Part shown: positions 1 through 64,000 of the stretch, one piece after another
Position numbering within the stretch: the stretch's first letter is position 1
Layout: each line of letters begins with the position of its first letter
DNA from: Candidatus Parcubacteria bacterium
GTDB taxonomy: Bacteria; Patescibacteriota; Minisyncoccia; Phycocordibacterales; UBA918
Length of the DNA: 64,000 nt
Reading direction: 5' to 3'
NCBI GenBank assembly: GCA_046050355.1
Contig: JBJOPW010000001.1
Location: 67,858 to 131,857 of the forward strand
The notes under the pieces: model-generated
The model's database searches: none
What the model saw: only the letters and a program-made list of their open reading frames with translations
Told to the model about the DNA's origin: nothing
Made by a program: the position numbers and the translations under genes

Positions 1-1118
1 CTCGGCAGGCGGAAACCGAACTCAACGAGCGTGTCCTTGCGACTACGGTCGCCCGCATACATACCGCCAATCTGGGGCAAGGTGACGTGTGACTCGTCTA
101 CAATGGTGAGGAAGTCTGGTGTGCCATCTTCCTTATGCGGGAAGTAGTCGAGGAGTGTATAGGGGGCCTCACCGGGCTTGCGACGGTCAAAGTGGCGCGA
201 GTAGTTTTCGATACCATTGCAGTACCCTACTTCGCGAATGAGTGCGAGGTCGTGCTCGGTGCGACGACGAAGACGCTCAGCTTCGAGAATTTTGCCGTCT
301 TTCTTGAACTGTTCGAGCTGGAGCTGCAGTTCGAGTTTGATATCTTCGTAGGCCACTTTGCGTTCATCATCGGGTGAGACGAAGTGTTTGGCCGGAAAGA
401 GGAAAAAAACCTCGGGCTCTTCAATAATGGCACGGGTAATACTATCAATCTTCGTGATACCAGAGACGGTGTTTCCATCAAAACCAAGGCGGTAGATGGC
501 CCGTTCGTTGGTTGGCATGATCTCGATAGTATTACCAACGGCACGAAACTGTCCTGGTGTCAGGTCGGCATTAGTACGCTCAAAATAGAGATCAATGAGC
601 GTACGGAGCATATCAGCGCGGGTGGTACTGTATCCCTTTCCTATCTTGAGGTGCTTCTTTTTATATTCTGCTGGCGAACCAAGACCATAGATACACGACA
701 CCGACGCCACAATGATCACATCGCTCCTCGTGAGAAGTGCTTGGGTTGAAGCGTGACGGAGGCGGTCGATTTCTTCGTTGATCTGTGCTTCTTTCTCGAT
801 ATAGGTATCACTCGTCGGCATGTAGGCCTCCGGTTGGTAGTAGTCGTAGTACGAGACGAAGTAGTGCACAGCATTATTTGGAAAAAAGTCCTTGTATTCT
901 TGTGCCAGCTGCGCCGCGAGGGTCTTGTTGTGCGCAATGACGAGGGTGGGCTTTTGAATCTGCGCAATCACATTCGCTCCCGTGAAGGTCTTACCCGAAC
1001 CAGTGACACCAAGGAGTGTCTGGTGCCGCAACCCACCACGAACACCCGCCACCAGCCGCTCTATGGCTTTTGGCTGGTCTCCGGCAGGAGTCTTTTCGGT
1101 TGAGAGTTCAAATTGCAT
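1..1118 (-). CDS. uvrB: Excinuclease ABC subunit B (UvrB), N-terminal ~372 aa; the C-terminus lies beyond the window start
   Basis: Own translation of the minus strand from the ATG at 1118-1116: MQFELSTEKTPAGDQPKAIERLV...LLGVTGSGKTFT (Walker A)...HNKTLAAQL...VSYYDYYQPEAY...IVDESHVTLPQIGGMY. Absent from the ORF track because it is open at the window edge. Confidence 0.95.
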   Translation of the reverse strand, partial: MQFELSTEKTPAGDQPKAIERLVAGVRGGLRHQTLLGVTGSGKTFTGANVIAQIQKPTLVIAHNKTLAAQLAQEYKDFFPNNAVHYFVSYYDYYQPEAYMPTSDTYIEKEAQINEEIDRLRHASTQALLTRSDVIIVASVSCIYGLGSPAEYKKKHLKIGKGYSTTRADMLRTLIDLYFERTNADLTPGQFRAVGNTIEIMPTNERAIYRLGFDGNTVSGITKIDSITRAIIEEPEVFFLFPAKHFVSPDDERKVAYEDIKLELQLQLEQFKKDGKILEAERLRRRTEHDLALIREVGYCNGIENYSRHFDRRKPGEAPYTLLDYFPHKEDGTPDFLTIVDESHVTLPQIGGMYAGDRSRKDTLVEFGFRLP

Positions 1119-1125
1119 GTATACG

Positions 1126-1131
1126 AGTATA
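1126..1131 (-). promoter_or_regulatory. -10-like TATACT box 7 nt upstream of the uvrB ATG (leaderless-type geometry)
   Basis: Minus strand reads ggTATACTcgtatacATG. No purine-rich SD lies between the box and the ATG. Confidence 0.3.
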
Positions 1132-1158
1132 CCGTGCTACAAACAATTTAAAAAGCAC

Positions 1159-1183
1159 AAAGACGAGGTCTTGCCTCGTCTTT
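1159..1183. repeat. Palindrome AAAGACGAGG-tcttg-CCTCGTCTTT, copy 1, between the divergent uvrB and transposase starts
   Basis: Perfect 10-bp arms read directly. The same unit recurs at 1705-1723, 1774-1798 and 28709-28734. Confidence 0.8.
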
Positions 1184-1196
1184 TCGAAAAGTGTTG

Positions 1197-1202
1197 TATA
1201 AT
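1197..1202 (+). promoter_or_regulatory. TATAAT -10 box 11 nt upstream of the transposase ATG
   Basis: gtgttgTATAATactgtgagtgtATG. No clear -35 box. Confidence 0.35.
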
Positions 1203-1213
1203 ACTGTGAGTGT

Positions 1214-1849
1214 ATGGCGATAAGAAAGTTTTCATTCGCACCTGACGAAATATTCCATTGCTATAACCGTGGGGTTGATAAACGAGCAGTTTTTGAAGAT
1301 AAGCAGGACTACGGGTATTTTTTAAAGTTGTTGCGATATTTTAATACATCGGCAGTGAGAGGTAATTTAAGGTCAGTAGAAAATAAAGAGCCTATAAATC
1401 CTCCAGTAACTATACTTGCCTACTGTCTTCTTCCAAACCATTATCATCTTTTAGTACGCTGTAATGATGTTGAGGGAGGTTTGTCAAAATACATGCAGCG
1501 TGTTGCAGGCGGATATACGATGTATTTTAATCAAAAGAATAGTCGATCGGGTTCTCTATTTCAGGGTAAGTTTAAGGCAAATCACGTTGATACCGATAGT
1601 TATTTACGGAACATCTTAGCGTATGTTGGGTTTAATTTTATTGTTCATGATATAAATGAAAAAAGTCTGTATCGAGCGAGCATCAATTATAAAGACGAGT
1701 TAGTACGAGGTCTTGCCTCGTCCTTTTCAGAAGAACAAATGCTCGAAGTTATTGAAATAATAAAAGAAATGAGAAAGACGAGGCAAGACCTCGTCTTTGA
1801 GCATGAGAAGGTGGCTGGTGTGAAGAGTGTGGAGGATATTTCTACTTAG
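1214..1849 (+). CDS. HUH/Y1 tyrosine transposase-like protein (IS200/RAYT family, Y1_Tnp-type)
   Basis: N-terminal FHCYNRGVDKRAVFEDKQDY..FLKLL, the HUH motif in LLPNHYHLLV, and a candidate catalytic Tyr in ILAYVGFNFIV (compare YxxxNP). The last ~50 codons run through two copies of the GACGAGG palindrome, so the true C-terminus is uncertain. Confidence 0.75.
   Translation: MAIRKFSFAPDEIFHCYNRGVDKRAVFEDKQDYGYFLKLLRYFNTSAVRGNLRSVENKEPINPPVTILAYCLLPNHYHLLVRCNDVEGGLSKYMQRVAGGYTMYFNQKNSRSGSLFQGKFKANHVDTDSYLRNILAYVGFNFIVHDINEKSLYRASINYKDELVRGLASSFSEEQMLEVIEIIKEMRKTRQDLVFEHEKVAGVKSVEDIST
1705..1723. repeat. GACGAGG-family palindrome, copy 2 (acgaggtcttgcctcgtcc), inside the transposase ORF tail
   Basis: Same loop (tcttg) and orientation as copy 1. 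Its flank aaagacgag..ttagt..acgagg looks like copy 1 with a 10-nt insertion. Confidence 0.7.
1774..1798 (-). terminator. GACGAGG-family palindrome, copy 3 (loop inverted: caaga); probable intrinsic terminator of tgt
   Basis: On the minus strand it lies ~46 nt after the tgt stop and reads GACGAGGtcttgCCTCGTC followed by tttctcatttctttt. It overlaps the 3' tail of the plus-strand transposase ORF. Confidence 0.5.
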
Positions 1850-3098
1850 CTAATAACTGCTCACGTAAATTCTTGGTGAAATTGACGATGAAGTGGAGGT
1901 TGTGGATGGAGGCGAGGTGTGGGCCGAGTATTTCTCCAGCGCGGAAGAGGTGGGCGACATAGGCCTTCGTATACTTCCCGGCTACATAGCCGGTTGAAAG
2001 TGGATCAAGGAGTGAATGATCGTCTTTATACTGCGCATTACGAAGACTGATCTTTTTGGTCTCGGGGTAGGTGAAGGTACCACAGGGGGTAGTGATCATA
2101 TTACCAGTCATCACATAGATGGTGCCAGTGCGCCCAATACGGGTCGGGGCGACACAGTCAAAGGTATCACAACCCTGGAGCACGCCCTGGACGATGTCTT
2201 CTGGCTCGCCAATACCGAGGAGATGGCGGGGTTTATCGATTGGGAGGATTTCGTTGACGACCCGGAGCGAATCACCAAGATCGTTTTTACTAAAGCTCCC
2301 ACCAATACCAAAACCATCAAAGTCCATATCGCTGAGGATACGCGCACTTTCTTGGCGCAAGTCCATAAAGCGTCCACCTTGCACTACACCGTAGAGACCT
2401 TGTTTCTTGAGCGCTTCGTAGTTTTGCTTGTGGGCCATGATACTGCGCTTCGCCCAACGATGAGTACGATCAGACGCTTCCTTTTGGTACTCGTAGTCCG
2501 CGGTGGGACTGGTACACTCATCAAAGGCGATGATAATATCAGCGCCAATGGCGTGCTGGATATCGATACTGCGTTCGGCGGTGAAGCGATGCATCGAACC
2601 GTCGAGATGTGACGTGAAGGTTACTCCTTCTTCATCGATGATACAGAGCTTGCCGTGGTCTTCAGCGAACTTTTGACTATAGACATTAAGACCCTTCTTG
2701 ACTGGGAGTTCGGTTTCGTTTTCGTCTACTTCCCCTTTGGCGAACTTCGTCACCCCTTTGCCAAAAGCGGCGCCAAGACTAAAGACCTGAAACCCGCCGG
2801 AGTCGGTCATCGTCGGTGTCGGCCACTTGGCAAATTCATTGAGGCCACCACCAGCTTTGATTACCTCATGTCCAGGCTGGAGAAAGAGGTGGTAGGTGTT
2901 CGCGAGCGTTACTTCGTTACCGACGTACTGCGTGAGATCTTCGGGCATGAGACTCTTCACACTGGCTTTGGTTCCGACCACTACAAAGGCTGGTGTATGA
3001 ATATCACCATGCGGCGTATGAATAATGCCAGCGCGGGCGAGATTGCCCTTACCTACTGCCTCGGTCTCAAACCAGACCGGTCTCGTGTTGTCAGCCAT
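1842..3098 (-). CDS. tgt: tRNA-guanine transglycosylase (queuine tRNA-ribosyltransferase) homologue lacking the three zinc-site cysteines
   Basis: ARAGIIHTPHGDIHTPAFVVVGT, MTDSGGFQVFSL, IIIAFDECTS, RHLLGIGEPEDI, FDCVAPTRIGRTG, RAGEILGPHLASIHNLHF. Start moved to the ATG at 3098 (MADNTRPVWFE); the ORF-track N-terminal 31 aa look spurious. Confidence 0.9.
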   Translation of the reverse strand: MADNTRPVWFETEAVGKGNLARAGIIHTPHGDIHTPAFVVVGTKASVKSLMPEDLTQYVGNEVTLANTYHLFLQPGHEVIKAGGGLNEFAKWPTPTMTDSGGFQVFSLGAAFGKGVTKFAKGEVDENETELPVKKGLNVYSQKFAEDHGKLCIIDEEGVTFTSHLDGSMHRFTAERSIDIQHAIGADIIIAFDECTSPTADYEYQKEASDRTHRWAKRSIMAHKQNYEALKKQGLYGVVQGGRFMDLRQESARILSDMDFDGFGIGGSFSKNDLGDSLRVVNEILPIDKPRHLLGIGEPEDIVQGVLQGCDTFDCVAPTRIGRTGTIYVMTGNMITTPCGTFTYPETKKISLRNAQYKDDHSLLDPLSTGYVAGKYTKAYVAHLFRAGEILGPHLASIHNLHFIVNFTKNLREQLLAK

Positions 3099-3107
3099 AA
3101 TTGGTCT

Positions 3108-3136
3108 ACTATAGCGGGAGAATCTCACTGTGGCAA
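3108..3136 (-). promoter_or_regulatory. Sigma70-like promoter TTGCCA-N17-TATAGT, 9 nt upstream of the tgt ATG
   Basis: Minus strand: TTGCCAcagtgagattctcccgcTATAGTagaccaattATG. No SD. Confidence 0.5.
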
Positions 3137-3203
3137 ACACACAAGTGACTACAAATCTGTATACGTAAAGTTGGCTCAAGCTCAAGCGCAATCAAAATGT
3201 CAC

Positions 3204-3282
3204 CAGACGAGGAACACGAACGATGAAGTGCGAGGTGTATTAAATATACATTGGTTGCTTTCGAGTGAAGTGCAACAAAGTC
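3204..3282 (-). repeat. 3'-flank element copy L1 (CTTTGTTG box, covarying hairpin TGTAT-ttaaa-ATACA, CTC, CCTCG)
   Basis: The box ends 23 nt after the TAG stop of the FKBP gene. Hairpin at 3236-3250. Aligns with the copies at 24472-24549, 32029-32105 and 58563-58635. Confidence 0.65.
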
Positions 3283-3303
3283 TGGGGGTATTTTGGACGT
3301 GCA

Positions 3304-3849
3304 CTATTCAGCTTTAGGAGCGATTTCGAGGAGGTCGATGGCAAACACGAGGTTCGCTCCACCAGGAATTGGACCATAACCTTGGTCACCATAGCCTTTA
3401 TCAGCTGGTATGACTAAAATACGTTTTCCTCCAACTTTCATCCCCACAATTCCCTCTTCCCAACCTTTGATGACCTTGCCTTCACCAACAGTAAAGGTGA
3501 ACGGCGTACCGCGTTTGTTCGAATTATCAAATTCTTGGCCATTTTGTAAGGTCCCAATGTAGTGTACAGAAACAGTATCACCAACCTTTACCTCGGCACC
3601 CGTTCCATAAATCACGTCATCAATGATGAGTTTCGCAAGATTGCCCGTGCTATCAGCGGCATTTACGATTGCTTCACGGAGATTACCAGCCTGATCACCT
3701 TCGTCTTTTACAAACACACTACCAACCTCTGCAGTTTGTGAAGAGTTTGAAATGGCTAATGAGGTGTCGTTTTTGGTAACGAGATACAGTGCCGCGGCCA
3801 TAGCCGTTACACTGAGAGCAATTCCAGCAATTTCTACTTTTGAAAACAT
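3304..3849 (-). CDS. FKBP-type peptidyl-prolyl cis-trans isomerase with N-terminal membrane anchor
   Basis: GDTVSVHYIGTLQNGQEFDNS...FTVGEGKVIKGWEEGIVGMKVGGKRILVIPADKGYG...LVFAIDLLEI. Confidence 0.9.
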   Translation of the reverse strand: MFSKVEIAGIALSVTAMAAALYLVTKNDTSLAISNSSQTAEVGSVFVKDEGDQAGNLREAIVNAADSTGNLAKLIIDDVIYGTGAEVKVGDTVSVHYIGTLQNGQEFDNSNKRGTPFTFTVGEGKVIKGWEEGIVGMKVGGKRILVIPADKGYGDQGYGPIPGGANLVFAIDLLEIAPKAE

Positions 3850-3907
3850 ACCACGGCAAATTAAGGTTAAGTACCATAATCATACGGCCAAACCTCAAAA
3901 TTGCAAT

Positions 3908-4978
3908 CTAATTAATTAGAATTTCTATATTTTTAGCCATTATTTGTTCTTGCAGAGCTTCATCACTCCGTGACGCTAAAGCAGCCAAAAAACTCTTTTC
4001 GTCTACTTCGGCCATCCGGCAAGGAGTGGCTTTGGCACATTGTGTATGAGGGTATAAACGCCATAATAATGCGCTGTTTGACACCTCTAAGCCAAGCACT
4101 AAACCAGTTTTAACATCCGGACTGAAATATTGATCAAAGATAAAATTACCTAATGAGTAGAAGATGGGCACGCCTTCGATATGGCCGATATCTTGTACAA
4201 CATGCGGATGATGTCCAATCACTGCGTCAACGCCATGCTTCACAAACCACGTCGCCAGGTCTTCTTGCTCGAGGTTGTGAGTGAGTTCATATTCTTCACC
4301 CCAATGAATATACACAAACTGAAAATCAGACTCCAAACTAGCTTTCTCGAGTAATGTGGTCATAACCGCACGATCGGGTGACTCAAACAATGTATGCACA
4401 CCAAGTATTGCCACTTTCGAGTCACCAAGAGAAAGAAAGGTGAGACTCGAAGAACTCACCGTCACAGCGTCACCAAACGCTACGATATTTGCTTCCAAAA
4501 GTGCTCGCTTAGCATTGATATAACCATCCATCCCGTAATCACGACTATGATTATTAGCCAGTGAGCTATGGGTTACCTGTAGTGCTTCAAGTAGTTTTAT
4601 ATGTTCTGGCTTAGTCGAAAAACGCATCTGACCACTTGGCGTCTTGATGTGTGGTGAAGCGATAGCACTCTCAAAATTGGTAACTACCGCACTACTGCTA
4701 GCAAATAATTTGAAAAAATCATACGGTTTCACAAGATTAGCATCAAGCAACTGTTCGACATGACGACCAAGCATGCTATCACCCGTAAAATAAACAGGTG
4801 GTATCGCAATTGTGCTGTCGATTTGCGCGGTTGTAGTGGTTGCACGTATTTGTTGTTCGATTACTTTGTTAGTCAGTGTGTACTCAAGTGTTGCTGTAGA
4901 CAATAACAGTAGTACTACACAAAAAAGAGTGACCCCGAGAACACTACTGAGTACGGTTGGTTTGCTTAGAGATATCAT
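3908..4978 (-). CDS. CapA/PGA_cap-family metallophosphatase-like protein (poly-gamma-glutamate synthesis CapA-like), membrane anchored
   Basis: YFTGDSMLGRHV, NFESAI, LANNHSRDYG, YIHWGEEY, VIGHHPHVVQ, YSLGNFIFDQ. Confidence 0.75.
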   Translation of the reverse strand: MISLSKPTVLSSVLGVTLFCVVLLLLSTATLEYTLTNKVIEQQIRATTTTAQIDSTIAIPPVYFTGDSMLGRHVEQLLDANLVKPYDFFKLFASSSAVVTNFESAIASPHIKTPSGQMRFSTKPEHIKLLEALQVTHSSLANNHSRDYGMDGYINAKRALLEANIVAFGDAVTVSSSSLTFLSLGDSKVAILGVHTLFESPDRAVMTTLLEKASLESDFQFVYIHWGEEYELTHNLEQEDLATWFVKHGVDAVIGHHPHVVQDIGHIEGVPIFYSLGNFIFDQYFSPDVKTGLVLGLEVSNSALLWRLYPHTQCAKATPCRMAEVDEKSFLAALASRSDEALQEQIMAKNIEILIN

Positions 4979-5375
4979 GAAATACGCCAGCCTGCTCTAC
5001 ATACATGAGATAGGTCAGACCAAGCAAAACTATACTTAACGCTAGTGTTAACGACACGATAGTCTGGGCACGTTCAACTTTTTTTCGCTTCACTTCAATT
5101 TTCTCAACATCATCATTAGTAAGAGACACCTTAACGCCAAGTAAAGAGCTGATGTCTGCTGGTGTTAATCGTTCATCAGAATGAAACACCCGATGCAGCG
5201 AATCAACGTGTGTGTGTTTATTAGTTTTATTCTCTTTGAGTACCATAAGGGCTGTATCTACGTCGTTATTATCCCACCGTGCGCTAATAAGAATTGAACG
5301 GATCTCCTCGTCTGGCGCAGTTGCAGGTATCCCGTTGGCTTTTAGAATGGTTTCTACTTGTTGTCGTTCAATCAT
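4944..5375 (-). CDS. Hypothetical protein with C-terminal TM helix
   Basis: ORF-track protein. Start moved to the ATG at 5375 (MIERQQVETIL), 1 nt after the upstream stop. It overlaps the next gene by 35 nt. I recognise no family. Confidence 0.45.
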   Translation of the reverse strand: MIERQQVETILKANGIPATAPDEEIRSILISARWDNNDVDTALMVLKENKTNKHTHVDSLHRVFHSDERLTPADISSLLGVKVSLTNDDVEKIEVKRKKVERAQTIVSLTLALSIVLLGLTYLMYVEQAGVFHDISKQTNRTQ

Positions 5376-5376
5376 A

Positions 5377-6426
5377 CTAACGTTTTTTCTTAGACGGTAG
5401 CCCATCATCGGCTATGTACTGCGCATACAATTCTAGCAGGACCAGGAAAAGACTAATCATCACTGGTCCGATAATAAATCCAACCGGTCCAAATAATGAA
5501 ATGCCGCCAAGTACCGCCAGAAGTACTACAAATGGGTGAAGATTATTGCCCCGACTCATCAAATACGGACTAACAAAATTATCGATAACAACTATTGATA
5601 TTACCGCCCAAATTGCTAGGCCAAATGCACTCGATAGTTGACCAACATAGAGAAGGTAGAGCACCCCTGGGACCATAATAGCCACGGTGCCAAGACCAGG
5701 TAAAAGCGCTCCAAGCGCACCGATGGTACCCCACATAATTGGTCGCGGGATACCAAAGAAAGCAAAACCAACACCAGCAATCACACCTTGGAGTATCGCT
5801 ACAAGCACCGTACCTGTGGCTACTGAACGAATTGATCGAGCAATCTGTTCCATAATAATCTTATCTTCAGTATCCTTTAGTGGACTAACCGATACCAACC
5901 AGGCCACCAAACGCTCGCCGTCTTTAAACAAGTAAAATGATCCAAGCATGGCGATTAAGAATGTCACTACCACTGAAACTGTTCCGGCGAAAATTGTACC
6001 CAAGTTGCCGGCAAACCAAGAAGCACTTTGCCGGATCTGTTCGGAGAGATTAATATCAAAACCGGGTATGTAGTGCTGTAGTGAAGTTTCGATACCCGTT
6101 AGCATCGTATCAACCGGTAGCTGGCCCGTGCTTTCAACAGAACGGTAAAATGAGACAAATTCATTAACCAGTAGGGTTGATATAAATGATACTGGCACCA
6201 CCACCGCACTAAATACTATCAGCGTCGCTATACAAGCCGCCAAAGAACGGCGCTGTCGAGTAATATACCGTAGAATAAAGCGGTACATGGGGTAGCAAAT
6301 AATAACCGTAATTGCCGCCAAGGCTAAAGCGGTCAAAAATGGCAGTAACATAAAAACCGCTGCCAACCCGACGAGTGCTAGTGAGCTGAAGAAAAACGTA
6401 TACTCAATTATTCTGTTATGCACCAT
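5377..6426 (-). CDS. AI-2E family (PerM/YhhT-like) transporter
   Basis: Multi-TM protein with FYLFKDGERL, ALLPGLGT and PFVVLLAVLGGISLFGPVGFIIGP, typical of this family. Confidence 0.8.
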   Translation of the reverse strand: MVHNRIIEYTFFFSSLALVGLAAVFMLLPFLTALALAAITVIICYPMYRFILRYITRQRRSLAACIATLIVFSAVVVPVSFISTLLVNEFVSFYRSVESTGQLPVDTMLTGIETSLQHYIPGFDINLSEQIRQSASWFAGNLGTIFAGTVSVVVTFLIAMLGSFYLFKDGERLVAWLVSVSPLKDTEDKIIMEQIARSIRSVATGTVLVAILQGVIAGVGFAFFGIPRPIMWGTIGALGALLPGLGTVAIMVPGVLYLLYVGQLSSAFGLAIWAVISIVVIDNFVSPYLMSRGNNLHPFVVLLAVLGGISLFGPVGFIIGPVMISLFLVLLELYAQYIADDGLPSKKKR

Positions 6427-6493
6427 ATTGTAGTCTAACTATAGCAAAGATTTATACTGGGATTATCATATTTTAAAGCAATCCGTGTATAAG

Positions 6494-7051
6494 CTATTGT
6501 GTTTCGAGCAACTCGCGGGCTAATGACCGAATAGAATCACTTGATTGTGGTTGCCGTTCATGTCGCCACAATTCTCCTGCTCTTGTATAGAGAACCGTTT
6601 CCGGCATAGCATAACCATCAATCTCATGATAAAACTCATCAGTTGAATCAATCACCACTGTCAGGTTTGGTAATGGTGGCAAGGTAGCGAGAAACGCCTG
6701 AGCTTGGGCGGTTGACTCCCGGCGGTTGAGGGCGATAAAGGTAATGGGTTTATCTTTAAATTCGCCCGCCACTTCATTAAGGGCAATGAGTTCATCACGC
6801 GAAAGTGGGCTCCAACTAGCCCAGGTATTAACATAAATTACTCCTTCACCCACTGTCTCATTAAACTGGACAGCGACTCCATTCATATCAGTAAAACGGT
6901 TACCATTTTGTGTGTCGAGGAGGACTCGTCCAGCATCACTTTCGACTTGTCGGTGTCGGGTTACGATTTGGTACGTAAACCAAACAAGCACCAGTATTAT
7001 AACCAGTAAAACGATCAGAACTACGCTGTTTGATTGCTTTAGTCGAAACAT
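6494..7051 (-). CDS. TlpA/ResA-like thioredoxin-fold protein, membrane anchored, with the CxxC site replaced by SxxS
   Basis: VIYVNTWASWSPLSRDELIALNEV aligns to the usual WAxWCxPC motif with both Cys replaced by Ser. Start set to the ATG at 7051, abutting the upstream stop. Confidence 0.6.
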   Translation of the reverse strand: MFRLKQSNSVVLIVLLVIILVLVWFTYQIVTRHRQVESDAGRVLLDTQNGNRFTDMNGVAVQFNETVGEGVIYVNTWASWSPLSRDELIALNEVAGEFKDKPITFIALNRRESTAQAQAFLATLPPLPNLTVVIDSTDEFYHEIDGYAMPETVLYTRAGELWRHERQPQSSDSIRSLARELLETQ

Positions 7052-7052
7052 A

Positions 7053-7526
7053 CTACCCTTTACTGTACAGTTCAAATGATTCAGGTGTTTCATTAGCAGC
7101 TGCTTCAATTAAGTTTAGTTCAACTGACTTTCCCATAAATGTGGCTTTCATAACTGCTTCATTTGAAGCCGTCGCTGTGACCAGAAAGCGCTGTGGGGTA
7201 ACCACCTGAGCACAAGTCTCGCTTGTATTAGTCACCGCGAAGGCAAAGTTTATTTGTTCTGGATACGATTCTGCTACAGTTGCTGTGTATGTGAGCAAAT
7301 CACATGGGGTTGGCATTGGTATCTCACCGACAATGGTATGTACACCATTTCGATAAAAGTGCTTGGCATCTATACGAGTAATACCGTATGGATCAGCTGC
7401 TACGGGAGTCGGAACAGTAGGAGCCTCTACAATTGTGGCCTTTTTGACCAAGTACGTATACGTGAACATTCCGAGGACGATAACACCAAGGAGAATCAAT
7501 ATGAGTACTATTTCTCGTTGTCGCAT
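7053..7526 (-). CDS. Hypothetical membrane-anchored protein
   Basis: N-terminal TM (IVLILILLGVIVLGMF). No recognised motif. Confidence 0.45.
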   Translation of the reverse strand: MRQREIVLILILLGVIVLGMFTYTYLVKKATIVEAPTVPTPVAADPYGITRIDAKHFYRNGVHTIVGEIPMPTPCDLLTYTATVAESYPEQINFAFAVTNTSETCAQVVTPQRFLVTATASNEAVMKATFMGKSVELNLIEAAANETPESFELYSKG

Positions 7527-7565
7527 ATGCTAAGATTAGTGAGTAACCTCGCTACTAGTATACAC

Positions 7566-9206
7566 CTACTGGGTGAGACTGTCTGTACCCGCATAAATTA
7601 TAATCGCTTTTTCATGAGCATCAGTCTGTGCTGATAGCAGACCGGTACCTAAGGTATTTCTCAGTTGGAGCGCTAATTGTTCTTCACCGGGCGGGTATAC
7701 GACAATCGATTTTTGCTCGCTGCGACTTTCATCAATGGTAATTGCTTCAATCGCATAACCAGCCTCTTCAAGTGAGAATTTGGCTTTTGCAGCCGCACCA
7801 GCTTGACCACTAATATTTATGATGCGTATGGGTACAAGCTGTTCAGTTTTTGTTTCAGGTTTAATTTTTGTTTGCCGAAGTTTCTCATACGCAATATCTT
7901 CAGATGACAGCGTCAAACCTTCGCCGGCATTATCAACCGATACTTGATAGTGGGTAGCGTCCTTGACGATACCAAGTACTGCCAAGTAAATACCCACAAA
8001 AACTCCACAAACAACAAGTAAGCCCAGCAAAACAAAGCGGTAATCAAATACGTATCGCCAAAGCGCAGATATTTTTTGTTGTAGGCCATGACTTTGGTGC
8101 CACGAGTCAAGGATTTCTTTTGCTGATGCCCGCATCGGAGCACCAACATTCGCGTACCGTTTAACAACCATGGTCCGATCAGGTGTCTGAGCTTGTCGCG
8201 CGTGATGAGGAATGTACGGCGCTTCGTGAACATTAACACCTGATAGAGCGAGCATTCGATCTATGTATCGTCGAATAAGCCAAAGTATAATTTTTATACT
8301 GACATAAAGAATCAACAAGGTAATCAAAATTGTTGTGTACGGAATCACCCAAAAGTAGGTAGTGCTCGTTACGAATTTCTTACCTTCTTCACCATACCCA
8401 AGTGTGGCCACCGCTCGGTATCGGCCGATATCATAAACTGCCGTATCACTTGACCAGGTGAAGGTAAATTTACGAATACTGTTGGGGAGTACATTGCCAA
8501 AGTGAGTTTGGTGATTAATTGGTATAAAACCACGTTCCTTCCCCCACATATTAAATATCTTGATATCACCCTGCGGTTGTACATGGACATTTCCATCATT
8601 CTCAAAACGCATAAAGAGGGTCGCTTCAGGCGTTTGTACAATGGCTTTACTTGCCATAAATTCGCGAATATCACCAGATTCTACAACATCACCAGAAACA
8701 CGAACAAAAAAGAGCGAGGTTACAAATTGAGCAGTTTGTACTTGCGACAGTGTTTCGCCATCGTGAGGAGGTTTGGTACCAACCAGGATGGCAGCATAGT
8801 GTCCGCCCGGAGCTGCCTGCTCGGGAATACGGACCGAAATAGGGATCTCAGCCGTTGCTTGTGGTGGTATGATGACCGGGTCAGCGGGAACAGTTATCCA
8901 CTCTGCCAATGTCTGCCCCTGTGTTTCTTCAGCAAAAATGGGAATAAGATCACCACGACCGTCTTCGCCAAGGGGCGCGAAATTTACTGGCTGCGGATAA
9001 ACTGTTAATGGATAATCATTTACATTGACCACCCGTAGCTGGCTTGTCCAACTCTGACTGGGATTCGCTTGCATCTCGAATAATGTCGGAGACACTGACA
9101 GCGTTTGCGACTCTTCTAGACCCTGTGCCGCTACAATGAGAGGACAGATAAACAACGCCAGCAAAAAGGCATATCGGTGCTTAATTTTTTTTAAGATTGA
9201 TGTCAT
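7566..9206 (-). CDS. Membrane protein: signal peptide, two beta-sandwich ectodomains (DUF916/DUF3324-like), two TM helices and a C-terminal LytR_C-like domain
   Basis: The N-terminal part is paralogous to the 9181-10167 and 25683-26630 products. The C-terminus IRIINISGQAGAAAKAKFSLEEAGYAIEAITIDES...VVYPPGEE resembles LytR_C. Start set to the ATG at 9206 (MTSILKKIKHRYAFLLALF). Confidence 0.6.
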   Translation of the reverse strand: MTSILKKIKHRYAFLLALFICPLIVAAQGLEESQTLSVSPTLFEMQANPSQSWTSQLRVVNVNDYPLTVYPQPVNFAPLGEDGRGDLIPIFAEETQGQTLAEWITVPADPVIIPPQATAEIPISVRIPEQAAPGGHYAAILVGTKPPHDGETLSQVQTAQFVTSLFFVRVSGDVVESGDIREFMASKAIVQTPEATLFMRFENDGNVHVQPQGDIKIFNMWGKERGFIPINHQTHFGNVLPNSIRKFTFTWSSDTAVYDIGRYRAVATLGYGEEGKKFVTSTTYFWVIPYTTILITLLILYVSIKIILWLIRRYIDRMLALSGVNVHEAPYIPHHARQAQTPDRTMVVKRYANVGAPMRASAKEILDSWHQSHGLQQKISALWRYVFDYRFVLLGLLVVCGVFVGIYLAVLGIVKDATHYQVSVDNAGEGLTLSSEDIAYEKLRQTKIKPETKTEQLVPIRIINISGQAGAAAKAKFSLEEAGYAIEAITIDESRSEQKSIVVYPPGEEQLALQLRNTLGTGLLSAQTDAHEKAIIIYAGTDSLTQ

Positions 9207-10167
9207 GGTCTTTAAGATCAGTATGCACACCATCACGAACATAAACGGGTAACGACTCATTATCTCCAGGTTCATGGTGGTGCCGGTTCTTATAAATGTA
9301 CAGAAGTGTCAGGAGTATACTCCCTCCCATAACCATAGCGAAGATAATCAGAATGGTTTGTAGTGGTACTACAGTAAAAAAAGTTGTGTCATAAAGGTTT
9401 GCTCGCTGTAATGTGCCGTATTCAACATCCAAAAAGGCTTTATGGCGTCCGTACATACCACTACGAGGTACTTCACCTCTAAACGGCGCCCGTTCGCCAG
9501 CAGCCAGTACTTTACCTTCATTATTTACTGCAATACTAGCTACCTCTCTTCCCCGCACGTCGTACACAATAATCTCGCCCTGTGGTTTGATCGGCAGGTC
9601 GCCGATGTTTTCTAGTTCGTAACTGACCGGAATAGTCTCGCCACTCGTTACATAGCGATCAATTATAAAATTATTAAGCCGCATATATTCGCTGCGCACA
9701 TCAGCCATCGAAATCCGCATGGTTACCCCAGGAGCCCGACCGCTCATAACCGCCGCTTCTGCTTCGTCTCGTTTATCACCATTACCAAAGCCGACAAAAG
9801 CGTAGTAATCACCTTGGACGGCATTTGGGTTTATTGTTAAGGTCACCGGGATTTTGACTGATTCGCCGGGTTGCAATTCCACTCGAGCTCGTGATACGGC
9901 AATCCAACTAGTCACATTGGTCGTTTGGTCCGTCATCACGGGTGATTCAAATGTCTTGATTGAACCATCTTCACCAAGGGTAATCGGATGAACGGACGGG
10001 AAAATTTTTACTGGCACGGTACCGGTATTGGTAATCTTAATCGTGTCTTCCAGAATATCCCGTGGCTTAACTTTGTGTTCGATAACTGGTGGCGTGACTG
10101 TATATGACTGAGCTGAAGCAATCAGAGGTGTTGTCAGTAAGCAAAATGTAAGAAAAATGTAACGCAT
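9181..10167 (-). CDS. Two-beta-sandwich surface protein with C-terminal TM anchor (DUF916/DUF3324-like, WxL-locus-type architecture)
   Basis: Signal peptide MRYIFLTFCLLTTPLIASA; ITNTGTVPVKIFPSV, VELQPGESVKIPVTLTI, YELENIGDLPIKPQGEIIVYD; C-terminal TM ILIIFAMVMGGSILLTLLYIY. Confidence 0.55.
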   Translation of the reverse strand: MRYIFLTFCLLTTPLIASAQSYTVTPPVIEHKVKPRDILEDTIKITNTGTVPVKIFPSVHPITLGEDGSIKTFESPVMTDQTTNVTSWIAVSRARVELQPGESVKIPVTLTINPNAVQGDYYAFVGFGNGDKRDEAEAAVMSGRAPGVTMRISMADVRSEYMRLNNFIIDRYVTSGETIPVSYELENIGDLPIKPQGEIIVYDVRGREVASIAVNNEGKVLAAGERAPFRGEVPRSGMYGRHKAFLDVEYGTLQRANLYDTTFFTVVPLQTILIIFAMVMGGSILLTLLYIYKNRHHHEPGDNESLPVYVRDGVHTDLKDHDINLKKN

Positions 10168-10173
10168 AAGATT

Positions 10174-13100
10174 TTAGTAAACAGGAACGGCTATATAGAC
10201 AATTTCGGTGGTATAACTAGCGGCTGGTTGCATCCCAGTCACCTTTACTCTATATACAATATCATGGCTGTCATTGGCTGGTAATGGACTATACATAACT
10301 TCAGCCACATCAGTATGGAGACCAGCATAACTATCAAGCGGAGCAAATCGCGTAGAACCACCCGTGAGCGTTGCATCTGTTGTATGGTAGCCGACACAAC
10401 CAGATGCGGTAGTGATACAACCAACCGCCCAAGCAGCCGGCACAGCATTAGTTCCGGTGACGGACGGGATTGGTGTCCCATAGCCATTTTGTAACTGCTG
10501 GCGCGCAAAAGACAGCACTCGGTAGCCATCAGTAGCATTAGTGGTGACCGCCAACCGGTGAGCTGCCACCGCATCAGTGTCAATTGGTATTGAACCGAAG
10601 GTTACCGTTGCCGGGGTAGTGGCTACCGTCGTAACTACACCAGCAGTCGTCGTACCACTTGGAAGTCCACTAATACTCAGTGTCAATTTTGGTGTCTCTG
10701 CAACAAGACTTGGGTATGATTCCCCGCTTGCTGGCGCAACCGGTGCGTCTTCAAAGACTTCGTAGAGTCTGAAGTAGTACACTGCCCCCGCCCGAGCAGC
10801 TGCATGACGGAGGTAAAAGGCAAATTCAGTCGACGCACCGGCTAGATGGGTGTACCCAGTCGTATAGGTTGGCGACTCGTTGTGTGTACCACAACCACTG
10901 CCTGTACCACCCGTACAGCTGTTAGCATCAGTCAGCACTTTAGTGGTAATAGTGGCATTATCAGTACCACCACCGTCGACATAACACCACGTTGAGGTGG
11001 CCGTACAAGCTGCTTGCGTCACGACATCTTTTGGCGACGTAAATGTTGGCGACTCGTCGTATTGGAGTTTAAATTTTATGTCTTGGCCCACCACATTTTT
11101 TCGTTGACCAACCGTAACGCGTAAAGTAAATTCATTTCCATTTTGTACCTCAATTGGTGAAATAATTTCACCAGAAAGTGGACTAAGGGGGGTTTCGCTT
11201 TCAGCATCATCATAAAAGCGCCAACGTTTTGTTTGTGGTGAATAGCCGGCTGTGCGGATTTGCGGGTAGTTAAAATAACCGTCTAATGGTGTACCGTCAC
11301 TCCGTACCATACGGAAACAGTAGGTATTACGTGAGATTGCACCATTGTGTTGAATAAACCAATCGTATTCTACGTCTTCACCCGGATCAACAATATAAGG
11401 GTTAGCTGGTGCCGGATTTTCTTCAACTAAACTACCAGCTCGATCAGCTACCGAAATTAACAAATCGCCTCCGGTTGGCGGGTTGGTACTTAAATTTGTA
11501 CCGTTTGTTGTCCCTGTGGCAGCGTACCCTCGCCAGATACCACTACCAGCCGCAGTGTCAAGATCACTCCAGGTACCAACGGTCGAACAGGAAGTAGCAC
11601 GCAATCCATACTGCAACTTAAAATCATACAGACCAGCCGGTAGGTTTGCGTTGGCTACCCGTAACGTCATGCGTAGTCGCACCAGGTCACCATCTCCGAG
11701 TGGTTCGTCGGCAATTGTAATGGGGTTGTTTTCACCCAAATCTGAGACACCAACCGGCCATGGGTCGGTGGGCTTCAGGGCATTATTATTAACATAGAAC
11801 CGATAGTAATTTTGACGAACAGCGAGTCCAGAAACTGGCCATTCCACAATTTCGGTACGATACGTCATTTCCCCTGAGGCTTCACTGCGCCACAGTTCAT
11901 AGGTGGACGTGCTCGTAATACGAGCACCGGCCATTGGTAAGGGAAAGGTCGTATTAGCCCCCACGACGCGGGTATTAGCAAATATTGATGCATTGTTTGT
12001 CGCTTCAATTGGTGAGAAGATTGAGATTGATAACGCTACTGGCTCAGTACCGGCGTTGGTCGTTCCATTTGTTCGTTGTACCTCCATAGCACCGGCACTG
12101 GTCTGCAGGTTTTCAATAATCCAAGCCACTGAAGTATGTCCGCTCGGTGCAGTAGCAGCGCCCTCAAGTCGGTATGATACGGCGCCAATACTCGACAGCC
12201 AAACTTCGTGGCCAAAGTTGTTGACGTTGCCTTGAGCGGTCATGCGTTTTTGTGTGTGTATAAACGAACGCGCTAAACTATTGAGCGTTGTTGGTATTGA
12301 TTCTGTTTCTACGGTTCCAACTGCAGTATACGTATGTTCACTTCGTTGCACCTGCCAATTAATGCCGGTAAATTCAACCACGGCATAGCTCACATTGATA
12401 ATAGCCCCACCGGCTCCACGATTAAAAACGGGTGCCGTACTGGTGGGACTCCAACTTGATGTTACTTGCCCGGCATAATACACGTTACGCGCAACATCAC
12501 GGTTCTCAATACCAGTTATAAAGACCACCACATCAGTATTATCGGTAATGGTACCAAGGGCAGTGCCGGTGGCTATCAAGGCGGCACTCGCCATATTGAC
12601 ACTCCCCACCCCTCTTACCTTCATTTCATTGTCGGTGCCAGCATCCCCAATAAACTCAACGATTTCCCAGTTCACCCGTGTATTTCCGGTGGCAGCTGGT
12701 GGCCGAGAAATGGTAAAATTGCTCGGTAAGTTAGCCGCCGAAATGTACGCGGTGATATCATCGGCATTTTGCGCTCCTCCACCAGCTGTCGTGCGTCCCG
12801 GCCCAGTGTTGTGGGTGTCAGTGAGACGGACAAAGGCAGTCGTTGTGCTCGCTGGAGCAGTATAGTCAACACCAGCGGTTAGCGTTTGTGACGTACCGGC
12901 GATGGTAGCAGTGCCACGCTGCACTTTAAAATCACGCTTGGGAGCAGTGGTTAGTTCTGCATAGTTACTATAGGTTAAGGGTTCTCCATTATTGGTGAGT
13001 CTAAAGCAATACGTAGTATTATAAGCAGTAATATTGGTAGAGGTAATACTAAATTCATACTCAGCAAATTCAGTTGTACTCATGACCAGAGCAGAGGTAG

Positions 13101-16100
13101 TACTCGTGGTATCACGTTGGCCGGCATTTGCGACAATAAAGGTTGGATTTGGGTCGGTAACACCCCCGTTTGCAACCGCAATATTGGTAGTGTTGTTACC
13201 GTTGGTGAGATTAGTGCTATCAAACATATTCCAGTCATCAGCACTATCGCCAACCGGTGTCCACACACTCACCGCACTACAGGTAGTCACGCGCGGTCCA
13301 AATTCAAGGCGATAGGCGGTTGCAACAGAAGCAGCCGCACCTTCGTTTGAAAGTGCCAGGCGTAGTCGGATTGGTGTATTGGCAGGGTGTTCTGTCAGGA
13401 GGACATTTTCTGACCCACCTGTAGCTGAAGTTGCTGTAGTTTCAGACCCATTGTCGTTACGCCAATGGTAACCATTTTGGGTAATCACTGGTCCTGAAAG
13501 CGTGGTGGTACCGTTAATTGCTATCGGTGTAGATGGTGATACCGATCCAGCCGAGACACCGATATCATTAGCGGGTGAAGAAATTTCTATTTGCACGGTG
13601 TCACCATTGCTAGCCGCAGCGGTAACATCAAACACCACATAAAGACAAACGGTCTGTGTGGTTGTTACGGTCACCGAGCCACTAAACGTTGATGTACCAT
13701 TTTGACTAGTAAAGCCATCAGTATCGGTGCTACCAAATTGCGTTTCTGATCCACCATACGATTCACTGGCACAATCGTACGGAGCGGTGGTGTCTAAATC
13801 ATATCTAAGCACTATGGTATCTAAGTGATTCTGTGCATCAACAGTGCCATTCTCAGCTATCATAATATTGGTAATATTTCGACTACTGGTGTTTTCACGA
13901 AAGACAAACTGGCCGCCGACATGTTGATTTGTAGATGGCACCAAGAGCGATGCTGTCTGACTACCTAAAGCGGTCACACTGACATCAGCGGCAATGGTGA
14001 CACTTGGGAATTGTGAATATACGGGTAAGGGGGTGCCAGCATTAGTAACACGAAAACAGTACGTTGTTCCCTCACTCGCTGAGGTTGATGCAACAATGGC
14101 ATATTCTAATTCAACAAAATTAGTGTTCGTTAGCGTTAAAGAGCCAGTTTGTGAAGAGACTTCGCGCAAGCCACCATTGGGGGTTAAAAATGTCGTGTTT
14201 TCGTCGGCCACACCACCAGTACCCACTGCAATATTAGTAGTATCTCCCCCTTCGGTAATATTTGCAGATAACGACATATTCCAGGCATCATCGGCTGCCC
14301 CGACATCAGTCCAACTCGTGGTGTCATTACAGGTCGGGGCTGCTACCCCATACTCCAAACGAAATGTTGATGCGGCGCTAGATAGTGAGCCTTCGTTTGA
14401 TACCTGCACGCGCAGGCGACGAGGGTTATTCGGCAACAGTGCAGCGATTGGTGTATCAGCTACTCCGCCGGTCGCAGATGAGGCGGTAGTTTCTGTACCG
14501 TTATCGTTACGCCAGTGGTAGTGCGTTTGGGTAAGTTCATCATTTTGAATCAGTGATGATGAAGCCATACGCACTGGAGATTCAGGCATTACCAGCACAC
14601 CACCAGTGACAATCACGTCATCATTAGGAGCTTCAACTGAAACTGACAACGTATCACCATCAAGGGCAGCTTCTAGTACATCGAGCACGACGTAGAAGCA
14701 CATGGCCTGTGTCGTGGTGATAGACTGTAAGCCAGAAAAACTCGAAACCCCATTAGCGCCAGAAAATCCATTAGTGTCTGTAAGTCCATACTGAGATTCA
14801 GTGCCACTATATGATTCACTGACACAGTCATAGGGGGCCGAAGTATCAAGGTCATAAAACAATTTCACATTGCTCACCGCAGTACTACCATTAATACTGC
14901 CACGCTCGTTAACGACTACAGCGGTCACATTCCGACTACTTTGGGTTTCTCGAATTGCAAACTTGCCGCCGACATAGACATTATTGGTACCGGCGGTGAT
15001 AACACTGGTCGCTGTACCGGTTGCATACAATTTTGTAATCGGTGCGATATCAGCAAGCGTATCACCAAAATAATCATCTGGTGCTGGGTCAGTCCAACTC
15101 ACATAGATGCGCTCATCACTCATGAGATTGATATCAAGACCACGATGGTCGCCAGCAGTCACACCCGAGACGGTTCGCTCAGGACTCCAGGTTGACATAG
15201 CAGAAGTTGAAGTCGCCCAGTAGATACCTCCGGTCGTGGCTGTCGCCGGTGTCGACCGTAGTACATAGGCAACATAAACAGTACTGGTATTGATATCTAA
15301 TCCAATCGCAACCGTATTAAGACCACGTGTTGTATTCGTAAATACTGCAGTTGTTCCAGTCCATGAACCGGATGAGAACTTAGCCGTACGAACATCATGA
15401 TCAAGTGTAGTATACGTGTCATGATCAGCACCATAGGCAAGATACACATCACCGGAGTTTGGGTCAACAACAGCCGCCATACTGGTATCGTACGTAGCAC
15501 TCTCAACGGCTGCCCCATCAATAGTAGTCCAACTGGCTGACCAAGCTGATCCATTCCATACACGTGACTGAATCACGTTTAAACTAATGTCACGGTTTAT
15601 AAGGAGTACATTGCCATTAATAAGTGGCAACAATATATTCCAATCATTATCAAGATCCATAAAACGCGCACCACCCGGCTCACTCCAGCCAGTAGTGGCG
15701 GTGCACCCCGTGTCAGTATCGCAACTCACCACAAAAGAATCAGCGGCATCTGAGATACCGATAAAAACTTCGTTACCAGCATTTTTTGTGACCGTGAGGT
15801 TGTTAGTACCCGATACGTAGGTGCCGGCCTGACTTGAGTTGGTACTCGCGTTCACTGGAGCAGTACCGAGGAGGAGAGTGTCGGTACTGGTATCAAGCGC
15901 ATTATAAAATACATGGTCGGGGTTTGAGGCCGTTTCCATTGTTGCTATATGAATCGTGCTCCCAAAGTCGCCGGGTGTCCACTGGTCATACCACACCGCA
16001 ATACTCGAACAGTCAGTTTGGGCATCTACAATCACTGGTGTATTCCAGACCGTACCACCGTTTGTAGTCTTACTATACACACAACTACCAGAGAGATCTC

Positions 16101-16335
16101 GGTAAAACTTGTACCCCACCTGATCAGAAGTGAACACCGTTTGGGAGCCACCGAAGAAAAATGAGTTGGCATCGGTACTCACCGTAGCATCAATGGTATT
16201 TTGGGCAGCTTCGGCCATAGTCGGCCAGGCCATATACTCCAAAAACGTGAAGTTGAGAAAAAACATCACAGCTAACATGATGCCAGCAATCAGTCGACGC
16301 CATCCATACCAAAAAAACGCTGGAAACCTCCGCAT
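10174..16335 (-). CDS. Giant secreted surface protein (2,053 aa): N-terminal anchor, WNGSAW-type repeats, repeated YxWRxDxG beta-sandwich modules, WxL-like C-terminal module
   Basis: Uninterrupted 6.2-kb ORF starting at an ATG. YHWRNDNG(T/S)ETTA occurs twice; also RWRFYDDAESE and YCFR(V/L)TN. C-terminus ...SYTTEIVYIAVPVY. Confidence 0.85.
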   Translation of the reverse strand: MRRFPAFFWYGWRRLIAGIMLAVMFFLNFTFLEYMAWPTMAEAAQNTIDATVSTDANSFFFGGSQTVFTSDQVGYKFYRDLSGSCVYSKTTNGGTVWNTPVIVDAQTDCSSIAVWYDQWTPGDFGSTIHIATMETASNPDHVFYNALDTSTDTLLLGTAPVNASTNSSQAGTYVSGTNNLTVTKNAGNEVFIGISDAADSFVVSCDTDTGCTATTGWSEPGGARFMDLDNDWNILLPLINGNVLLINRDISLNVIQSRVWNGSAWSASWTTIDGAAVESATYDTSMAAVVDPNSGDVYLAYGADHDTYTTLDHDVRTAKFSSGSWTGTTAVFTNTTRGLNTVAIGLDINTSTVYVAYVLRSTPATATTGGIYWATSTSAMSTWSPERTVSGVTAGDHRGLDINLMSDERIYVSWTDPAPDDYFGDTLADIAPITKLYATGTATSVITAGTNNVYVGGKFAIRETQSSRNVTAVVVNERGSINGSTAVSNVKLFYDLDTSAPYDCVSESYSGTESQYGLTDTNGFSGANGVSSFSGLQSITTTQAMCFYVVLDVLEAALDGDTLSVSVEAPNDDVIVTGGVLVMPESPVRMASSSLIQNDELTQTHYHWRNDNGTETTASSATGGVADTPIAALLPNNPRRLRVQVSNEGSLSSAASTFRLEYGVAAPTCNDTTSWTDVGAADDAWNMSLSANITEGGDTTNIAVGTGGVADENTTFLTPNGGLREVSSQTGSLTLTNTNFVELEYAIVASTSASEGTTYCFRVTNAGTPLPVYSQFPSVTIAADVSVTALGSQTASLLVPSTNQHVGGQFVFRENTSSRNITNIMIAENGTVDAQNHLDTIVLRYDLDTTAPYDCASESYGGSETQFGSTDTDGFTSQNGTSTFSGSVTVTTTQTVCLYVVFDVTAAASNGDTVQIEISSPANDIGVSAGSVSPSTPIAINGTTTLSGPVITQNGYHWRNDNGSETTATSATGGSENVLLTEHPANTPIRLRLALSNEGAAASVATAYRLEFGPRVTTCSAVSVWTPVGDSADDWNMFDSTNLTNGNNTTNIAVANGGVTDPNPTFIVANAGQRDTTSTTSALVMSTTEFAEYEFSITSTNITAYNTTYCFRLTNNGEPLTYSNYAELTTAPKRDFKVQRGTATIAGTSQTLTAGVDYTAPASTTTAFVRLTDTHNTGPGRTTAGGGAQNADDITAYISAANLPSNFTISRPPAATGNTRVNWEIVEFIGDAGTDNEMKVRGVGSVNMASAALIATGTALGTITDNTDVVVFITGIENRDVARNVYYAGQVTSSWSPTSTAPVFNRGAGGAIINVSYAVVEFTGINWQVQRSEHTYTAVGTVETESIPTTLNSLARSFIHTQKRMTAQGNVNNFGHEVWLSSIGAVSYRLEGAATAPSGHTSVAWIIENLQTSAGAMEVQRTNGTTNAGTEPVALSISIFSPIEATNNASIFANTRVVGANTTFPLPMAGARITSTSTYELWRSEASGEMTYRTEIVEWPVSGLAVRQNYYRFYVNNNALKPTDPWPVGVSDLGENNPITIADEPLGDGDLVRLRMTLRVANANLPAGLYDFKLQYGLRATSCSTVGTWSDLDTAAGSGIWRGYAATGTTNGTNLSTNPPTGGDLLISVADRAGSLVEENPAPANPYIVDPGEDVEYDWFIQHNGAISRNTYCFRMVRSDGTPLDGYFNYPQIRTAGYSPQTKRWRFYDDAESETPLSPLSGEIISPIEVQNGNEFTLRVTVGQRKNVVGQDIKFKLQYDESPTFTSPKDVVTQAACTATSTWCYVDGGGTDNATITTKVLTDANSCTGGTGSGCGTHNESPTYTTGYTHLAGASTEFAFYLRHAAARAGAVYYFRLYEVFEDAPVAPASGESYPSLVAETPKLTLSISGLPSGTTTAGVVTTVATTPATVTFGSIPIDTDAVAAHRLAVTTNATDGYRVLSFARQQLQNGYGTPIPSVTGTNAVPAAWAVGCITTASGCVGYHTTDATLTGGSTRFAPLDSYAGLHTDVAEVMYSPLPANDSHDIVYRVKVTGMQPAASYTTEIVYIAVPVY
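12990..15090 (-). repeat. Tandem in-frame duplication (~1.05 kb, ~350 aa per unit) inside the 2,053-aa gene
   Basis: The anchor sequence encoding YHWRNDNG sits at 14497-14520 and 13447-13470 (1,050 nt apart). The flanking protein segments align, for example LFYDLDTSAPYDCVSESYSG with LRYDLDTTAPYDCASESYGG. Confidence 0.75.
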
Positions 16336-16389
16336 AAGTTAATTTTGTCACGTTAAGTGAGAGTTTTCTATGTTTTTGCTGTAGAGAAC

Positions 16390-17916
16390 CTACTCGACCA
16401 CAGGTATGTCTATAGGGGAAGCATCAGGTGTAAATGGAGTTACTACGAGGTCTGGAATGGCCGCCACAGGTTCTGATACAACTTCAGTTACCACGGTTGT
16501 TTCAGTGAGGTCAAGGGTGAGGCTCGTAGTGGTTGCAATCACCTCGGTACTAGTCGCGAGGTTGAGCTCTAAATCTGGTGGTGTACTCGAGGCATTACCG
16601 TCAGGATTTGCTGCTGCTTCAAGGCCATCTTCTTCGGTTGGTGACTTAGTTGATAGCAACGCTCGAGTCTCGCCAGTAGTATCTGGACTCGGAATCTCAT
16701 CTGGCAGTGGCGCCGGTTCAGCTTCAAAAGAGGTAATTTCACCGGTGACAAGATCGTATCCGCGAGTTTCGATGTCACCATTCTCCATCGCCGCATCGTA
16801 GACAAGGACCATACGTGGATTTGAAATAGTGCCACCGTTATCATCACGAATGGTCATGAAGGCTTTTGAGTTCAGGTCATATACCTCGATAGTTTTTTCG
16901 TTGTACTGGACTCGGTGCCATACCACCAAATTATTCCGTATTACCGGTGCGAGATTATGCTCACTTGTGTTCGTCAGCTGCGTAGCTGTCTCGCCGTCAT
17001 ATAGCATAATCTGCCAAGCATCATTATCCCAGTATTGCCAAACAATGATATTGTCGGCACGGAACGGCTCCATGTTGTTGGTGCTCGTATCGGTGAGCTG
17101 ACGCTCTTCACCTGAAGCCATATCATAGACAACAATTTGATAGCGCTCATCAACTAGACGGTGCCAAACGAGACTGTCGGAAGCTGGGTCATAGTATGGG
17201 GAGGCATCGTCAACCGTGTTGTAGGTAATCTGTTGGAGGCCGTCATTATTCTTGAGATAAATTTCAAGGTCACCATCACTATCGGGGAGCGAGAACAGGC
17301 CTTGTTCGTCAGCAGCTGGAACTGTCGTTGTCGCGAGTTGGCAGTAGAAAGAACCGTCCTCAACCGCGAGACAGTTGTCTTTACTGAACTGAATCATTTG
17401 GTCACTCTCCACGGTCAACGTTGGCGTGGTTGGATCAGTGCTGGTAGCGGTTGTCGTGCCAGTTTGTTCGGTCGATGTCGCAACAGGCAGGTTAGTTGTA
17501 TCGGTAGGTGGTTCTACTTCCCCGCTTGCAGGAACATCAAGAACACCGGCATCAGGCGGTACTGGTGTAGGATCTTCCTCTGTTGCTATTGGTGTATCAG
17601 GTGGTGGAGATACATCAGGCGATGGCTCGTCGGCCGGTGCTGTTGCTTCACCAGACACTACTTCTGCTGGCGATTCGGCTCGGGTAGAAAACTCTTGCTG
17701 GATAGTCGCCACCGCTTCATCGGTTATCGTAACAGGTAGATTTGGCGCCGGTTCAGGCGGCGACTCGTTTGCATACGCTCGCTCGACAGTTTGGAGTAAG
17801 AATGAACAAACCAGCACCACCACAAAGAGCCGTACTAGTGCACGTTCAAAGACAAATCGATACAACAGGGGTGTACCTGGTGGCGACGATGATCTATTGG
17901 CTGGTAATTGTTTCAT
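16390..17916 (-). CDS. Secreted protein with Pro/Thr/Glu-rich linker and repeated beta-strand (propeller-like) units
   Basis: N-terminal TM/signal. Repeats include LVWHRLVDERYQIVVYD, IIVWQYWDNDAWQIMLYD and LVVWHRVQYNEKTIEVYD. Confidence 0.5.
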   Translation of the reverse strand: MKQLPANRSSSPPGTPLLYRFVFERALVRLFVVVLVCSFLLQTVERAYANESPPEPAPNLPVTITDEAVATIQQEFSTRAESPAEVVSGEATAPADEPSPDVSPPPDTPIATEEDPTPVPPDAGVLDVPASGEVEPPTDTTNLPVATSTEQTGTTTATSTDPTTPTLTVESDQMIQFSKDNCLAVEDGSFYCQLATTTVPAADEQGLFSLPDSDGDLEIYLKNNDGLQQITYNTVDDASPYYDPASDSLVWHRLVDERYQIVVYDMASGEERQLTDTSTNNMEPFRADNIIVWQYWDNDAWQIMLYDGETATQLTNTSEHNLAPVIRNNLVVWHRVQYNEKTIEVYDLNSKAFMTIRDDNGGTISNPRMVLVYDAAMENGDIETRGYDLVTGEITSFEAEPAPLPDEIPSPDTTGETRALLSTKSPTEEDGLEAAANPDGNASSTPPDLELNLATSTEVIATTTSLTLDLTETTVVTEVVSEPVAAIPDLVVTPFTPDASPIDIPVVE

Positions 17917-18037
17917 TCAAAAGGGACTTTCAAAGCTGAAAGCTCTACGTTGTCCCATCCAACATATAATACCAGTCCTTTGTCAATGATGTTTTTTGCT
18001 TATCAACAGCTAAAAAATAATCTAAATACTGCGCCGA

Positions 18038-18793
18038 TCAAGACTTCGATCGAAAATAATTAGCGAGAAGGATTGAAAAGTCTTTGAAGGTCATAGCCCC
18101 ATCATTATTAAAATCGTAGCGGTTGTTCTGCTTTACCCATTCCGCCATAAATATACTGATATCGTCAAGTGAGACTTTTCCATCAGCATTCACATCGCTG
18201 ACAAGGAGAACCACTGCTCCGGCTTCAAGTGTCCCATCCGTACTTTCGGCAATTTTAAGTCTTAACTGACTCTCTTCCCCGATTTTTGCGTTAATTTCGG
18301 TCCCCTTGCCATCACCTGCCAGTAGGTTGGCTTCGGTGGTTGAAAACACAATTTCCCCAGTAGCACGAGCTTTGGCTCTTATGGTGGCGATAAGGTGTTT
18401 ACCTACAAACCCTTTGCGGTATGTCCCACCTTCGAGTAAAACCGCTCCATTTTCAACTCGCGGCTCACTTGTCCAAAGCGTAATTACTGACTCACCGCGG
18501 TCAATACCAAGTACTTCAATTTTGTCTTCAGGATACGCAATGCTCAGTGAGACAGCATTGACCGGTGTGTTTGCAACTGCATAGACAGCGATAAAGAATG
18601 TCTCATCTGGAGCACTTTGTGATTGTTTGGTTTCAAGTATAATTGATGATTTTGAAGAACCAACTACTGAAGCGAAACTTGCTACGACCATGAGAGCGAA
18701 CAACCACGAAAACAGGTAGCGTACCGTTGTGGTTGATGTGCGGCTTCGCCGAGCGTGTATATAGGCTACAACTAGCTGCCATAGTTTGATCAT
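18038..18793 (-). CDS. Cohesin-like domain plus C-terminal dockerin (adaptor-scaffoldin-like), N-terminal anchor
   Basis: Cohesin-like FFIAVYAVANTPVNAVSLSIAYPEDKIEVLGID...LLAGDGKGTEI. Dockerin duplicated Ca-loop DVNADGKVSLDDISIF...DFNNDGAMTFKDFSILL. ATGA start/stop overlap with the upstream gene. Confidence 0.65.
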   Translation of the reverse strand: MIKLWQLVVAYIHARRSRTSTTTVRYLFSWLFALMVVASFASVVGSSKSSIILETKQSQSAPDETFFIAVYAVANTPVNAVSLSIAYPEDKIEVLGIDRGESVITLWTSEPRVENGAVLLEGGTYRKGFVGKHLIATIRAKARATGEIVFSTTEANLLAGDGKGTEINAKIGEESQLRLKIAESTDGTLEAGAVVLLVSDVNADGKVSLDDISIFMAEWVKQNNRYDFNNDGAMTFKDFSILLANYFRSKS

Positions 18794-19467
18794 AGTGATT
18801 GCAGTTCGCGTCTGGTTGTTTCAATTTGCTGCATGCGCACCGTCATATTGTTCTTGAGATCAGTGACGGACTTGAGCGTATTCATAATCTCTTCAGAGTC
18901 ACGACTCTTCCCTGCCAAAAGGGCTAAAATAATATCACCCTGCAACTCAACGAGTTGCGTGAAGTCCGCTGCCATAGTAAGTTCATCTTCAGCGATTCGT
19001 TGCCAAAGCGCTACACGATTTGTCTTCTCGTCTTCAGTTTCAAGAATGCGTGAGCGGAGCGTAATGTATTCATCATACACAGTCACTTCTCGTGCTAGTC
19101 GAGCTGCCATCACTGACTTTTTGTCGGCAAAATACCGACCACAGGCAAAAAACAGTCGGTCAAGCTCACTCAGTTCTGGCTTCGAAATTGAGGCAGATAA
19201 TTTGTCGAGTAGCACCTCAAAACGTTGACGTTCTGTTGGCTGACAGTCGACCACAATACGTTCGGTAATTTCATCAGCTTCATTGCGTTTGGTGAGGTCA
19301 GCTATCGTAGCCAAAACCAGTTCTTGTTCAGCTATATTTGCTTTAAGCGCTAGACTAGTTGAATCAAGTTTTTCACGAACAACTCTATTTGTGTAGATAG
19401 AAATTACCCACAAAAGGAGCCCGATACCAATAGCGAGTAGAGCTAGCTGGCGAGATGTTACATGCAT
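18790..19467 (-). CDS. Hypothetical membrane-anchored coiled-coil protein
   Basis: N-terminal TM LALLAIGIGLLLWVISIY followed by helical, charged sequence. No family recognised. Confidence 0.45.
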   Translation of the reverse strand: MHVTSRQLALLAIGIGLLLWVISIYTNRVVREKLDSTSLALKANIAEQELVLATIADLTKRNEADEITERIVVDCQPTERQRFEVLLDKLSASISKPELSELDRLFFACGRYFADKKSVMAARLAREVTVYDEYITLRSRILETEDEKTNRVALWQRIAEDELTMAADFTQLVELQGDIILALLAGKSRDSEEIMNTLKSVTDLKNNMTVRMQQIETTRRELQSL

Positions 19468-19477
19468 ACAGTAAGAA

Positions 19478-21193
19478 TTAGCGAGTTAAGGTGGTTACGT
19501 CTGATACTTCTTTTTGTACAATTTGCTCTGCTGATTTTAACACGGTTCTTATATCTGTAATAAGGGCACCTTCGGTCGCTGTCAATTTACCGGTTTTGCG
19601 GCTACGAACAATATCCGCTTCGTGTGCATGCAGCAGTTCTTCAATAACAATAAATTGGGCATGAAGCGCAGTACCAACTTCACTACTTTCACGGTTAAGG
19701 AGTACCCGGAAGCGGCGATACCGTGCCAAGAAGTAAAAACTGCCGAGGGTAGCCAGTACGAGCAGGGCAATCAGTGGAATAATGACCGAGAGCACATCAA
19801 TCAAGAATGAACCGATTCGTACGAGACCCATAGGTTGTACAACAAATTGGACGGGGTCAGAAATACCACTTTGCGCACCAAACTCATCATGTGCAGCAGC
19901 CGTGAGGGCATAGACGCCTTCAGTGAGAGCGCTGTTCGGGATAAAACGAAACGTACCTGTTTCGTCACTCTTTACCTCGTAGATAGCTGGCTCTTGTCCA
20001 GTCTTCGTGAGGGTTACGGCGACTGTAGCATTTGGTCTTGTGGTACCAAGGAATACTGGGATGACACCGGTACTGATCTCGGTTGGCACATCGCTAAAGC
20101 GTGGTGCTTCAAATGATTCAATCTCGAACGTAAAGGTTGAGACCGTGCTGTTGCCGGCGGCATCAACCACTTCTACCACCATTGTTTGGCGACCGGGAGT
20201 CAATTTCTCGAGTTTTATTTCATTTTTACCTTCTTCATTTTTGTACTCAACTGGTGCAGCGCCATTGAGTTGTACCCTAAAGACTTTAATTGGTGAGCCA
20301 TTGGTATCAGTAGTTGATGCTACGACAATTTGTGTCGGATTCGCCAGATTGCTATCGGGTTTGAGGCTCAACACCACATTTTGGGGAGCGTTAGTATCAA
20401 CCCCGAGACGATAGTGCGCTACCTTGCCCCACCCCTCGGCATTTTTGAATTGGATATGGAAATACGATACCCCTTCATCGAGATCAGCAAGGGTAATCTC
20501 TTTGATAGGACTATCATAGACTTTGGTTGGTATGGCAGTCGGAGATTCATCAAGTGCGGTTCGTACAGCGACTACATCTCCCGGTAGTGTCCAGCGGAGA
20601 ATAGCGGTCTTGTCTTTTGACCAGCCGGCTGGGTCGCCATGGGTATCGGAGGTTATCTTTGGAGCCGCTGGTGTATTGGCTGGTGGTACGTATTCAACAA
20701 TGGTTTCGGGGGCTGGGGTCTCAGTGGCAGCAGAGATGGTATACGCACCACTCCCCATACTCGAGAGCACATTGGTCCCGCGACCATCAGCCGCTAGAAC
20801 AGAGCCACTACCAAAGGTGACACGCGCTGCTCCAGATCCCAGGGTGCGGAAGGTGATGTTCATCACTGTTCCTGACCCACCAGTGTAGCCGGTCGGCGTA
20901 CCACCGCTAAAGTTAATCGTACCAGCACTATTAGAGTAGGTTGGTTCGGTGGTCCAGAGATTAAAGATTGAACTACTGCGGGAAACCGACACTACCTGAA
21001 GCGCTTTATTATCAAAATTAATCGTGCCATCAGCGGCATTAATGGCAGCTCCTTTAGTATCAACCGCCACGCGCACAGTAAAGGTACTGCCGCTGCCATA
21101 GACACCAGTAGCTGGTGACATATTGAGAGTGGCCGCTAGAGCGAATGAACTAGAACCAAAGAGCGCAAGTAGTATAAGGAGACGACTAAACAT
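19478..21193 (-). CDS. Cohesin-like surface protein with Ig-like domains, C-terminal TM and a ~100-aa cytoplasmic helical tail (paralogue of 56211-57755)
   Basis: ATLNMSPATGVYGSGSTFTVRVAVDT...LWTTEPTYSNSAGTINFSGG...VLAADGRGTNV. Start set to the ATG at 21193 (MFSRLLILLALFGSSSFALA), right after the upstream stop. Confidence 0.65.
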   Translation of the reverse strand: MFSRLLILLALFGSSSFALAATLNMSPATGVYGSGSTFTVRVAVDTKGAAINAADGTINFDNKALQVVSVSRSSSIFNLWTTEPTYSNSAGTINFSGGTPTGYTGGSGTVMNITFRTLGSGAARVTFGSGSVLAADGRGTNVLSSMGSGAYTISAATETPAPETIVEYVPPANTPAAPKITSDTHGDPAGWSKDKTAILRWTLPGDVVAVRTALDESPTAIPTKVYDSPIKEITLADLDEGVSYFHIQFKNAEGWGKVAHYRLGVDTNAPQNVVLSLKPDSNLANPTQIVVASTTDTNGSPIKVFRVQLNGAAPVEYKNEEGKNEIKLEKLTPGRQTMVVEVVDAAGNSTVSTFTFEIESFEAPRFSDVPTEISTGVIPVFLGTTRPNATVAVTLTKTGQEPAIYEVKSDETGTFRFIPNSALTEGVYALTAAAHDEFGAQSGISDPVQFVVQPMGLVRIGSFLIDVLSVIIPLIALLVLATLGSFYFLARYRRFRVLLNRESSEVGTALHAQFIVIEELLHAHEADIVRSRKTGKLTATEGALITDIRTVLKSAEQIVQKEVSDVTTLTR

Positions 21194-21194
21194 A

Positions 21195-22223
21195 TTAGTT
21201 AATTTCAGTGACCTCAGCCTCGGCACTCACCGCGGAAGCCTGCTTTTGGCGGCGGCGTCGACGCCAATACCAGACTCCAGCGAAACTGAAGAGGACAAGC
21301 GCTACTCCAGTGGCTGCAGCCACTGCCAGCGTTATTGGTGAAAAGCGACTGATATGAGCGTTTTGTGGGGCCAAAGTAGCAATGTATTCATTCCCCGCTT
21401 TATCAACGGCGCGCACGCGGATAGTACTCTTGAGTGACTGATCAGTGAGCACATATGGACTGCGTCCTTCCGTCCACACTGTTGTGGCCGCACCAAAGGT
21501 AAAGAGTCTCGTGTCCTCAACCGGTTCTTCGATTACTTCATAGTGACTCATGCCACTTTGTTTGTCGGTAGTGTTAAAGACAATATAGTACTTCTTTTCA
21601 AAAGCATAGTCGTCTTTCTCGAGGGTAATAGAAAATTCTTCGGGCGGGATATCATCATCTGCAACAACATCTCGCCACTCATCGATAATAGTAGACCCAA
21701 CAACTTGATTGAGCGTCAATTCTGCCCCGAGTGTTTGGAGCGCTGCTTCAGTCCCAAAACCATCATTCAAAAAGGCGCGTGTTTCTGGATTAAATGTCAC
21801 CGTTCCAAAGGGAGCGACCTCCCCACCACCAACGGTGAGACCGGGAGCACGAAATACAATCTGGAGTAGTGTATTAGTGAGTCTCGGATCACCATCAACA
21901 CGCCCACAATAGCCATTTGGAATACCGCCAGCAAATGAGATGGTGCGTGCATTTTTGTCAATCACTGGCTGTTCCACCCAAATTGGAAATATTGACTGGC
22001 CAATTGAAATATCAACCGGATTTATAGCCTCGTTGTAACTAATCACCCCATCAATAGCATTAATACATTCATCTTCAGCTTCGTTCGTATCTAGTCGCAC
22101 TGAGAGTGTCACTGAATCACCACGATTAAGTGTTGGTCGCGGCGGGTCAAGGTACAAGGTGGCTGCTGACACGGAATCAGCCACCAAAAACATACACAAA
22201 AAGAGAACGAGTCGGTAGACCAT
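21195..22223 (-). CDS. Cohesin-like surface protein with Ig-like domain and C-terminal TM anchor
   Basis: AATLYLDPPRPTLNRGDSVTLSVRLDT...IDGVISYNEAINPVDISIG...ISFAGGIPNGY. TM LAVAAATGVALVLFSFAGVWYW followed by RRRRRQ. Start set to the ATG at 22223 (MVYRLVLFLCMFLVADSVSA). Confidence 0.55.
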   Translation of the reverse strand: MVYRLVLFLCMFLVADSVSAATLYLDPPRPTLNRGDSVTLSVRLDTNEAEDECINAIDGVISYNEAINPVDISIGQSIFPIWVEQPVIDKNARTISFAGGIPNGYCGRVDGDPRLTNTLLQIVFRAPGLTVGGGEVAPFGTVTFNPETRAFLNDGFGTEAALQTLGAELTLNQVVGSTIIDEWRDVVADDDIPPEEFSITLEKDDYAFEKKYYIVFNTTDKQSGMSHYEVIEEPVEDTRLFTFGAATTVWTEGRSPYVLTDQSLKSTIRVRAVDKAGNEYIATLAPQNAHISRFSPITLAVAAATGVALVLFSFAGVWYWRRRRRQKQASAVSAEAEVTEIN

Positions 22224-22270
22224 ACTTGTAGTATACAGAATAGAATCATACAAAAACGGCTTTTTACACA

Positions 22271-22306
22271 AACAAAAACTCCCCGTGGTGGGGGAAGTTT
22301 TTGTTG
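22271..22306 (-). terminator. Intrinsic-terminator-like hairpin after the 402-aa surface-protein gene
   Basis: Minus strand: acaaaaacttcccc-caccac-ggggagtttttgt then ttgtgt. ~14-bp stem with one bulge and a U-rich 3' arm, 29 nt after the TAA stop. Confidence 0.5.
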
Positions 22307-22334
22307 TATTACTCCAAGCTTGGACCAATATTCT

Positions 22335-23489
22335 TTAGAACACTGGGGTTGCTACGTATGTCAGCGTAGCGTTGTAGTCGTTCCCCGCTTCCTGGAGCGG
22401 AGAAATTTCAACCTTGTAACCAACGCGGGTACGACCAATATTTGGTGTAACTCCGTCTGATGGTCCATTGTGTCGAAATACTTCAACCGGTGTGGTCGAG
22501 GCAGAAACAAAGCGCTGCCCGGTTCCTCCGGCATCAAATGGATCGGTGAGACCAGCGGTGAGTGAGGCGTCTTCTGTGGTTAGACCCCAGTGACCCCACG
22601 TATTCTCATTACTGATTGTCCCGGTTGGTGGATCCCACGCCACTGGCGTGTTAGTGTACGCACCATCAATAAATCCATCGATATCAGCACCCGTTGAAGA
22701 GAGCAACTGCTGATCAACTTCTACTGTTACCGCAAAGCCGTAACTCGCATTTGTTGACACAGACAATTGCTGAGCTGATGTCGTGGCTGAACCCTGTGTC
22801 AAAACTCCAAATGGAATTGAGGTAGCAGAGGTCGAGCCAGTAATTGCTTCTTGGTTAACGGTACCGGTAGCGACACCACTTACCGTAAAGGTAAAGCTCG
22901 TGTCAACAGCGGCTGTAACCACGACTGGTGAAATGATCGCTACTCGAGTAGACCCACTATCTACTGAACCAGCAGTGATGTCAATCTCGTATGAGCCGAC
23001 AGCAGGGTTGGTCAATTGAGCGTTACCAGTGGCACCAAAGGTGGCATTGGTTCCGATCTGAATAGTGGTAGTGCCATTAGCCGGTAATGAGGCACCATCG
23101 CCGGGACAGAACTGGAGCGTAATGGTGTTGGTAGTTGTTGAAAAACCAACTTCATCAGATCCTCCACATCCGTTCCCAACAGACAAATCTGTTCCATCAT
23201 CAGTGATATCTACATCGTCAAACGCGACTGCTCCAAGAGCGAAAGGCCCGTTAGAGAAATTGAGGACAATAGATTCACCGTTTGCTACGCCAGTAGGTGT
23301 AACAAAACTGATGGTGTGATTTGATGGCACACTCGGGGCTGAATCCGAGAGCGTATCACTTACTAATCTGACATTTGCGGCCTCCGCAAAGCGGAATGTT
23401 GGTAGACCCAATGACCATAACAAAATGGCAAGTCCAACAACAGAAGCCAGTGCTTGGAGTAGTCCGAACGTTGAATTCGTTCTACTCAT
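22335..23489 (-). CDS. Secreted surface protein (384 aa from the ATG at 23489) with WxL-like C-terminal module; candidate abundant surface subunit
   Basis: Signal MSRTNSTFGLLQALASVVGLAILLW. N-terminal motif SDTLSDSAPSVPSNHTISF. C-terminal half aligns with the 2,053-aa C-terminus (FG..L...L.V.TNA..G) and ends YNATLTYVATPVF. The ORF-track start at 23543 is a TTG. Confidence 0.7.
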   Translation of the reverse strand: MSRTNSTFGLLQALASVVGLAILLWSLGLPTFRFAEAANVRLVSDTLSDSAPSVPSNHTISFVTPTGVANGESIVLNFSNGPFALGAVAFDDVDITDDGTDLSVGNGCGGSDEVGFSTTTNTITLQFCPGDGASLPANGTTTIQIGTNATFGATGNAQLTNPAVGSYEIDITAGSVDSGSTRVAIISPVVVTAAVDTSFTFTVSGVATGTVNQEAITGSTSATSIPFGVLTQGSATTSAQQLSVSTNASYGFAVTVEVDQQLLSSTGADIDGFIDGAYTNTPVAWDPPTGTISNENTWGHWGLTTEDASLTAGLTDPFDAGGTGQRFVSASTTPVEVFRHNGPSDGVTPNIGRTRVGYKVEISPLQEAGNDYNATLTYVATPVF

Positions 23490-23500
23490 GACTCTACGTT

Positions 23501-23529
23501 GTATTAGCCAGGCGCTGCTGCGAGAGCAA
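23501..23529 (-). promoter_or_regulatory. Promoter-like TTGCTC-N17-TAATAC, 11 nt upstream of the ATG at 23489
   Basis: Minus strand: TTGCTCtcgcagcagcgcctggcTAATACaacgtagagtcATG. Confidence 0.35.
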
Positions 23530-23790
23530 AAGCAATGCAGCAACGTGACTCGCGACCGTCATCGTTCACAGTGTGGTCTCCACCCCACTTCTGTATAGAC
23601 GAGCGACAGGCATACTAATGCTGTAACAGTGGCTGTTCTGTCCTAGCATTCCATTGTGGTGGGAGCTAGCAGTATCATTAAATAGATACCTCCAAACATT
23701 AGTACTCATTCATTGTAGCTTGCGCGTGTCAGCAAAAGAGAAACTTATACACAAAAAACAATCTCAAGTTTACCAACTATACAGACGATG

Positions 23791-23819
23791 TTAGAAATTT
23801 TTATACAAAATGATATAGT
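23791..23819 (+). promoter_or_regulatory. Promoter TTAGAA-N17-TATAGT, 6 nt upstream of the HD-gene ATG (leaderless geometry)
   Basis: TTAGAAatttttatacaaaatgaTATAGTatatcaATG. No SD. Confidence 0.45.
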
Positions 23820-23825
23820 ATATCA

Positions 23826-24419
23826 ATGCCAGATTTGGATTCACTCCTTGAGTTTACACGCCTGATGTCAAAGCTTTCAACTACTGAGCGTTTTGTTAAC
23901 AAAATCGGTACTAATACGCGTGAGAATTTCTCAGAACACTGCACACAACTTGCTTTTACTGCTTGGTACCTGATTGAAAAACATAAAATGTCGCTGGCTA
24001 TAGAGAAAGTTCTACAATACGCTCTCATACACGACATTGTGGAAACGTATACCGGCGACTTTCCCACCCATTTACCTAACTGTGACCGACAGGAAAAAGA
24101 ACGCCGAGAACGTGAAGCCTTTGCATGTATCAAACAAGATTTTCCCGACGCTACAAGTTTATGGTTACAATACGCGCAATATGAACAAAAGATCGATGCC
24201 GAAAGTAAGTTCGTTTACGCACTCGATAAACTACTACCAGGACTTAACATTTATTTAGACTCAGGCAAAGCCTGGGCTGAGAGGGATCCGGAGAATAACA
24301 CTTGGAGTTTCGATGATCTATCAAAACGGGTAGCACACGATCAGTTAGTTTCTCAGCTATGGGAAGAAATTCGGACTCGAATCTATACAGAACATCCAGA
24401 GTTTTTCTCCCAGCCGTAA
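23826..24419 (+). CDS. HD-domain phosphohydrolase (YfbR-like 5'-deoxynucleotidase family)
   Basis: RENFSEHCTQLAFTAWYL...ALIHDIVETYTGDFP (H...HD...D metal-binding pattern). Confidence 0.75.
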   Translation: MPDLDSLLEFTRLMSKLSTTERFVNKIGTNTRENFSEHCTQLAFTAWYLIEKHKMSLAIEKVLQYALIHDIVETYTGDFPTHLPNCDRQEKERREREAFACIKQDFPDATSLWLQYAQYEQKIDAESKFVYALDKLLPGLNIYLDSGKAWAERDPENNTWSFDDLSKRVAHDQLVSQLWEEIRTRIYTEHPEFFSQP

Positions 24420-24471
24420 AAAAATGTAACATATACTGTCGTCAGTAAAGAGTTCGCCAAATGACCCTAGA

Positions 24472-24549
24472 TTCGAGGCGTGCGAGGAAATTGTTGTGAG
24501 CCGTACTGGCTGTACGGTGAACTGCAATTTACCGAAGCACAACAAAGAA
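24472..24549 (-). repeat. 3'-flank element copy L2 (hairpin CCGTAC-agcca-GTACGG)
   Basis: The box (+ strand caacaaag, 24540-24547) ends 23 nt after the TAG stop at 24571. Hairpin at 24501-24517. Confidence 0.65.
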
Positions 24550-24570
24550 GATAGGGTTAGTTGGTGGACT

Positions 24571-25677
24571 CTACCCGGTCCAGTTGAAGAGGAGGATTGA
24601 GAAGTCTTCAAGTCCAACCTTCCCATTACTATTGATATCCGCCGGCGGGTTTGAGTCACCGCCATTAGTACTCCACCAGAAAATGAGAATAGAAAAGTCG
24701 GTTAGATTAACCTTACCATCACGACTGAGGTCAGATGGCGAGCTGGGTGCGCCATCGACGCCTAAAAGCAGCTGCACGACACTACTATAACCACTTTGGG
24801 TCAGTAGTGGTGGTGTGCCAGTAATAGAGCGAACTTTGATTGGATAGGTGGCATTACGGAGACTCGCCGTATTGAGCGTATAGCTGTAACGACCACTAGT
24901 GTCACTGGTCGTTCGTTCGGTGCGAAGACTACTGTTCCCTACCTGGATTTCGATCGCAGCACTCGGGACTGCCTGTCCAGAAATCGTAACTGTTCCGCCA
25001 GGACTGACTTTAGTATTTGATAAGGCTAAGGTCGGCGGCAACAAAAGGCCACTGACATTTGTTACGGCGCCTTGAGTCACATCAAAGGTACTATTGAGCG
25101 TGATAGAGCGTACCCCCGTCGAGTCATTCGCCCACACACCCATGGTAGCGGTTCCTGGCGACGCTTTGGTCGAAAATTCAAAACGACCGGTACTATTAGC
25201 TCGTACGGAACCGACAGACTTGGTATCAAGAAGAAAATTAACTTGCTGATTTGGATACGCAATACCAGTAATACTGATTGACGAATCACCAAGATCGCGG
25301 GTACCACCGCCACCTCCTCCACCGCCAGATGATCCACCGCCGCCAGAACCAGCCGGTTCTATTTGACAGGTAGCCGAACAAAAATCACCACCGGTGTTAT
25401 TCGCATCGTCACACTCTTCTGCATAAGTAGTCTGCAAAATACCATCACCGCAGTATGGTCCATAGTCACAGACAGCATTGCATTGTCGCCCAGCAATGGT
25501 GGTACTGTAGAGACCAATTTCACCAGGCACATCGCACTGTTCCCCGACATCGATGAGTGCGTTCCCGCAGATACTCAAATCAATAGTGGTTGTTGCTGTT
25601 GAAATAGTGACAGCGAGTACTTCGTGTGGCATAACACCAAGCGAAGCGACGAAGAGGAGGAGAGCAGCAAGGCGCAT
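24571..25677 (-). CDS. Secreted protein: Cys-rich repeats (Myxococcus cysteine-rich-repeat-like), Gly linker, two Ig-like domains, C-terminal dockerin
   Basis: CGNALIDVGEQCD...YCGDGILQTTYAEECDDANNTGGDFCSATCQIE; GSGGGGSSGGGGGGGG. Dockerin DLSRDGKVNLTDFSILIFWW...DINSNGKVGLEDFSILLFNW. Confidence 0.7.
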   Translation of the reverse strand: MRLAALLLFVASLGVMPHEVLAVTISTATTTIDLSICGNALIDVGEQCDVPGEIGLYSTTIAGRQCNAVCDYGPYCGDGILQTTYAEECDDANNTGGDFCSATCQIEPAGSGGGGSSGGGGGGGGTRDLGDSSISITGIAYPNQQVNFLLDTKSVGSVRANSTGRFEFSTKASPGTATMGVWANDSTGVRSITLNSTFDVTQGAVTNVSGLLLPPTLALSNTKVSPGGTVTISGQAVPSAAIEIQVGNSSLRTERTTSDTSGRYSYTLNTASLRNATYPIKVRSITGTPPLLTQSGYSSVVQLLLGVDGAPSSPSDLSRDGKVNLTDFSILIFWWSTNGGDSNPPADINSNGKVGLEDFSILLFNWTG

Positions 25678-25682
25678 AACAA

Positions 25683-26630
25683 CTACGTTAAACGAGAACG
25701 ACGGTTATGAATAAAGAATAAGATGACAATAAGTACTGCGAAGATTGGCAGCAGGATCGATAGCTTGTGTGCTATTGATAGTCCCATAAAGCCGTAACCA
25801 GCGACCTGTAGCGTGCCATATGGCAATATACTCAAGTTGAGTTCACCCTCTTGTTTGACATCCTCGCCATTTTTAATGGTATACCGCGCGATATAGCTAC
25901 CAGCCGGTAACCGGGTCGGGAGTGAGGCACTAATTTCTTCTATCGCGTAGGGAGCGATTTTTTTGAGACGACCCGTATGGTGGGTTTCCTCGAGTAATAC
26001 GGCGCCAGCGCGATCATAAATACGAAACTCAACATCTGACGGAGCAACATCAATGTTACCGGTGTTCTCAATCAACATCGAAAAATTAATCTTGCCAGGG
26101 AAATACAACCAACCAACTTTCTTTCCTTCATTGAGATCACTGACAGTAATCTTACGGACGCGGAAATCTTCGATGACTTTATCAATGACTGATAGATCGA
26201 CATCAACTTGAGCACCCAGAGAAATGCTTACGACACCCTCAGCGACCTGATCATCAGCTGGCAGCGTACGGATACGAATCTTGCCGGTATAGTCTGCAAA
26301 ATCTGCCTCAGCTGGAACCTTGATACGTACTGTCATGGGCACTTTTTGTTGTCCACGTGGCAAGGCGATACTTTGACCTTCAACAATCTCTATCCAATCC
26401 TGAATCTCTGGTGCGTCAATTGTAATTTCGGCTTTGAGATTGTCACTTGGGTTACCACGAACCAGGAGAATCTGCTGTTCGTAGGTTGAGTTGCGTGTCA
26501 GGCTGGTGTTCCGAACATACGGCGGGGTAATACCAAAACTAGCGTAACTTAAGGCTGGCCAAAAAGCCAAAGTTGCGAGCACACACAAAACAAAAGAACG
26601 AAGCAAAAACGTTGGCAAAATTACCTTCAT
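25683..26630 (-). CDS. Two-beta-sandwich surface protein with C-terminal TM anchor (DUF916/DUF3324-like), third paralogue
   Basis: Signal MKVILPTFLLRSFVLCVLATLAFWPALSYA; QQKVPMTVRIKVPAEADFADYTGKIRI; MLIENTGNIDVAPSDVEFRIYD; TM LSILLPIFAVLIVILFFI. Start set to the ATG at 26630. Confidence 0.55.
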   Translation of the reverse strand: MKVILPTFLLRSFVLCVLATLAFWPALSYASFGITPPYVRNTSLTRNSTYEQQILLVRGNPSDNLKAEITIDAPEIQDWIEIVEGQSIALPRGQQKVPMTVRIKVPAEADFADYTGKIRIRTLPADDQVAEGVVSISLGAQVDVDLSVIDKVIEDFRVRKITVSDLNEGKKVGWLYFPGKINFSMLIENTGNIDVAPSDVEFRIYDRAGAVLLEETHHTGRLKKIAPYAIEEISASLPTRLPAGSYIARYTIKNGEDVKQEGELNLSILPYGTLQVAGYGFMGLSIAHKLSILLPIFAVLIVILFFIHNRRSRLT

Positions 26631-26661
26631 GCGATACTCACTATTATCGAAAATATTAGCC

Positions 26662-26702
26662 AAAAAAGCAATAACCACTGTTCGGATAACAGTGGTTATT
26701 GC
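26662..26702 (-). terminator. Rho-independent terminator of the 625-aa surface-protein gene
   Basis: Perfect 15-bp stem gcaataaccactgtt/aacagtggttattgc (26668-26682/26688-26702) with a 5-nt loop. On the minus strand it is followed by TTTTTT and starts 20 nt after the TAA stop. Confidence 0.85.
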
Positions 26703-26722
26703 TTGTTGTATAGAGTGATGGT

Positions 26723-28600
26723 TTACCAACTTAATGGATTTGAGATTGCACCAGTGAAAGTGTTTTGTCCGGTGTATGATCCAGCGAGGGTGATCGTACC
26801 TGGTACCGCAATACCCCAGTAGGTTGTACCTGATGTTGGTGTCGAGGTCGCAGTTGGTTTTGGAATCTGAATCTGTAACGTTGCCGGTGACGTAGTTGGT
26901 TGAAGCGCTGCACCAGAGGCATAGGCAACCGCAGAAGTAGCATACCGCTGCTCACCTTGTGGAATTGTCGACGTGGCAGAAACTGGGCAAGGGTTAGTGG
27001 TACTAAAGGTCGTACACATAGACTCACCACCAAGGAGTTGATTAAGACCAGTGTTACCAAGGACTCGTAGTGATGACGATGAAGTCAAGTTTGGCATGTT
27101 TGTCCCCGGCTCAAGCTGATCGTACGCAATGGTACTCGTCAGGAGATCAATGGCCACGAGACTCAAGAGTTCTACCGGACTGGTGGTAGTCGCCATGGTA
27201 CCAGTGGCATTATCATCATCGACACCAGCTACACCAGCACTCCAAGCCTGCGTATCAAATGGTGTTCCAGAAACAGTTGGATCAGCAATGAACCAGAGTG
27301 GGAAGGAACATGAGTAACTGATCGTATCGTCAGTGTTGCCGGTACACGATGTTGTGGAAGCTGTACATGAAAGGTTCCAAACTGAAGCAGCTACTCCACT
27401 TGGATAACAGTTGTTTGCATTGTAAGCTCCAGCTGATCCATCACAAGTTGTTGTTCCAACCGCACTACGGAAGATAGAGACCACCGAACGCTGGATTTCA
27501 TCAGCCGCACCGCCACCAACCGCATCACAACTGTTAGCATCAGCCACCACAAAATCAAGCGTAAAACCTGTTGTTTGTGAACCCGGCACTGTAAGCACTA
27601 TATCAAGTCCACCATTAAGAGAAATGGTACCACCGGCCACTGTTGGTGCGACGTTGCTGACTTCAAAGGTAACGTTTGTACCTTGTGCACCACCTGATGC
27701 TTCGTGACCGTGCTCATCATAAAGATACGCAAATGCGTTGTAGTTAGTGTCCTGAAGAATAGTAGCCATTACTCGCGAGGTGGTGGCGTTAGCAAACGCA
27801 ATCGAGAGTGATGATGAAGCAACAGTATCACCGGCGCCACAACTGTTCGTACTGGTACTATATGAAGCCGAACCACAAACTACCAGGTAAAGTGCGTCAT
27901 CAGTATCTACAACGTCTGGGTCAGTAGAGGTTGATCTAAAGAGTAGTGTACCGCCTGGATTAACTGGACCATCATTACTAAACCCAGTGAAAACTGGTCG
28001 ACGATTCACATTAAATGGTGACGAGTTCGTCGCATTTGTACCCTGTGAGAAAGTGGTACTACAACGGGGGTTTACCGGATCATCGTCACACACCCAGGCG
28101 TACCAGTCGTTTGATTCAGCAAAGGGCGCAACTTCTACGGTCGTGGTGGCAGCACGGGCTTCAGTGCCACTTGGCGTGCCCGTAGAAACCGCCCAGCGTG
28201 TACCAGCACTACAGACAGGAGCCGCAGTACCTAAGGTGGTTGTCGACTGTTGAGCAGTTGGGGTGGCGTTTGTACTACACACAATGAGGAAGTATGGTGC
28301 ACCGTTGGCATCGCTTGCTGTTCCGACCCAAGCTACTTGATCACCTGAGTTCGTTGGCGAGGTTGAAGATGAGCTGATTAACTCACGACCCTCTTGTCCA
28401 GCCACCCAGGTTGGCGGCGTGTTAAGTACGGTCAACGTGGTCGTTGCAGTACTGGTCGCTTCGGCCTTTTCAAGCTCAGTTTTACCAATGTTAAGAATAA
28501 AGATGAAGGTAAAAATGAGCAACCCTGATAATGCTGATAATACGGTGATTTTCCCAGCGGTCTCTACATACCGTGGAAAGTTATTTTTGTTGTACAACAT
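26723..28600 (-). CDS. Secreted surface protein (625 aa), Thr/Ser-rich with Cys pairs; C-terminal module shared with the 7,456-aa protein
   Basis: N-terminal anchor ITVLSALSGLLIFTFIFIL. The C-terminus IAYDQLEPG...LGNTG...IPKPT...TYWGIAVPG...SYTGQNTFTGAISNPLSW parallels INYGSLAPQ...ANAGN...LSKPT...IFWGIEVPFG...GINVFTPVSP. Confidence 0.7.
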   Translation of the reverse strand: MLYNKNNFPRYVETAGKITVLSALSGLLIFTFIFILNIGKTELEKAEATSTATTTLTVLNTPPTWVAGQEGRELISSSSTSPTNSGDQVAWVGTASDANGAPYFLIVCSTNATPTAQQSTTTLGTAAPVCSAGTRWAVSTGTPSGTEARAATTTVEVAPFAESNDWYAWVCDDDPVNPRCSTTFSQGTNATNSSPFNVNRRPVFTGFSNDGPVNPGGTLLFRSTSTDPDVVDTDDALYLVVCGSASYSTSTNSCGAGDTVASSSLSIAFANATTSRVMATILQDTNYNAFAYLYDEHGHEASGGAQGTNVTFEVSNVAPTVAGGTISLNGGLDIVLTVPGSQTTGFTLDFVVADANSCDAVGGGAADEIQRSVVSIFRSAVGTTTCDGSAGAYNANNCYPSGVAASVWNLSCTASTTSCTGNTDDTISYSCSFPLWFIADPTVSGTPFDTQAWSAGVAGVDDDNATGTMATTTSPVELLSLVAIDLLTSTIAYDQLEPGTNMPNLTSSSSLRVLGNTGLNQLLGGESMCTTFSTTNPCPVSATSTIPQGEQRYATSAVAYASGAALQPTTSPATLQIQIPKPTATSTPTSGTTYWGIAVPGTITLAGSYTGQNTFTGAISNPLSW

Positions 28601-28708
28601 ACTAAATACCTATATATTGTATCGGATAAAGGCCTGAGTTATGCACTAGTTATGCACAGTAAGCAACCTCTGTGACAGCTGGTGAGTTTTAGTCACTGCG
28701 ATAATTTT

Positions 28709-28734
28709 TAAAAAAGACGAGGTCGGACCTCGTC
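28709..28734 (-). terminator. Intrinsic terminator (GACGAGG-family palindrome, copy 4) closing the tandem RNA array
   Basis: Minus strand: GACGAGGTC-c-GACCTCGTC followed by TTTTTTaaaaatt. The plus strand has no T-run after the hairpin, which sets the orientation. Confidence 0.7.
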
Positions 28735-28790
28735 CTTAGGGGCACCAAGAAACTAAAGTTCCTCAAATAAAGTGAGCGTCTGGTGGCCAA

Positions 28791-28935
28791 GAGACGTGGA
28801 CTGGGCCATTAGGGATAGTGAGAAATGGGGTGGGACCCATTTCTCAAGACTCATTGTGGATATTTGTGAGTGATAACGAAACAAATAGCCCAATGAGTGG
28901 ACAGCCTCTGTAAGAAGTCAGCTCACGGAAATTCG
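28791..28935 (-). ncRNA. Unclassified structured RNA motif, copy A (strand inferred from the downstream terminator)
   Basis: Helices: cgtggactg/cagctcacg, gagaaatggg/cccatttctc, actcattg/caatgagt, tatttgt/acaaata. No ORF. The helices covary with copy B. Confidence 0.55.
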
Positions 28936-28969
28936 TCAGGTAAGCATAAAGAGAGTGTGCGGTAGCTGT

Positions 28970-29111
28970 GAGACGTGGACTGGGCCATTAGGTGAGAAAA
29001 CGTGGGACGTTTTCGCAAGACTCATTGCGTAATTTTATGAGTGGTAACGAAATAAAATTGCCAATGAGTAGACAGTTTCTGTAAGAAATAGGCCCAGCTC
29101 ACGGAAATTCG
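28970..29111 (-). ncRNA. Unclassified structured RNA motif, copy B
   Basis: Helices: cgtggactgggcc/ggcccagctcacg, gagaaaacg/cgttttcgc, actcattg/caatgagt, aattttat/ataaaatt. Loops tggga and gagtgRtaacgaa are conserved with copy A. Confidence 0.55.
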
Positions 29112-29231
29112 CAATAGTCGGCGAAGAAGATTCAAGAAACATAGTGATTCGGCCTAGAAAAGACATTAGGAATAGTCTTCTCTAGGTAAGTTCGCAATAG
29201 TCGGCTTGCGCTTCGTTTGCTCACTTAATTT

Positions 29232-30440
29232 CTATTCATAGCGAATCGCATCCAGTGGATTTAGAGACGAAGCCCGACGGGCTGGGAAGATTCCAGTCAA
29301 GTACCCCACCGCCGCTGAGAAGAGAGCAATAAATACGAGGAAGCCAATCGGGAAAGAAAAGAGCTTCACTGCCTGCCCGCCAAATTGCCCCGCCACAATA
29401 TTCAAAAAGACATTGATGGTCACCCCTAAACCTACCCCCATCACGATGCCACTAATACCGCCAAGGAAGCCTACTACCACCGACTCTGACACGAAGAGGT
29501 ACTTCACATCATTTGGTGAGGCCCCAATCGTACGCATAATACCGATCTCTTTGGTACGCTCAAGGAGGGTCACCGTCATGGTATTGAACATACCAATGGC
29601 TGACACTACTAGCGCAATACCACCGAAGGTAGCAAGTACGATCTGAATTCCTTGAAAGATTTTGGAAGCTTGCTCCACGGTCTTTGAGAGTGCTGTCACC
29701 CGGTAGCCAGCGTCGATAAGTTTATTTTCTACAATCGGTAAATTCTCGTTGGTATCAACGCGTACTTGAATCCGTTCAAATTCTTCAATACCGACATAGT
29801 TGCGTAGTTCAGGCAACATCATCATCGCATTAAGGACACCTTCCTCTTTGGTAATGCCACGAACAGTGTATTCCTTATCAATAATGACTTCAGTGTTGTT
29901 GTTAGTCCCATCATTAGCCGGAATCAAAATACGAAATGATACTTTTTCACCAACAAAGGTGGCTGGATCATCAACTCCAAACAGCTTTAGTACGGCTGGC
30001 GAAAGCATCACAGAATTCGTATCACCAGCGTCAGCATCGGTAAAGACAGTGCCTTCAGTGGCCGATACGCCGGCATACCGCAGATAAGGTGGCTCCACAC
30101 CTTGAATAAAGACGTTCCCGGTGAGACCTTTGTAGGTGACGAGAGCCGGAAAGCGAGCGAGCGGAGCGGCGTCGAGTACCTCAGGCATATTTTCAAAATC
30201 AGCCACGGTCTCGGTGGTCAATTTTAGGTTTTGCGCACCAGTAGCTGAGACACCGAGCGACAAAAGGGTCTCACCAAACACGATCTGTTCTAGAATGATT
30301 TGCTGCAAACCAAACCCAAGACCAACGAGAATCACCACGGCCCCTGTCCCCACACCCATACCCAAAATCGTGAGCCACGTACGAAGCGGGTTGGTTTTGA
30401 ACATACGCGTCGAAAGCTGCGCCAGATCCTGAACTCGCAT
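29232..30440 (-). CDS. ABC transporter permease, FtsX/MacB-type (4 TM plus large extracytoplasmic domain)
   Basis: FKTNPLRTWLTILGMGVGTGAVVILV at the N-terminus; C-terminal LERTKEIGIMRTIGASPNDV...FPARRASSLNPLDAIRYE. The ORF-track start at 30461 is a TTG inside the promoter-like box, so the ATG at 30440 is preferred. Confidence 0.85.
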   Translation of the reverse strand: MRVQDLAQLSTRMFKTNPLRTWLTILGMGVGTGAVVILVGLGFGLQQIILEQIVFGETLLSLGVSATGAQNLKLTTETVADFENMPEVLDAAPLARFPALVTYKGLTGNVFIQGVEPPYLRYAGVSATEGTVFTDADAGDTNSVMLSPAVLKLFGVDDPATFVGEKVSFRILIPANDGTNNNTEVIIDKEYTVRGITKEEGVLNAMMMLPELRNYVGIEEFERIQVRVDTNENLPIVENKLIDAGYRVTALSKTVEQASKIFQGIQIVLATFGGIALVVSAIGMFNTMTVTLLERTKEIGIMRTIGASPNDVKYLFVSESVVVGFLGGISGIVMGVGLGVTINVFLNIVAGQFGGQAVKLFSFPIGFLVFIALFSAAVGYLTGIFPARRASSLNPLDAIRYE

Positions 30441-30446
30441 AGTACT

Positions 30447-30460
30447 TACATTATGACACA
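30447..30460 (-). promoter_or_regulatory. Extended -10-like box TGTGTCATAATGTA, 9 nt (from CATAAT) upstream of the permease ATG
   Basis: An identical 14-mer recurs upstream of the ATPase ATG (31908-31921). Confidence 0.4.
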
Positions 30461-30504
30461 ACTACTTTTCGTAAACATTAGATAACCCCCATGTCAAAAT
30501 GAAT

Positions 30505-30572
30505 ATAAATATAGAATAGACAAAGTATTCAGTCACTTTTCAATTTTCCATCTTCACTATTCTATATTTATT
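30505..30572. repeat. 15-bp perfect inverted repeat (ataaatatagaatag / ctattctatatttat) with a 38-nt spacer, between the ABC ATPase stop and the permease promoter
   Basis: Arms at 30505-30519 and 30558-30572, read directly. Confidence 0.7.
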
Positions 30573-30577
30573 TGATG

Positions 30578-31900
30578 CTAACTTTTGTAACTAACATCTA
30601 CCCCTTGTGCAATCAACTTTTCAAAGTAACGAGTCATGTCATCAGCCTCCTTCTCAGACAAAGAGAGACCTTTGCTCCGGATCCCTTCCATTAATCGTGT
30701 ATTAAAGTCTTTCTCTTCGACGACACCAGTCACTCGGTCCGCCACTAGTTCAACGAGGTTAGCATCTTGCTCTTTACTAAGCTTCATACGGTATACCTCT
30801 TGGAGGTGATCACGGAGTCGCTCAGCGAGTTTATGTTGACTAAAGAAAACACCGGCATTGTCCTTCTTGGCACGAAAACGGCGAATATCATCTGATTGTT
30901 CAATCAATTTTTCACTCCGTTTGGCCATATCTTTGGCTACCGACTCTGGCACCTCCACTCCCCCGCGTTCTAATGGCAATACAAGTGCATTTATAAAGGC
31001 GTCGCGATCAATTTTGCCTTTAATGAAGAAACCAACCGCACGTTCAAGTCGTTGGATTTGGTCAAAGGTGTAGTCTTGTGTGAGGTAGTTTACAAGACTT
31101 TTTACCCGCAGAGTTTCTACCGAATCATACGGGAAGAGTCGTGCCAGCTGCTCGAGTTCAGTCACAATCGTCTCCCCTTCACGTACTGGCTTAATCTGTT
31201 TACGTTGCGGGTTGACCACTTCGCGCACAATAAAGCCATCTTTGAGATAGTACACCCGGTGCGCATACGAAAGATGCGCAGCGTTGTGTGACACCATAAT
31301 AATGGTACGACGGTCAAAGGTGTTAATTTCGTCAATTTTATCCATTACTTGCTGAGTCGAAATCGAGTCAAGGTTACCGGTTGGTTCGTCCGCCAGAAGA
31401 ATCTTTGGATCATTCACCATACTCCGAGCTACTGATACACGCTGTTGCTGTCCACCGGAGAGCATCGAGGGGATTTTGTGTGACACATGCCCTACCCCAA
31501 AACGATCGAGGAGCGATTGGGCTCGTCGATCACGGGTCTGTTTGTCGGCATTACAAAAAATCATTGGTAGAGCTACATTATCAAGCACCGACAGCGACCC
31601 AATGAGGTTAAACGACTGGAAGATAATACCCATCACGTAGCGCTGGAAGTACACACGTTCTGAAGGTGGATAGGAATAGATATCATCCCCTCGAATAAGG
31701 AGTGTTCCGTCTCCTGGTGGCAAAGAACCCTGAATTGAATACATGAGTGTCGACTTCCCTGACCCTGAGGCCCCGAAGAGAATGATGTACTCACCTTCAT
31801 AGATGTCCGTGTTCACATTTTGGAGCGCACGAAATTCGTTACTCTTGCCTTTATTATAAATAATCGACAAGTCACGACAAACAATCAGAGGCTTCGCCAT
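30578..31900 (-). CDS. ABC transporter ATP-binding protein (MacB/LolD/FtsE-like) with a ~210-aa C-terminal helical extension of unknown function
   Basis: [11 protein letters not shown] (Walker A), [15 protein letters not shown] (signature), [12 protein letters not shown] (Walker B), MVSHN (H-loop). Residues ~230-440 have no motif I recognise. Confidence 0.9.
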
Positions 31901-31907
31901 ACGTAGC

Positions 31908-31921
31908 TACATTATGACACA
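31908..31921 (-). promoter_or_regulatory. Extended -10-like box TGTGTCATAATGTA, 10 nt (from CATAAT) upstream of the ATPase ATG
   Basis: Minus strand: gcTGTGTCATAATGTAgctacgtATG. Same 14-mer as at 30447-30460. Confidence 0.4.
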
Positions 31922-32028
31922 GCATAACAATTGAAGACGTCTCTCATATCCCCATTACCAAATCAAAACAAATAAGATGTGTGATTTGTTTCAGCATGAG
32001 TCTGCTAGGATTTACAAACTTGATGCAG

Positions 32029-32105
32029 TTCGAGGCGGACGAGTAAAATTTTGTGAGGCGTATTAAATATACGTTTAATAAAATTTTATGAAGTCCAACA
32101 AAGAA
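32029..32105 (-). repeat. 3'-flank element copy L3 (hairpin CGTAT-ttaaa-ATACG, flanked by taaaatttt/aaaatttta)
   Basis: The box (+ strand caacaaag, 32096-32103) ends 21 nt after the relic TAG at 32125-32127. Hairpin at 32059-32073. Confidence 0.6.
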
Positions 32106-32124
32106 ATGCGCTAGTTTGGAGATT

Positions 32125-32154
32125 CTAGTTGGTAATGTTCTTAACCCAACCAAA
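32125..32154 (-). pseudogene. Relic or alternative gene 3' end encoding FGWVKNITN-stop, a duplicate of the last 9 codons of the Fn3 gene
   Basis: Minus strand TTT GGT TGG GTT AAG AAC ATT ACC AAC TAG versus the real end TTT GGT TGG GTT AAG AAT ATA ACT AAT TAA. All differences are synonymous third positions. The relic is in frame with the real stop. Confidence 0.5.
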
Positions 32155-32229
32155 AAGTAAAACAACAACCGTGAGGTTGTATGATTTTACTTTGTTCCAA
32201 CTTTCTATTCCTAATGAAAGTTCTGGAAC

Positions 32230-32288
32230 CTTTTGGTGGATTAAGATATAACTAATTTAATTAGTTATATTCTTAACCCAACCAAAAG
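32230..32288 (-). repeat. Long imperfect hairpin (~26 bp) whose 3-nt loop is the TAA stop codon of the Fn3 gene
   Basis: The left arm (32230-32256) is the inverted copy of the last ~10 codons (32260-32288). Pairing checked base by base: 2 bulges, 1 mismatch. Confidence 0.7.
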
Positions 32289-33732
32289 TAGACTCAAAGT
32301 TCTCAAGAATCAAATCAATAATATTCTTCTCTTGAATCGGTGTAAAGAGCACGAAGTTTTCAGACTGTATGGTATTTTCAGCTTCATCAGTACAGTTAAG
32401 CCAGAATTGGTAGACAGTCGCCGGCGCAAAATCAGTAATAACCTCAACGTGGTTGGTATTATATTCAAGTACTTCTTTTTCGAGCACAATCGGTTCAACT
32501 CCACCCGCCACTCCTTCACGATAGGTCATAATACATGAAGCCGGTTCATCAGTATTCCATTCAACGATTGTCTGTACCCGTGATTCTCCCCCCGGGAAAA
32601 TAGTAGATTCATTGGTCACATTTGAGATCAGCGGAGCCGAATTATCGCGTACCGTAATAAATTGAATCGGTTGACTACGAACGCGGTCTCCGCCAGAGTT
32701 TTCGGCAATCACAAACGCGACATAGCGAGTACCCAGAGTAAGATCAGAGAGACGCATCTGGTGTGTAGTGGCTAAAGTTGGTCGCCCTACAGAATTCTGG
32801 GTACCAAGGGTGAGATCTTGGTATTCAATGAGCGCTTTCGCCGGCACGGTTGTATCCCACGCTAGGGTGGCAGCATTTTCTTCTACCTTGACGATGCGTA
32901 AGTTACGAATGTCGGGTAACGAGGCTTTGGTTTTAAACGTGTACGTTCTACTTTCACCAGTAATTTGGTACGAATCGGTGGAACGAACTTGAAAACTGTA
33001 CTCAGTAAATGGCTCAAGACCAATGAGCTTAATCTCGTGGTCAGTGACCGCACCAGCGGTTGACGATTGTGAGAAATCAAAATTGGTACCATCAAAGCCG
33101 TTAGTTCGGGCAAAACGAACTTCTGAATTGGCTTCACGATCAGTCACCCAGGACACAGTTGCTGAAGTAGTTTCTGGTACTACCGTTGGTGGACCAACAA
33201 TGGTCAAATCTTCAGTAATACCCTGAATCGCTTTGACAGTTTCGTTAAGAATTTCCTGGAGCTGTTGTGGGCTTTGGATTTGCTGAATTTGTTCAACAAT
33301 CTCTTGCGGTGTATTAGTTTGTCCGGGTCCAACCCCACTACCTGAGCCACTGTCTGAAGATTTCTCGCTATCGACATCTATTTTGTAGTCAGCGGAGATA
33401 CCTTGGTTACCATCAGCATCAGCGGAAATCACTCGAAAATAGTACGTACGACCAGGGTCGAGGTTTTCGAGGGTCACCGAATGACTGGTACGATTTGCTA
33501 CTGGCACACGGACAACTCCCAGATCTGGATTGAGACTGTAATTTACTGCCGAATCCGCGCTTTCATTCGTCTTCCAAGTAATCGTTACCGTTGTTTCGGT
33601 GGATGAAGCAACTTTTACTTCGGTGATTTCTGGTGCTTTTGTATCACTGGTTTGCGCTATAAGCGGGTTACTCGGTAACGCAAAAACACCGAGGAAGAGG
33701 AGGAGTAGCGGAAATAAACGCAACATAATCAT
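32257..33732 (-). CDS. Secreted protein with four fibronectin-type-III-like repeats
   Basis: Signal MIMLRLFPLLLLFLGVFALP. Repeats of the type TxxTVTITWKTNESADSAVNY...LxPGxxYYFRVxSxDxxGN occur four times. Confidence 0.75.
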   Translation of the reverse strand: MIMLRLFPLLLLFLGVFALPSNPLIAQTSDTKAPEITEVKVASSTETTVTITWKTNESADSAVNYSLNPDLGVVRVPVANRTSHSVTLENLDPGRTYYFRVISADADGNQGISADYKIDVDSEKSSDSGSGSGVGPGQTNTPQEIVEQIQQIQSPQQLQEILNETVKAIQGITEDLTIVGPPTVVPETTSATVSWVTDREANSEVRFARTNGFDGTNFDFSQSSTAGAVTDHEIKLIGLEPFTEYSFQVRSTDSYQITGESRTYTFKTKASLPDIRNLRIVKVEENAATLAWDTTVPAKALIEYQDLTLGTQNSVGRPTLATTHQMRLSDLTLGTRYVAFVIAENSGGDRVRSQPIQFITVRDNSAPLISNVTNESTIFPGGESRVQTIVEWNTDEPASCIMTYREGVAGGVEPIVLEKEVLEYNTNHVEVITDFAPATVYQFWLNCTDEAENTIQSENFVLFTPIQEKNIIDLILENFESTFGWVKNITN

Positions 33733-33750
33733 AGGTAGTATACCATCACG

Positions 33751-36700
33751 TTATGGTGAGACTGGCGTAAAGACGTTGATACCAGAGTGAGGCGCACTGT
33801 TCACCCCAAACGGTACCTCAATTCCCCAGAAGATGTCCGTGGTTACTGGTGGCGTTGGTACGGTCGGTTTACTGAGATTAACATCAAGTGCTACTGGAGT
33901 TGAACTTGAGAGGAGTGAGCAGACGGCACAGCCACTGTAGGTGAACGTACTCGTAGCAAATTTTTGTTTATTGGCTGGAATCACTGATGAGGCGCCATCA
34001 CTGAGATCAGTTCCCTCTACTTCGATATCAAATGGTACGTTACCAGCATTTGCAATAGTCGTTGTTGCATTATAAGAACCGGTATCAGCTTGAGGGGCCA
34101 AAGAACCGTAGTTAATACCAGAATTTATACTCAGTGATCTTACCGTAAGTAGTTCAACGGCCAAGCTATCAGCAAAATCATATCCGCCACTATTATCAAT
34201 CACTTCAGTGAAGGCGAACCACTCAGCTGCGCCATCATCTGAAGGAGTTGCAAAGAATTGTATATCAGCATAACAAATTAAGTTACAGTTGTTGCCTGTG
34301 CACTGCAGATTACATTGATTACTGGTATCAACACGGTAACAATTGTTGTCATCAGGTGTACATGATGAGGTACCGGACGCGGTTTTGTAGAAGGTAGTCG
34401 TAGCCATTTTAATATCACTCGCACCGTTAAAGTCGGTAATGGTTGTCGTGGCGTAAATGCGGGTGGTTGTTCCTGGTAGCAATGCAATGTCAAACCCGTC
34501 ATTGAGGTTGACTGTGCCAATCACCGGATCAAATTGGAGACCAAGTTCAGCCACTTTAGCGTAGTAGTCGATTGGAGTTGAACCGTTTACCACGCGGAAA
34601 CAGTAGTTATCAGAAGCATTGTTAGTCGGAGTAATCACATACTCAAGTTCGGTGTAACGATCTTGATTAACTGATAAACCACTAGTCATAGTAGACGGAC
34701 TTTCAACAACCGCACCAGCACTAAACTGACCATTACTGGTAGTAAGCAAGTCGGTAGTCGCTTCACCGTCGGTAACGTTGCTGGATACCTGCATACAAAC
34801 GGGTGACGATCCGCACGATGCCTGATTTGGTACGGCTGCAAAGCTACCACTACTGACCGCTTCACAACTCGGAGCACCACCCTTGGCGGCATACTGGAGC
34901 CGGTAGGTCTGTCCTGTCACATCGAGACCAGAATTCTCTATGCCGATACGTAGACGACGAGTGACATTTGGCAAGCCACTACCTAAAGTATTCTCCGCAG
35001 CGACCCACGATGCACCACCGGCAGTTTGTTTGGCACCAAAGGAAATACCGGGATTAATCGGACCTCGTCCGCTCACCTGGTAGCTATCCCAGGCGCCATT
35101 TTGTACCCAGAAGGTAAAGCCCATACCACCACTGGTATACGAACTATCGGTAGCGGTAGTCGACGCTACAATCGAGCCAGCAGCATTATAGAGGTACACA
35201 TCAATACGATTGCTGGTTTGCCAATCAATTTCGACCAGATACCAACCAGTAGCAAAGGTGACCGTGGTAGACGCCAAGCGGGTACCGGAAACATCGTTAT
35301 CAGTTACATTCTTCGACAGTGAGAGGCGGTCTGTTCCAAACAGTTCAAGACACACTGCGTAGTTATTATTATTGGTGCCGGGAGTTTGTACACCAAATAG
35401 TGCACAACCTTCATCGGCTGATCCCGTTGTAGTATCGACGTATTGGCGATATCGAATAACTTGACCCTGCGCTGTTAGACTGCCGGTACGGAAGATACCA
35501 TCAGTGGTTCGACCTGACTTATTTAAGGCTTCAAGCGCATAGCTACCACCAAAGACTGGCGCGGTATCGGTCTGGAATAATGTCGTATCGCCACTGTACT
35601 CAGTAATATTGTTATCTTCAAAGTCGTCACTAAAGCTGAAAGTGGCAGCCGCTGAACTTGAACTGGTTGAACTTGCATTTCCAAAGTACGCAAAGACATC
35701 AGTATATGCATTTGCCGCTAGACTCGGCACCTCTACCCACACCACGGCTTCAGTACTCGCCGTGTAACGATCAAGCCAGAAATCAAGTGGCGTCACCCCG
35801 TCAATACGGGTAAAGCGAAGATCATCAAAGTCAGATTGCATCGCACTATCGTACGGTACGACAATCTTAACCGTGGTGGTCGAGAAAGTGGTAGCGGTAA
35901 TGTTTTCGATGCGGACTCGCTGCCGATTACTCCATGACAAGTTATACCACTCACTATTTGGCGCTCCTTCTCCCCCATCATCAGCACGCCAACGGTAGCT
36001 GGTCTGTGAAGTCAAAAGACAACCACTATCGTCAAAGCGTATTGAACCACATGCGTCAACACCGTCACTGTCAAACGCTTCTCCACCGATGTTGCCGTAG
36101 CTACCACTAAAGCGCCACGCATTACTGGTACTACCGACCAGTGCTGTATTGGTACCATTCCAACTATTTCCAGCATTAAAGCCAACGGCGGTAAATATCT
36201 TTGACGCATTGGCATTAAGCGCTGTGTCAGCCAATGTGATGAGGGTACCACCGTTAAGCGCTAGATTGTAGTAACCGTTACTCAAATTGGTGATAGTAGG
36301 CGTATTGATGAAATTAAGACCGGTGCTATTGAGGGCGTTAAAGCGATAGTACTGGGCATTAAAGGTACCACCAGTGACAATAAACGCGTGGGTGCCGGTA
36401 CTGATGTTACCAATGGTAGTCGAGGCACTTAGTCCACCAATGATACTAAGAGTACCGCTCTGGACAGTGGTAGTTGCATTTTCATTGATCCGAACGGTTA
36501 CTGCTCGCTCAGTGCCAGTAAGTGCAGTACCATCAAAATCGGTAGCGTACGACCAGTATTCACTCGTGGTGGCAACGGTGAAGTCTCCATAAATATTGAG
36601 GGCTCCGTCAACTACGCCATGGTCTTGTGAGTAGAGTGAGGCCCCCGCACCGGTAGTGGTGGTAGCCACCGAACTATTCCACAGGCGTAGATCAGCGACA

Positions 36701-39700
36701 TTGATTGACAAGGTGGCATAATCGTCACCACCAGTGGTTTTAGTATTGATAGTGTATGGCGCACTGTTGGTGAGACTGATAATGGTATTAGTCCAGGTCG
36801 TTGCACCACCACCAACAAGATTAGTGAACACACCACCAATACTAAGCGAAGTACCAGCTTCTTTGGTAAATGCTGATGCGGTGGTGAGGGTAAGGTTATT
36901 TGTTGTCGTGGCATTACCTTGCCAGGTCCATCCACCGGAAGCACTGGCAAACTGGACATTGTAGAACGGACTGGTACTTGCATTGATGGTCTTGCCACTG
37001 GCTGTCGCATTGAAGAGGACGGTTCCAGAAGCATGACTGAAGGTACCGCCAGTCACGAGGAATGAGCCACCAACAGAGAGTGTATTTGTCGCTGCCACGA
37101 GGGATCCAGATGCTATGACTACATCATCACGGAAGGTCGCTGAGGCATCAGTGATATTGATGGTACCAACATCAGTCTTGCGGAGCGCAAAGAGATCAGA
37201 ACCACGGGTGGTGATTGAGGCGGCACTGGCACTCGTCATATAGAGGTCAGCAGTGTTATGAGTGACAGTACCACTCGCATTAGTGAATGAACCACCGACA
37301 GCGAGGGCGCCACTTGGCAGCGTGACAGTACCAGTGTTACTGATAATAAAGCTACCGGTAGTCGTAGCATTGGTATCAGTCATACTCCAGGCACCGCCAG
37401 CACCCGTGAAGTACAAGGCTGGCACCATCGCGTCATCAAAGCGGACAATATTACCAGTTGAAGAACTGACAAAGGCAATACCGGTACCTGGCATCGAGAA
37501 GCTACCACCCGTCGCATTAAACGAAGCACCAATAGTGGTCGTACCACTACCAAAGGTTACCGTACCAGCGCTTTGAGTGTAAGAACGAGTAGTAGTCAGC
37601 GCACTATCGGCTACTGTCCAAGAACCACTACCAGTGATATAGAGGTTGTAGAATGCCCCACTATTGACGTCAATCGTACGACCAGCACCCGTAGTGGTGA
37701 GTGTGGTTGTTGATTGACCAGCGGTAAAGACAGCTCCAGCACCAAAGATGATACTGCCAGCAATACTGTGTGTCTCATTGCCCTGTGCGCGCCAAGTGGC
37801 ATTCGCAAGAGCCTCAAGCGTGCCGTCTTGCGCACCGCCACCACCGCCACCACTAAGGGTGACATTACCATTTGGTTCAAAGGTCTTACTTGTCCAGATA
37901 AGGAGCTTCTGGTCAGCTGGCAAGCTGAGCGTATCGCTGCCAGCATCAACCGCCGTGAAGAGAATATCACCATCATCACTACTATCCCAAACCGCCATGT
38001 CGGCAATTGAAAGTGGGCTAGTGTTTTCGTGGCGGACAATCACCCGATTTTCGTACAAGTGCATGTCACTAATCGATGAGATTGGATCAGCACTGACGGT
38101 TACTGCCTTGCGGATGTTGTTGTCGATATACACCGTCAACGTATCAGCCGGACTAAAGGCTACGTTTGGAATACTATATGCTCCGGTAGTGGCATTACAT
38201 GGTGTTGAGTAGGTCGTAAGCCCTGCAACGCGGAGCACAATGTTGGCGGTGACGCCGTTACAAACTGGCGAGACCGTCACCCCTTCGTCACTGTAGACAT
38301 TACCCGATACCGTGATAAGCGCAGCTGAGTCATCCCAGACGATGTACCCAGGATCACCAGCCGGATCATTGTCATATACTTCCCCATCAATTGAGCCGGT
38401 GTGGTTCGTAAAGCGCCACGAACTAACCGCCGTTCCGGTCGCGGTCACGTTGGTAGCAGCACTCACACCAGTTGAAGTGGCGAAATGGTTGTTAGTTAAG
38501 TTCTTCGCCGGGTTGTTATTAAGGACAGTACTACCAATGGTAACGCCTGTACCACCAGTAGCCCCAACTTCGATATCCACTCGTGAGAAATCGGTGACGA
38601 TTGGTGTGCCGGTAAAGATGATACCACTGGTGCTAGCGTTGCGCACCGTTGCATAGTTCCAGTTAGCAGTGCCACTACCACCAATTATCACACCATAAGT
38701 GCCCGCGCCTTGATTGGTGATTGAGGTGGATGCTCCAGCAGCCCCAATTACCGAGAGACTACCACCAGTGAGATTATAGGCTGCACCTGAAGCAAAGGCT
38801 ACGGTCACGACACGTTCACTACCACTAAGAGCGGTGCCATCAAAGTCAGTGGCGTAACTCCAGTAATCAGACGCGCTTGTTTCGGCAAACGTGCCGTAGA
38901 CGTGGAGAAGACCATTGGTGTTGTTGTGATCTTGTGAGTAGATACCACCGAGCGCATTGTAGGTAGTAGCGCTACTATTCCAGAGACGGATACGAGTATC
39001 ACTGGCCACTCCGAGTGTACTGTATGTATCGGCAGTAGTTTTTTGGTTCACTGCTATGCTGCTACCACCATAGAAGTAGAGCGTGCCCGGGAAATCAGTG
39101 GCTGCGCCACCCAGTTGATTATCAAAGGTACCCGCGAGTGCCAGTGTCGTACCCGTCGCGACTCTAAAGAGTGCGTGGTTCTGGAGAGTAAAGCTCACGG
39201 TAGAGGTCGCTGATTCAGATACGGTAAATGAACCAGTGCCATTAATACGGGTGCGAGCGAGCGGTGAAGTACCCATCGCAATGGTATGAGTTCCACTACC
39301 AGTGAAAGCAGCTATGCCACCGTTTGCTAGTACCGTCCCGTTATTATCGATACTACCGGCAATAGTGGTGGTCGCCGTATCACTGAGACTCAAGGTCGAA
39401 GCTGAAGCTACAAACACGTCGCCACTTACCGTAAGTACTGGGTCTGACTGATTGGTGGTGAAGGTTGAAGAAGCAGTACCGTTACCGATAGTGAGATTAC
39501 GGTTAACGAGGATACCAACACCACTGGTCGTGAAGGTAGAACTACCAACGCTGGCTCCGACAGCTAAGTCGTAGTAGGTCGTACCGAGCACAGTTGCGTT
39601 CGCACCACTATAGGTAACGAGCCCAGTGCCTGGTCGATACGTTCCAGACACCGAGAAGACGGTACCGCTACCCGTGAGATTAATTGGCGAAGAGCCAACA

Positions 39701-42700
39701 TCGTACACATGAGCAGCACTAATGGTGAGGCGGCCGCTGACTGTCGTAGTAGCGGCACTAGCTGGTGTAGTAGTACCAGCTACTGACCCATTACCCAAGA
39801 CTAGGTTTGCAAAGGTCCATGGCGTGGTACCACCAAGGGTATTAGTGCGGGAAATGGTTGTCGTACCTGAGCCAAGGGACAATGTGCCGTTCCCGGTAAG
39901 TTGTCCGTTAAGGAGTGAGATATTATTGGTGCCCGTGACGGTACCAGCGCTGATGGTCATATCTCCAGTGAGACTGAGTGGTGCGCCAATATTCCATGCC
40001 CCACCCACTCCGGTAAAGGAAAGGTTATGGAAGTTTTGGGTGGTGGCCGCAGTAATACTCTTACCAGTAGTGGTGGCGGTAAAGACAAAGGTCGAAGATG
40101 CCGCGGTAATAGTGGCATTCTGACCAACTACCAGTCGACCAGCCAAGCTATGCGTATCAGTACCAGCGGCGATGAATTGTGACGAGGTCGCCAGTGTAAG
40201 ACTTCCCTCAAAGGCGCTACTTGAGGCATTACCGGCGAGCGTGACTGGTCCGCCTGGAGTAAAGGTCGTGCTCGCCCAGACAAAGAGGCCATTATTCGAG
40301 AGGACAGTGAGTGACGTCGACGGTGTCGTGGTGGCACTAAAACGCATATCGGTATCTGAAGCAGTATCAAAGAGCGTCAGGTCAGCAATTGAGAGCGGCA
40401 CTGCCCCTTCATGACGAGTAATGAGTTGGTAGGCATACACATCAAGATTCGTGATGTCACTGGTTGGAGTTTTGGTGACTGCCGCACCCGAAACACCTCC
40501 GTTAGTATTGAGGTACACGGTAATCTTTGGGTCGCCAATAAACGCAACATTACTAAAGCTGTAGGCACCAGTAGTGACATTACACGAGGTTTGCGCAGTG
40601 TAACTACCACTATTAACGACGACCCGCACGTTTGGCGTTACTCCATCACACACCGGTGCACCAAGCGAGGCTCCGCCATCACTCGTGAGCACTCGTCCAG
40701 ACACCGTAATGAGATACGAACTATCATCAAAGCGAATGGCGCCAGGATTTGCATCCCCGCTATCAAAGGCCTCGCCGTACAGGTTGCCGCTTCCCTCCTT
40801 GAACCAAACAAAACTAGTTGAAGTGCCGGTAAAGGTAACGTTTGCTCCGGTACCAGCAGTCGTGGTCGCAAAGGCGACGCGGAGTAGTTGTTTGGCTGGA
40901 TTGGTACTTACGGTCGTACCATCAATCCGCAGACCCGAGGTTCCTGGAGTAACATCAATATAACCATCGTCAAATTGTGACAGCGTCGTTGAACTTAAGA
41001 GACCAAAGCCGGCTGATCCGGTACTCGCCACACTAAAGTAGCGAGCCGTCACAATACTGTTCGTGGCATTAAGCGAGAACGAACCGGTGAGTGCCGCAAT
41101 GGTTGTCGATGCCGAACTAGTACCCGTAAAGTTGAGTGAGGCCGCCGTGAAGCCAACACTCGAACCGCTCGCCACCCGCACATCTACCTGGCGTGGACTA
41201 CCGAGTACCGTACCGTCAAAGTCAGTGGCGTAGGCCCAATGTTCGGTGCCGGTACTACGGATGTAATTACCGTAAATGTTGAGATCGCCATCAACTGCGG
41301 CATGATCTTGTGAGTAGATTGAGCCAGTATCACTCGTGATGTAGGTGGTGGCTGATGAATTCCACATTGCAATATCTGCATCATTGGCTACTTGGAGCGT
41401 ACCGTAAACGTCACCACCAAAGGACTTAGTATGCATACTGTGATCGGTACCGATGAAACGAAGGAGTGAGCCCGTCCAGGTGGTCGACGTACCAGACATA
41501 GTTTGTGAGAACGTACCTGATGCGGTCAGTGACAAACCGCTCTGTAATGTAAATTGAGTGGCATTAGTCAAATTGATGGCAACCGTAGCAGTAGCGCTTT
41601 CGGTGACAGTAAAGTCGCCACCAGCACCATTAAATTCGAGGGTGGCAAAGGTTGATGATCCAACCGCTATCGTTTCACTGCCGGCGGTTGAATTAAAGCG
41701 GACAGTACCGTTGTTAGCACTAAACGCACCATTGTTATCAAATGATCCGCCCACACTGAGGATGCCACTCGGGAAAGTTGCACTCGCTCCAGCGTCGGCA
41801 ATGTAGTTACCAAGAATTGTTGTGTTGGTATCAGTAAAGACACGAGCGAACCTGGCTTCTGCAGTACTGGTACTATAGAACGAAGTTGACGTACTCTGGT
41901 TATTGAACTCAGTACCAAGCCAACCTGCATCACGTACCACCGAAGCTAGACGGAACTCGTCGATACGTCCATCATGATATTGACTCGCGCCGAGACTACC
42001 AAGTGAGAAGCCGGTTAAGGTCACGTTTGGATCACTCGCGGTACTACTCGTGATAAAGGCACCGTCAAAGTAGATACTCATATTGCCACCACCAGCGCCA
42101 GGAGACACCAACCCGATATGAGTCCATTTGTTTCGGTACGAAGCATATGAACTCGACACGCGACCGGGTACACCAGCAGCACCAAAGTCCCAGTAGAGTA
42201 TGGCATCACTCCACGGTCCATGGGTTGCCACCCGCTGCCCACCACTTTCAGTAAAGCCAAAGAGATTGGCAGCTTTTGTTTCGGCCGTTGTCACATTGTT
42301 CCAAGCAGTAACGGTGATCGTATTTGACGCATTCACCCAGGCAAACGCTGCATTGGTAAGATAATCATTGACGCCATCAAAATCGATCGCATTCCCAAGC
42401 ACACCGGCCACGACGTCAGTAGCATCCATCGCACCTACCTGACTCAAACGCCTATCAAACCGCGTACTATCAACAGTGATACCCGCTGGGTCAGAGTCCA
42501 AGTGGTACACCGCCTGGTAGCCGTTGGTCCAAACATTTTGAGCACCAAAGGCAGACGTCGAGGCGTAAGCGGTAGCACCACTATTACCGTAGTATACGTA
42601 GAAGTCGGCACTGGTTGAGGTCGCGAGACTTGGCGCTCTGAAGTACACCTCACCTCGCTTCGTACTGGTACTGACAGACACCACTTCAAGTGGTACTTCG

Positions 42701-45700
42701 GTGACTCCATCACTCGCCGTAATGCGGATATCAGCCCCACCGGTAGTAATTCCAGTGAAGAAATCATCGCCAAGATCGGCCAGATTGAGGTACACTGGGA
42801 AGTTTGTCATACTACCCATCACCTTCGATCCTTGAATAGTAATCTTCTTGCGTGCTGACCAACTATCGTTGTACCAGCCAGAAGCAGCGCCACGGACGCG
42901 TAGATTATTAAACGATGAACCATTCGTCGAAAGCGTATCGGCATCCTGAACCAGGAGTATGACTTCCCCGTTATTATGGGCAAAGGCACCTGAACCAGTG
43001 GTGACAAAATCACCACCAACCGCAAGCGTTGTCGTTGGCATAGTTACGGTACCGGCCGTGATACGCATATCGCGGGTCGTCGTCGCTGCTCCCGTGAAGG
43101 TCCAGCCACCAGCACCGGTAAACACTAAATCGTAAAAGTTATTGAGGAATGGTGTACCGCTGGTCGTAATTGACCGACCAGCCACACTACTCGTCATGCG
43201 TACCTCACCGTTGTTGTGCGCAAATTGCCCACCAGTGTTGAGGAATGAACCACCAATGGTCGTCGTACCAGTTGGCAAGGTGACGGTACCAGTGGCGATA
43301 GTCAAGGTACCGTTAAGCGCCAATGTACTCGTACTAAATGACCAATTACCACCAACACCGGTGAACGAAAGATTATTAAAGGCTGACGTACCACGTGCAA
43401 TGACTCCCGTTGAGGTACCAATAAATGAGACCGTACCAGACTGTGGTACAAAGGCATTGTTATTTGTCCAATGGCGCAGCACGTTGATATTAAAACCAGA
43501 ACCAGACGCATTGAGGGTATCGTCATTACCGATGGTGAGAGACTCACTACCAACGTTGCCTGACAAAGTAATCGTCTTAGCGGTACCATCAATAACGACA
43601 TTACCAATATTGGTACTGAGATTTGCAGCTTTTGCGTCACCCCAGAGACTACTACCAGTACCATCAAAGGTCGTTGTGCCGAGTCCACTAAACGTACCGT
43701 TGGCACCGAGACTGAGGTTGCCACCTATGTTCAGTGTCGTTGTCCCGCGAGCCAGAGTACCGTAGTTTACGGTGAGATTGCCATAGGTAATGAGTGGTTT
43801 CGTCAGGGTAAAGGTTGCATTGCCACTACTTTCACCAAAGGTAACATTATAGAACGCTAGTGAACTTGAGGCGTTTTGTGGTGTCTGGGTTGAAGTGGTG
43901 GCCGTGAAGATAATGGTTGATTGTCCCACCGTAAAGGTACTCTGATTATCCCAAACATTACTAATACGGAAGGTACTGGTGGCTGGGGCAAAGGTACCAT
44001 TATTTTGGAAATTGATAACACTGGTATCAGCTCCTGGTGCGTAGGTGGCACCAGAGAGTACTCGCAATCTGGCATCGCTACAGGTTGATTCAGCACAAAG
44101 GCTAATGGTACTACCGCCACTAGCGCTATAGAAAATATCTTCGTTGGCAGCATTGGCGTAGAGGGCCAAATTGGCATTCGTTACCGTCGTACCATCATTA
44201 GAACCAATAGTGAGATGACGTTTACTCAGTTGCATACCGGTAATGTCACCAGAGCCATCATATACAGTCACCGCTACCGCTTCGTCAGTACCACTCGCAT
44301 TTTGGATAAACACAGTAATCACATCACCTGCCACGGCAGATACGTTTGGAATCGACCAGGTACCCGCCGAAGCGACGGTCGACCACGTCACCACTACCTT
44401 ACCATTACCGCCACTTGATCCGTTGGTAATTGAGGTTACCGCTGCCGCACCTACCCCCACGCCAGCACTATAGTCTGGATCAGCGGTATTAGCAGCCTGT
44501 GTACCAGAGCCACTAATCGTCGAGGTAGCCGAAACTCCGGTGAGCGCAGTGTACGAGGAACCACCGCCGCCGCCAGCGCCAGGGTTGTGCGTATAAAAAT
44601 CACTGGCGTTTGCTCCACCACCGCCACCATAGTAGCCTGCACCACCACCACCGCCACCGGCCAAGATAGCAGTAGTCGAACCAGAACCGCCTGTGCCGCC
44701 ACCACCAATACCACCAGCGCCACCAGCCCCCACACCACCAGCGGTACCAGCACCAAGCCCTCCTTGGTAGGCTGCACCAACGGTCGCATTACTACCACCA
44801 ATGGCCCCGCCCGCTACTTGTGTTCCTCCGCCACCACCACCTGATGCAGCCGTAGTAGAGCCTGTTTCCCCAGTGAGACCACCGCCCGCCCCACCATTAC
44901 CAAGCACCAACCCATCAGTAGCTTGTGGTCGCAAAGCAAAGGTAAAGTAACGTCCTACATCAGCACCAAGCGTTGCTTGCGTCATTGTTGGTGCACCGAG
45001 TGAACCGGCACTTGAAATTGGATTATCTCGATAACACAAGAACACTGAGTTATCAGTACCATTTGCGTTCGCTGCATAAAAATTCGCATCCGCAGCATTA
45101 GGGGTATTACACGAACCACCACCTGGACCCCAAGTATTATTGTCCATTGACCCACCCACATGGACGACCATAGCGTCAGGCACCGTGCTCGAAAGATTAC
45201 TACCAGTGAAGACTGTGTTTGCGACCGTTACCGCGGTATTAGTCCCAAGCACATCATAAGGGTTGCCAGTAATAGCCGCTCCTCGGAACGCCCAGATACG
45301 CCCCGTGTATGATTCGGTAGCAGGACCCGCAAAGGTAGGGTTGGCTGGTGCCGCACCCGTACGGCGGTAATACCATACCGATACTCGTCCTTCACCAGCT
45401 GAACCAGCCTGGGTTGAAAACTCAGTCCAACCAGTACAGTTTGTAGTACAGGTGTGAGCTGTATCAGTGCGTGAATGCAGGACGGCGATGTAGAGATCAT
45501 TAACCGCTGTAGACGCAGGAATTGTTGGCGTACAAGCAGCTCCGTTAACGCCACAAGCGGTTCCTGCTCCAACATATTTAATGTTTGTTACTCCACCACC
45601 ACCGCCACCACCACCACCAGCGACGAGAAGTGGGGTTGAAGTACGAAATACTCCTGAGTAGCCGCCACCGCCACCGCCACCGGTAGAAGTCGCTGCCGTG

Positions 45701-48700
45701 CCACCAGCACCTCCACCACCCACCCGTACTGTCAGATTTTCGGCCGGAATGGTTGTAACGTTACCCTGTACAAACCCGCCACCACCACCGGCACCAGCCC
45801 CACCACCATTTGTTGAATAACTGGCACCACTACCACCACCAGCACCCCACGATTTGACCGTAACACTAGTAACCCCACTCGGAACAGTGAACGTACTGGT
45901 ACCAGCCGCAGTGTACACCACCTGTTGTGTCGAGGTGCCAGCCGCTACTTGCGCTGTCTTCCCTGATTGCAGTACACCATTAACAGCCACAGCCACAGTA
46001 CCTGAAGCGAGCGCGGTGAGTTGATCATAATCAAAGATACTACCAGAGATGGTAAGTCCTTCTGACCATTCCACCGACCAATCTTGCACCGATGGACAAT
46101 TACCGCTATCACAGAGGAGTTCGGCGTCGAGCTTAAGTACGTTGTAGATGTTTTTATCAAGTCCTGAAATATTGATTGGCGAATTAGTAAAACCAGCTGC
46201 ATTACCAGACAAGGCCGAATCTGGGACCAAGGCAAAAGTACCTGGCGTCGTTTCGTAATAAACACGATACAGCACGTTACTCAGGCCGGGAGTGGTATCA
46301 GTAAATCGAACCCGCTCCCACCGAGGACTGGCACCATCAGCAAAATTGATAGCCGTCGAACGGATTGACGCCGATGTGAAATTTGGATAAATCTGTGCAG
46401 CGATGGTCAAAGAACCGTCAAATGGTTGCGCCGCAATTGATGGGCTACTACTAAAGTTCTCTCGGGCTGTCCACACTGATCCATTCCACCGACTCGTATC
46501 ATACCGATCTGGGTTTGATCCATCATCAAAAGCCAGTGCATGGACAGTACCATCACCACCCCGCACAGTCTGGAAGCGCCAACTATTATTAATAACATCG
46601 AGACTAAATTCACCTGACGTTGTCCCGGTACCAAACGAATAGGTTTGGTAGCGGGCTGCAACCGTATCAGAATAAGCAATCACTACATCTCCATCCGTCC
46701 CTTGTGTCGTCTGGAAATCACAGTCAGCAGGCAAGCCGCGGTTATCATTACCGGTAATAGTTAATTCGGTGAAAGTTCCAAAGGCACTGCCCGTCCACGG
46801 TACGATACCAATATCAGTATCAGCATCCATATAGCAGAGCATCATGCGATCGGTTCCCTCATCGCGCTTGAGGCTACCCCAGGTCATAACGTTACCAAGC
46901 GCTACGGTATTAGTCGCCGACCACGTCGAGCCATTCCAGGTCTTCCACGGCATATTAACCGTACCGTTTGGTAAAGCCAAAACCGCCTGGTCTCCCGATT
47001 CTTCATACTCAATCACCATCCCTTCGTTTGTGTTCGCACTCACATCACCGAAGCGATTGCTATTACCCCAACTTGAGCCATTCCAAACGAGTGCTTCATA
47101 ATCAGGGGTGCCGGTATTGGTATGACGGAATACCGCAATAATTTCGTTTGAGACGGGATCACTCGCCATCTGTACCCACTCGCAGTCATTTGTGTTAGCC
47201 AAGACAAGACTTGAGGTTGCACTCCAGGATGAACCATCCCAGGTTGCATACACGGCATCATTTCCAAGACAGGCCACTGCCATAAGCTTTCCTGAAACTG
47301 TTTCATATGCAATGTCATAGCGGCGCTTCGTCGATTCGGTAGCTGAATTCACAATTTCAAATATATTGCCCCACGATTCGGTGATCGCGTCATATATCTG
47401 AATATTGATATCGAGGTCGGTTCCAAGAGTACCAAGCGCATACTCAGGCCGTGTGGTCGCTGCCTTGAGTCTGGTCCAGCGGATTTGCGCACTGACTGTA
47501 TCAGCAGAAATTGGAGCACTCCAGGCGGAACCATTCCAGGTTCGATACTGCGGGGCTTGCGCTGTCCCCTCTGCATAGGCGACCATCACGCCGTTAATCA
47601 CTGACGAGACTTGGGCGCCACCGAGGGTAGTTTCGATATCAACAGTATCATTGGTGCTAAATTGCTCTCCTGTAGTCTGGTACCAAACGGACACATTGGT
47701 CGCAGTATCAACTGTAAAGCTAAATGGGGTCGAATAATTCGACCAACTATTACTACCACCCGGGTCACGTGCCCGAGTACGCCACCAATAAGTCACGCTG
47801 TTGGTAAGTGGTGCCTGTGTCTGGTATCTGATGGTATTACCCGAATTAAATGGCGACGTATCAGCTGGGGTTGTAACATTCGAAAATCCTGCGTCAACAC
47901 CAGACATAAATGTGGTTGGTGCGGCAAAGTCTTGCGTGGTTGAAATTTGAATTTCATACTGCAAATCATCAGCTTGCGGATCAATCGTCGTAAACGTAAA
48001 GGCTGGAGTAACCGTTGCGGTCTTAGCATTATCAAAGAGTGTCAGGTGGGTTGGTGGTTCAATTTTCAAACTCCACGTCACGGTCATGTCTAAGAGTCGC
48101 GGTAACGTCGCATTACCCGAAAAGACTGAGGTGATACGGAGCACATTGTAGGTTGTTGTATCAAGTGCGGCGATCGAAATTGGTGACGATGCAAAACCAG
48201 CACTGTTGCCAGGCAGATCAGTGTCGGGCACTAACGCAAAATTATTGCTTGATACTTCATACTCAACATAGTGCCTGATAGTACCTGAAGTTACATTCTG
48301 ATTGAAGCTAATACTGCCCCAGGCATTGCCAATAGCTCGGTTATCATAGTCAATTTCGGTGGTTGTGGTGGTAGCAGCAGTGAAGCTTGTATTGATACCA
48401 ACATCGTTAGTTGAAACATTCGCTAGTGCATCATTGAGACTATTAGTATTAAACTGATCACCAGTAGTCTGGAACCACGTCGTAAGTGTCGTCGCACTAT
48501 TAACCGTAAAGCTTCGTGGCTCAGACCAGCTTCCATATGTATTGGAGCCAAAGTCATCTTTTGCCCGGACACGCCACCAATAGGTAACCCCATTAGTTAA
48601 ACCGGTATTAGGTACAAATTGAATCGTCTGGCCGGAAGAATACTGACTACGTTCAGATGGTGATGCAATATTAGTGAACTGAGAAAAGTCAGCGTTTGAT

Positions 48701-51700
48701 TCGCGGGTAATAGTTGGTGAAGAAAAATCAGCATCATTATCAATGACAACCTCATACGAGACAAGATCACCAAGCTCATCAATCGCGGCAAATTCAAAAG
48801 TTGGTGTCGTCGAAGCGAGTTGCCGATTATCAAACGGTGCGGTCAACGTCGGTTGTAGCGGTGCCGCATTAGTGATCAATCGTGGGTAGGTACTGTAGGT
48901 GTTGAGAATGGCTCCATCTGCATACACAAGACGGAAACAGTAACTTGTATTGGCTGTGGCTCCATTGTTTTGTAACGTAAAATCCCATTCTGTTTTTTGA
49001 CCAACCAAGAGCCCATTCCGATTGAGAATGGTTGGATTATTTTCTTCGTATGTCTCACTAAAATTACTATCAGAAAGTAACGTGCTTGGCAGGACTCGAC
49101 CGTCACCAATCAACTCTTCTGCTTGTACAGTATAAAATCCCGTTGCATTTGTCTGGTTGTTATATTCGGTCTTTAACCAGCTCGCTGAGCGCGCTACTGA
49201 GGCAATTCTAAACTCGTCGATCCGGCCTCGGTGATACGTACCACCAGCCGTTGATACAGAACCAAGCGCAAAACCGGTCAACGCTACGTTTGGATTATCT
49301 GACGTGGCCGCCGTTGCGATGGGCGCACCGTCTAAGTAAATACCCATGAAAGTGCCGCCAGTACCGTGTGATACGAGCCCAACGTGTGTCCACTTATTAC
49401 GATAACTCGTGTAGTTTGTTGTGAGTCGTCCCGGGGCACTACAACAGGTACCAAAGTCCCAGTATAGTACCGCATCTCCCCATGGTGCATGGGCAGCAAA
49501 CCGCTCTGCTCCAGCAGCAGTAAAGCTGAAGAGGTTTGAGTTCTGTGTTTCAGCAGTACTCACATTATTCCAGGCGGTGACGGTCACGGTCGCTGTGTTC
49601 CAGCTCCAACCAGTATTGGTTAAATAGTCGTTAACGCCATCAAAATTCAAACCATTGCCAATTTTTGAACTAGTACTGTTCGTGGCCACCATGCCTGACG
49701 ACGTTAGATTGCGTCCATTACTGGTACTATCAATCATGGCACTGGTCGGATTGGTGCCTAAGTGATACACCGCTTGGTAGCCATTATTCCAGACGTTATT
49801 TCGACCATATGTTGCTGTGGCCGCATACCCACTTGCGCCACTATTGCCATAGTAGATATAAAATCCAGTGTCGGTGGTGGTTGAGAGACTTGGTGCTTTA
49901 AAGTGAAGTTCACCAGTGTCAGCACTAGTATCAATTGCTACAAGCTCATACGGCACTTCGGTGATACCGTCACTCGTGGTAATACGAATATCGTCACCAT
50001 CACTCTGCACAGTATCAAAGAAGACGGCTGGCAAATCATCGAGATTTACATACACAGGAAAGTCAGTCACTGCTGATGATGTACCAACGAGCGCATTATC
50101 AACTTCAATCTTAATTCGACGTCCCCAAGCCGCTCCATACCAATCGCTACCAACAATCGAGTTGGCATAGCCACGCCAGAGAGCTGTTGTACTACCGACC
50201 GCACCGACATCAGACCACCCGGTAGCGATACTACAAGAAGAACCAGGAGCATACTGAAGTTTAAAAGCAGAAGTACTGGTTGCCAGTGGTACATTTGCAC
50301 CCTGAAGTGATAGCCGTAGTCGCAGGACATCATTAAGACTCACCGCTTCAGCTGAAGACAAAGCGACATTTTCGTTGACGTCAGTACCGCCGACTGGCCA
50401 GGCATCAGTTGGTGTGAAAAAGCTACCATTCGCATACCAGCGAAAGTTACTTTGCACTAATTTTGGTTTACGTAGCCAGGCGACTGACCAATCATCAAGA
50501 CTCGCACTTTGTGAGCCGAATGTAGTTAACGTAGCTTCAAGACAAATCTGACTATAAGTCGAAGTCGAAAGACTGGTGAGGTTGAGAGGCATCGCACTCT
50601 GATCAAATCCCGTACTATTACCCGGAAGTGCTCCATCAGGGATATAGGTATCACAGGTAGTGGTATTAGTATATTTGAGTTTCACCGTCACATCAGTACC
50701 AAAAGGTTCCGTTGAACCAAACGACAAATCACCCCAGGTATTTTGATTGGGGACAGACGTAAAGACGATTGGCTGGGTCGTCACGATACCCTGTGTGAAG
50801 GTGTAGCGTTTGGCGGCCATCTCGAATGTTTCGTAAGGGGCGCCAATAATTGAGGAGGGATTCGGAACTATAGATTGTTTGGTAGACCAATTGGTTCCAT
50901 TCCAATATGTCGACTCAATTTCATCACCCGCCACCGCATCATCATGACTAATTGCGACAATGGTGCCATCCCCAGCACGTTCTGTTTGTACCCAAAATAC
51001 ACCAGCCCCAGAGCCGACACCAGACACTGTTTGTTGGGCATCCCAGGTTGATGTCGCAAAGGTACGGTAGCGTAGGTTTGTGGTATCAGAGTATGTACCG
51101 AGAATATAACCTGACCGACCGGCAGTAGTTTCGTATTCACAATCAACCGGTCGACCAGCTTGTGAGTTACCGGTAATAGTAAAGTCGGTAAAAGTACCAG
51201 TCCAGACACTACCATCCCAGCGTATGGCACCAACCCGCGCTGAGTCATTGATGAAACAAAGCGTCATGAGATCAGAGTTAGGATCGGCAGCCAGTGAACC
51301 AAATTCAAAATCGTTGAAGAGTGCCTGCGTACCATTACTACTCCAACCCAAACTAGGACCGAGCCAGGTCACATAGGCAAAGTTGTTGTTAGTACCATTA
51401 GTCACGGCTATCACCGCTTGGTCGCCAGAAGACTCATACTTCACGCCAATACCGGCTCGCAGTTCTTGACCAGCCTGTACTGAACCAAGGACCCGACTAC
51501 TTATCCAACCAGTACCATCCCACACCAGCGCTTCGTAGTTGTTCCCTACCGCCGCGCCACTATCGCGCACGACGAGAATCATTTCATCTGAAGTTGGATC
51601 AGACGCAATTTCGACATGGTTACAGACATTGACGAGGCTAGTGGTGATACTACTGGTGGCTGACCACGTACTCCCATTCCAGGTGCGGTATACCGGATCT

Positions 51701-54700
51701 TTAGTGTTACTACAAGACACCACCATCGCGTCACCGGAGACACTTTCATAGCCCACGGCAATACCCTTGCGCGTGACATTCGAAACAGTGCTCGTAATCA
51801 GTGTCTGATTACCCCACGAACTGCTCGTGGCATTGTACACCTGCGCATACGTCGCATTAGATTGGTCCATCGTCACGAGAATGTATTCATCCCGCTTTAC
51901 TCCAGCAGCTGTACGGACCCAGTTAATAGTACCGCCGACCGCAATCGCCGACTGCTCAATCCCCCAGCTCGTACCATTCCAGAGGCGATACCGTGGGGTG
52001 GTGTTGGTACCATCACCATAAGCCAACATAATCTCAGAACTCACCGTTGAGTTTACAGTGACATTATTATTCACATCATTGGCCGTCGCGCCAAAGAGCG
52101 TATTCGTTTGGAATTGTCCACTGGTAGTTTGGTACCAGTTTGCAACGGTATCTCCTGCATTAACAGTAAAGCTTTGTGTTGTTGAATAATCACCAAAGCC
52201 ACCTGAACCAGTAACGTCTTTCGCGCGGACCCGCCAATAGTATGTCGTTAGGTCTGTGAGTGTGTCACCTGGTTGTAACTGATAGCGGATTTTATTGCCT
52301 TCGGTAAATGGCGCAGTGTCACCACCACTCACGGTGTTTACAAATCCTGCATCGGCACTAGAAACTCGCACGGTAGCAGTCGCAAAGGTTGAGGAGGTAG
52401 AAATTGAGAACTCGTATTCAATATCAGAAGCTCCGTCCGGGTCACTCGCGGTAAATTCAAAATACGGTGACGTTGAAGCAAACCGGGCATTATCAAATGG
52501 AGTTTGTAATGTTGGTGCTGCCGGGCGGAAATCAAGCGCAGCTTTTTTCCATAGCATGAGGGTAGCTGGAGTAGTAGAGCTTACCTGACCAGCCGTTGCT
52601 TCTTGCTGACTTTGCACTGACACGATCTGTCCCGCGCCAACCCCCTCAAGCAAGAAGACGAGATTGCCTGACGCATCAGTGTGTCCGTTTTGGTTACGAA
52701 TGTAGTTTGATTTGGTTTGGGCACCCGTTGTCGTCGCCCCATTAACTGTTACGGTAATACGATTGTTCGTACGAGCAGTAGCACCAGTCACGGCCACGTT
52801 GTACATGAGGAAATAGTCACCACTTTGACCAACCGTAATCTGATGACTGTTAGTGGTTGATGAATAGGTATAGGTACCGGTATCGTGTGCCAATGGTACA
52901 TTGAAGCGTGTTGAGGAAGCGTTTGTGTTATTGAAGTTCATTCCCGTCGTACCGTTGAAGTAGTTACCAGTGACGGCAATCACACCCGCAGTTGGTAACT
53001 TTTCAATCACAATCGAACCAGCAAAGCCTGGTGTCACAACGACGTTCCCGCCACCGGCTTCTTGTTGTGCTGTTACGGTGAGCACACTATTTGTACTACT
53101 GGCAACCACCACCCCGGACCAATGAATACTCGAGTCGCCATCACTTTCGGTAGCTGCCGTTTCCATGTACCCCTGCATAAATTGCGCACCTGGCACGGCC
53201 ATACCATTGATAAGTACTCGTCCAGTGACGTTTGTCTGCACTGTATGGTTTACTCCCGTAAGTGGAATATTGACATGGACCATGTAGGTACCAGTAGCGG
53301 ACAACGTAATATTTTGTGGCGATACAGTGTTTGAGTGTACAAAGCCGGTGTCTTGTCGAGTCTCAATCCAATCCAATGCGTTGGCCGTGGCAGTGTTGAG
53401 ACTGGTGGTTGCCGTCGATCGAGTGGTTGTGGCCGCAAAGACAATATCGCTACTTGTCATGTACTCAACATACAGTGACGCCAACCCAGATACATTAACG
53501 GTGTCGCCGGCATCAATAGTATTTAAGTTTTCGACAAACACTTCAATGTAGTCATTCGCATTGACATCAGTAAGGAGAAACGCGACGTTTGATGATGACT
53601 CTGATTGTGCACCGGCATTTTCGATATAGCCACTACGCCCAAGACCTTCTTGTACCGCCACGCCGTTTTTACGTACCTCAATACCCGAACGAGTGCGACT
53701 CGTGTTGGCATCGGTTCGTTGTACTGGCAAGTTTACTGCGACAAAGTAATCACCACTTTGACGGAGGGTTACTCGCTGTGAGTTTGATGAAGTTGAGTGA
53801 GTATAGTAGTAGTTATCAATTGAACTCGTCGACCACTGCATCGGACTAGGTACACTGTTGAGGTTCGTTCCAGCAACGGTCCGCGTACCCTTAAACCACC
53901 CGATGTTGTTAAGCGCATCAGACGCAATCTGCCACTGCCTCAGCTCTGAGAAGCTGTCCATAGTGAGTGGCCCAAGGAGATACATATAAGGACTAACATC
54001 AGGCGCATCAAAGGTATACGAGAAGGTACGTTCGTCGCCGACATTCATTGTCACGTTTGACCAGGTTATAAGACTATACTGTGGTAGTGCCGTAATCGTC
54101 GCCCCCTCGAGACCCTCGATGATAAAGCCACGTGGTACTCGCTCGGTGATATCACCGGTGTAGGTACGGTTGGCTTTGACCTTAAGCTCTACCTTATATG
54201 GTGCGGGTGGGTAGATACGGGTAGGTGCCGTACGAGTGATATCAAATGGGATATAGTCACGCACTTCAAAGGAGTCAGTAATCTTGTGTACGACTTCCCC
54301 GCTTACGTTTAGATGTTGTAGCTGAATAGTGTACTTACCCCATTCGCCCGTATCTTTAAAGGTAGCCAGGTAGTCTGGCACATCAGTAACGTTGTTCGCG
54401 TTACACGAACCAGATTGCGACACTGGCACTTCGAAGATTGCTCCCTTTGGATCGATAATCTTCATCTCTAAGTTCGCATCACAAATCGTGTCGCCACTAT
54501 CAGTCAAGGCAGCGAGATTGAGCACTACTTCCTCGTTCGGGAAGTACATGCTCTTCTTGGTGTTTACAGCCAAAAGCCCCCAGTAGAATTCAAAAGTGTC
54601 GGTGAACTTTTCACCATTTTCAAGTACCTCAACGGTCACTTCGTACTTTCCTGGTGCGAGCGTATACGGCAGTTCTTCAACTTGCATTGACCAGGTGAGG

Positions 54701-56121
54701 TCATCGTAGTATTTGATATCAAACAGGGCTGGAATCTCAGTCCCGTCGGGATTCTTGATACTCACCCGATCCACGGCAAAGGTATTCTCAGCAAAGATAG
54801 AACGGAAGATGCGATTGAAGAAACCTTGCTGTGGATCGTACGACAAGGTAAACATCGGTGACTTACCAAGAACTTGGTCCAAGTCAGCATTCACAAGTTC
54901 ATTGAGACTTGGTGCCTTCAGATCTCGTTCGTAGCCAATGGCATCGGTTGGCTTTTCAAAGTCTGATGATTCGTAAAAGCGTCCTGAGGTCACATCAAGC
55001 CATACACCATCAACAAAGACAGCTTCGGTCTCAGCTTCAATGCCTTCGTAGGCGACTTTGACCCGAAGGTTTGAGAGGTCATTACTGTATGGCGAAACAG
55101 CGAGGGCCACGAGGAAGTGGTCACCATTAAGGCTATTTGAAATCTCACCACCAACGTCAATCACGGTACCAGGGAGATACGTCGCACCCGCATCAAGTGA
55201 GTATGACACGACGAAACGCTGGATAGCACTACCAGGTTTCGCTTTGGCCGCTAGTGAGAGTCGTAGTTGTACCGTATCTAGTACCGTGCCGTTGGTGAAC
55301 TCAGGCAACGCAAAATTATCAAAGGTCAGCGACCGAGTTTTACAGCCAGCTTCGACGAGACAAGGTTCCAGGCCAAAGAGGTCAGTGGTGGTAGTACCAA
55401 CTGCAGCAGGTGATTCAGGAGTACTCGTCGTAGCCCCATCGCTAATAGTCTCAGAGGCGTCACTTGGTGAGTCACTTGCTTCCGTTGGCGTTGCTGTCGT
55501 TACCTCAGGTATCTCTGGAGTAGATGCTTCGTTTGGCGCAGAAGCTGGTTCTATGTCAGGCGCAGTTGTATCTGGTGCTACTTCCTCAACCACCGGCACC
55601 GCATCGGTGACCGGAGTCGTTTCATCAAATTGTGCGAGTGGATAGGCTACCGCCCGCATGGATGTCTCAAGCGGCGTATCACTCGGCACTGGTTCGGTTG
55701 GTGGTGTTGATTCAGTTGATGGCTCGGTAGCTGGAGTTTCAGCTGGTGGAGTATCAGTAGTAGCACCGTCTGAAGCAGCTCCATCATCTGGCGTACCGGT
55801 TGGCGGATTTTCAGTTGGCACAGCAGGAGATGGCGTTTGTGATTGTGTTGGTTCTACGTACTTGAAGTGTGCAGAATTGGCATTGGTGAAGTTTTGTAAG
55901 ATACCATCACCATCAACATCTTGAATCAAAACCTCATTCGGATTATCAAAGCCATCTGCCACTACACCTCCTGGTACAACCAGCAATTCTTCGGTCGTAT
56001 AGACCGTTCGGTCAATGTACGAGTACGCCAAAAAGCCACTGATACAGACAAATACCAGCAGAACCCGCAGAGTAAGGCGGTTTAGCTTAGGAATTACATG
56101 CGACACAACTCTAACGCCCAA
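33751..56121 (-). CDS. Giant secreted surface protein (7,456 aa): N-terminal anchor, PT-rich linker, Fn3-like modules, two 7-repeat WNGSxW arrays, three DUF2341+LamG/ConA-like modules, Gly-rich blocks, beta-helix-like repeats, WxL-like C-terminal module
   Basis: Uninterrupted 22.4-kb ORF. The track start is a TTG at 56121, with an alternative GTG at 56106. The stop lies 18 nt before the next gene start, so the two are probably co-transcribed. Confidence 0.85.
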   Translation of the reverse strand: MGVRVVSHVIPKLNRLTLRVLLVFVCISGFLAYSYIDRTVYTTEELLVVPGGVVADGFDNPNEVLIQDVDGDGILQNFTNANSAHFKYVEPTQSQTPSPAVPTENPPTGTPDDGAASDGATTDTPPAETPATEPSTESTPPTEPVPSDTPLETSMRAVAYPLAQFDETTPVTDAVPVVEEVAPDTTAPDIEPASAPNEASTPEIPEVTTATPTEASDSPSDASETISDGATTSTPESPAAVGTTTTDLFGLEPCLVEAGCKTRSLTFDNFALPEFTNGTVLDTVQLRLSLAAKAKPGSAIQRFVVSYSLDAGATYLPGTVIDVGGEISNSLNGDHFLVALAVSPYSNDLSNLRVKVAYEGIEAETEAVFVDGVWLDVTSGRFYESSDFEKPTDAIGYERDLKAPSLNELVNADLDQVLGKSPMFTLSYDPQQGFFNRIFRSIFAENTFAVDRVSIKNPDGTEIPALFDIKYYDDLTWSMQVEELPYTLAPGKYEVTVEVLENGEKFTDTFEFYWGLLAVNTKKSMYFPNEEVVLNLAALTDSGDTICDANLEMKIIDPKGAIFEVPVSQSGSCNANNVTDVPDYLATFKDTGEWGKYTIQLQHLNVSGEVVHKITDSFEVRDYIPFDITRTAPTRIYPPAPYKVELKVKANRTYTGDITERVPRGFIIEGLEGATITALPQYSLITWSNVTMNVGDERTFSYTFDAPDVSPYMYLLGPLTMDSFSELRQWQIASDALNNIGWFKGTRTVAGTNLNSVPSPMQWSTSSIDNYYYTHSTSSNSQRVTLRQSGDYFVAVNLPVQRTDANTSRTRSGIEVRKNGVAVQEGLGRSGYIENAGAQSESSSNVAFLLTDVNANDYIEVFVENLNTIDAGDTVNVSGLASLYVEYMTSSDIVFAATTTRSTATTSLNTATANALDWIETRQDTGFVHSNTVSPQNITLSATGTYMVHVNIPLTGVNHTVQTNVTGRVLINGMAVPGAQFMQGYMETAATESDGDSSIHWSGVVVASSTNSVLTVTAQQEAGGGNVVVTPGFAGSIVIEKLPTAGVIAVTGNYFNGTTGMNFNNTNASSTRFNVPLAHDTGTYTYSSTTNSHQITVGQSGDYFLMYNVAVTGATARTNNRITVTVNGATTTGAQTKSNYIRNQNGHTDASGNLVFLLEGVGAGQIVSVQSQQEATAGQVSSTTPATLMLWKKAALDFRPAAPTLQTPFDNARFASTSPYFEFTASDPDGASDIEYEFSISTSSTFATATVRVSSADAGFVNTVSGGDTAPFTEGNKIRYQLQPGDTLTDLTTYYWRVRAKDVTGSGGFGDYSTTQSFTVNAGDTVANWYQTTSGQFQTNTLFGATANDVNNNVTVNSTVSSEIMLAYGDGTNTTPRYRLWNGTSWGIEQSAIAVGGTINWVRTAAGVKRDEYILVTMDQSNATYAQVYNATSSSWGNQTLITSTVSNVTRKGIAVGYESVSGDAMVVSCSNTKDPVYRTWNGSTWSATSSITTSLVNVCNHVEIASDPTSDEMILVVRDSGAAVGNNYEALVWDGTGWISSRVLGSVQAGQELRAGIGVKYESSGDQAVIAVTNGTNNNFAYVTWLGPSLGWSSNGTQALFNDFEFGSLAADPNSDLMTLCFINDSARVGAIRWDGSVWTGTFTDFTITGNSQAGRPVDCEYETTAGRSGYILGTYSDTTNLRYRTFATSTWDAQQTVSGVGSGAGVFWVQTERAGDGTIVAISHDDAVAGDEIESTYWNGTNWSTKQSIVPNPSSIIGAPYETFEMAAKRYTFTQGIVTTQPIVFTSVPNQNTWGDLSFGSTEPFGTDVTVKLKYTNTTTCDTYIPDGALPGNSTGFDQSAMPLNLTSLSTSTYSQICLEATLTTFGSQSASLDDWSVAWLRKPKLVQSNFRWYANGSFFTPTDAWPVGGTDVNENVALSSAEAVSLNDVLRLRLSLQGANVPLATSTSAFKLQYAPGSSCSIATGWSDVGAVGSTTALWRGYANSIVGSDWYGAAWGRRIKIEVDNALVGTSSAVTDFPVYVNLDDLPAVFFDTVQSDGDDIRITTSDGITEVPYELVAIDTSADTGELHFKAPSLSTTTDTGFYIYYGNSGASGYAATATYGRNNVWNNGYQAVYHLGTNPTSAMIDSTSNGRNLTSSGMVATNSTSSKIGNGLNFDGVNDYLTNTGWSWNTATVTVTAWNNVSTAETQNSNLFSFTAAGAERFAAHAPWGDAVLYWDFGTCCSAPGRLTTNYTSYRNKWTHVGLVSHGTGGTFMGIYLDGAPIATAATSDNPNVALTGFALGSVSTAGGTYHRGRIDEFRIASVARSASWLKTEYNNQTNATGFYTVQAEELIGDGRVLPSTLLSDSNFSETYEENNPTILNRNGLLVGQKTEWDFTLQNNGATANTSYCFRLVYADGAILNTYSTYPRLITNAAPLQPTLTAPFDNRQLASTTPTFEFAAIDELGDLVSYEVVIDNDADFSSPTITRESNADFSQFTNIASPSERSQYSSGQTIQFVPNTGLTNGVTYWWRVRAKDDFGSNTYGSWSEPRSFTVNSATTLTTWFQTTGDQFNTNSLNDALANVSTNDVGINTSFTAATTTTTEIDYDNRAIGNAWGSISFNQNVTSGTIRHYVEYEVSSNNFALVPDTDLPGNSAGFASSPISIAALDTTTYNVLRITSVFSGNATLPRLLDMTVTWSLKIEPPTHLTLFDNAKTATVTPAFTFTTIDPQADDLQYEIQISTTQDFAAPTTFMSGVDAGFSNVTTPADTSPFNSGNTIRYQTQAPLTNSVTYWWRTRARDPGGSNSWSNYSTPFSFTVDTATNVSVWYQTTGEQFSTNDTVDIETTLGGAQVSSVINGVMVAYAEGTAQAPQYRTWNGSAWSAPISADTVSAQIRWTRLKAATTRPEYALGTLGTDLDINIQIYDAITESWGNIFEIVNSATESTKRRYDIAYETVSGKLMAVACLGNDAVYATWDGSSWSATSSLVLANTNDCEWVQMASDPVSNEIIAVFRHTNTGTPDYEALVWNGSSWGNSNRFGDVSANTNEGMVIEYEESGDQAVLALPNGTVNMPWKTWNGSTWSATNTVALGNVMTWGSLKRDEGTDRMMLCYMDADTDIGIVPWTGSAFGTFTELTITGNDNRGLPADCDFQTTQGTDGDVVIAYSDTVAARYQTYSFGTGTTSGEFSLDVINNSWRFQTVRGGDGTVHALAFDDGSNPDRYDTSRWNGSVWTARENFSSSPSIAAQPFDGSLTIAAQIYPNFTSASIRSTAINFADGASPRWERVRFTDTTPGLSNVLYRVYYETTPGTFALVPDSALSGNAAGFTNSPINISGLDKNIYNVLKLDAELLCDSGNCPSVQDWSVEWSEGLTISGSIFDYDQLTALASGTVAVAVNGVLQSGKTAQVAAGTSTQQVVYTAAGTSTFTVPSGVTSVTVKSWGAGGGSGASYSTNGGGAGAGGGGGFVQGNVTTIPAENLTVRVGGGGAGGTAATSTGGGGGGGYSGVFRTSTPLLVAGGGGGGGGGVTNIKYVGAGTACGVNGAACTPTIPASTAVNDLYIAVLHSRTDTAHTCTTNCTGWTEFSTQAGSAGEGRVSVWYYRRTGAAPANPTFAGPATESYTGRIWAFRGAAITGNPYDVLGTNTAVTVANTVFTGSNLSSTVPDAMVVHVGGSMDNNTWGPGGGSCNTPNAADANFYAANANGTDNSVFLCYRDNPISSAGSLGAPTMTQATLGADVGRYFTFALRPQATDGLVLGNGGAGGGLTGETGSTTAASGGGGGGTQVAGGAIGGSNATVGAAYQGGLGAGTAGGVGAGGAGGIGGGGTGGSGSTTAILAGGGGGGAGYYGGGGGANASDFYTHNPGAGGGGGSSYTALTGVSATSTISGSGTQAANTADPDYSAGVGVGAAAVTSITNGSSGGNGKVVVTWSTVASAGTWSIPNVSAVAGDVITVFIQNASGTDEAVAVTVYDGSGDITGMQLSKRHLTIGSNDGTTVTNANLALYANAANEDIFYSASGGSTISLCAESTCSDARLRVLSGATYAPGADTSVINFQNNGTFAPATSTFRISNVWDNQSTFTVGQSTIIFTATTSTQTPQNASSSLAFYNVTFGESSGNATFTLTKPLITYGNLTVNYGTLARGTTTLNIGGNLSLGANGTFSGLGTTTFDGTGSSLWGDAKAANLSTNIGNVVIDGTAKTITLSGNVGSESLTIGNDDTLNASGSGFNINVLRHWTNNNAFVPQSGTVSFIGTSTGVIARGTSAFNNLSFTGVGGNWSFSTSTLALNGTLTIATGTVTLPTGTTTIGGSFLNTGGQFAHNNGEVRMTSSVAGRSITTSGTPFLNNFYDLVFTGAGGWTFTGAATTTRDMRITAGTVTMPTTTLAVGGDFVTTGSGAFAHNNGEVILLVQDADTLSTNGSSFNNLRVRGAASGWYNDSWSARKKITIQGSKVMGSMTNFPVYLNLADLGDDFFTGITTGGADIRITASDGVTEVPLEVVSVSTSTKRGEVYFRAPSLATSTSADFYVYYGNSGATAYASTSAFGAQNVWTNGYQAVYHLDSDPAGITVDSTRFDRRLSQVGAMDATDVVAGVLGNAIDFDGVNDYLTNAAFAWVNASNTITVTAWNNVTTAETKAANLFGFTESGGQRVATHGPWSDAILYWDFGAAGVPGRVSSSYASYRNKWTHIGLVSPGAGGGNMSIYFDGAFITSSTASDPNVTLTGFSLGSLGASQYHDGRIDEFRLASVVRDAGWLGTEFNNQSTSTSFYSTSTAEARFARVFTDTNTTILGNYIADAGASATFPSGILSVGGSFDNNGAFSANNGTVRFNSTAGSETIAVGSSTFATLEFNGAGGDFTVTESATATVAINLTNATQFTLQSGLSLTASGTFSQTMSGTSTTWTGSLLRFIGTDHSMHTKSFGGDVYGTLQVANDADIAMWNSSATTYITSDTGSIYSQDHAAVDGDLNIYGNYIRSTGTEHWAYATDFDGTVLGSPRQVDVRVASGSSVGFTAASLNFTGTSSASTTIAALTGSFSLNATNSIVTARYFSVASTGSAGFGLLSSTTLSQFDDGYIDVTPGTSGLRIDGTTVSTNPAKQLLRVAFATTTAGTGANVTFTGTSTSFVWFKEGSGNLYGEAFDSGDANPGAIRFDDSSYLITVSGRVLTSDGGASLGAPVCDGVTPNVRVVVNSGSYTAQTSCNVTTGAYSFSNVAFIGDPKITVYLNTNGGVSGAAVTKTPTSDITNLDVYAYQLITRHEGAVPLSIADLTLFDTASDTDMRFSATTTPSTSLTVLSNNGLFVWASTTFTPGGPVTLAGNASSSAFEGSLTLATSSQFIAAGTDTHSLAGRLVVGQNATITAASSTFVFTATTTGKSITAATTQNFHNLSFTGVGGAWNIGAPLSLTGDMTISAGTVTGTNNISLLNGQLTGNGTLSLGSGTTTISRTNTLGGTTPWTFANLVLGNGSVAGTTTPASAATTTVSGRLTISAAHVYDVGSSPINLTGSGTVFSVSGTYRPGTGLVTYSGANATVLGTTYYDLAVGASVGSSTFTTSGVGILVNRNLTIGNGTASSTFTTNQSDPVLTVSGDVFVASASTLSLSDTATTTIAGSIDNNGTVLANGGIAAFTGSGTHTIAMGTSPLARTRINGTGSFTVSESATSTVSFTLQNHALFRVATGTTLALAGTFDNQLGGAATDFPGTLYFYGGSSIAVNQKTTADTYSTLGVASDTRIRLWNSSATTYNALGGIYSQDHNNTNGLLHVYGTFAETSASDYWSYATDFDGTALSGSERVVTVAFASGAAYNLTGGSLSVIGAAGASTSITNQGAGTYGVIIGGSGTANWNYATVRNASTSGIIFTGTPIVTDFSRVDIEVGATGGTGVTIGSTVLNNNPAKNLTNNHFATSTGVSAATNVTATGTAVSSWRFTNHTGSIDGEVYDNDPAGDPGYIVWDDSAALITVSGNVYSDEGVTVSPVCNGVTANIVLRVAGLTTYSTPCNATTGAYSIPNVAFSPADTLTVYIDNNIRKAVTVSADPISSISDMHLYENRVIVRHENTSPLSIADMAVWDSSDDGDILFTAVDAGSDTLSLPADQKLLIWTSKTFEPNGNVTLSGGGGGGAQDGTLEALANATWRAQGNETHSIAGSIIFGAGAVFTAGQSTTTLTTTGAGRTIDVNSGAFYNLYITGSGSWTVADSALTTTRSYTQSAGTVTFGSGTTTIGASFNATGGSFSMPGTGIAFVSSSTGNIVRFDDAMVPALYFTGAGGAWSMTDTNATTTGSFIISNTGTVTLPSGALAVGGSFTNASGTVTHNTADLYMTSASAASITTRGSDLFALRKTDVGTINITDASATFRDDVVIASGSLVAATNTLSVGGSFLVTGGTFSHASGTVLFNATASGKTINASTSPFYNVQFASASGGWTWQGNATTTNNLTLTTASAFTKEAGTSLSIGGVFTNLVGGGATTWTNTIISLTNSAPYTINTKTTGGDDYATLSINVADLRLWNSSVATTTTGAGASLYSQDHGVVDGALNIYGDFTVATTSEYWSYATDFDGTALTGTERAVTVRINENATTTVQSGTLSIIGGLSASTTIGNISTGTHAFIVTGGTFNAQYYRFNALNSTGLNFINTPTITNLSNGYYNLALNGGTLITLADTALNANASKIFTAVGFNAGNSWNGTNTALVGSTSNAWRFSGSYGNIGGEAFDSDGVDACGSIRFDDSGCLLTSQTSYRWRADDGGEGAPNSEWYNLSWSNRQRVRIENITATTFSTTTVKIVVPYDSAMQSDFDDLRFTRIDGVTPLDFWLDRYTASTEAVVWVEVPSLAANAYTDVFAYFGNASSTSSSSAAATFSFSDDFEDNNITEYSGDTTLFQTDTAPVFGGSYALEALNKSGRTTDGIFRTGSLTAQGQVIRYRQYVDTTTGSADEGCALFGVQTPGTNNNNYAVCLELFGTDRLSLSKNVTDNDVSGTRLASTTVTFATGWYLVEIDWQTSNRIDVYLYNAAGSIVASTTATDSSYTSGGMGFTFWVQNGAWDSYQVSGRGPINPGISFGAKQTAGGASWVAAENTLGSGLPNVTRRLRIGIENSGLDVTGQTYRLQYAAKGGAPSCEAVSSGSFAAVPNQASCGSSPVCMQVSSNVTDGEATTDLLTTSNGQFSAGAVVESPSTMTSGLSVNQDRYTELEYVITPTNNASDNYCFRVVNGSTPIDYYAKVAELGLQFDPVIGTVNLNDGFDIALLPGTTTRIYATTTITDFNGASDIKMATTTFYKTASGTSSCTPDDNNCYRVDTSNQCNLQCTGNNCNLICYADIQFFATPSDDGAAEWFAFTEVIDNSGGYDFADSLAVELLTVRSLSINSGINYGSLAPQADTGSYNATTTIANAGNVPFDIEVEGTDLSDGASSVIPANKQKFATSTFTYSGCAVCSLLSSSTPVALDVNLSKPTVPTPPVTTDIFWGIEVPFGVNSAPHSGINVFTPVSP
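35075..35940 (-). other. DUF2341-like + ConA-like module 3
   Basis: WSNRQRVRIENITATTFSTTTVKIVVPYDS...DLRFTRIDGVTPLDFWLD...VFAYFGN, then a lectin-like domain ending GFTFWVQNGAWDSYQVSG. Confidence 0.5.
36000..41870 (-). repeat. Tandem in-frame super-repeats (~2.3-2.4 kb each; 2.5 units) of beta-helix-like + YSQDH...YWSYATDFDGT + IRFDDS + Cys-pair domains
   Basis: The anchor encoding YSQDH sits at 41302-41316, 38926-38940 and 36619-36633 (spacing 2,376 and 2,307 nt). The flanking protein sequence aligns across the three units. Confidence 0.7.
41870..42860 (-). other. DUF2341-like + LamG/ConA-like module 2
   Basis: WSARKKITIQGSKVMGSMTNFPVYLNLADL...DIRITASDGVTEVPLEVV...FYVYYGN, then IDFDGVNDYLTN...RIDEFRLAS. 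Confidence 0.55.
44460..45850 (-). other. Two glycine-rich blocks (45590-45850 and 44460-44900) flanking a Cys-containing ~230-aa insert
   Basis: GGGSGASYSTNGGGAGAGGGGG...GGGGGGGGG, then ...GGAGGGLTGETGSTTAASGGGGGG...GGGGGGAGYYGGGGG. The DNA is GGN-codon rich. Confidence 0.6.
46440..47570 (-). other. WNGSxW repeat array 2 (7 units) within the giant ORF
   Basis: YRTWNGSAWSAP, ATWDGSSWSAT, ALVWNGSSWGNS, KTWNGSTWSAT, VPWTGSAFGTF, (degenerate unit), SRWNGSVWTAR. Confidence 0.5.
49130..50130 (-). other. DUF2341-like + LamG/ConA-like lectin module 1
   Basis: WGRRIKIEVDNALVGTSSAVTDFPVYVNLDDL...DIRITTSDGITEVPYELV...FYIYYGN, then LNFDGVNDYLTN...RIDEFRIAS. Confidence 0.55.
50870..52030 (-). other. 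WNGSxW repeat array 1 (7 units, propeller-like) within the giant ORF
   Basis: YRLWNGTSWG, YRTWNGSTWSAT, ALVWDGTGWISS, VTWLGPSLGWSS, IRWDGSVWTGT, YRTFATSTWDAQ, TYWNGTNWSTK. Confidence 0.5.
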
Positions 56122-56146
56122 AAGATAACTTTTGGGTTACCTATAG

Positions 56147-56181
56147 TATAACGCGCCAGTACTCGGTACTGGCGCGTTATA
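56147..56181 (-). promoter_or_regulatory. Perfect 16-bp GC-rich hairpin between the cohesin-like gene stop and the giant-gene start (terminator/attenuator/stability element candidate)
   Basis: tataacgcgccagtac-tcg-gtactggcgcgttata. No U-run follows on the minus strand, so it is not a canonical terminator. Confidence 0.45.
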
Positions 56182-56210
56182 CGAATTTTATTGTGGATTG
56201 TTTGTGCTCA

Positions 56211-57755
56211 TTAGCGCAAAATCGTCTTTACGTCATTGATTTCTTTTTCAATCAAGGTCTCAGATACTTCGAGCGCTTGGTTGAGACCCTCCACCGCTTC
56301 TTTTTCTTTCTTAGAGAGCCGTGGACGCTTCGTGATGAGGTTGATCTGATCGTAGATCTCATCACGCAAGGCGGAGAAGATTTTTTCCATTTGATCCTGA
56401 ATTTCGCGAGTTTCGCGACGGAGTTTGTCTTCGCGCAGTTTGTTCTGCTTCCGATCGTACCAAATGTAGATAAACTGCATCAAGATTGTTACCAGGAGGA
56501 GCGCAGTAAAGATATTCCTTCCGGTAAAGTAGTCCCAAATGGTGGTTTCTATCTCTACTTCGGCCGGTTTAATCCATCCAGCCGTAATCTGCACTGCTAC
56601 ACTTGATTCTTTACTGTTACCAGCCTTGTCGTAAGCCACTACCGTGACAGTGTAGGTACCGTCCTCGAGTTCCTTGAGGAGGTAACCGATTTTTGCTTCA
56701 TCCGGAGTGACTTTGATCGGTTCGTTGTCGGCAATGGTCATCTCATAGTAATCGATGCCAGATGTCGTATCGTTCGCAGCAAAGTTAAGCTGCGGGAACC
56801 CGGTTGGTGAATTTGAGACCCGAACATCAATGGTGAAGTTTTCTGGTTCGGTAGTATCAATCATGATTTTGCGATTGAGTACCGCACCCCAGCCCACCTG
56901 ATTCTTATATTTGATACTCAAGTACTGGATACCTTCAATCGCATTTTCCTTATTGAGCGCAAACTCTTTAATTGGAGGATTTGCGATCGCTGACTTAGTT
57001 AGCTCAGGCTGGTTCTCCGATGAAGTCGCAAGCATGACAGCGAGCTCATTGACATCAAATGGTATTTCCCATTCAAATAAGCCATCAGTAGTGGCGTACC
57101 AAACCTCTGGATCAAGGAAGGTTTTTGAACCAACCTCTGGCGCCCGTGGCGGATCGCCAAACACGATGGCCTCATCCCCTCCTTCTTCTTCATCTTCTGC
57201 CGCTGGGGTTGTTGGTTCAGGGGTTGGCGTAGGGGTTGGTGTTGGCGTAGTAGCCGCTGCAACTGTAAAGGAGCCATTAGTACTCTTACTGTAGACATCA
57301 GTACCACGACCATCAGCCGCCAGCACCGACGCATTGGAGACCGTGAGGGCGCCCGTCCCCGCCGCTACTGCTCGGAACGTGACACTGACAAGATTTGACT
57401 GGGCCGTAAATGGAGATGGGCTACCACCACCAAAAGTAATAGTTCCGGCACTATTTGAGTAGGTCGGTTCAGTAGTCCAGAGTGAGAACACTGATCCTGT
57501 CTTACTGACATTTACTACGGCGAGCACCGCAGGATCAAACTTAAGGGTAGCCTCAACCGCATTGACACTCTGACCACCGGGCGATACCCGCACCGACACC
57601 GTAAAAGTCTGCCCCGGTGTGTAGCTACCCGTACTCGGTGCAATCACCACATCAGCCGCGAAAGCCACTGTAGCAAACCAGACAAAAAGCCCAAACACCC
57701 CCACAAGGGTCAGGAGTTTGTATAACGTGGTGAGTATGTGTGTGCGTGAGAACAT
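56211..57755 (-). CDS. Cohesin-like surface protein with Ig-like domains, C-terminal TM and cytoplasmic coiled-coil tail (paralogue of 19478-21193)
   Basis: ADVVIAPSTGSYTPGQTFTVSVRVSPGG...LWTTEPTYSNSAGTITFGGG...VLAADGRGTDV; PT linker; TM IFTALLLVTILMQFIYIW; charged helical tail. Confidence 0.65.
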   Translation of the reverse strand: MFSRTHILTTLYKLLTLVGVFGLFVWFATVAFAADVVIAPSTGSYTPGQTFTVSVRVSPGGQSVNAVEATLKFDPAVLAVVNVSKTGSVFSLWTTEPTYSNSAGTITFGGGSPSPFTAQSNLVSVTFRAVAAGTGALTVSNASVLAADGRGTDVYSKSTNGSFTVAAATTPTPTPTPTPEPTTPAAEDEEEGGDEAIVFGDPPRAPEVGSKTFLDPEVWYATTDGLFEWEIPFDVNELAVMLATSSENQPELTKSAIANPPIKEFALNKENAIEGIQYLSIKYKNQVGWGAVLNRKIMIDTTEPENFTIDVRVSNSPTGFPQLNFAANDTTSGIDYYEMTIADNEPIKVTPDEAKIGYLLKELEDGTYTVTVVAYDKAGNSKESSVAVQITAGWIKPAEVEIETTIWDYFTGRNIFTALLLVTILMQFIYIWYDRKQNKLREDKLRRETREIQDQMEKIFSALRDEIYDQINLITKRPRLSKKEKEAVEGLNQALEVSETLIEKEINDVKTILR

Positions 57756-57780
57756 AAGAACTATCTGAATTACTACTAAA

Positions 57781-58242
57781 CTATTTTGGCCTGGTCTTAT
57801 CGGCAGTGATTTTGAGCTTGACTCGCTCTTTCTCCTCCGGCTTTAAGAGTGGCAGTATTAAAATGAGTACACCGTTTTTTATCTTTGCCTCGGCCTTTTC
57901 AATATCAACACTCTCAGGCAAGATTATCCGTCGATAAAAATCACCCCAGACACATTCTTCAGTAAAATACGAACCACGCGGTTTACTTTTAGGAAAGACA
58001 ATAAATTCCGGTCGAATGCGGCGACCTTCGATGAGGACGATATCGGCATCCCCTTCAATCGAGACGTGGACATCATTCATATCAGCACCAGCTGACTGCG
58101 CATAGATGACAATCGTCCGTTCCGTCTGATAGACATCAACATCAAGCTGCGCCACTTTGTCGACAGCAGTCTCTTCCTCACTAGACTGCAGAGTCTGGTC
58201 AGAACGAACACCTCTCCCTTTGAGACGTTGTAAAAATGACAT
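57781..58242 (-). CDS. Small heat-shock protein, Hsp20/alpha-crystallin family
   Basis: QLDVDVYQTERTIVIYAQSAGADMNDVHVSIEGD...RRIILPESVDIEKAEAKIKNGVLILILP. GAGGA SD 6 nt upstream of the ATG. Confidence 0.85.
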   Translation of the reverse strand: MSFLQRLKGRGVRSDQTLQSSEEETAVDKVAQLDVDVYQTERTIVIYAQSAGADMNDVHVSIEGDADIVLIEGRRIRPEFIVFPKSKPRGSYFTEECVWGDFYRRIILPESVDIEKAEAKIKNGVLILILPLLKPEEKERVKLKITADKTRPK

Positions 58243-58562
58243 ACCAATTCCTCTACATTATATATGTGTCAGCCTATCATGATGTAACGTTACCCACAGT
58301 AAGTTTTATATAGAAGATAGAAGATTGAATACGGAATATACAATATACGAGACAAAGACAGGCACTGCCTCTTTACACTATTCAATGTTATCAGTTCAAT
58401 CTTCCCTAGAATTTTAACTTAAAACTTTGAAAGAAAATTTTCTCAGACGAGGCGCACAAAGAAGAAAAGCGAAGGGGAGTTAAATAAGGAGCTTTTCTAA
58501 TGTAATAATGAATAAGTGAACAAATTATAAAGCTGGTGGCTCTAGAATAAAATCGTTTATGA

Positions 58563-58635
58563 CAAGGCGTCTGAACGCCAAAGAACGAGCCGTATTGCTA
58601 TACGGTGAGGATTTCGAGTGAAACACAACACAGTC
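58563..58635 (-). repeat. 3'-flank element copy L4 (hairpin CCGTAT-agca-ATACGG)
   Basis: The box (+ strand caacacag, 58626-58633) ends 23 nt after the TAG stop at 58657. Hairpin at 58590-58605. Confidence 0.65.
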
Positions 58636-58656
58636 AGAGGCGATTTTAGTCAGAGC

Positions 58657-60570
58657 CTAGCCGGTCCAGTTGAAGAGGAGAATCGAGAAGTCCGTCAAAT
58701 TCACCTTACCGTCCTGACTAATATCCGCGGGCGGATTGGAGTCGCCACCATCAGTACTCCACCAGAAAAGGAGAATAGAAAAGTCGGTGAGGTTCACCTT
58801 ACCATCACGATTGAGATCAGAATTATTACCCGCTGCTTGTGATGGCCCACCGACTCCATAGAGGGTGTACTGTGAGAAGTTTGATGTCAGTGTACCATCA
58901 ACTGCTCTCGCACGTACTTTGTAGGTGCCATTACTAAATCCACTGGTATCCACTGGTGTTGACCACGCCCCACTACTATTAGCGGTAACGGTGTATGACT
59001 TGCGTGACGCGGTGTTTTTGTCCTTTTCATTCTCAATGGTAACCTGAGCATTCGGGAAAGTATAGCCAGAAATCGTCAATGCTTGTCCGGGATTAACTGG
59101 ATTCGGTGAAACCAGAATCGAAGGCGGAATATTGATATTACTGAGAGCAGATTCACGAGCTCCGGCCACGGTAAAGGAAGTACTGAAGGTTGAAGACTTC
59201 GTCCCCGCTTGATCGGTGGCATAGATGCCAAAGGTGTATGCACCCCGAGCGATTTTGTCCACGGTGGCAGTATACGAACCATCATTGGTAGCGTTGGCAG
59301 TTACCGCTGCTTTGCCGTCAACGAGCACCGTTATCTTTGCTCGTGGCGAAGCATAACCAGTGATCACCACTTGTCCATCACCACTACGGTACGGACCCGG
59401 AGCTGATTCGAATCCCCCGCCCCCGCCCCCGCCACTAGCGCCGCCACTACCACCCCCACCGCCACCGCCACTGCCGCCACCAGAACTACCTGAAGTACTA
59501 CCACCACCGGTAGCCGGTCCACCACTATTACCACTACCGGAACCACTTCCAGTGCCCCCATTACCGGTACCAGTACCTGAGCCGCTACCATTACCATTTT
59601 CGGTTGAGCTACCGGTCGGCTGGTTGCTCACGAAGAAGCTAATAAGGTAGTCGTCGGGGTTAGTGTTACCTTCATCATCACGGCACCGCACGTAAAAATC
59701 TTGTTGAGAATTGGGTGTCACCGCCACCACCTGAGAATGGAAGAGGAGGCCTGAGTTAGAGAAGACAGCGGACATAGTGTTGTAATCAGCGCCTGGACTG
59801 CGCGCAAAACGACAAAACGCAAACTCATCAGTTTCGAGACTAATCTCTACATTTAAGGTCGTGCCACCAACGGTCGAGGTAGGCTGACCATTAAACCGAA
59901 ATGGGGGAATGGCTTCCGTCGTATCGACGGGGGCGACACCGACTTGATCAACAAGGGCAATCAAAAAACCAGCATTGCCAATCTCGCTAGCGGTATTATC
60001 AAAAATACGCATAGCTACTTCATGAGTACCAACCGTTGATCCATTAGTAATGCCAGGAATATCTGCCGGGGTGGTAGTAGTGCCGGTTGTGGTACTAAAA
60101 CTCGTACCGCCGGTTTGTGCGAGTGTCGTATGATTACCGATTTTTAACTCGAGCAAACTACCCGCTGCAATTCCTGTGGTTTGGTTGAGACGATACCGGA
60201 TGAGCCCCGGCGTACCCGGGACAATATCAACCTTATCATCACTTGCCGATACGACTGAACCAACCTCACGTCGCACACCGTTGACTCGTAACTCGACATT
60301 ACGGAGCTCGGAAAACTGGGCACTGCCCGCGACTGTAAAGTCTGTTGGTGGTGTAATCTCTAGATAGCCCTCAGGTGGTATACCCGTATCAACCAAACGA
60401 AAAGACAAGGTATGATTTGCAGCCCTTGTCGGCGCTGACTGCGAAATAGTGTCTTTGTACTCCTTCACATTACGAGCAAACGAAAATTGTGGCGATACAA
60501 ACAAAAAACCAATGAAGCCAAGCCACAAAGTCAAAGCAATGACCAGACGCAACGGTCTCGTGATATGCAT
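58657..60570 (-). CDS. Secreted protein: N-terminal domain related to the 402-aa protein, Gly-rich linker, two Ig-like domains, C-terminal dockerin
   Basis: KDTISQSAPTRAANHTLSF (compare SDTLSDSAPSVPSNHTISF); GSGSGTGTGNGGTGSGSGSGNSGG...GGGGGG. Dockerin DLNRDGKVNLTDFSILLFWW...DISQDGKVNLTDFSILLFNW. Start set to the ATG at 60570. Confidence 0.7.
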   Translation of the reverse strand: MHITRPLRLVIALTLWLGFIGFLFVSPQFSFARNVKEYKDTISQSAPTRAANHTLSFRLVDTGIPPEGYLEITPPTDFTVAGSAQFSELRNVELRVNGVRREVGSVVSASDDKVDIVPGTPGLIRYRLNQTTGIAAGSLLELKIGNHTTLAQTGGTSFSTTTGTTTTPADIPGITNGSTVGTHEVAMRIFDNTASEIGNAGFLIALVDQVGVAPVDTTEAIPPFRFNGQPTSTVGGTTLNVEISLETDEFAFCRFARSPGADYNTMSAVFSNSGLLFHSQVVAVTPNSQQDFYVRCRDDEGNTNPDDYLISFFVSNQPTGSSTENGNGSGSGTGTGNGGTGSGSGSGNSGGPATGGGSTSGSSGGGSGGGGGGGSGGASGGGGGGGFESAPGPYRSGDGQVVITGYASPRAKITVLVDGKAAVTANATNDGSYTATVDKIARGAYTFGIYATDQAGTKSSTFSTSFTVAGARESALSNINIPPSILVSPNPVNPGQALTISGYTFPNAQVTIENEKDKNTASRKSYTVTANSSGAWSTPVDTSGFSNGTYKVRARAVDGTLTSNFSQYTLYGVGGPSQAAGNNSDLNRDGKVNLTDFSILLFWWSTDGGDSNPPADISQDGKVNLTDFSILLFNWTG

Positions 60571-60636
60571 AGGTATATTGTACCTTGTGAGGATGAACAA
60601 AATGGGTGTTCTCCCACAGTTAAACAATGTTTGAAA

Positions 60637-62388
60637 CTACGTTTCAAGGAATCCTCCTGCTTGATGCGACCACAACCGAGCATACGTCCCACCAAACTGT
60701 AGCAGGCTATCGTGGGTCCCGTCTTCACTGATTTTACCTTCTTCGAGCACTATAATGCGATCCATCTCGCGGAGCGTGGAGAGGCGGTGAGCAATAGCGA
60801 TGACCGTCTTCCCTGCCATCAGTACATGGAGCGCCTTTTGAATTTCGACCTCACTTTCGCTATCAAGTGCTGAAGTCGCCTCGTCCAGCACGAGAATTGG
60901 CGCATCTTTGAGCATGGCGCGCGCAATCGCGATGCGCTGCTTTTGACCACCCGAGAGCTTTACACCACGCTCACCAACGAGGGTGTCGTAGCCCTGTGGT
61001 AGAGTCTCAATAAAGTCGTGGGCGTGCGCCTTTTTGGCCACCGCAATAACCTCTTCGTCGGTAACGTCTGGCTTCCCGTAGGCGATATTCTCACGAATAG
61101 TACGGTGGAATAAGGCCGGTTCTTGTGGCACTACCGCTATCGCGGCTCGTAGTGAATCTTGAGTCACGGCGGCGATATTTTGTCCATCAATTTCGATAGC
61201 ACCACTTTCGATATCGTATTGACGCAAGAGGAGCGACACAAAAGTACTCTTCCCAGCCCCTGATGGACCAACGAGACCAAGTCGCTGCCCGGCTGGGATA
61301 GTGAGCGAGAAGTCAGTAAACACTTCAGTACTTTCATGGTTAAACAACACTTGGTTAAAATCAATCTGTCCGTCTCTTACTTGCAGTGCTTTGGCGCCAA
61401 CCTGGTCAGTAACCGTATGTGGTTGGAGTATTTCTTTAAGACCTTCTTCGATGTTCCCATACTCACGAATAAAGCGATTGAGGGCCTGTCCGGTTGTAAT
61501 AAATAGATGTCCAACCCGTCCAAGGAGACCCAGAACGAGAACAAAAACACCAACGGATATCGCCTCTTCGCGCATCAGTATGTACAAGGTACTCAAAATG
61601 AGGGCTGTCATAAGAATGGCAAAAAGAGTATTCACCACCATGATGTTTTCGCCAAAAAATGATTGTTTAAGGTCACGCTTACTCCGCTCAGTAAAAAAAC
61701 CGGCCAAGCGCTGTAGTTCATTCTCGTATTGTGAAAAAAGACGAACTGCAGAAATGTTAGAGATGACATCCACCCCTTCACCACGCGACTTTGAGGCTGA
61801 TTCTGCGTAATGGACAACGTACGGACGTCGACGTTTTACCGCGAGGATATTAAATATAAAAACCGCAATAGTAATGAGTAACAGAATTACGCCAATACGG
61901 AAATCAACACTAAAAAACAAAACTAAGGTAACTATCAAACCAACGAACTCAGAGAAAAATGTCCAAACAATTTGAAACATTAATCCTGCACTACTATCCA
62001 TAGCATTTGAGACCTTGTTTGAAAGTGCCCCAGCAAAGCGGTCACTGAAATAGGTGTGGCTATGTTTGGCCAGATAGCCATACAAAATATTGTAGCCATC
62101 TTGGTGGAACTTTATAATCCAGTAAATGAGGGTGTAGCCACTAAGACGATAGAATATGAGATGAGCAGCATACAGAGCCAAAAATAATCCACCCCAAAAG
62201 ACCACCGTGTTGGCTTGGTCAACTTGGTTTTGAGCTTGCGAGAATCGCTCTACCAACTGTGCCGATACATAAAATATAAGAATATTCGCCAACTCAGCGG
62301 CCAGTACCAGTAACAAAGAAACTATTCCCAAGGTTTTGTAGCGGGAACTGATATACCATAAAAACTTTAATGGGGTGCGCGGAATCAT
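60637..62388 (-). CDS. ABC exporter, fused permease/ATPase (MsbA/type-I exporter-like)
   Basis: Six-TM N-terminal half; GPSGAGKST, LSGGQKQRIAIARAML, ILVLDEATSALD, IAHRLST. The track start is a GTG at 62394; the ATG at 62388 is preferred. Confidence 0.88.
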   Translation of the reverse strand: MIPRTPLKFLWYISSRYKTLGIVSLLLVLAAELANILIFYVSAQLVERFSQAQNQVDQANTVVFWGGLFLALYAAHLIFYRLSGYTLIYWIIKFHQDGYNILYGYLAKHSHTYFSDRFAGALSNKVSNAMDSSAGLMFQIVWTFFSEFVGLIVTLVLFFSVDFRIGVILLLITIAVFIFNILAVKRRRPYVVHYAESASKSRGEGVDVISNISAVRLFSQYENELQRLAGFFTERSKRDLKQSFFGENIMVVNTLFAILMTALILSTLYILMREEAISVGVFVLVLGLLGRVGHLFITTGQALNRFIREYGNIEEGLKEILQPHTVTDQVGAKALQVRDGQIDFNQVLFNHESTEVFTDFSLTIPAGQRLGLVGPSGAGKSTFVSLLLRQYDIESGAIEIDGQNIAAVTQDSLRAAIAVVPQEPALFHRTIRENIAYGKPDVTDEEVIAVAKKAHAHDFIETLPQGYDTLVGERGVKLSGGQKQRIAIARAMLKDAPILVLDEATSALDSESEVEIQKALHVLMAGKTVIAIAHRLSTLREMDRIIVLEEGKISEDGTHDSLLQFGGTYARLWSHQAGGFLET

Positions 62389-62426
62389 AGACACCCACTA
62401 TATCACAGGCTTATTTTGGCCCGAAA

Positions 62427-63419
62427 TCACGTAAACAACGAGACAATCACAAAGTAGACGAGGAGTGTCATCACATCACGAATCACGGTCGCTACCGGAC
62501 CACTCGTCAGGGCTGGGTCATATTTGAGCTTCGTGGCCAAAAACGGGATAACAAGCGCGACTACCATGGCGAGGGTAAGGGTGGCCAAAATAGCAGTAAA
62601 TAAGAGTGATACGAGCTCGGGCGCCCCAAACCACCATGAGGTAATTCCACCCACCAGGATACCGAGGATGGTAGCGAGGGTGCCAGAGACAATCACCTCA
62701 CGCATAAAGTACTTGCGAAACCGAGCAAAATGTCCTAATTCTGGATCAAGGGCAATGGCCCGGACAAAAATAATCTCCGTCTGTGAACCCACCGCATCAG
62801 CGAGATATACGACGAGTGGAATAAATGCCACAATGAGGACATGGGCCGCTAGCGCCTCTTCAAAGCCCTGGACAATTGAAGCTGCTAGCAGGCCACCAAG
62901 GAGACCAAGAATGAGCCATGGCAGACGCTTCCGGATGTGGAGCAGTGGTGTACCGGACAATAATGAGTTCTGTGGGTCTTCAAAATTAGTGGCCCCCGCA
63001 TGCGCCAGTGCATCATGGATCCGACCATAATGGAGAATATCGCGCACTTTGTCTGGTGTGACCACTCCGAGGAGCCGTCCAGTGGCCTGATCTACCACTG
63101 GTACTGCTTTGAGATTGTGATTGATAGCAGTGAGGGCTACCTGTTCGGCCGGAAGTGTCGCTGGTACAGATACCAATGTGGCCTTAGCGGCCGCAGCGGC
63201 AATGGTATGGTGTGAATGCGTAAAAACTTCTTTTATTGATACAACACCGGTAAGTTTTCGATTGGCATCTACCAAGTAAACATAGGCCACACTCGAGTAA
63301 GACGAGGCGTGTCTGGAGAGCAGGATCACAATCTCACCAATCGTAGCCTTGGGTGAAATTACTGGAACATTTTCCACCATGCAGTCGGTGGCGGTCTTAC
63401 CCTTAAAACGATCAGACAT
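62427..63419 (-). CDS. mgtE: MgtE-like divalent-cation channel (CBS pair + MgtE TM domain; lacks the usual N-terminal domain)
   Basis: CBS-like VPVISPKATIGEIV...GVVSIKEVF and AVPVVDQATGRLLGVVT. The TM part contains LAAHVLIVAFIPLVVYLADAVGSQTE. Confidence 0.7.
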   Translation of the reverse strand: MSDRFKGKTATDCMVENVPVISPKATIGEIVILLSRHASSYSSVAYVYLVDANRKLTGVVSIKEVFTHSHHTIAAAAAKATLVSVPATLPAEQVALTAINHNLKAVPVVDQATGRLLGVVTPDKVRDILHYGRIHDALAHAGATNFEDPQNSLLSGTPLLHIRKRLPWLILGLLGGLLAASIVQGFEEALAAHVLIVAFIPLVVYLADAVGSQTEIIFVRAIALDPELGHFARFRKYFMREVIVSGTLATILGILVGGITSWWFGAPELVSLLFTAILATLTLAMVVALVIPFLATKLKYDPALTSGPVATVIRDVMTLLVYFVIVSLFT

Positions 63420-63482
63420 AGCTAATCAGTATTATAGAGGGCGCTTTCTAAATAACCAACCCTCAGGCGTGTATTACCACCT

Positions 63483-63914
63483 CTATACAGACGGTATTGG
63501 TGTGGTGGTAGCGATTTGTAGTCGTCGCTCGCGGGCCCGGACATAGTCAAGGGCATAATTAAGCACAATGAGCACGAGGAGGATAAAAAGGATGGTGGTC
63601 AGTATAAAGGTTCCCGAATCCATTCCGGGTAACGGACTATTGTTGTTTAGGCCAACTTCTATCTCCCGCTCCGCTACGGCAAGTTCACGGGCATCGAGCT
63701 CACGGTCACGGGCAGTGAGAGCGGCTGTCATTTGGTTGAGCTCCGTTGGCGCCACCCCCACTGAGACACCAACCGCATTGGCTAGATACAGTTCGGTATT
63801 ATCGGCCAAACGAGCAGTCAATGGACTAAGGAGACCACCTTCAAAGACGAGCATAAGTGCTACCACCGCACTGGCAATACGCAATAGACTGTGGTACGTG
63901 GAATTGTATCCCAT
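63483..63914 (-). CDS. Hypothetical protein with two TM helices and a central coiled-coil
   Basis: ORF-track protein. Start set to the ATG at 63914 (MGYNSTYHS); the track start is a GTG directly after an in-frame TGA. Confidence 0.4.
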   Translation of the reverse strand: MGYNSTYHSLLRIASAVVALMLVFEGGLLSPLTARLADNTELYLANAVGVSVGVAPTELNQMTAALTARDRELDARELAVAEREIEVGLNNNSPLPGMDSGTFILTTILFILLVLIVLNYALDYVRARERRLQIATTTPIPSV

Positions 63915-64000
63915 ACACGTAGTATACACCTTAGGCAAACAGGATGAGAAGTCCAATAAAGAACAGTGCACTCACCGATAACATCACAAAGAAGATGAGG

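What the first reader, a model, noticed from the sequence alone, without database searches (positions are those of the whole stretch)
33751..56121. 22.4-kb single ORF (7,456 aa) occupying about a third of the window
The reading frame is uninterrupted from a TTG at 56121 (alternative GTG at 56106) to the TAA at 33751.

The predicted protein has:
- an N-terminal signal anchor and a Pro/Thr/Glu-rich stalk;
- Fn3-like modules ending in YYWRVRAKD-type strands;
- two 7-unit WNGSxW arrays;
- three DUF2341-like + LamG/ConA-like lectin modules;
- glycine-rich blocks;
- long beta-helix-like GxxTxxG repeat regions;
- several (F/Y)(R/Y)W(R/Y)xDxG beta-sandwich modules also found in the 2,053-aa protein;
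- a WxL-like tail.

The lectin-like and propeller-like content and the surrounding anchoring genes point to a host- or substrate-adhesion fibre. Genes of this size are rare. In the little I know of such cases they are associated with episymbiotic or predatory lifestyles.
Basis: partly seen in the sequence, partly recalled or inferred. Interest (0 to 1): 0.7.

Follow-up and report, generated by a model that had tools for sequence, protein, structure and literature searches.

The report
Giant lectin-studded surface protein gene
The 22.4-kb reading frame is a real, conserved gene of an ultra-small Paceibacteria (CPR) bacterium; it encodes a 7,456-residue membrane-anchored surface protein carrying several sugar-binding-type modules, and it belongs to a widespread but uncharacterised family of similarly huge proteins, so its size alone is not exceptional.

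Summary
The ORF is exactly as described: window 33751-56121, minus strand, 7,456 codons, one stop. It is not an assembly artefact. There are no long DNA repeats. Two independent assemblies reproduce its last 8.3 kb at 100%. Orthologues in other Paceibacteria genomes stay open and collinear for more than 6,000 codons, with saturated synonymous and low non-synonymous divergence.

A wider search found about 2,070 relative clusters. They include full-length collinear homologues of 6,000-7,600 aa.

Architecture, from N to C terminus:
- one N-terminal hydrophobic anchor and a Pro/Thr-rich stalk;
- Ig/Fn3-like modules;
- two predicted 8-bladed (not 7-unit) beta-propellers, whose best Foldseek matches are Photorhabdus PLL/PHL fucose lectins;
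- three DUF2341 modules, two followed by LamG lectin folds;
- a Gly-rich block;
- Thr/Gly-rich repeat regions (beta-helix not tested);
- a conserved tail of three Ig-like domains.

The 'WxL-like tail' is not supported.

One new observation: between orthologues that are otherwise 80-95% identical, both LamG cores are replaced (about 27% identity), which points to cassette exchange at the presumed ligand-binding modules.

Best reading: a cell-surface multi-lectin adhesion protein, a new member of a known kind (giant DUF2341 surface proteins of Patescibacteria). Function is inferred, not shown.

The parts
33751..56121 (-). Giant ORF: 7,456 codons plus TAA. The start is TTG 56121 or GTG 56106.
   Evidence: Collinear open orthologues. 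pN much lower than pS.
56100..56212 (-). Conserved structured leader between the cohesin gene and the giant gene. It holds a 16-17-bp hairpin (56146-56182), a second hairpin CCCAAAAG/CTTTTGGG that overlaps the TTG, and an outer helix that pairs with GUUGUG, which contains the GTG start.
   Evidence: Three pairs show double compensatory changes among 3 sequences.
56011..56085 (-). aa 13-37: the single hydrophobic segment, either a signal anchor or an uncleaved signal peptide.
   Evidence: Kyte-Doolittle scan: the only window at or above 1.6. The first 50 aa are 98% identical in L002.
55372..55869 (-). aa 85-250: low-complexity Pro/Thr/Ala/Glu/Ser-rich stalk.
   Evidence: Composition. Only 34-52% identical to L002 while the flanks are above 90%.
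53812..55371 (-). aa 251-770: highly conserved N-terminal beta-rich region with weak MG2/Ig-like signals.
   Evidence: 86-98% identity to L002. Weak MG2 hit, E 0.017. 2,070 relative clusters for aa 250-1200.
52552..53805 (-). aa 773-1190: three tandem repeats of about 140-155 aa with a sub-threshold BclA_C (C1q/TNF-like) match.
   Evidence: Self-BLAST. Pfam BclA_C E 4e-6, 27 bits against a cutoff of 38. The profile finds nothing in the PDB.
52162..52539 (-). aa 1195-1320: Fn3/Ig-like module 1, ending in the YYWRVRAKD strand.
   Evidence: Homologous to module 3, which Pfam matches.
50797..52044 (-). aa 1360-1775: W(N/D)GxxW array 1, 8 units, predicted 8-bladed beta-propeller.
49117..50124 (-). 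aa 2000-2335: DUF2341 no. 1 plus LamG/ConA-like no. 1. The LamG core, aa ~2120-2310, is replaced in the L002 orthologue.
   Evidence: Pfam: (Laminin_G_3 E 6e-12; DUF2341 E 3e-5). Cassette replacement.
48487..48870 (-). aa 2418-2545: Fn3/Ig-like module 2.
47707..48057 (-). aa 2689-2805: Fn3/Ig-like module 3.
   Evidence: Pfam Ig_Rha78A_N E 2.2e-8..
46357..47604 (-). aa 2840-3255: W(N/D)GxxW array 2, 8 units, paralogue of propeller 1 at about 40% identity.
44362..45939 (-). aa 3395-3920: glycine-rich block (26% Gly) with a Cys-containing insert of about 230 aa. It is absent from distant full-length homologues.
   Evidence: (Gly_rich_2 E 6e-4).
42862..44034 (-). aa 4030-4420: Thr/Gly/Ser/Asn-rich repeats with a period of about 80 aa. 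A beta-solenoid is inferred only.
   Evidence: No Pfam match.
41872..42852 (-). aa 4424-4750: DUF2341 no. 2 plus LamG-like no. 2, 54-57% identical to module 1. Its core is also replaced in L002.
35962..41874 (-). aa 4750-6720: two and a half super-repeats of about 800 aa, 35-44% identical to each other.
   Evidence: Conserved in the full-length homologues. No family match.
35092..35964 (-). aa 6720-7010: DUF2341 no. 3 plus an unassigned jelly-roll-like domain.
   Evidence: Pfam DUF2341 E 4e-16 and a weak SO2946-like_C hit.
33754..35094 (-). aa 7010-7456: conserved tail of three predicted Ig-like sandwiches ending in the invariant motif YWGIxVPFG...F. It is always C-terminal in homologues.
   Evidence: (pLDDT 87.6).
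26723..28600 (-). 625-aa neighbour whose C-terminal ~295 aa is a paralogue of the giant's last domains.
   Evidence: 27% identity, E 2e-12. Conserved in L011.
29232..33732 (-). Conserved downstream genes: a 4x Fn3/Pur_ac_phosph_N protein that starts 19 nt after the giant's stop, an ABC ATPase, and a MacB_PCD/FtsX permease.
   Evidence: Synteny in L011 at 81-84% identity.
56211..60627 (-). Conserved upstream genes: a membrane-anchored cohesin protein, HSP20, and a Big_6/dockerin protein.
   Evidence: Synteny in L002 at 83-98% identity.
10174..16335 (-). 2,053-aa neighbour that shares beta-sandwich modules with the giant (aa 1877-1986, 2348-2417 and 7029-7198).

Best explanation
A genuine, intact gene of a Paceibacteria (Patescibacteria/CPR) bacterium encodes a 7,456-aa envelope protein.

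Proposed arrangement (inferred):
- A single N-terminal hydrophobic segment holds it in the cytoplasmic membrane.
- A Pro/Thr-rich stalk of about 170 aa carries it through the wall.
- The remaining ~7,200 residues form a long, beta-rich, modular extracellular chain.

Along that chain lie several carbohydrate-binding-type modules:
- two 8-bladed propellers of lectin-like appearance;
- two LamG/ConA-like domains, each behind a DUF2341 domain;
- a glycine-rich block;
- three sub-threshold C1q/TNF-like repeats.

These are separated by Ig/Fn3-like spacers and Thr/Gly-rich repeat regions.

Proposed mechanism (inferred): multivalent, low-affinity binding of glycans on a partner or host cell surface, or on polymeric substrate, tethers the tiny cell. 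Specificity would be tuned by gain, loss and wholesale replacement of the lectin modules, while the N-terminal ~1,300 aa and the C-terminal half stay conserved. Those conserved parts would serve export, anchoring or interaction with the conserved neighbouring surface proteins.

Shown here: gene reality, family membership, domain folds, conservation pattern and synteny.

Inferred only: surface location, glycan binding, the host-adhesion role, and which end is distal.
For: **Gene reality**
- The frame is uninterrupted.
- The longest direct DNA repeat pair is 135 nt at 73% identity, and there are no tandem repeats.
- Logan contigs from two other sequencing runs match window 23220-38360 and 28998-42096 at 100%.
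- The L002 orthologue lies on a 676-kb contig, stays open for at least 6,035 codons and is collinear at 78.5% identity.
- L003 and L001 cover aa 1-1349 and 1419-5073 at about 82%.
- pS is about 0.7 (saturated), against pN of 0.05-0.13 in most 500-codon windows, 0.16-0.18 in two and 0.26 in the two holding the LamG cores.
- Full-length collinear homologues of 5,997-7,622 aa exist.

**Surface and lectin character**
- There is one N-terminal hydrophobic segment and no other.
- Pfam finds DUF2341 three times, Laminin_G_3 and Ig_Rha78A_N.
- The propeller model is confident. Foldseek's top hits are the PLL/PHL and AAL-family fucose lectins.
- DUF2341 is reported in large proteins encoded in archaeal type IV pilus loci that are proposed to act as tip adhesins, by analogy with PilY adhesins (PMC4858521).

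**Specificity tuning**
- Both LamG cores drop to 16-30% identity between backbones that are 80-95% identical.
- The window's cores are 38-46% identical to cores in other MAGs' proteins, but only ~27% to their positional orthologues in L002.
- Modules are present or absent among the full-length homologues.

**Context**
- The conserved island encodes cohesin, dockerin, Ig-like and weak WxLIP_PGBD-like proteins plus a MacB-type ABC system.

**Literature**
- Giant DUF2341/FhaB proteins of Patescibacteria have been proposed as adhesion or host-interaction factors (PMC11809585).
Against: - There is no direct evidence of expression, localisation or ligand.
- About 85% of the sequence matches no curated family and no PDB sequence.
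- Both ends are conserved and the middle is variable. That does not fit a simple 'conserved anchor, variable tip' picture.
- The C-terminal ~890 aa also ends a 1,290-aa protein that has a cleavable signal peptide. The tail could therefore be the cell-attachment end.
- The host of this organism is unknown.
Confidence: 0.6

Rival explanations
1. Structural envelope or matrix component. The protein would be a giant scaffold of the cell's own surface layer or sheath, or of cell-cell/biofilm cohesion. It would be attached at both ends (N-terminal membrane anchor; C-terminal cassette bound to wall or partner proteins). Its lectin-like modules would bind the cell's own wall glycans rather than a host.
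For: - Both ends are the most conserved parts.
- The C-terminal cassette is shared with an otherwise different secreted protein, as an attachment module would be.
- Neighbours carry weak peptidoglycan-binding WxLIP_PGBD plus LytR_C signals, and membrane-anchored cohesins.
- The gene is conserved across a whole class, with about 2,070 relative clusters.
Against: - S-layer proteins are normally much smaller and highly abundant.
- Wholesale replacement of LamG cores between close relatives fits a changing external ligand better than the cell's own wall.
- No SLH, CWB or WxL domain was detected.
Confidence: 0.2
2. Substrate-capture scaffold of a cellulosome-like surface assembly. The giant would bind environmental polysaccharide through its lectin/CBM-like modules and cooperate with the cohesin- and dockerin-bearing neighbours and the ABC transporter to harvest sugars.
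For: - At least two cohesin-bearing and three dockerin-bearing proteins lie in the same co-oriented island.
- LamG/ConA-like and propeller modules are common carbohydrate-binding folds.
- Dockerin-type giant proteins are described in Omnitrophota (10.1101/2023.11.21.568195).
Against: - The giant has no cohesin or dockerin domain and no glycoside hydrolase or lyase domain at E<=0.01.
- No neighbour shows a carbohydrate-active catalytic domain.
- The adjacent ABC system is of the MacB/FtsX type, not a sugar importer with a binding protein.
Confidence: 0.1
3. Contact-dependent effector delivery. On this reading it is a filamentous FhaB/CdiA- or MARTX-like exoprotein that carries a toxic or lytic activity to prey or host.
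For: - Other giant Patescibacteria proteins carry FhaB-type domains (PMC11809585).
- Large unannotated stretches could hide an enzyme.
Against: - No TPS, haemagglutinin-repeat, RTX, protease, nuclease or toxin family matched in Pfam, NCBIfam or PHROGs.
- The C-terminus is a conserved Ig-like cassette, not a variable toxin tip.
- No immunity-like small gene follows. The next gene is a conserved Fn3 protein.
Confidence: 0.04
4. Artefact or decaying gene: a misassembled concatenation of repeat-rich surface genes, or a pseudogene that happens to remain open.
For: - Short-read assemblies break at or inside the gene (L007-L010).
- In one related genome (L011) the locus is called as three ORFs of 2,998, 2,498 and 983 aa, with a frame change.
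Against: - There are no near-identical internal DNA repeats.
- The same order and length recur in several independent assemblies and in distant homologues of 6,000-7,600 aa.
- Purifying selection is strong along the whole length.
- In L011 the downstream Fn3 gene is also split, which suggests indel errors in that assembly.
Confidence: 0.02

Closest known systems
Giant (>4,000 aa) DUF2341/FhaB-domain proteins of Patescibacteria, noted in the Patescibacterium danicum description (PMC11809585)
   Same: Same phylum. Sizes are several thousand residues. DUF2341 modules are present. Both are proposed to act in adhesion or host interaction, and domain reshuffling between relatives is suspected for both.
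   Different: That paper found no full-length homologues for its own proteins, and those carry FhaB-type domains. This protein has no FhaB signal. It belongs to a family with many collinear full-length members and a fixed N-terminal and C-terminal architecture.
Photorhabdus PLL/PHL and fungal/bacterial AAL-family (AFL, AOL, RSL) beta-propeller fucose lectins
   Same: They are the best Foldseek matches to the modelled array (E 1e-11 to 1e-8, TM normalised to target 0.65-0.68 for PLL/PHL). Blades are about 50 aa with a conserved Trp-rich W-x-G-x-x-W type motif (the RSL motif is from memory).
Large DUF2341 proteins encoded in archaeal type IV pilus loci, proposed as PilY-like tip adhesins (Makarova et al. 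2016, PMC4858521)
   Same: DUF2341 occurs in large extracellular proteins that are proposed to be adhesive.
   Different: No pilin-type (class III) signal is seen at the N-terminus, by my reading of the sequence. No pilus assembly genes lie in the window. This protein is far larger.
WxL / Csc cell-surface protein clusters of Firmicutes (WxL-domain proteins plus DUF916/WxLIP proteins)
   Same: Both are gene clusters for several secreted surface proteins in a monoderm-type envelope. Two neighbours give weak WxLIP_PGBD hits and have C-terminal membrane anchors or a LytR_C domain. A W-x-[IL]-x-x-P motif lies near the C-terminus.
   Different: The Pfam WxL domain is absent from the giant's tail and from all 53 homologous tails. 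The WxLIP hits are below the curated cutoff. No LPxTG protein or motif is present.
Giant and 'large' proteins of Omnitrophota (West-Roberts et al., bioRxiv 10.1101/2023.11.21.568195)
   Same: Ultra-small, partner-dependent bacteria devote a large share of a small genome to one surface protein implicated in attachment. Structure prediction is needed to annotate them.
   Different: Those are 10,000-85,000 aa, with numerous transmembrane regions and SecA-DEAD-like domains. This one is 7,456 aa with one hydrophobic segment, and it falls below that paper's 'large' threshold.

Membership tests
Giant DUF2341-bearing surface proteins of Patescibacteria | Encoded by a Patescibacteria genome | tested here: met
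   The closest loci and proteins are named Candidatus Paceibacteria, Paceibacterota, Minisyncoccia, Kaiserbacteria or Patescibacteria. Synteny with L002 holds at 83-98% neighbour identity.
Giant DUF2341-bearing surface proteins of Patescibacteria | Length above 4,000 aa with one or more DUF2341 domains | tested here: met
   7,456 aa. DUF2341 matches three times above the gathering score: 24.8-32.3 and 57.6-59.6 bits against a cutoff of 23.4.
LamG / concanavalin A-like lectin superfamily (Pfam Laminin_G_3) | Profile match above the curated threshold | tested here: met
   aa ~2161-2315: 46.4 bits against a cutoff of 27.6, E 5.9e-12. Copy 2 has no Pfam hit and is assigned only by 54-57% identity to copy 1.
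LamG / concanavalin A-like lectin superfamily (Pfam Laminin_G_3) | Carbohydrate or other ligand binding | not testable with these tools
   Needs glycan arrays or binding assays.
PLL/PHL-type seven-bladed propeller lectins | Beta-propeller fold resembling the family | tested here: met
PLL/PHL-type seven-bladed propeller lectins | Seven blades | tested here: not met
PLL/PHL-type seven-bladed propeller lectins | Conserved sugar-binding residues, or detectable sequence homology | tested here: inconclusive
   Identity is 12-16% in structural alignments. There is no Pfam or PDB sequence match. Binding-site residues were not compared.
WxL-domain surface proteins (Firmicutes Csc/WxL clusters) | C-terminal WxL domain (Pfam PF13731) | tested here: not met
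   No hit at E<=5 for the last 266 aa. None at E<=0.1 in any of the 54 aligned sequences. The tail model matches only generic Ig-like tandems.
WxL-domain surface proteins (Firmicutes Csc/WxL clusters) | Clustered DUF916/WxLIP partner proteins | tested here: inconclusive
   WxLIP_PGBD scores 23.1 bits (7566-9275) and 15.4 bits (9181-10167), against a cutoff of 27.3. The two proteins are paralogues.
Cellulosomal scaffoldins / dockerin-bearing subunits | Cohesin or dockerin module in the protein itself | tested here: not met
   None at E<=0.01 in ten overlapping segments. These modules occur only in neighbours.
FhaB/TpsA, RTX or autotransporter giant adhesins | TPS/haemagglutinin repeats, RTX repeats or an autotransporter beta-domain | tested here: not met
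   No such family in Pfam or NCBIfam.
Omnitrophota-type giant proteins | At least 10,000-30,000 aa, numerous transmembrane regions, SecA DEAD-like domain | tested here: not met
   7,456 aa, one hydrophobic segment, no SecA/DEAD hit.

The most novel reading that the evidence does not exclude
The family would be a programmable host-range device. A conserved giant backbone displays exchangeable lectin cassettes (LamG cores, propellers, the Gly-rich block) that are swapped by recombination within and between CPR lineages. This would retarget the episymbiont to new host surface glycans, much as phage tail-fibre tips are exchanged. The conserved structured leader would control expression of this very costly gene, which takes up about 3% of a ~0.7-Mb genome.
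Probability: 0.3. Interest if true: 0.7.

Novelty: new member of a known kind. Interest (0 to 1): 0.5.

Why it matters
How CPR/Patescibacteria cells recognise and hold on to their partners is largely unknown, and most of them are uncultured.

This gene takes up about 3% of a genome of roughly 0.7 Mb. That figure uses the 676-kb contig of the L002 relative as a yardstick. The gene is kept under purifying selection along its whole length and has relatives in about 2,000 sequence clusters. It is therefore clearly important to these organisms.

The module map gives concrete, expressible targets for glycan-binding tests: two propellers, two LamG domains and the Gly-rich block.

LamG cores are replaced wholesale between near-identical backbones. 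That marks them as candidate specificity determinants, which could be correlated with host co-occurrence.

The result also shows that short-read assemblies and gene callers systematically fragment this family, so its size and prevalence are under-reported.

Tried and rejected
- **Whole-protein homology search.** I switched to segments.
- **PDB sequence searches.** Searches with both halves and with a profile of the BclA_C-like repeats found nothing.
- **Other family libraries.** NCBIfam gave nothing. PHROGs gave only one weak tail-fibre-assembly hit on the Gly-rich block.
- **WxL tail hypothesis.** Rejected at the sequence-profile level. The fold search of the tail gave only generic Ig-like tandems with TM below 0.4. 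The afdb50 library, which might have held WxL models, was unavailable.
- **Beta-helix claim.** There is no Pfam support in three repeat regions. The Ice_binding beta-helix precomputed for P0042, P0046 and P0047 lies in a part of those proteins that is not homologous to the giant.
- **Source contig.** The upstream cohesin protein is not on record as an exact sequence. The HSP20 look-up found contigs that end inside the cohesin gene, so the 5' two-thirds of the gene has no identical independent assembly.
- **Silent LamG donor cassettes.** None are present in the window.
- **Rfam.** No family in the whole window.
- **Pilin-like N-terminus.** Considered and rejected by inspection: there is no G/FTLIE-type class III signal.
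Full report
**1. The observation**

The window contains one open reading frame at 33751-56121 on the minus strand. It has 7,456 codons, a TTG start and a TAA stop. My own translation shows a single stop at the end. The alternative GTG at 56106 is in frame as codon 6. The next gene starts 19 nt after the stop. A frame of this length cannot arise by chance at 48% GC.

**2. Is it an assembly artefact or a dead gene? No.**

- The largest internal direct DNA repeat is 135 nt at 73% identity, and Tandem Repeats Finder reports nothing. The internal duplications are old, at 27-57% amino-acid identity. Collapse or expansion of near-identical repeats is therefore not a concern.
- Contigs assembled independently from two other sequencing runs (Logan SRR35179846 and SRR35355747) match window 23220-38360 and 28998-42096 at 100% without gaps. 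They reproduce the last 2,781 codons.
- Short-read contigs on the other side end inside the upstream cohesin gene. The 5' two-thirds therefore has no identical second assembly.
- It does have orthologues:
  - In a Candidatus Paceibacteria MAG with a 676-kb contig (L002), the frame is open from its start to the end of the fetched locus, at least 6,035 codons. It is collinear with aa 1-6030 at 78.5% identity.
  - Two contigs of another MAG (L003, L001) cover aa 1-1349 and 1419-5073 at about 82%, also fully open.
- Synonymous differences are saturated (pS about 0.7). Non-synonymous differences are 0.05-0.13 in most 500-codon windows, 0.16-0.18 in two, and 0.26 in the two that hold the LamG cores. 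That is strong purifying selection along the whole gene.
- In a more distant syntenic genome (L011) the locus is called as three ORFs of 2,998, 2,498 and 983 aa, with a frame change near aa 6300-6480. The downstream Fn3 gene is also split there, which suggests indel errors in that assembly.

**3. Organism and family**

Named relatives are all Patescibacteria: Paceibacteria, Paceibacterota, Minisyncoccia, Kaiserbacteria and the 'Parcubacteria group'.

An exhaustive HMMER search with aa 250-1200 found 2,070 representative clusters at E<=1e-3, and 964 at E<=1e-30. Seventeen of the best 150 are at least 5,000 aa.

Six of these, of 5,997-7,622 aa, were mapped in 300-aa chunks. They are collinear with the window protein from the N-terminal hydrophobic segment to the C-terminal motif, at 35-58% identity. 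Further members of 7,486 and 6,645 aa turned up in the cluster look-up.

The size is therefore the norm for this family. All five of the six homologues whose chunk map spans that stretch lack the Gly-rich block (aa ~3395-3920), and one (P0117) lacks propeller 1 and LamG 1. This shows modular gain and loss in the middle of a conserved frame.

The literature already notes that 149 of 2.1 million Patescibacteria proteins exceed 4,000 aa, and that 82 of those carry FhaB and/or DUF2341 domains. An adhesion or host-interaction role is proposed for them (PMC11809585). By the definitions used for Omnitrophota, 7,456 aa is below even 'large'.

**4. Anatomy**

| Region (aa) | Feature | Evidence |
|---|---|---|
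| 13-37 | Only hydrophobic segment; no LPxTG anywhere | |
| 85-250 | Thr/Pro/Ala/Glu/Ser-rich; diverges freely between orthologues | |
| 251-1190 | Most conserved part (86-98% to L002); only weak MG2 and sub-threshold BclA_C signals; three repeats of ~150 aa | |
| 1195-1320, 2418-2545, 2689-2805 | Three Fn3/Ig-like modules; Ig_Rha78A_N E 2e-8 | |
| ~1360-1775, ~2840-3255 | Two W(N/D)GxxW arrays | |
| ~2041, ~4462, ~6764 | DUF2341 | |
| 3395-3920 | 26% Gly block | |
| 4030-4420, 4750-6720 | Thr/Gly/Ser-rich repeat regions | |
| 7010-7456 | Tail | |

*DUF2341 and LamG.* Laminin_G_3 follows the first DUF2341 (E 6e-12). The second follower is 54-57% identical to the first but gets no Pfam hit. The third has only a weak SO2946-like_C hit.

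*The Gly-rich block.* It gives a weak Gly_rich_2 hit and a weak PHROG tail-fibre hit. Its relatives carry PF21722 or PF12810 and include pilin-like Patescibacteria proteins, but they cover only about 20% of the block. From memory, such glycine-rich domains form polyglycine-II sandwiches in phage gp38 adhesins and in ALK/LTK receptors. That is a lead, not a test.

*The repeat regions.* They show a period of about 80 aa and two and a half super-repeats of about 800 aa. No family matches them. The beta-helix idea was not tested.

*The tail.* It models confidently (pLDDT 87.6) as three Ig-like sandwiches, which match only generic tandem Ig structures. It is always at the C-terminus of its 71 full-length matches. 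It is 43-82% identical across 86 homologues and ends in the invariant motif YWGIxVPFG...F.

*The WxL claim.* The Pfam WxL domain hits neither this tail (E<=5) nor any of the 53 homologous tails, so the 'WxL-like' label is not supported.

*Sharing of the tail.* The last ~890 aa also terminate a 1,290-aa protein that has a cleavable signal peptide and an Ice_binding (DUF3494) domain. A 625-aa neighbour carries a paralogue of the last domains.

**5. A pattern worth noting**

Between the window and L002, 50-aa windows are mostly 80-98% identical. The exceptions are the low-complexity stalk and the two LamG cores (aa ~2120-2310 and ~4550-4750), which fall to 16-30% identity with indels. The adjoining DUF2341 domains stay at about 52-76%.

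| LamG comparison | Identity |
|---|---|
| Window copy 1 vs copy 2 | 56% |
| L002 copy 1 vs copy 2 | 51% |
| Positional orthologues, whole module | 36-42% |
| Positional orthologues, core only | ~27% |
| Window cores vs cores in a Saccharibacteria MAG protein (L005) and in L004 | 38-46% |
| L001 vs the window type | 81-86% |

This is cassette replacement, not mere fast drift, and it affects both copies together. No silent donor copy lies in the window. If these modules bind the external ligand, the pattern is what retargeting would look like. That link is an inference.

**6. Context**

The gene sits in a co-oriented island of about 55 kb made up of envelope genes:
- membrane-anchored cohesin proteins;
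- dockerin-bearing Ig-domain proteins;
- two paralogous proteins with sub-threshold WxLIP_PGBD hits, one with LytR_C;
- a 2,053-aa protein that shares beta-sandwich modules with the giant;
- HSP20;
- an ABC exporter;
- directly downstream, a 4x Fn3/Pur_ac_phosph_N protein and a MacB_PCD/FtsX ABC pair.

Gene order is conserved upstream in L002 (83-98% identity) and downstream in L011 (55-84%). The giant itself has no cohesin or dockerin domain.

**7. Mechanism**

Most likely (confidence about 0.6) this is a membrane-anchored, wall-spanning, very long multivalent lectin-type adhesin. It would tether the cell to glycans of a partner or host cell or of a polymeric substrate.

- The conserved N-terminal third and C-terminal half would serve export, anchoring or docking to conserved neighbours.
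- The exchangeable middle modules would set specificity.

Which end is distal is unresolved. The conserved C-terminal cassette, which is shared with a signal-peptide protein, could be a second attachment point.

Rivals:
- an envelope or matrix scaffold (0.2);
- a cellulosome-like substrate-capture scaffold (0.1);
- effector delivery (0.04);
- an artefact or pseudogene (0.02).

**8. Novelty and score**

This is a new member of a known kind, the giant DUF2341 surface proteins of Patescibacteria. What this analysis adds:
- the family-wide collinear architecture;
- the 8-bladed lectin-like propellers;
- the shared C-terminal cassette;
- the LamG cassette replacement.

Interest is moderate (0.5). 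The gene is real and biologically important for an enigmatic lineage. But its class is anticipated in the literature, and its function remains inferred.

Noticed in passing
window 56100-56212 (minus strand); L002 6331-6443; L003 533-648: The 89-nt spacer before the giant gene folds into a conserved two-hairpin leader. The first hairpin (16-17 bp, 56146-56182) keeps its outer stem ATAACGCG and changes its inner stem with compensatory substitutions on both arms: 3 pairs among only 3 sequences. The second hairpin overlaps the TTG at 56121. An outer helix pairs CACAAU with GUUGUG, which contains the GTG at 56106. It could be a translational or stability control element, or the terminator of the cohesin gene, although no U-run follows it on the coding strand. 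No Rfam family matches.
   Followed up: partly
window 44362-45939 (aa 3395-3920): The glycine-rich block is a lineage-specific insertion. It is present in the window, L001 and L002. It is missing from all five of the six chunk-mapped full-length homologues (P0116, P0118, P0121, P0150, P0117) whose maps span aa ~3392-3996. It is also the least conserved non-LamG region (56-64% identity). Its Gly-rich parts resemble PF21722/PF12810 proteins, including pilin-like Patescibacteria proteins.
   Followed up: partly
P0042, P0046, P0047 (1,282-1,291 aa) versus window 33754-36423 (aa 6567-7456): The giant's last ~890 residues (53% identity) also end a much smaller protein that has a cleavable signal peptide and an Ice_binding (DUF3494) domain. 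The C-terminal cassette is therefore a shared module, possibly for attachment or assembly.
   Followed up: partly
window 7566-28600 and 56211-60627: The island holds paralogous sets. Cohesin-type N-terminal domains occur in four proteins (514, 582, 377 and 251 aa), and dockerins in three (656, 368 and 251 aa). The 251-aa protein appears to carry both. The 2,053-aa and 402-aa proteins share a C-terminal domain that ends ...Y(I/V)A(V/T)PV(Y/F).
   Followed up: partly
L011 (GCA_041389025.1, JAWKSP010000002.1) 1-14486: In this syntenic genome the giant gene is called as three ORFs (2,998, 2,498 and 983 aa), with a frame change between giant aa ~6297 and 6479. The downstream Fn3 gene is also split in two. 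The cause is either assembly indel errors or real decay. Database entries of about 1,000 aa named 'DUF2341 domain-containing protein' are in part such fragments.
   Followed up: partly
L004 (JAQTVP010000114.1, labelled Dehalococcoidales) and L005 (Saccharibacteria MAG, two ORFs of at least 3,285 and 3,120 aa): These loci hold DUF2341+LamG modules whose LamG cores are 38-46% identical to the window's. The 5.4-kb contig labelled Dehalococcoidales may be a mis-binned CPR fragment. The Saccharibacteria locus shows that other CPR classes also have multi-thousand-residue proteins with these modules.
   Followed up: no
window 1214-1849 (+) next to 1842-3191 (-): An ORF with a weak IS200-like Y1 transposase match (E 8e-7) abuts the queuine tRNA-ribosyltransferase gene at the edge of the window.
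   Followed up: no
L007-L010 (Logan contigs): Short-read assemblies of the same strain break inside the cohesin gene just upstream of the giant gene and at two points inside it (window 38360 and 42096). The family is therefore systematically fragmented in public protein sets. Word-indexed searches returned only pieces under 1,850 aa, whereas the exhaustive search found full-length members.
   Followed up: yes
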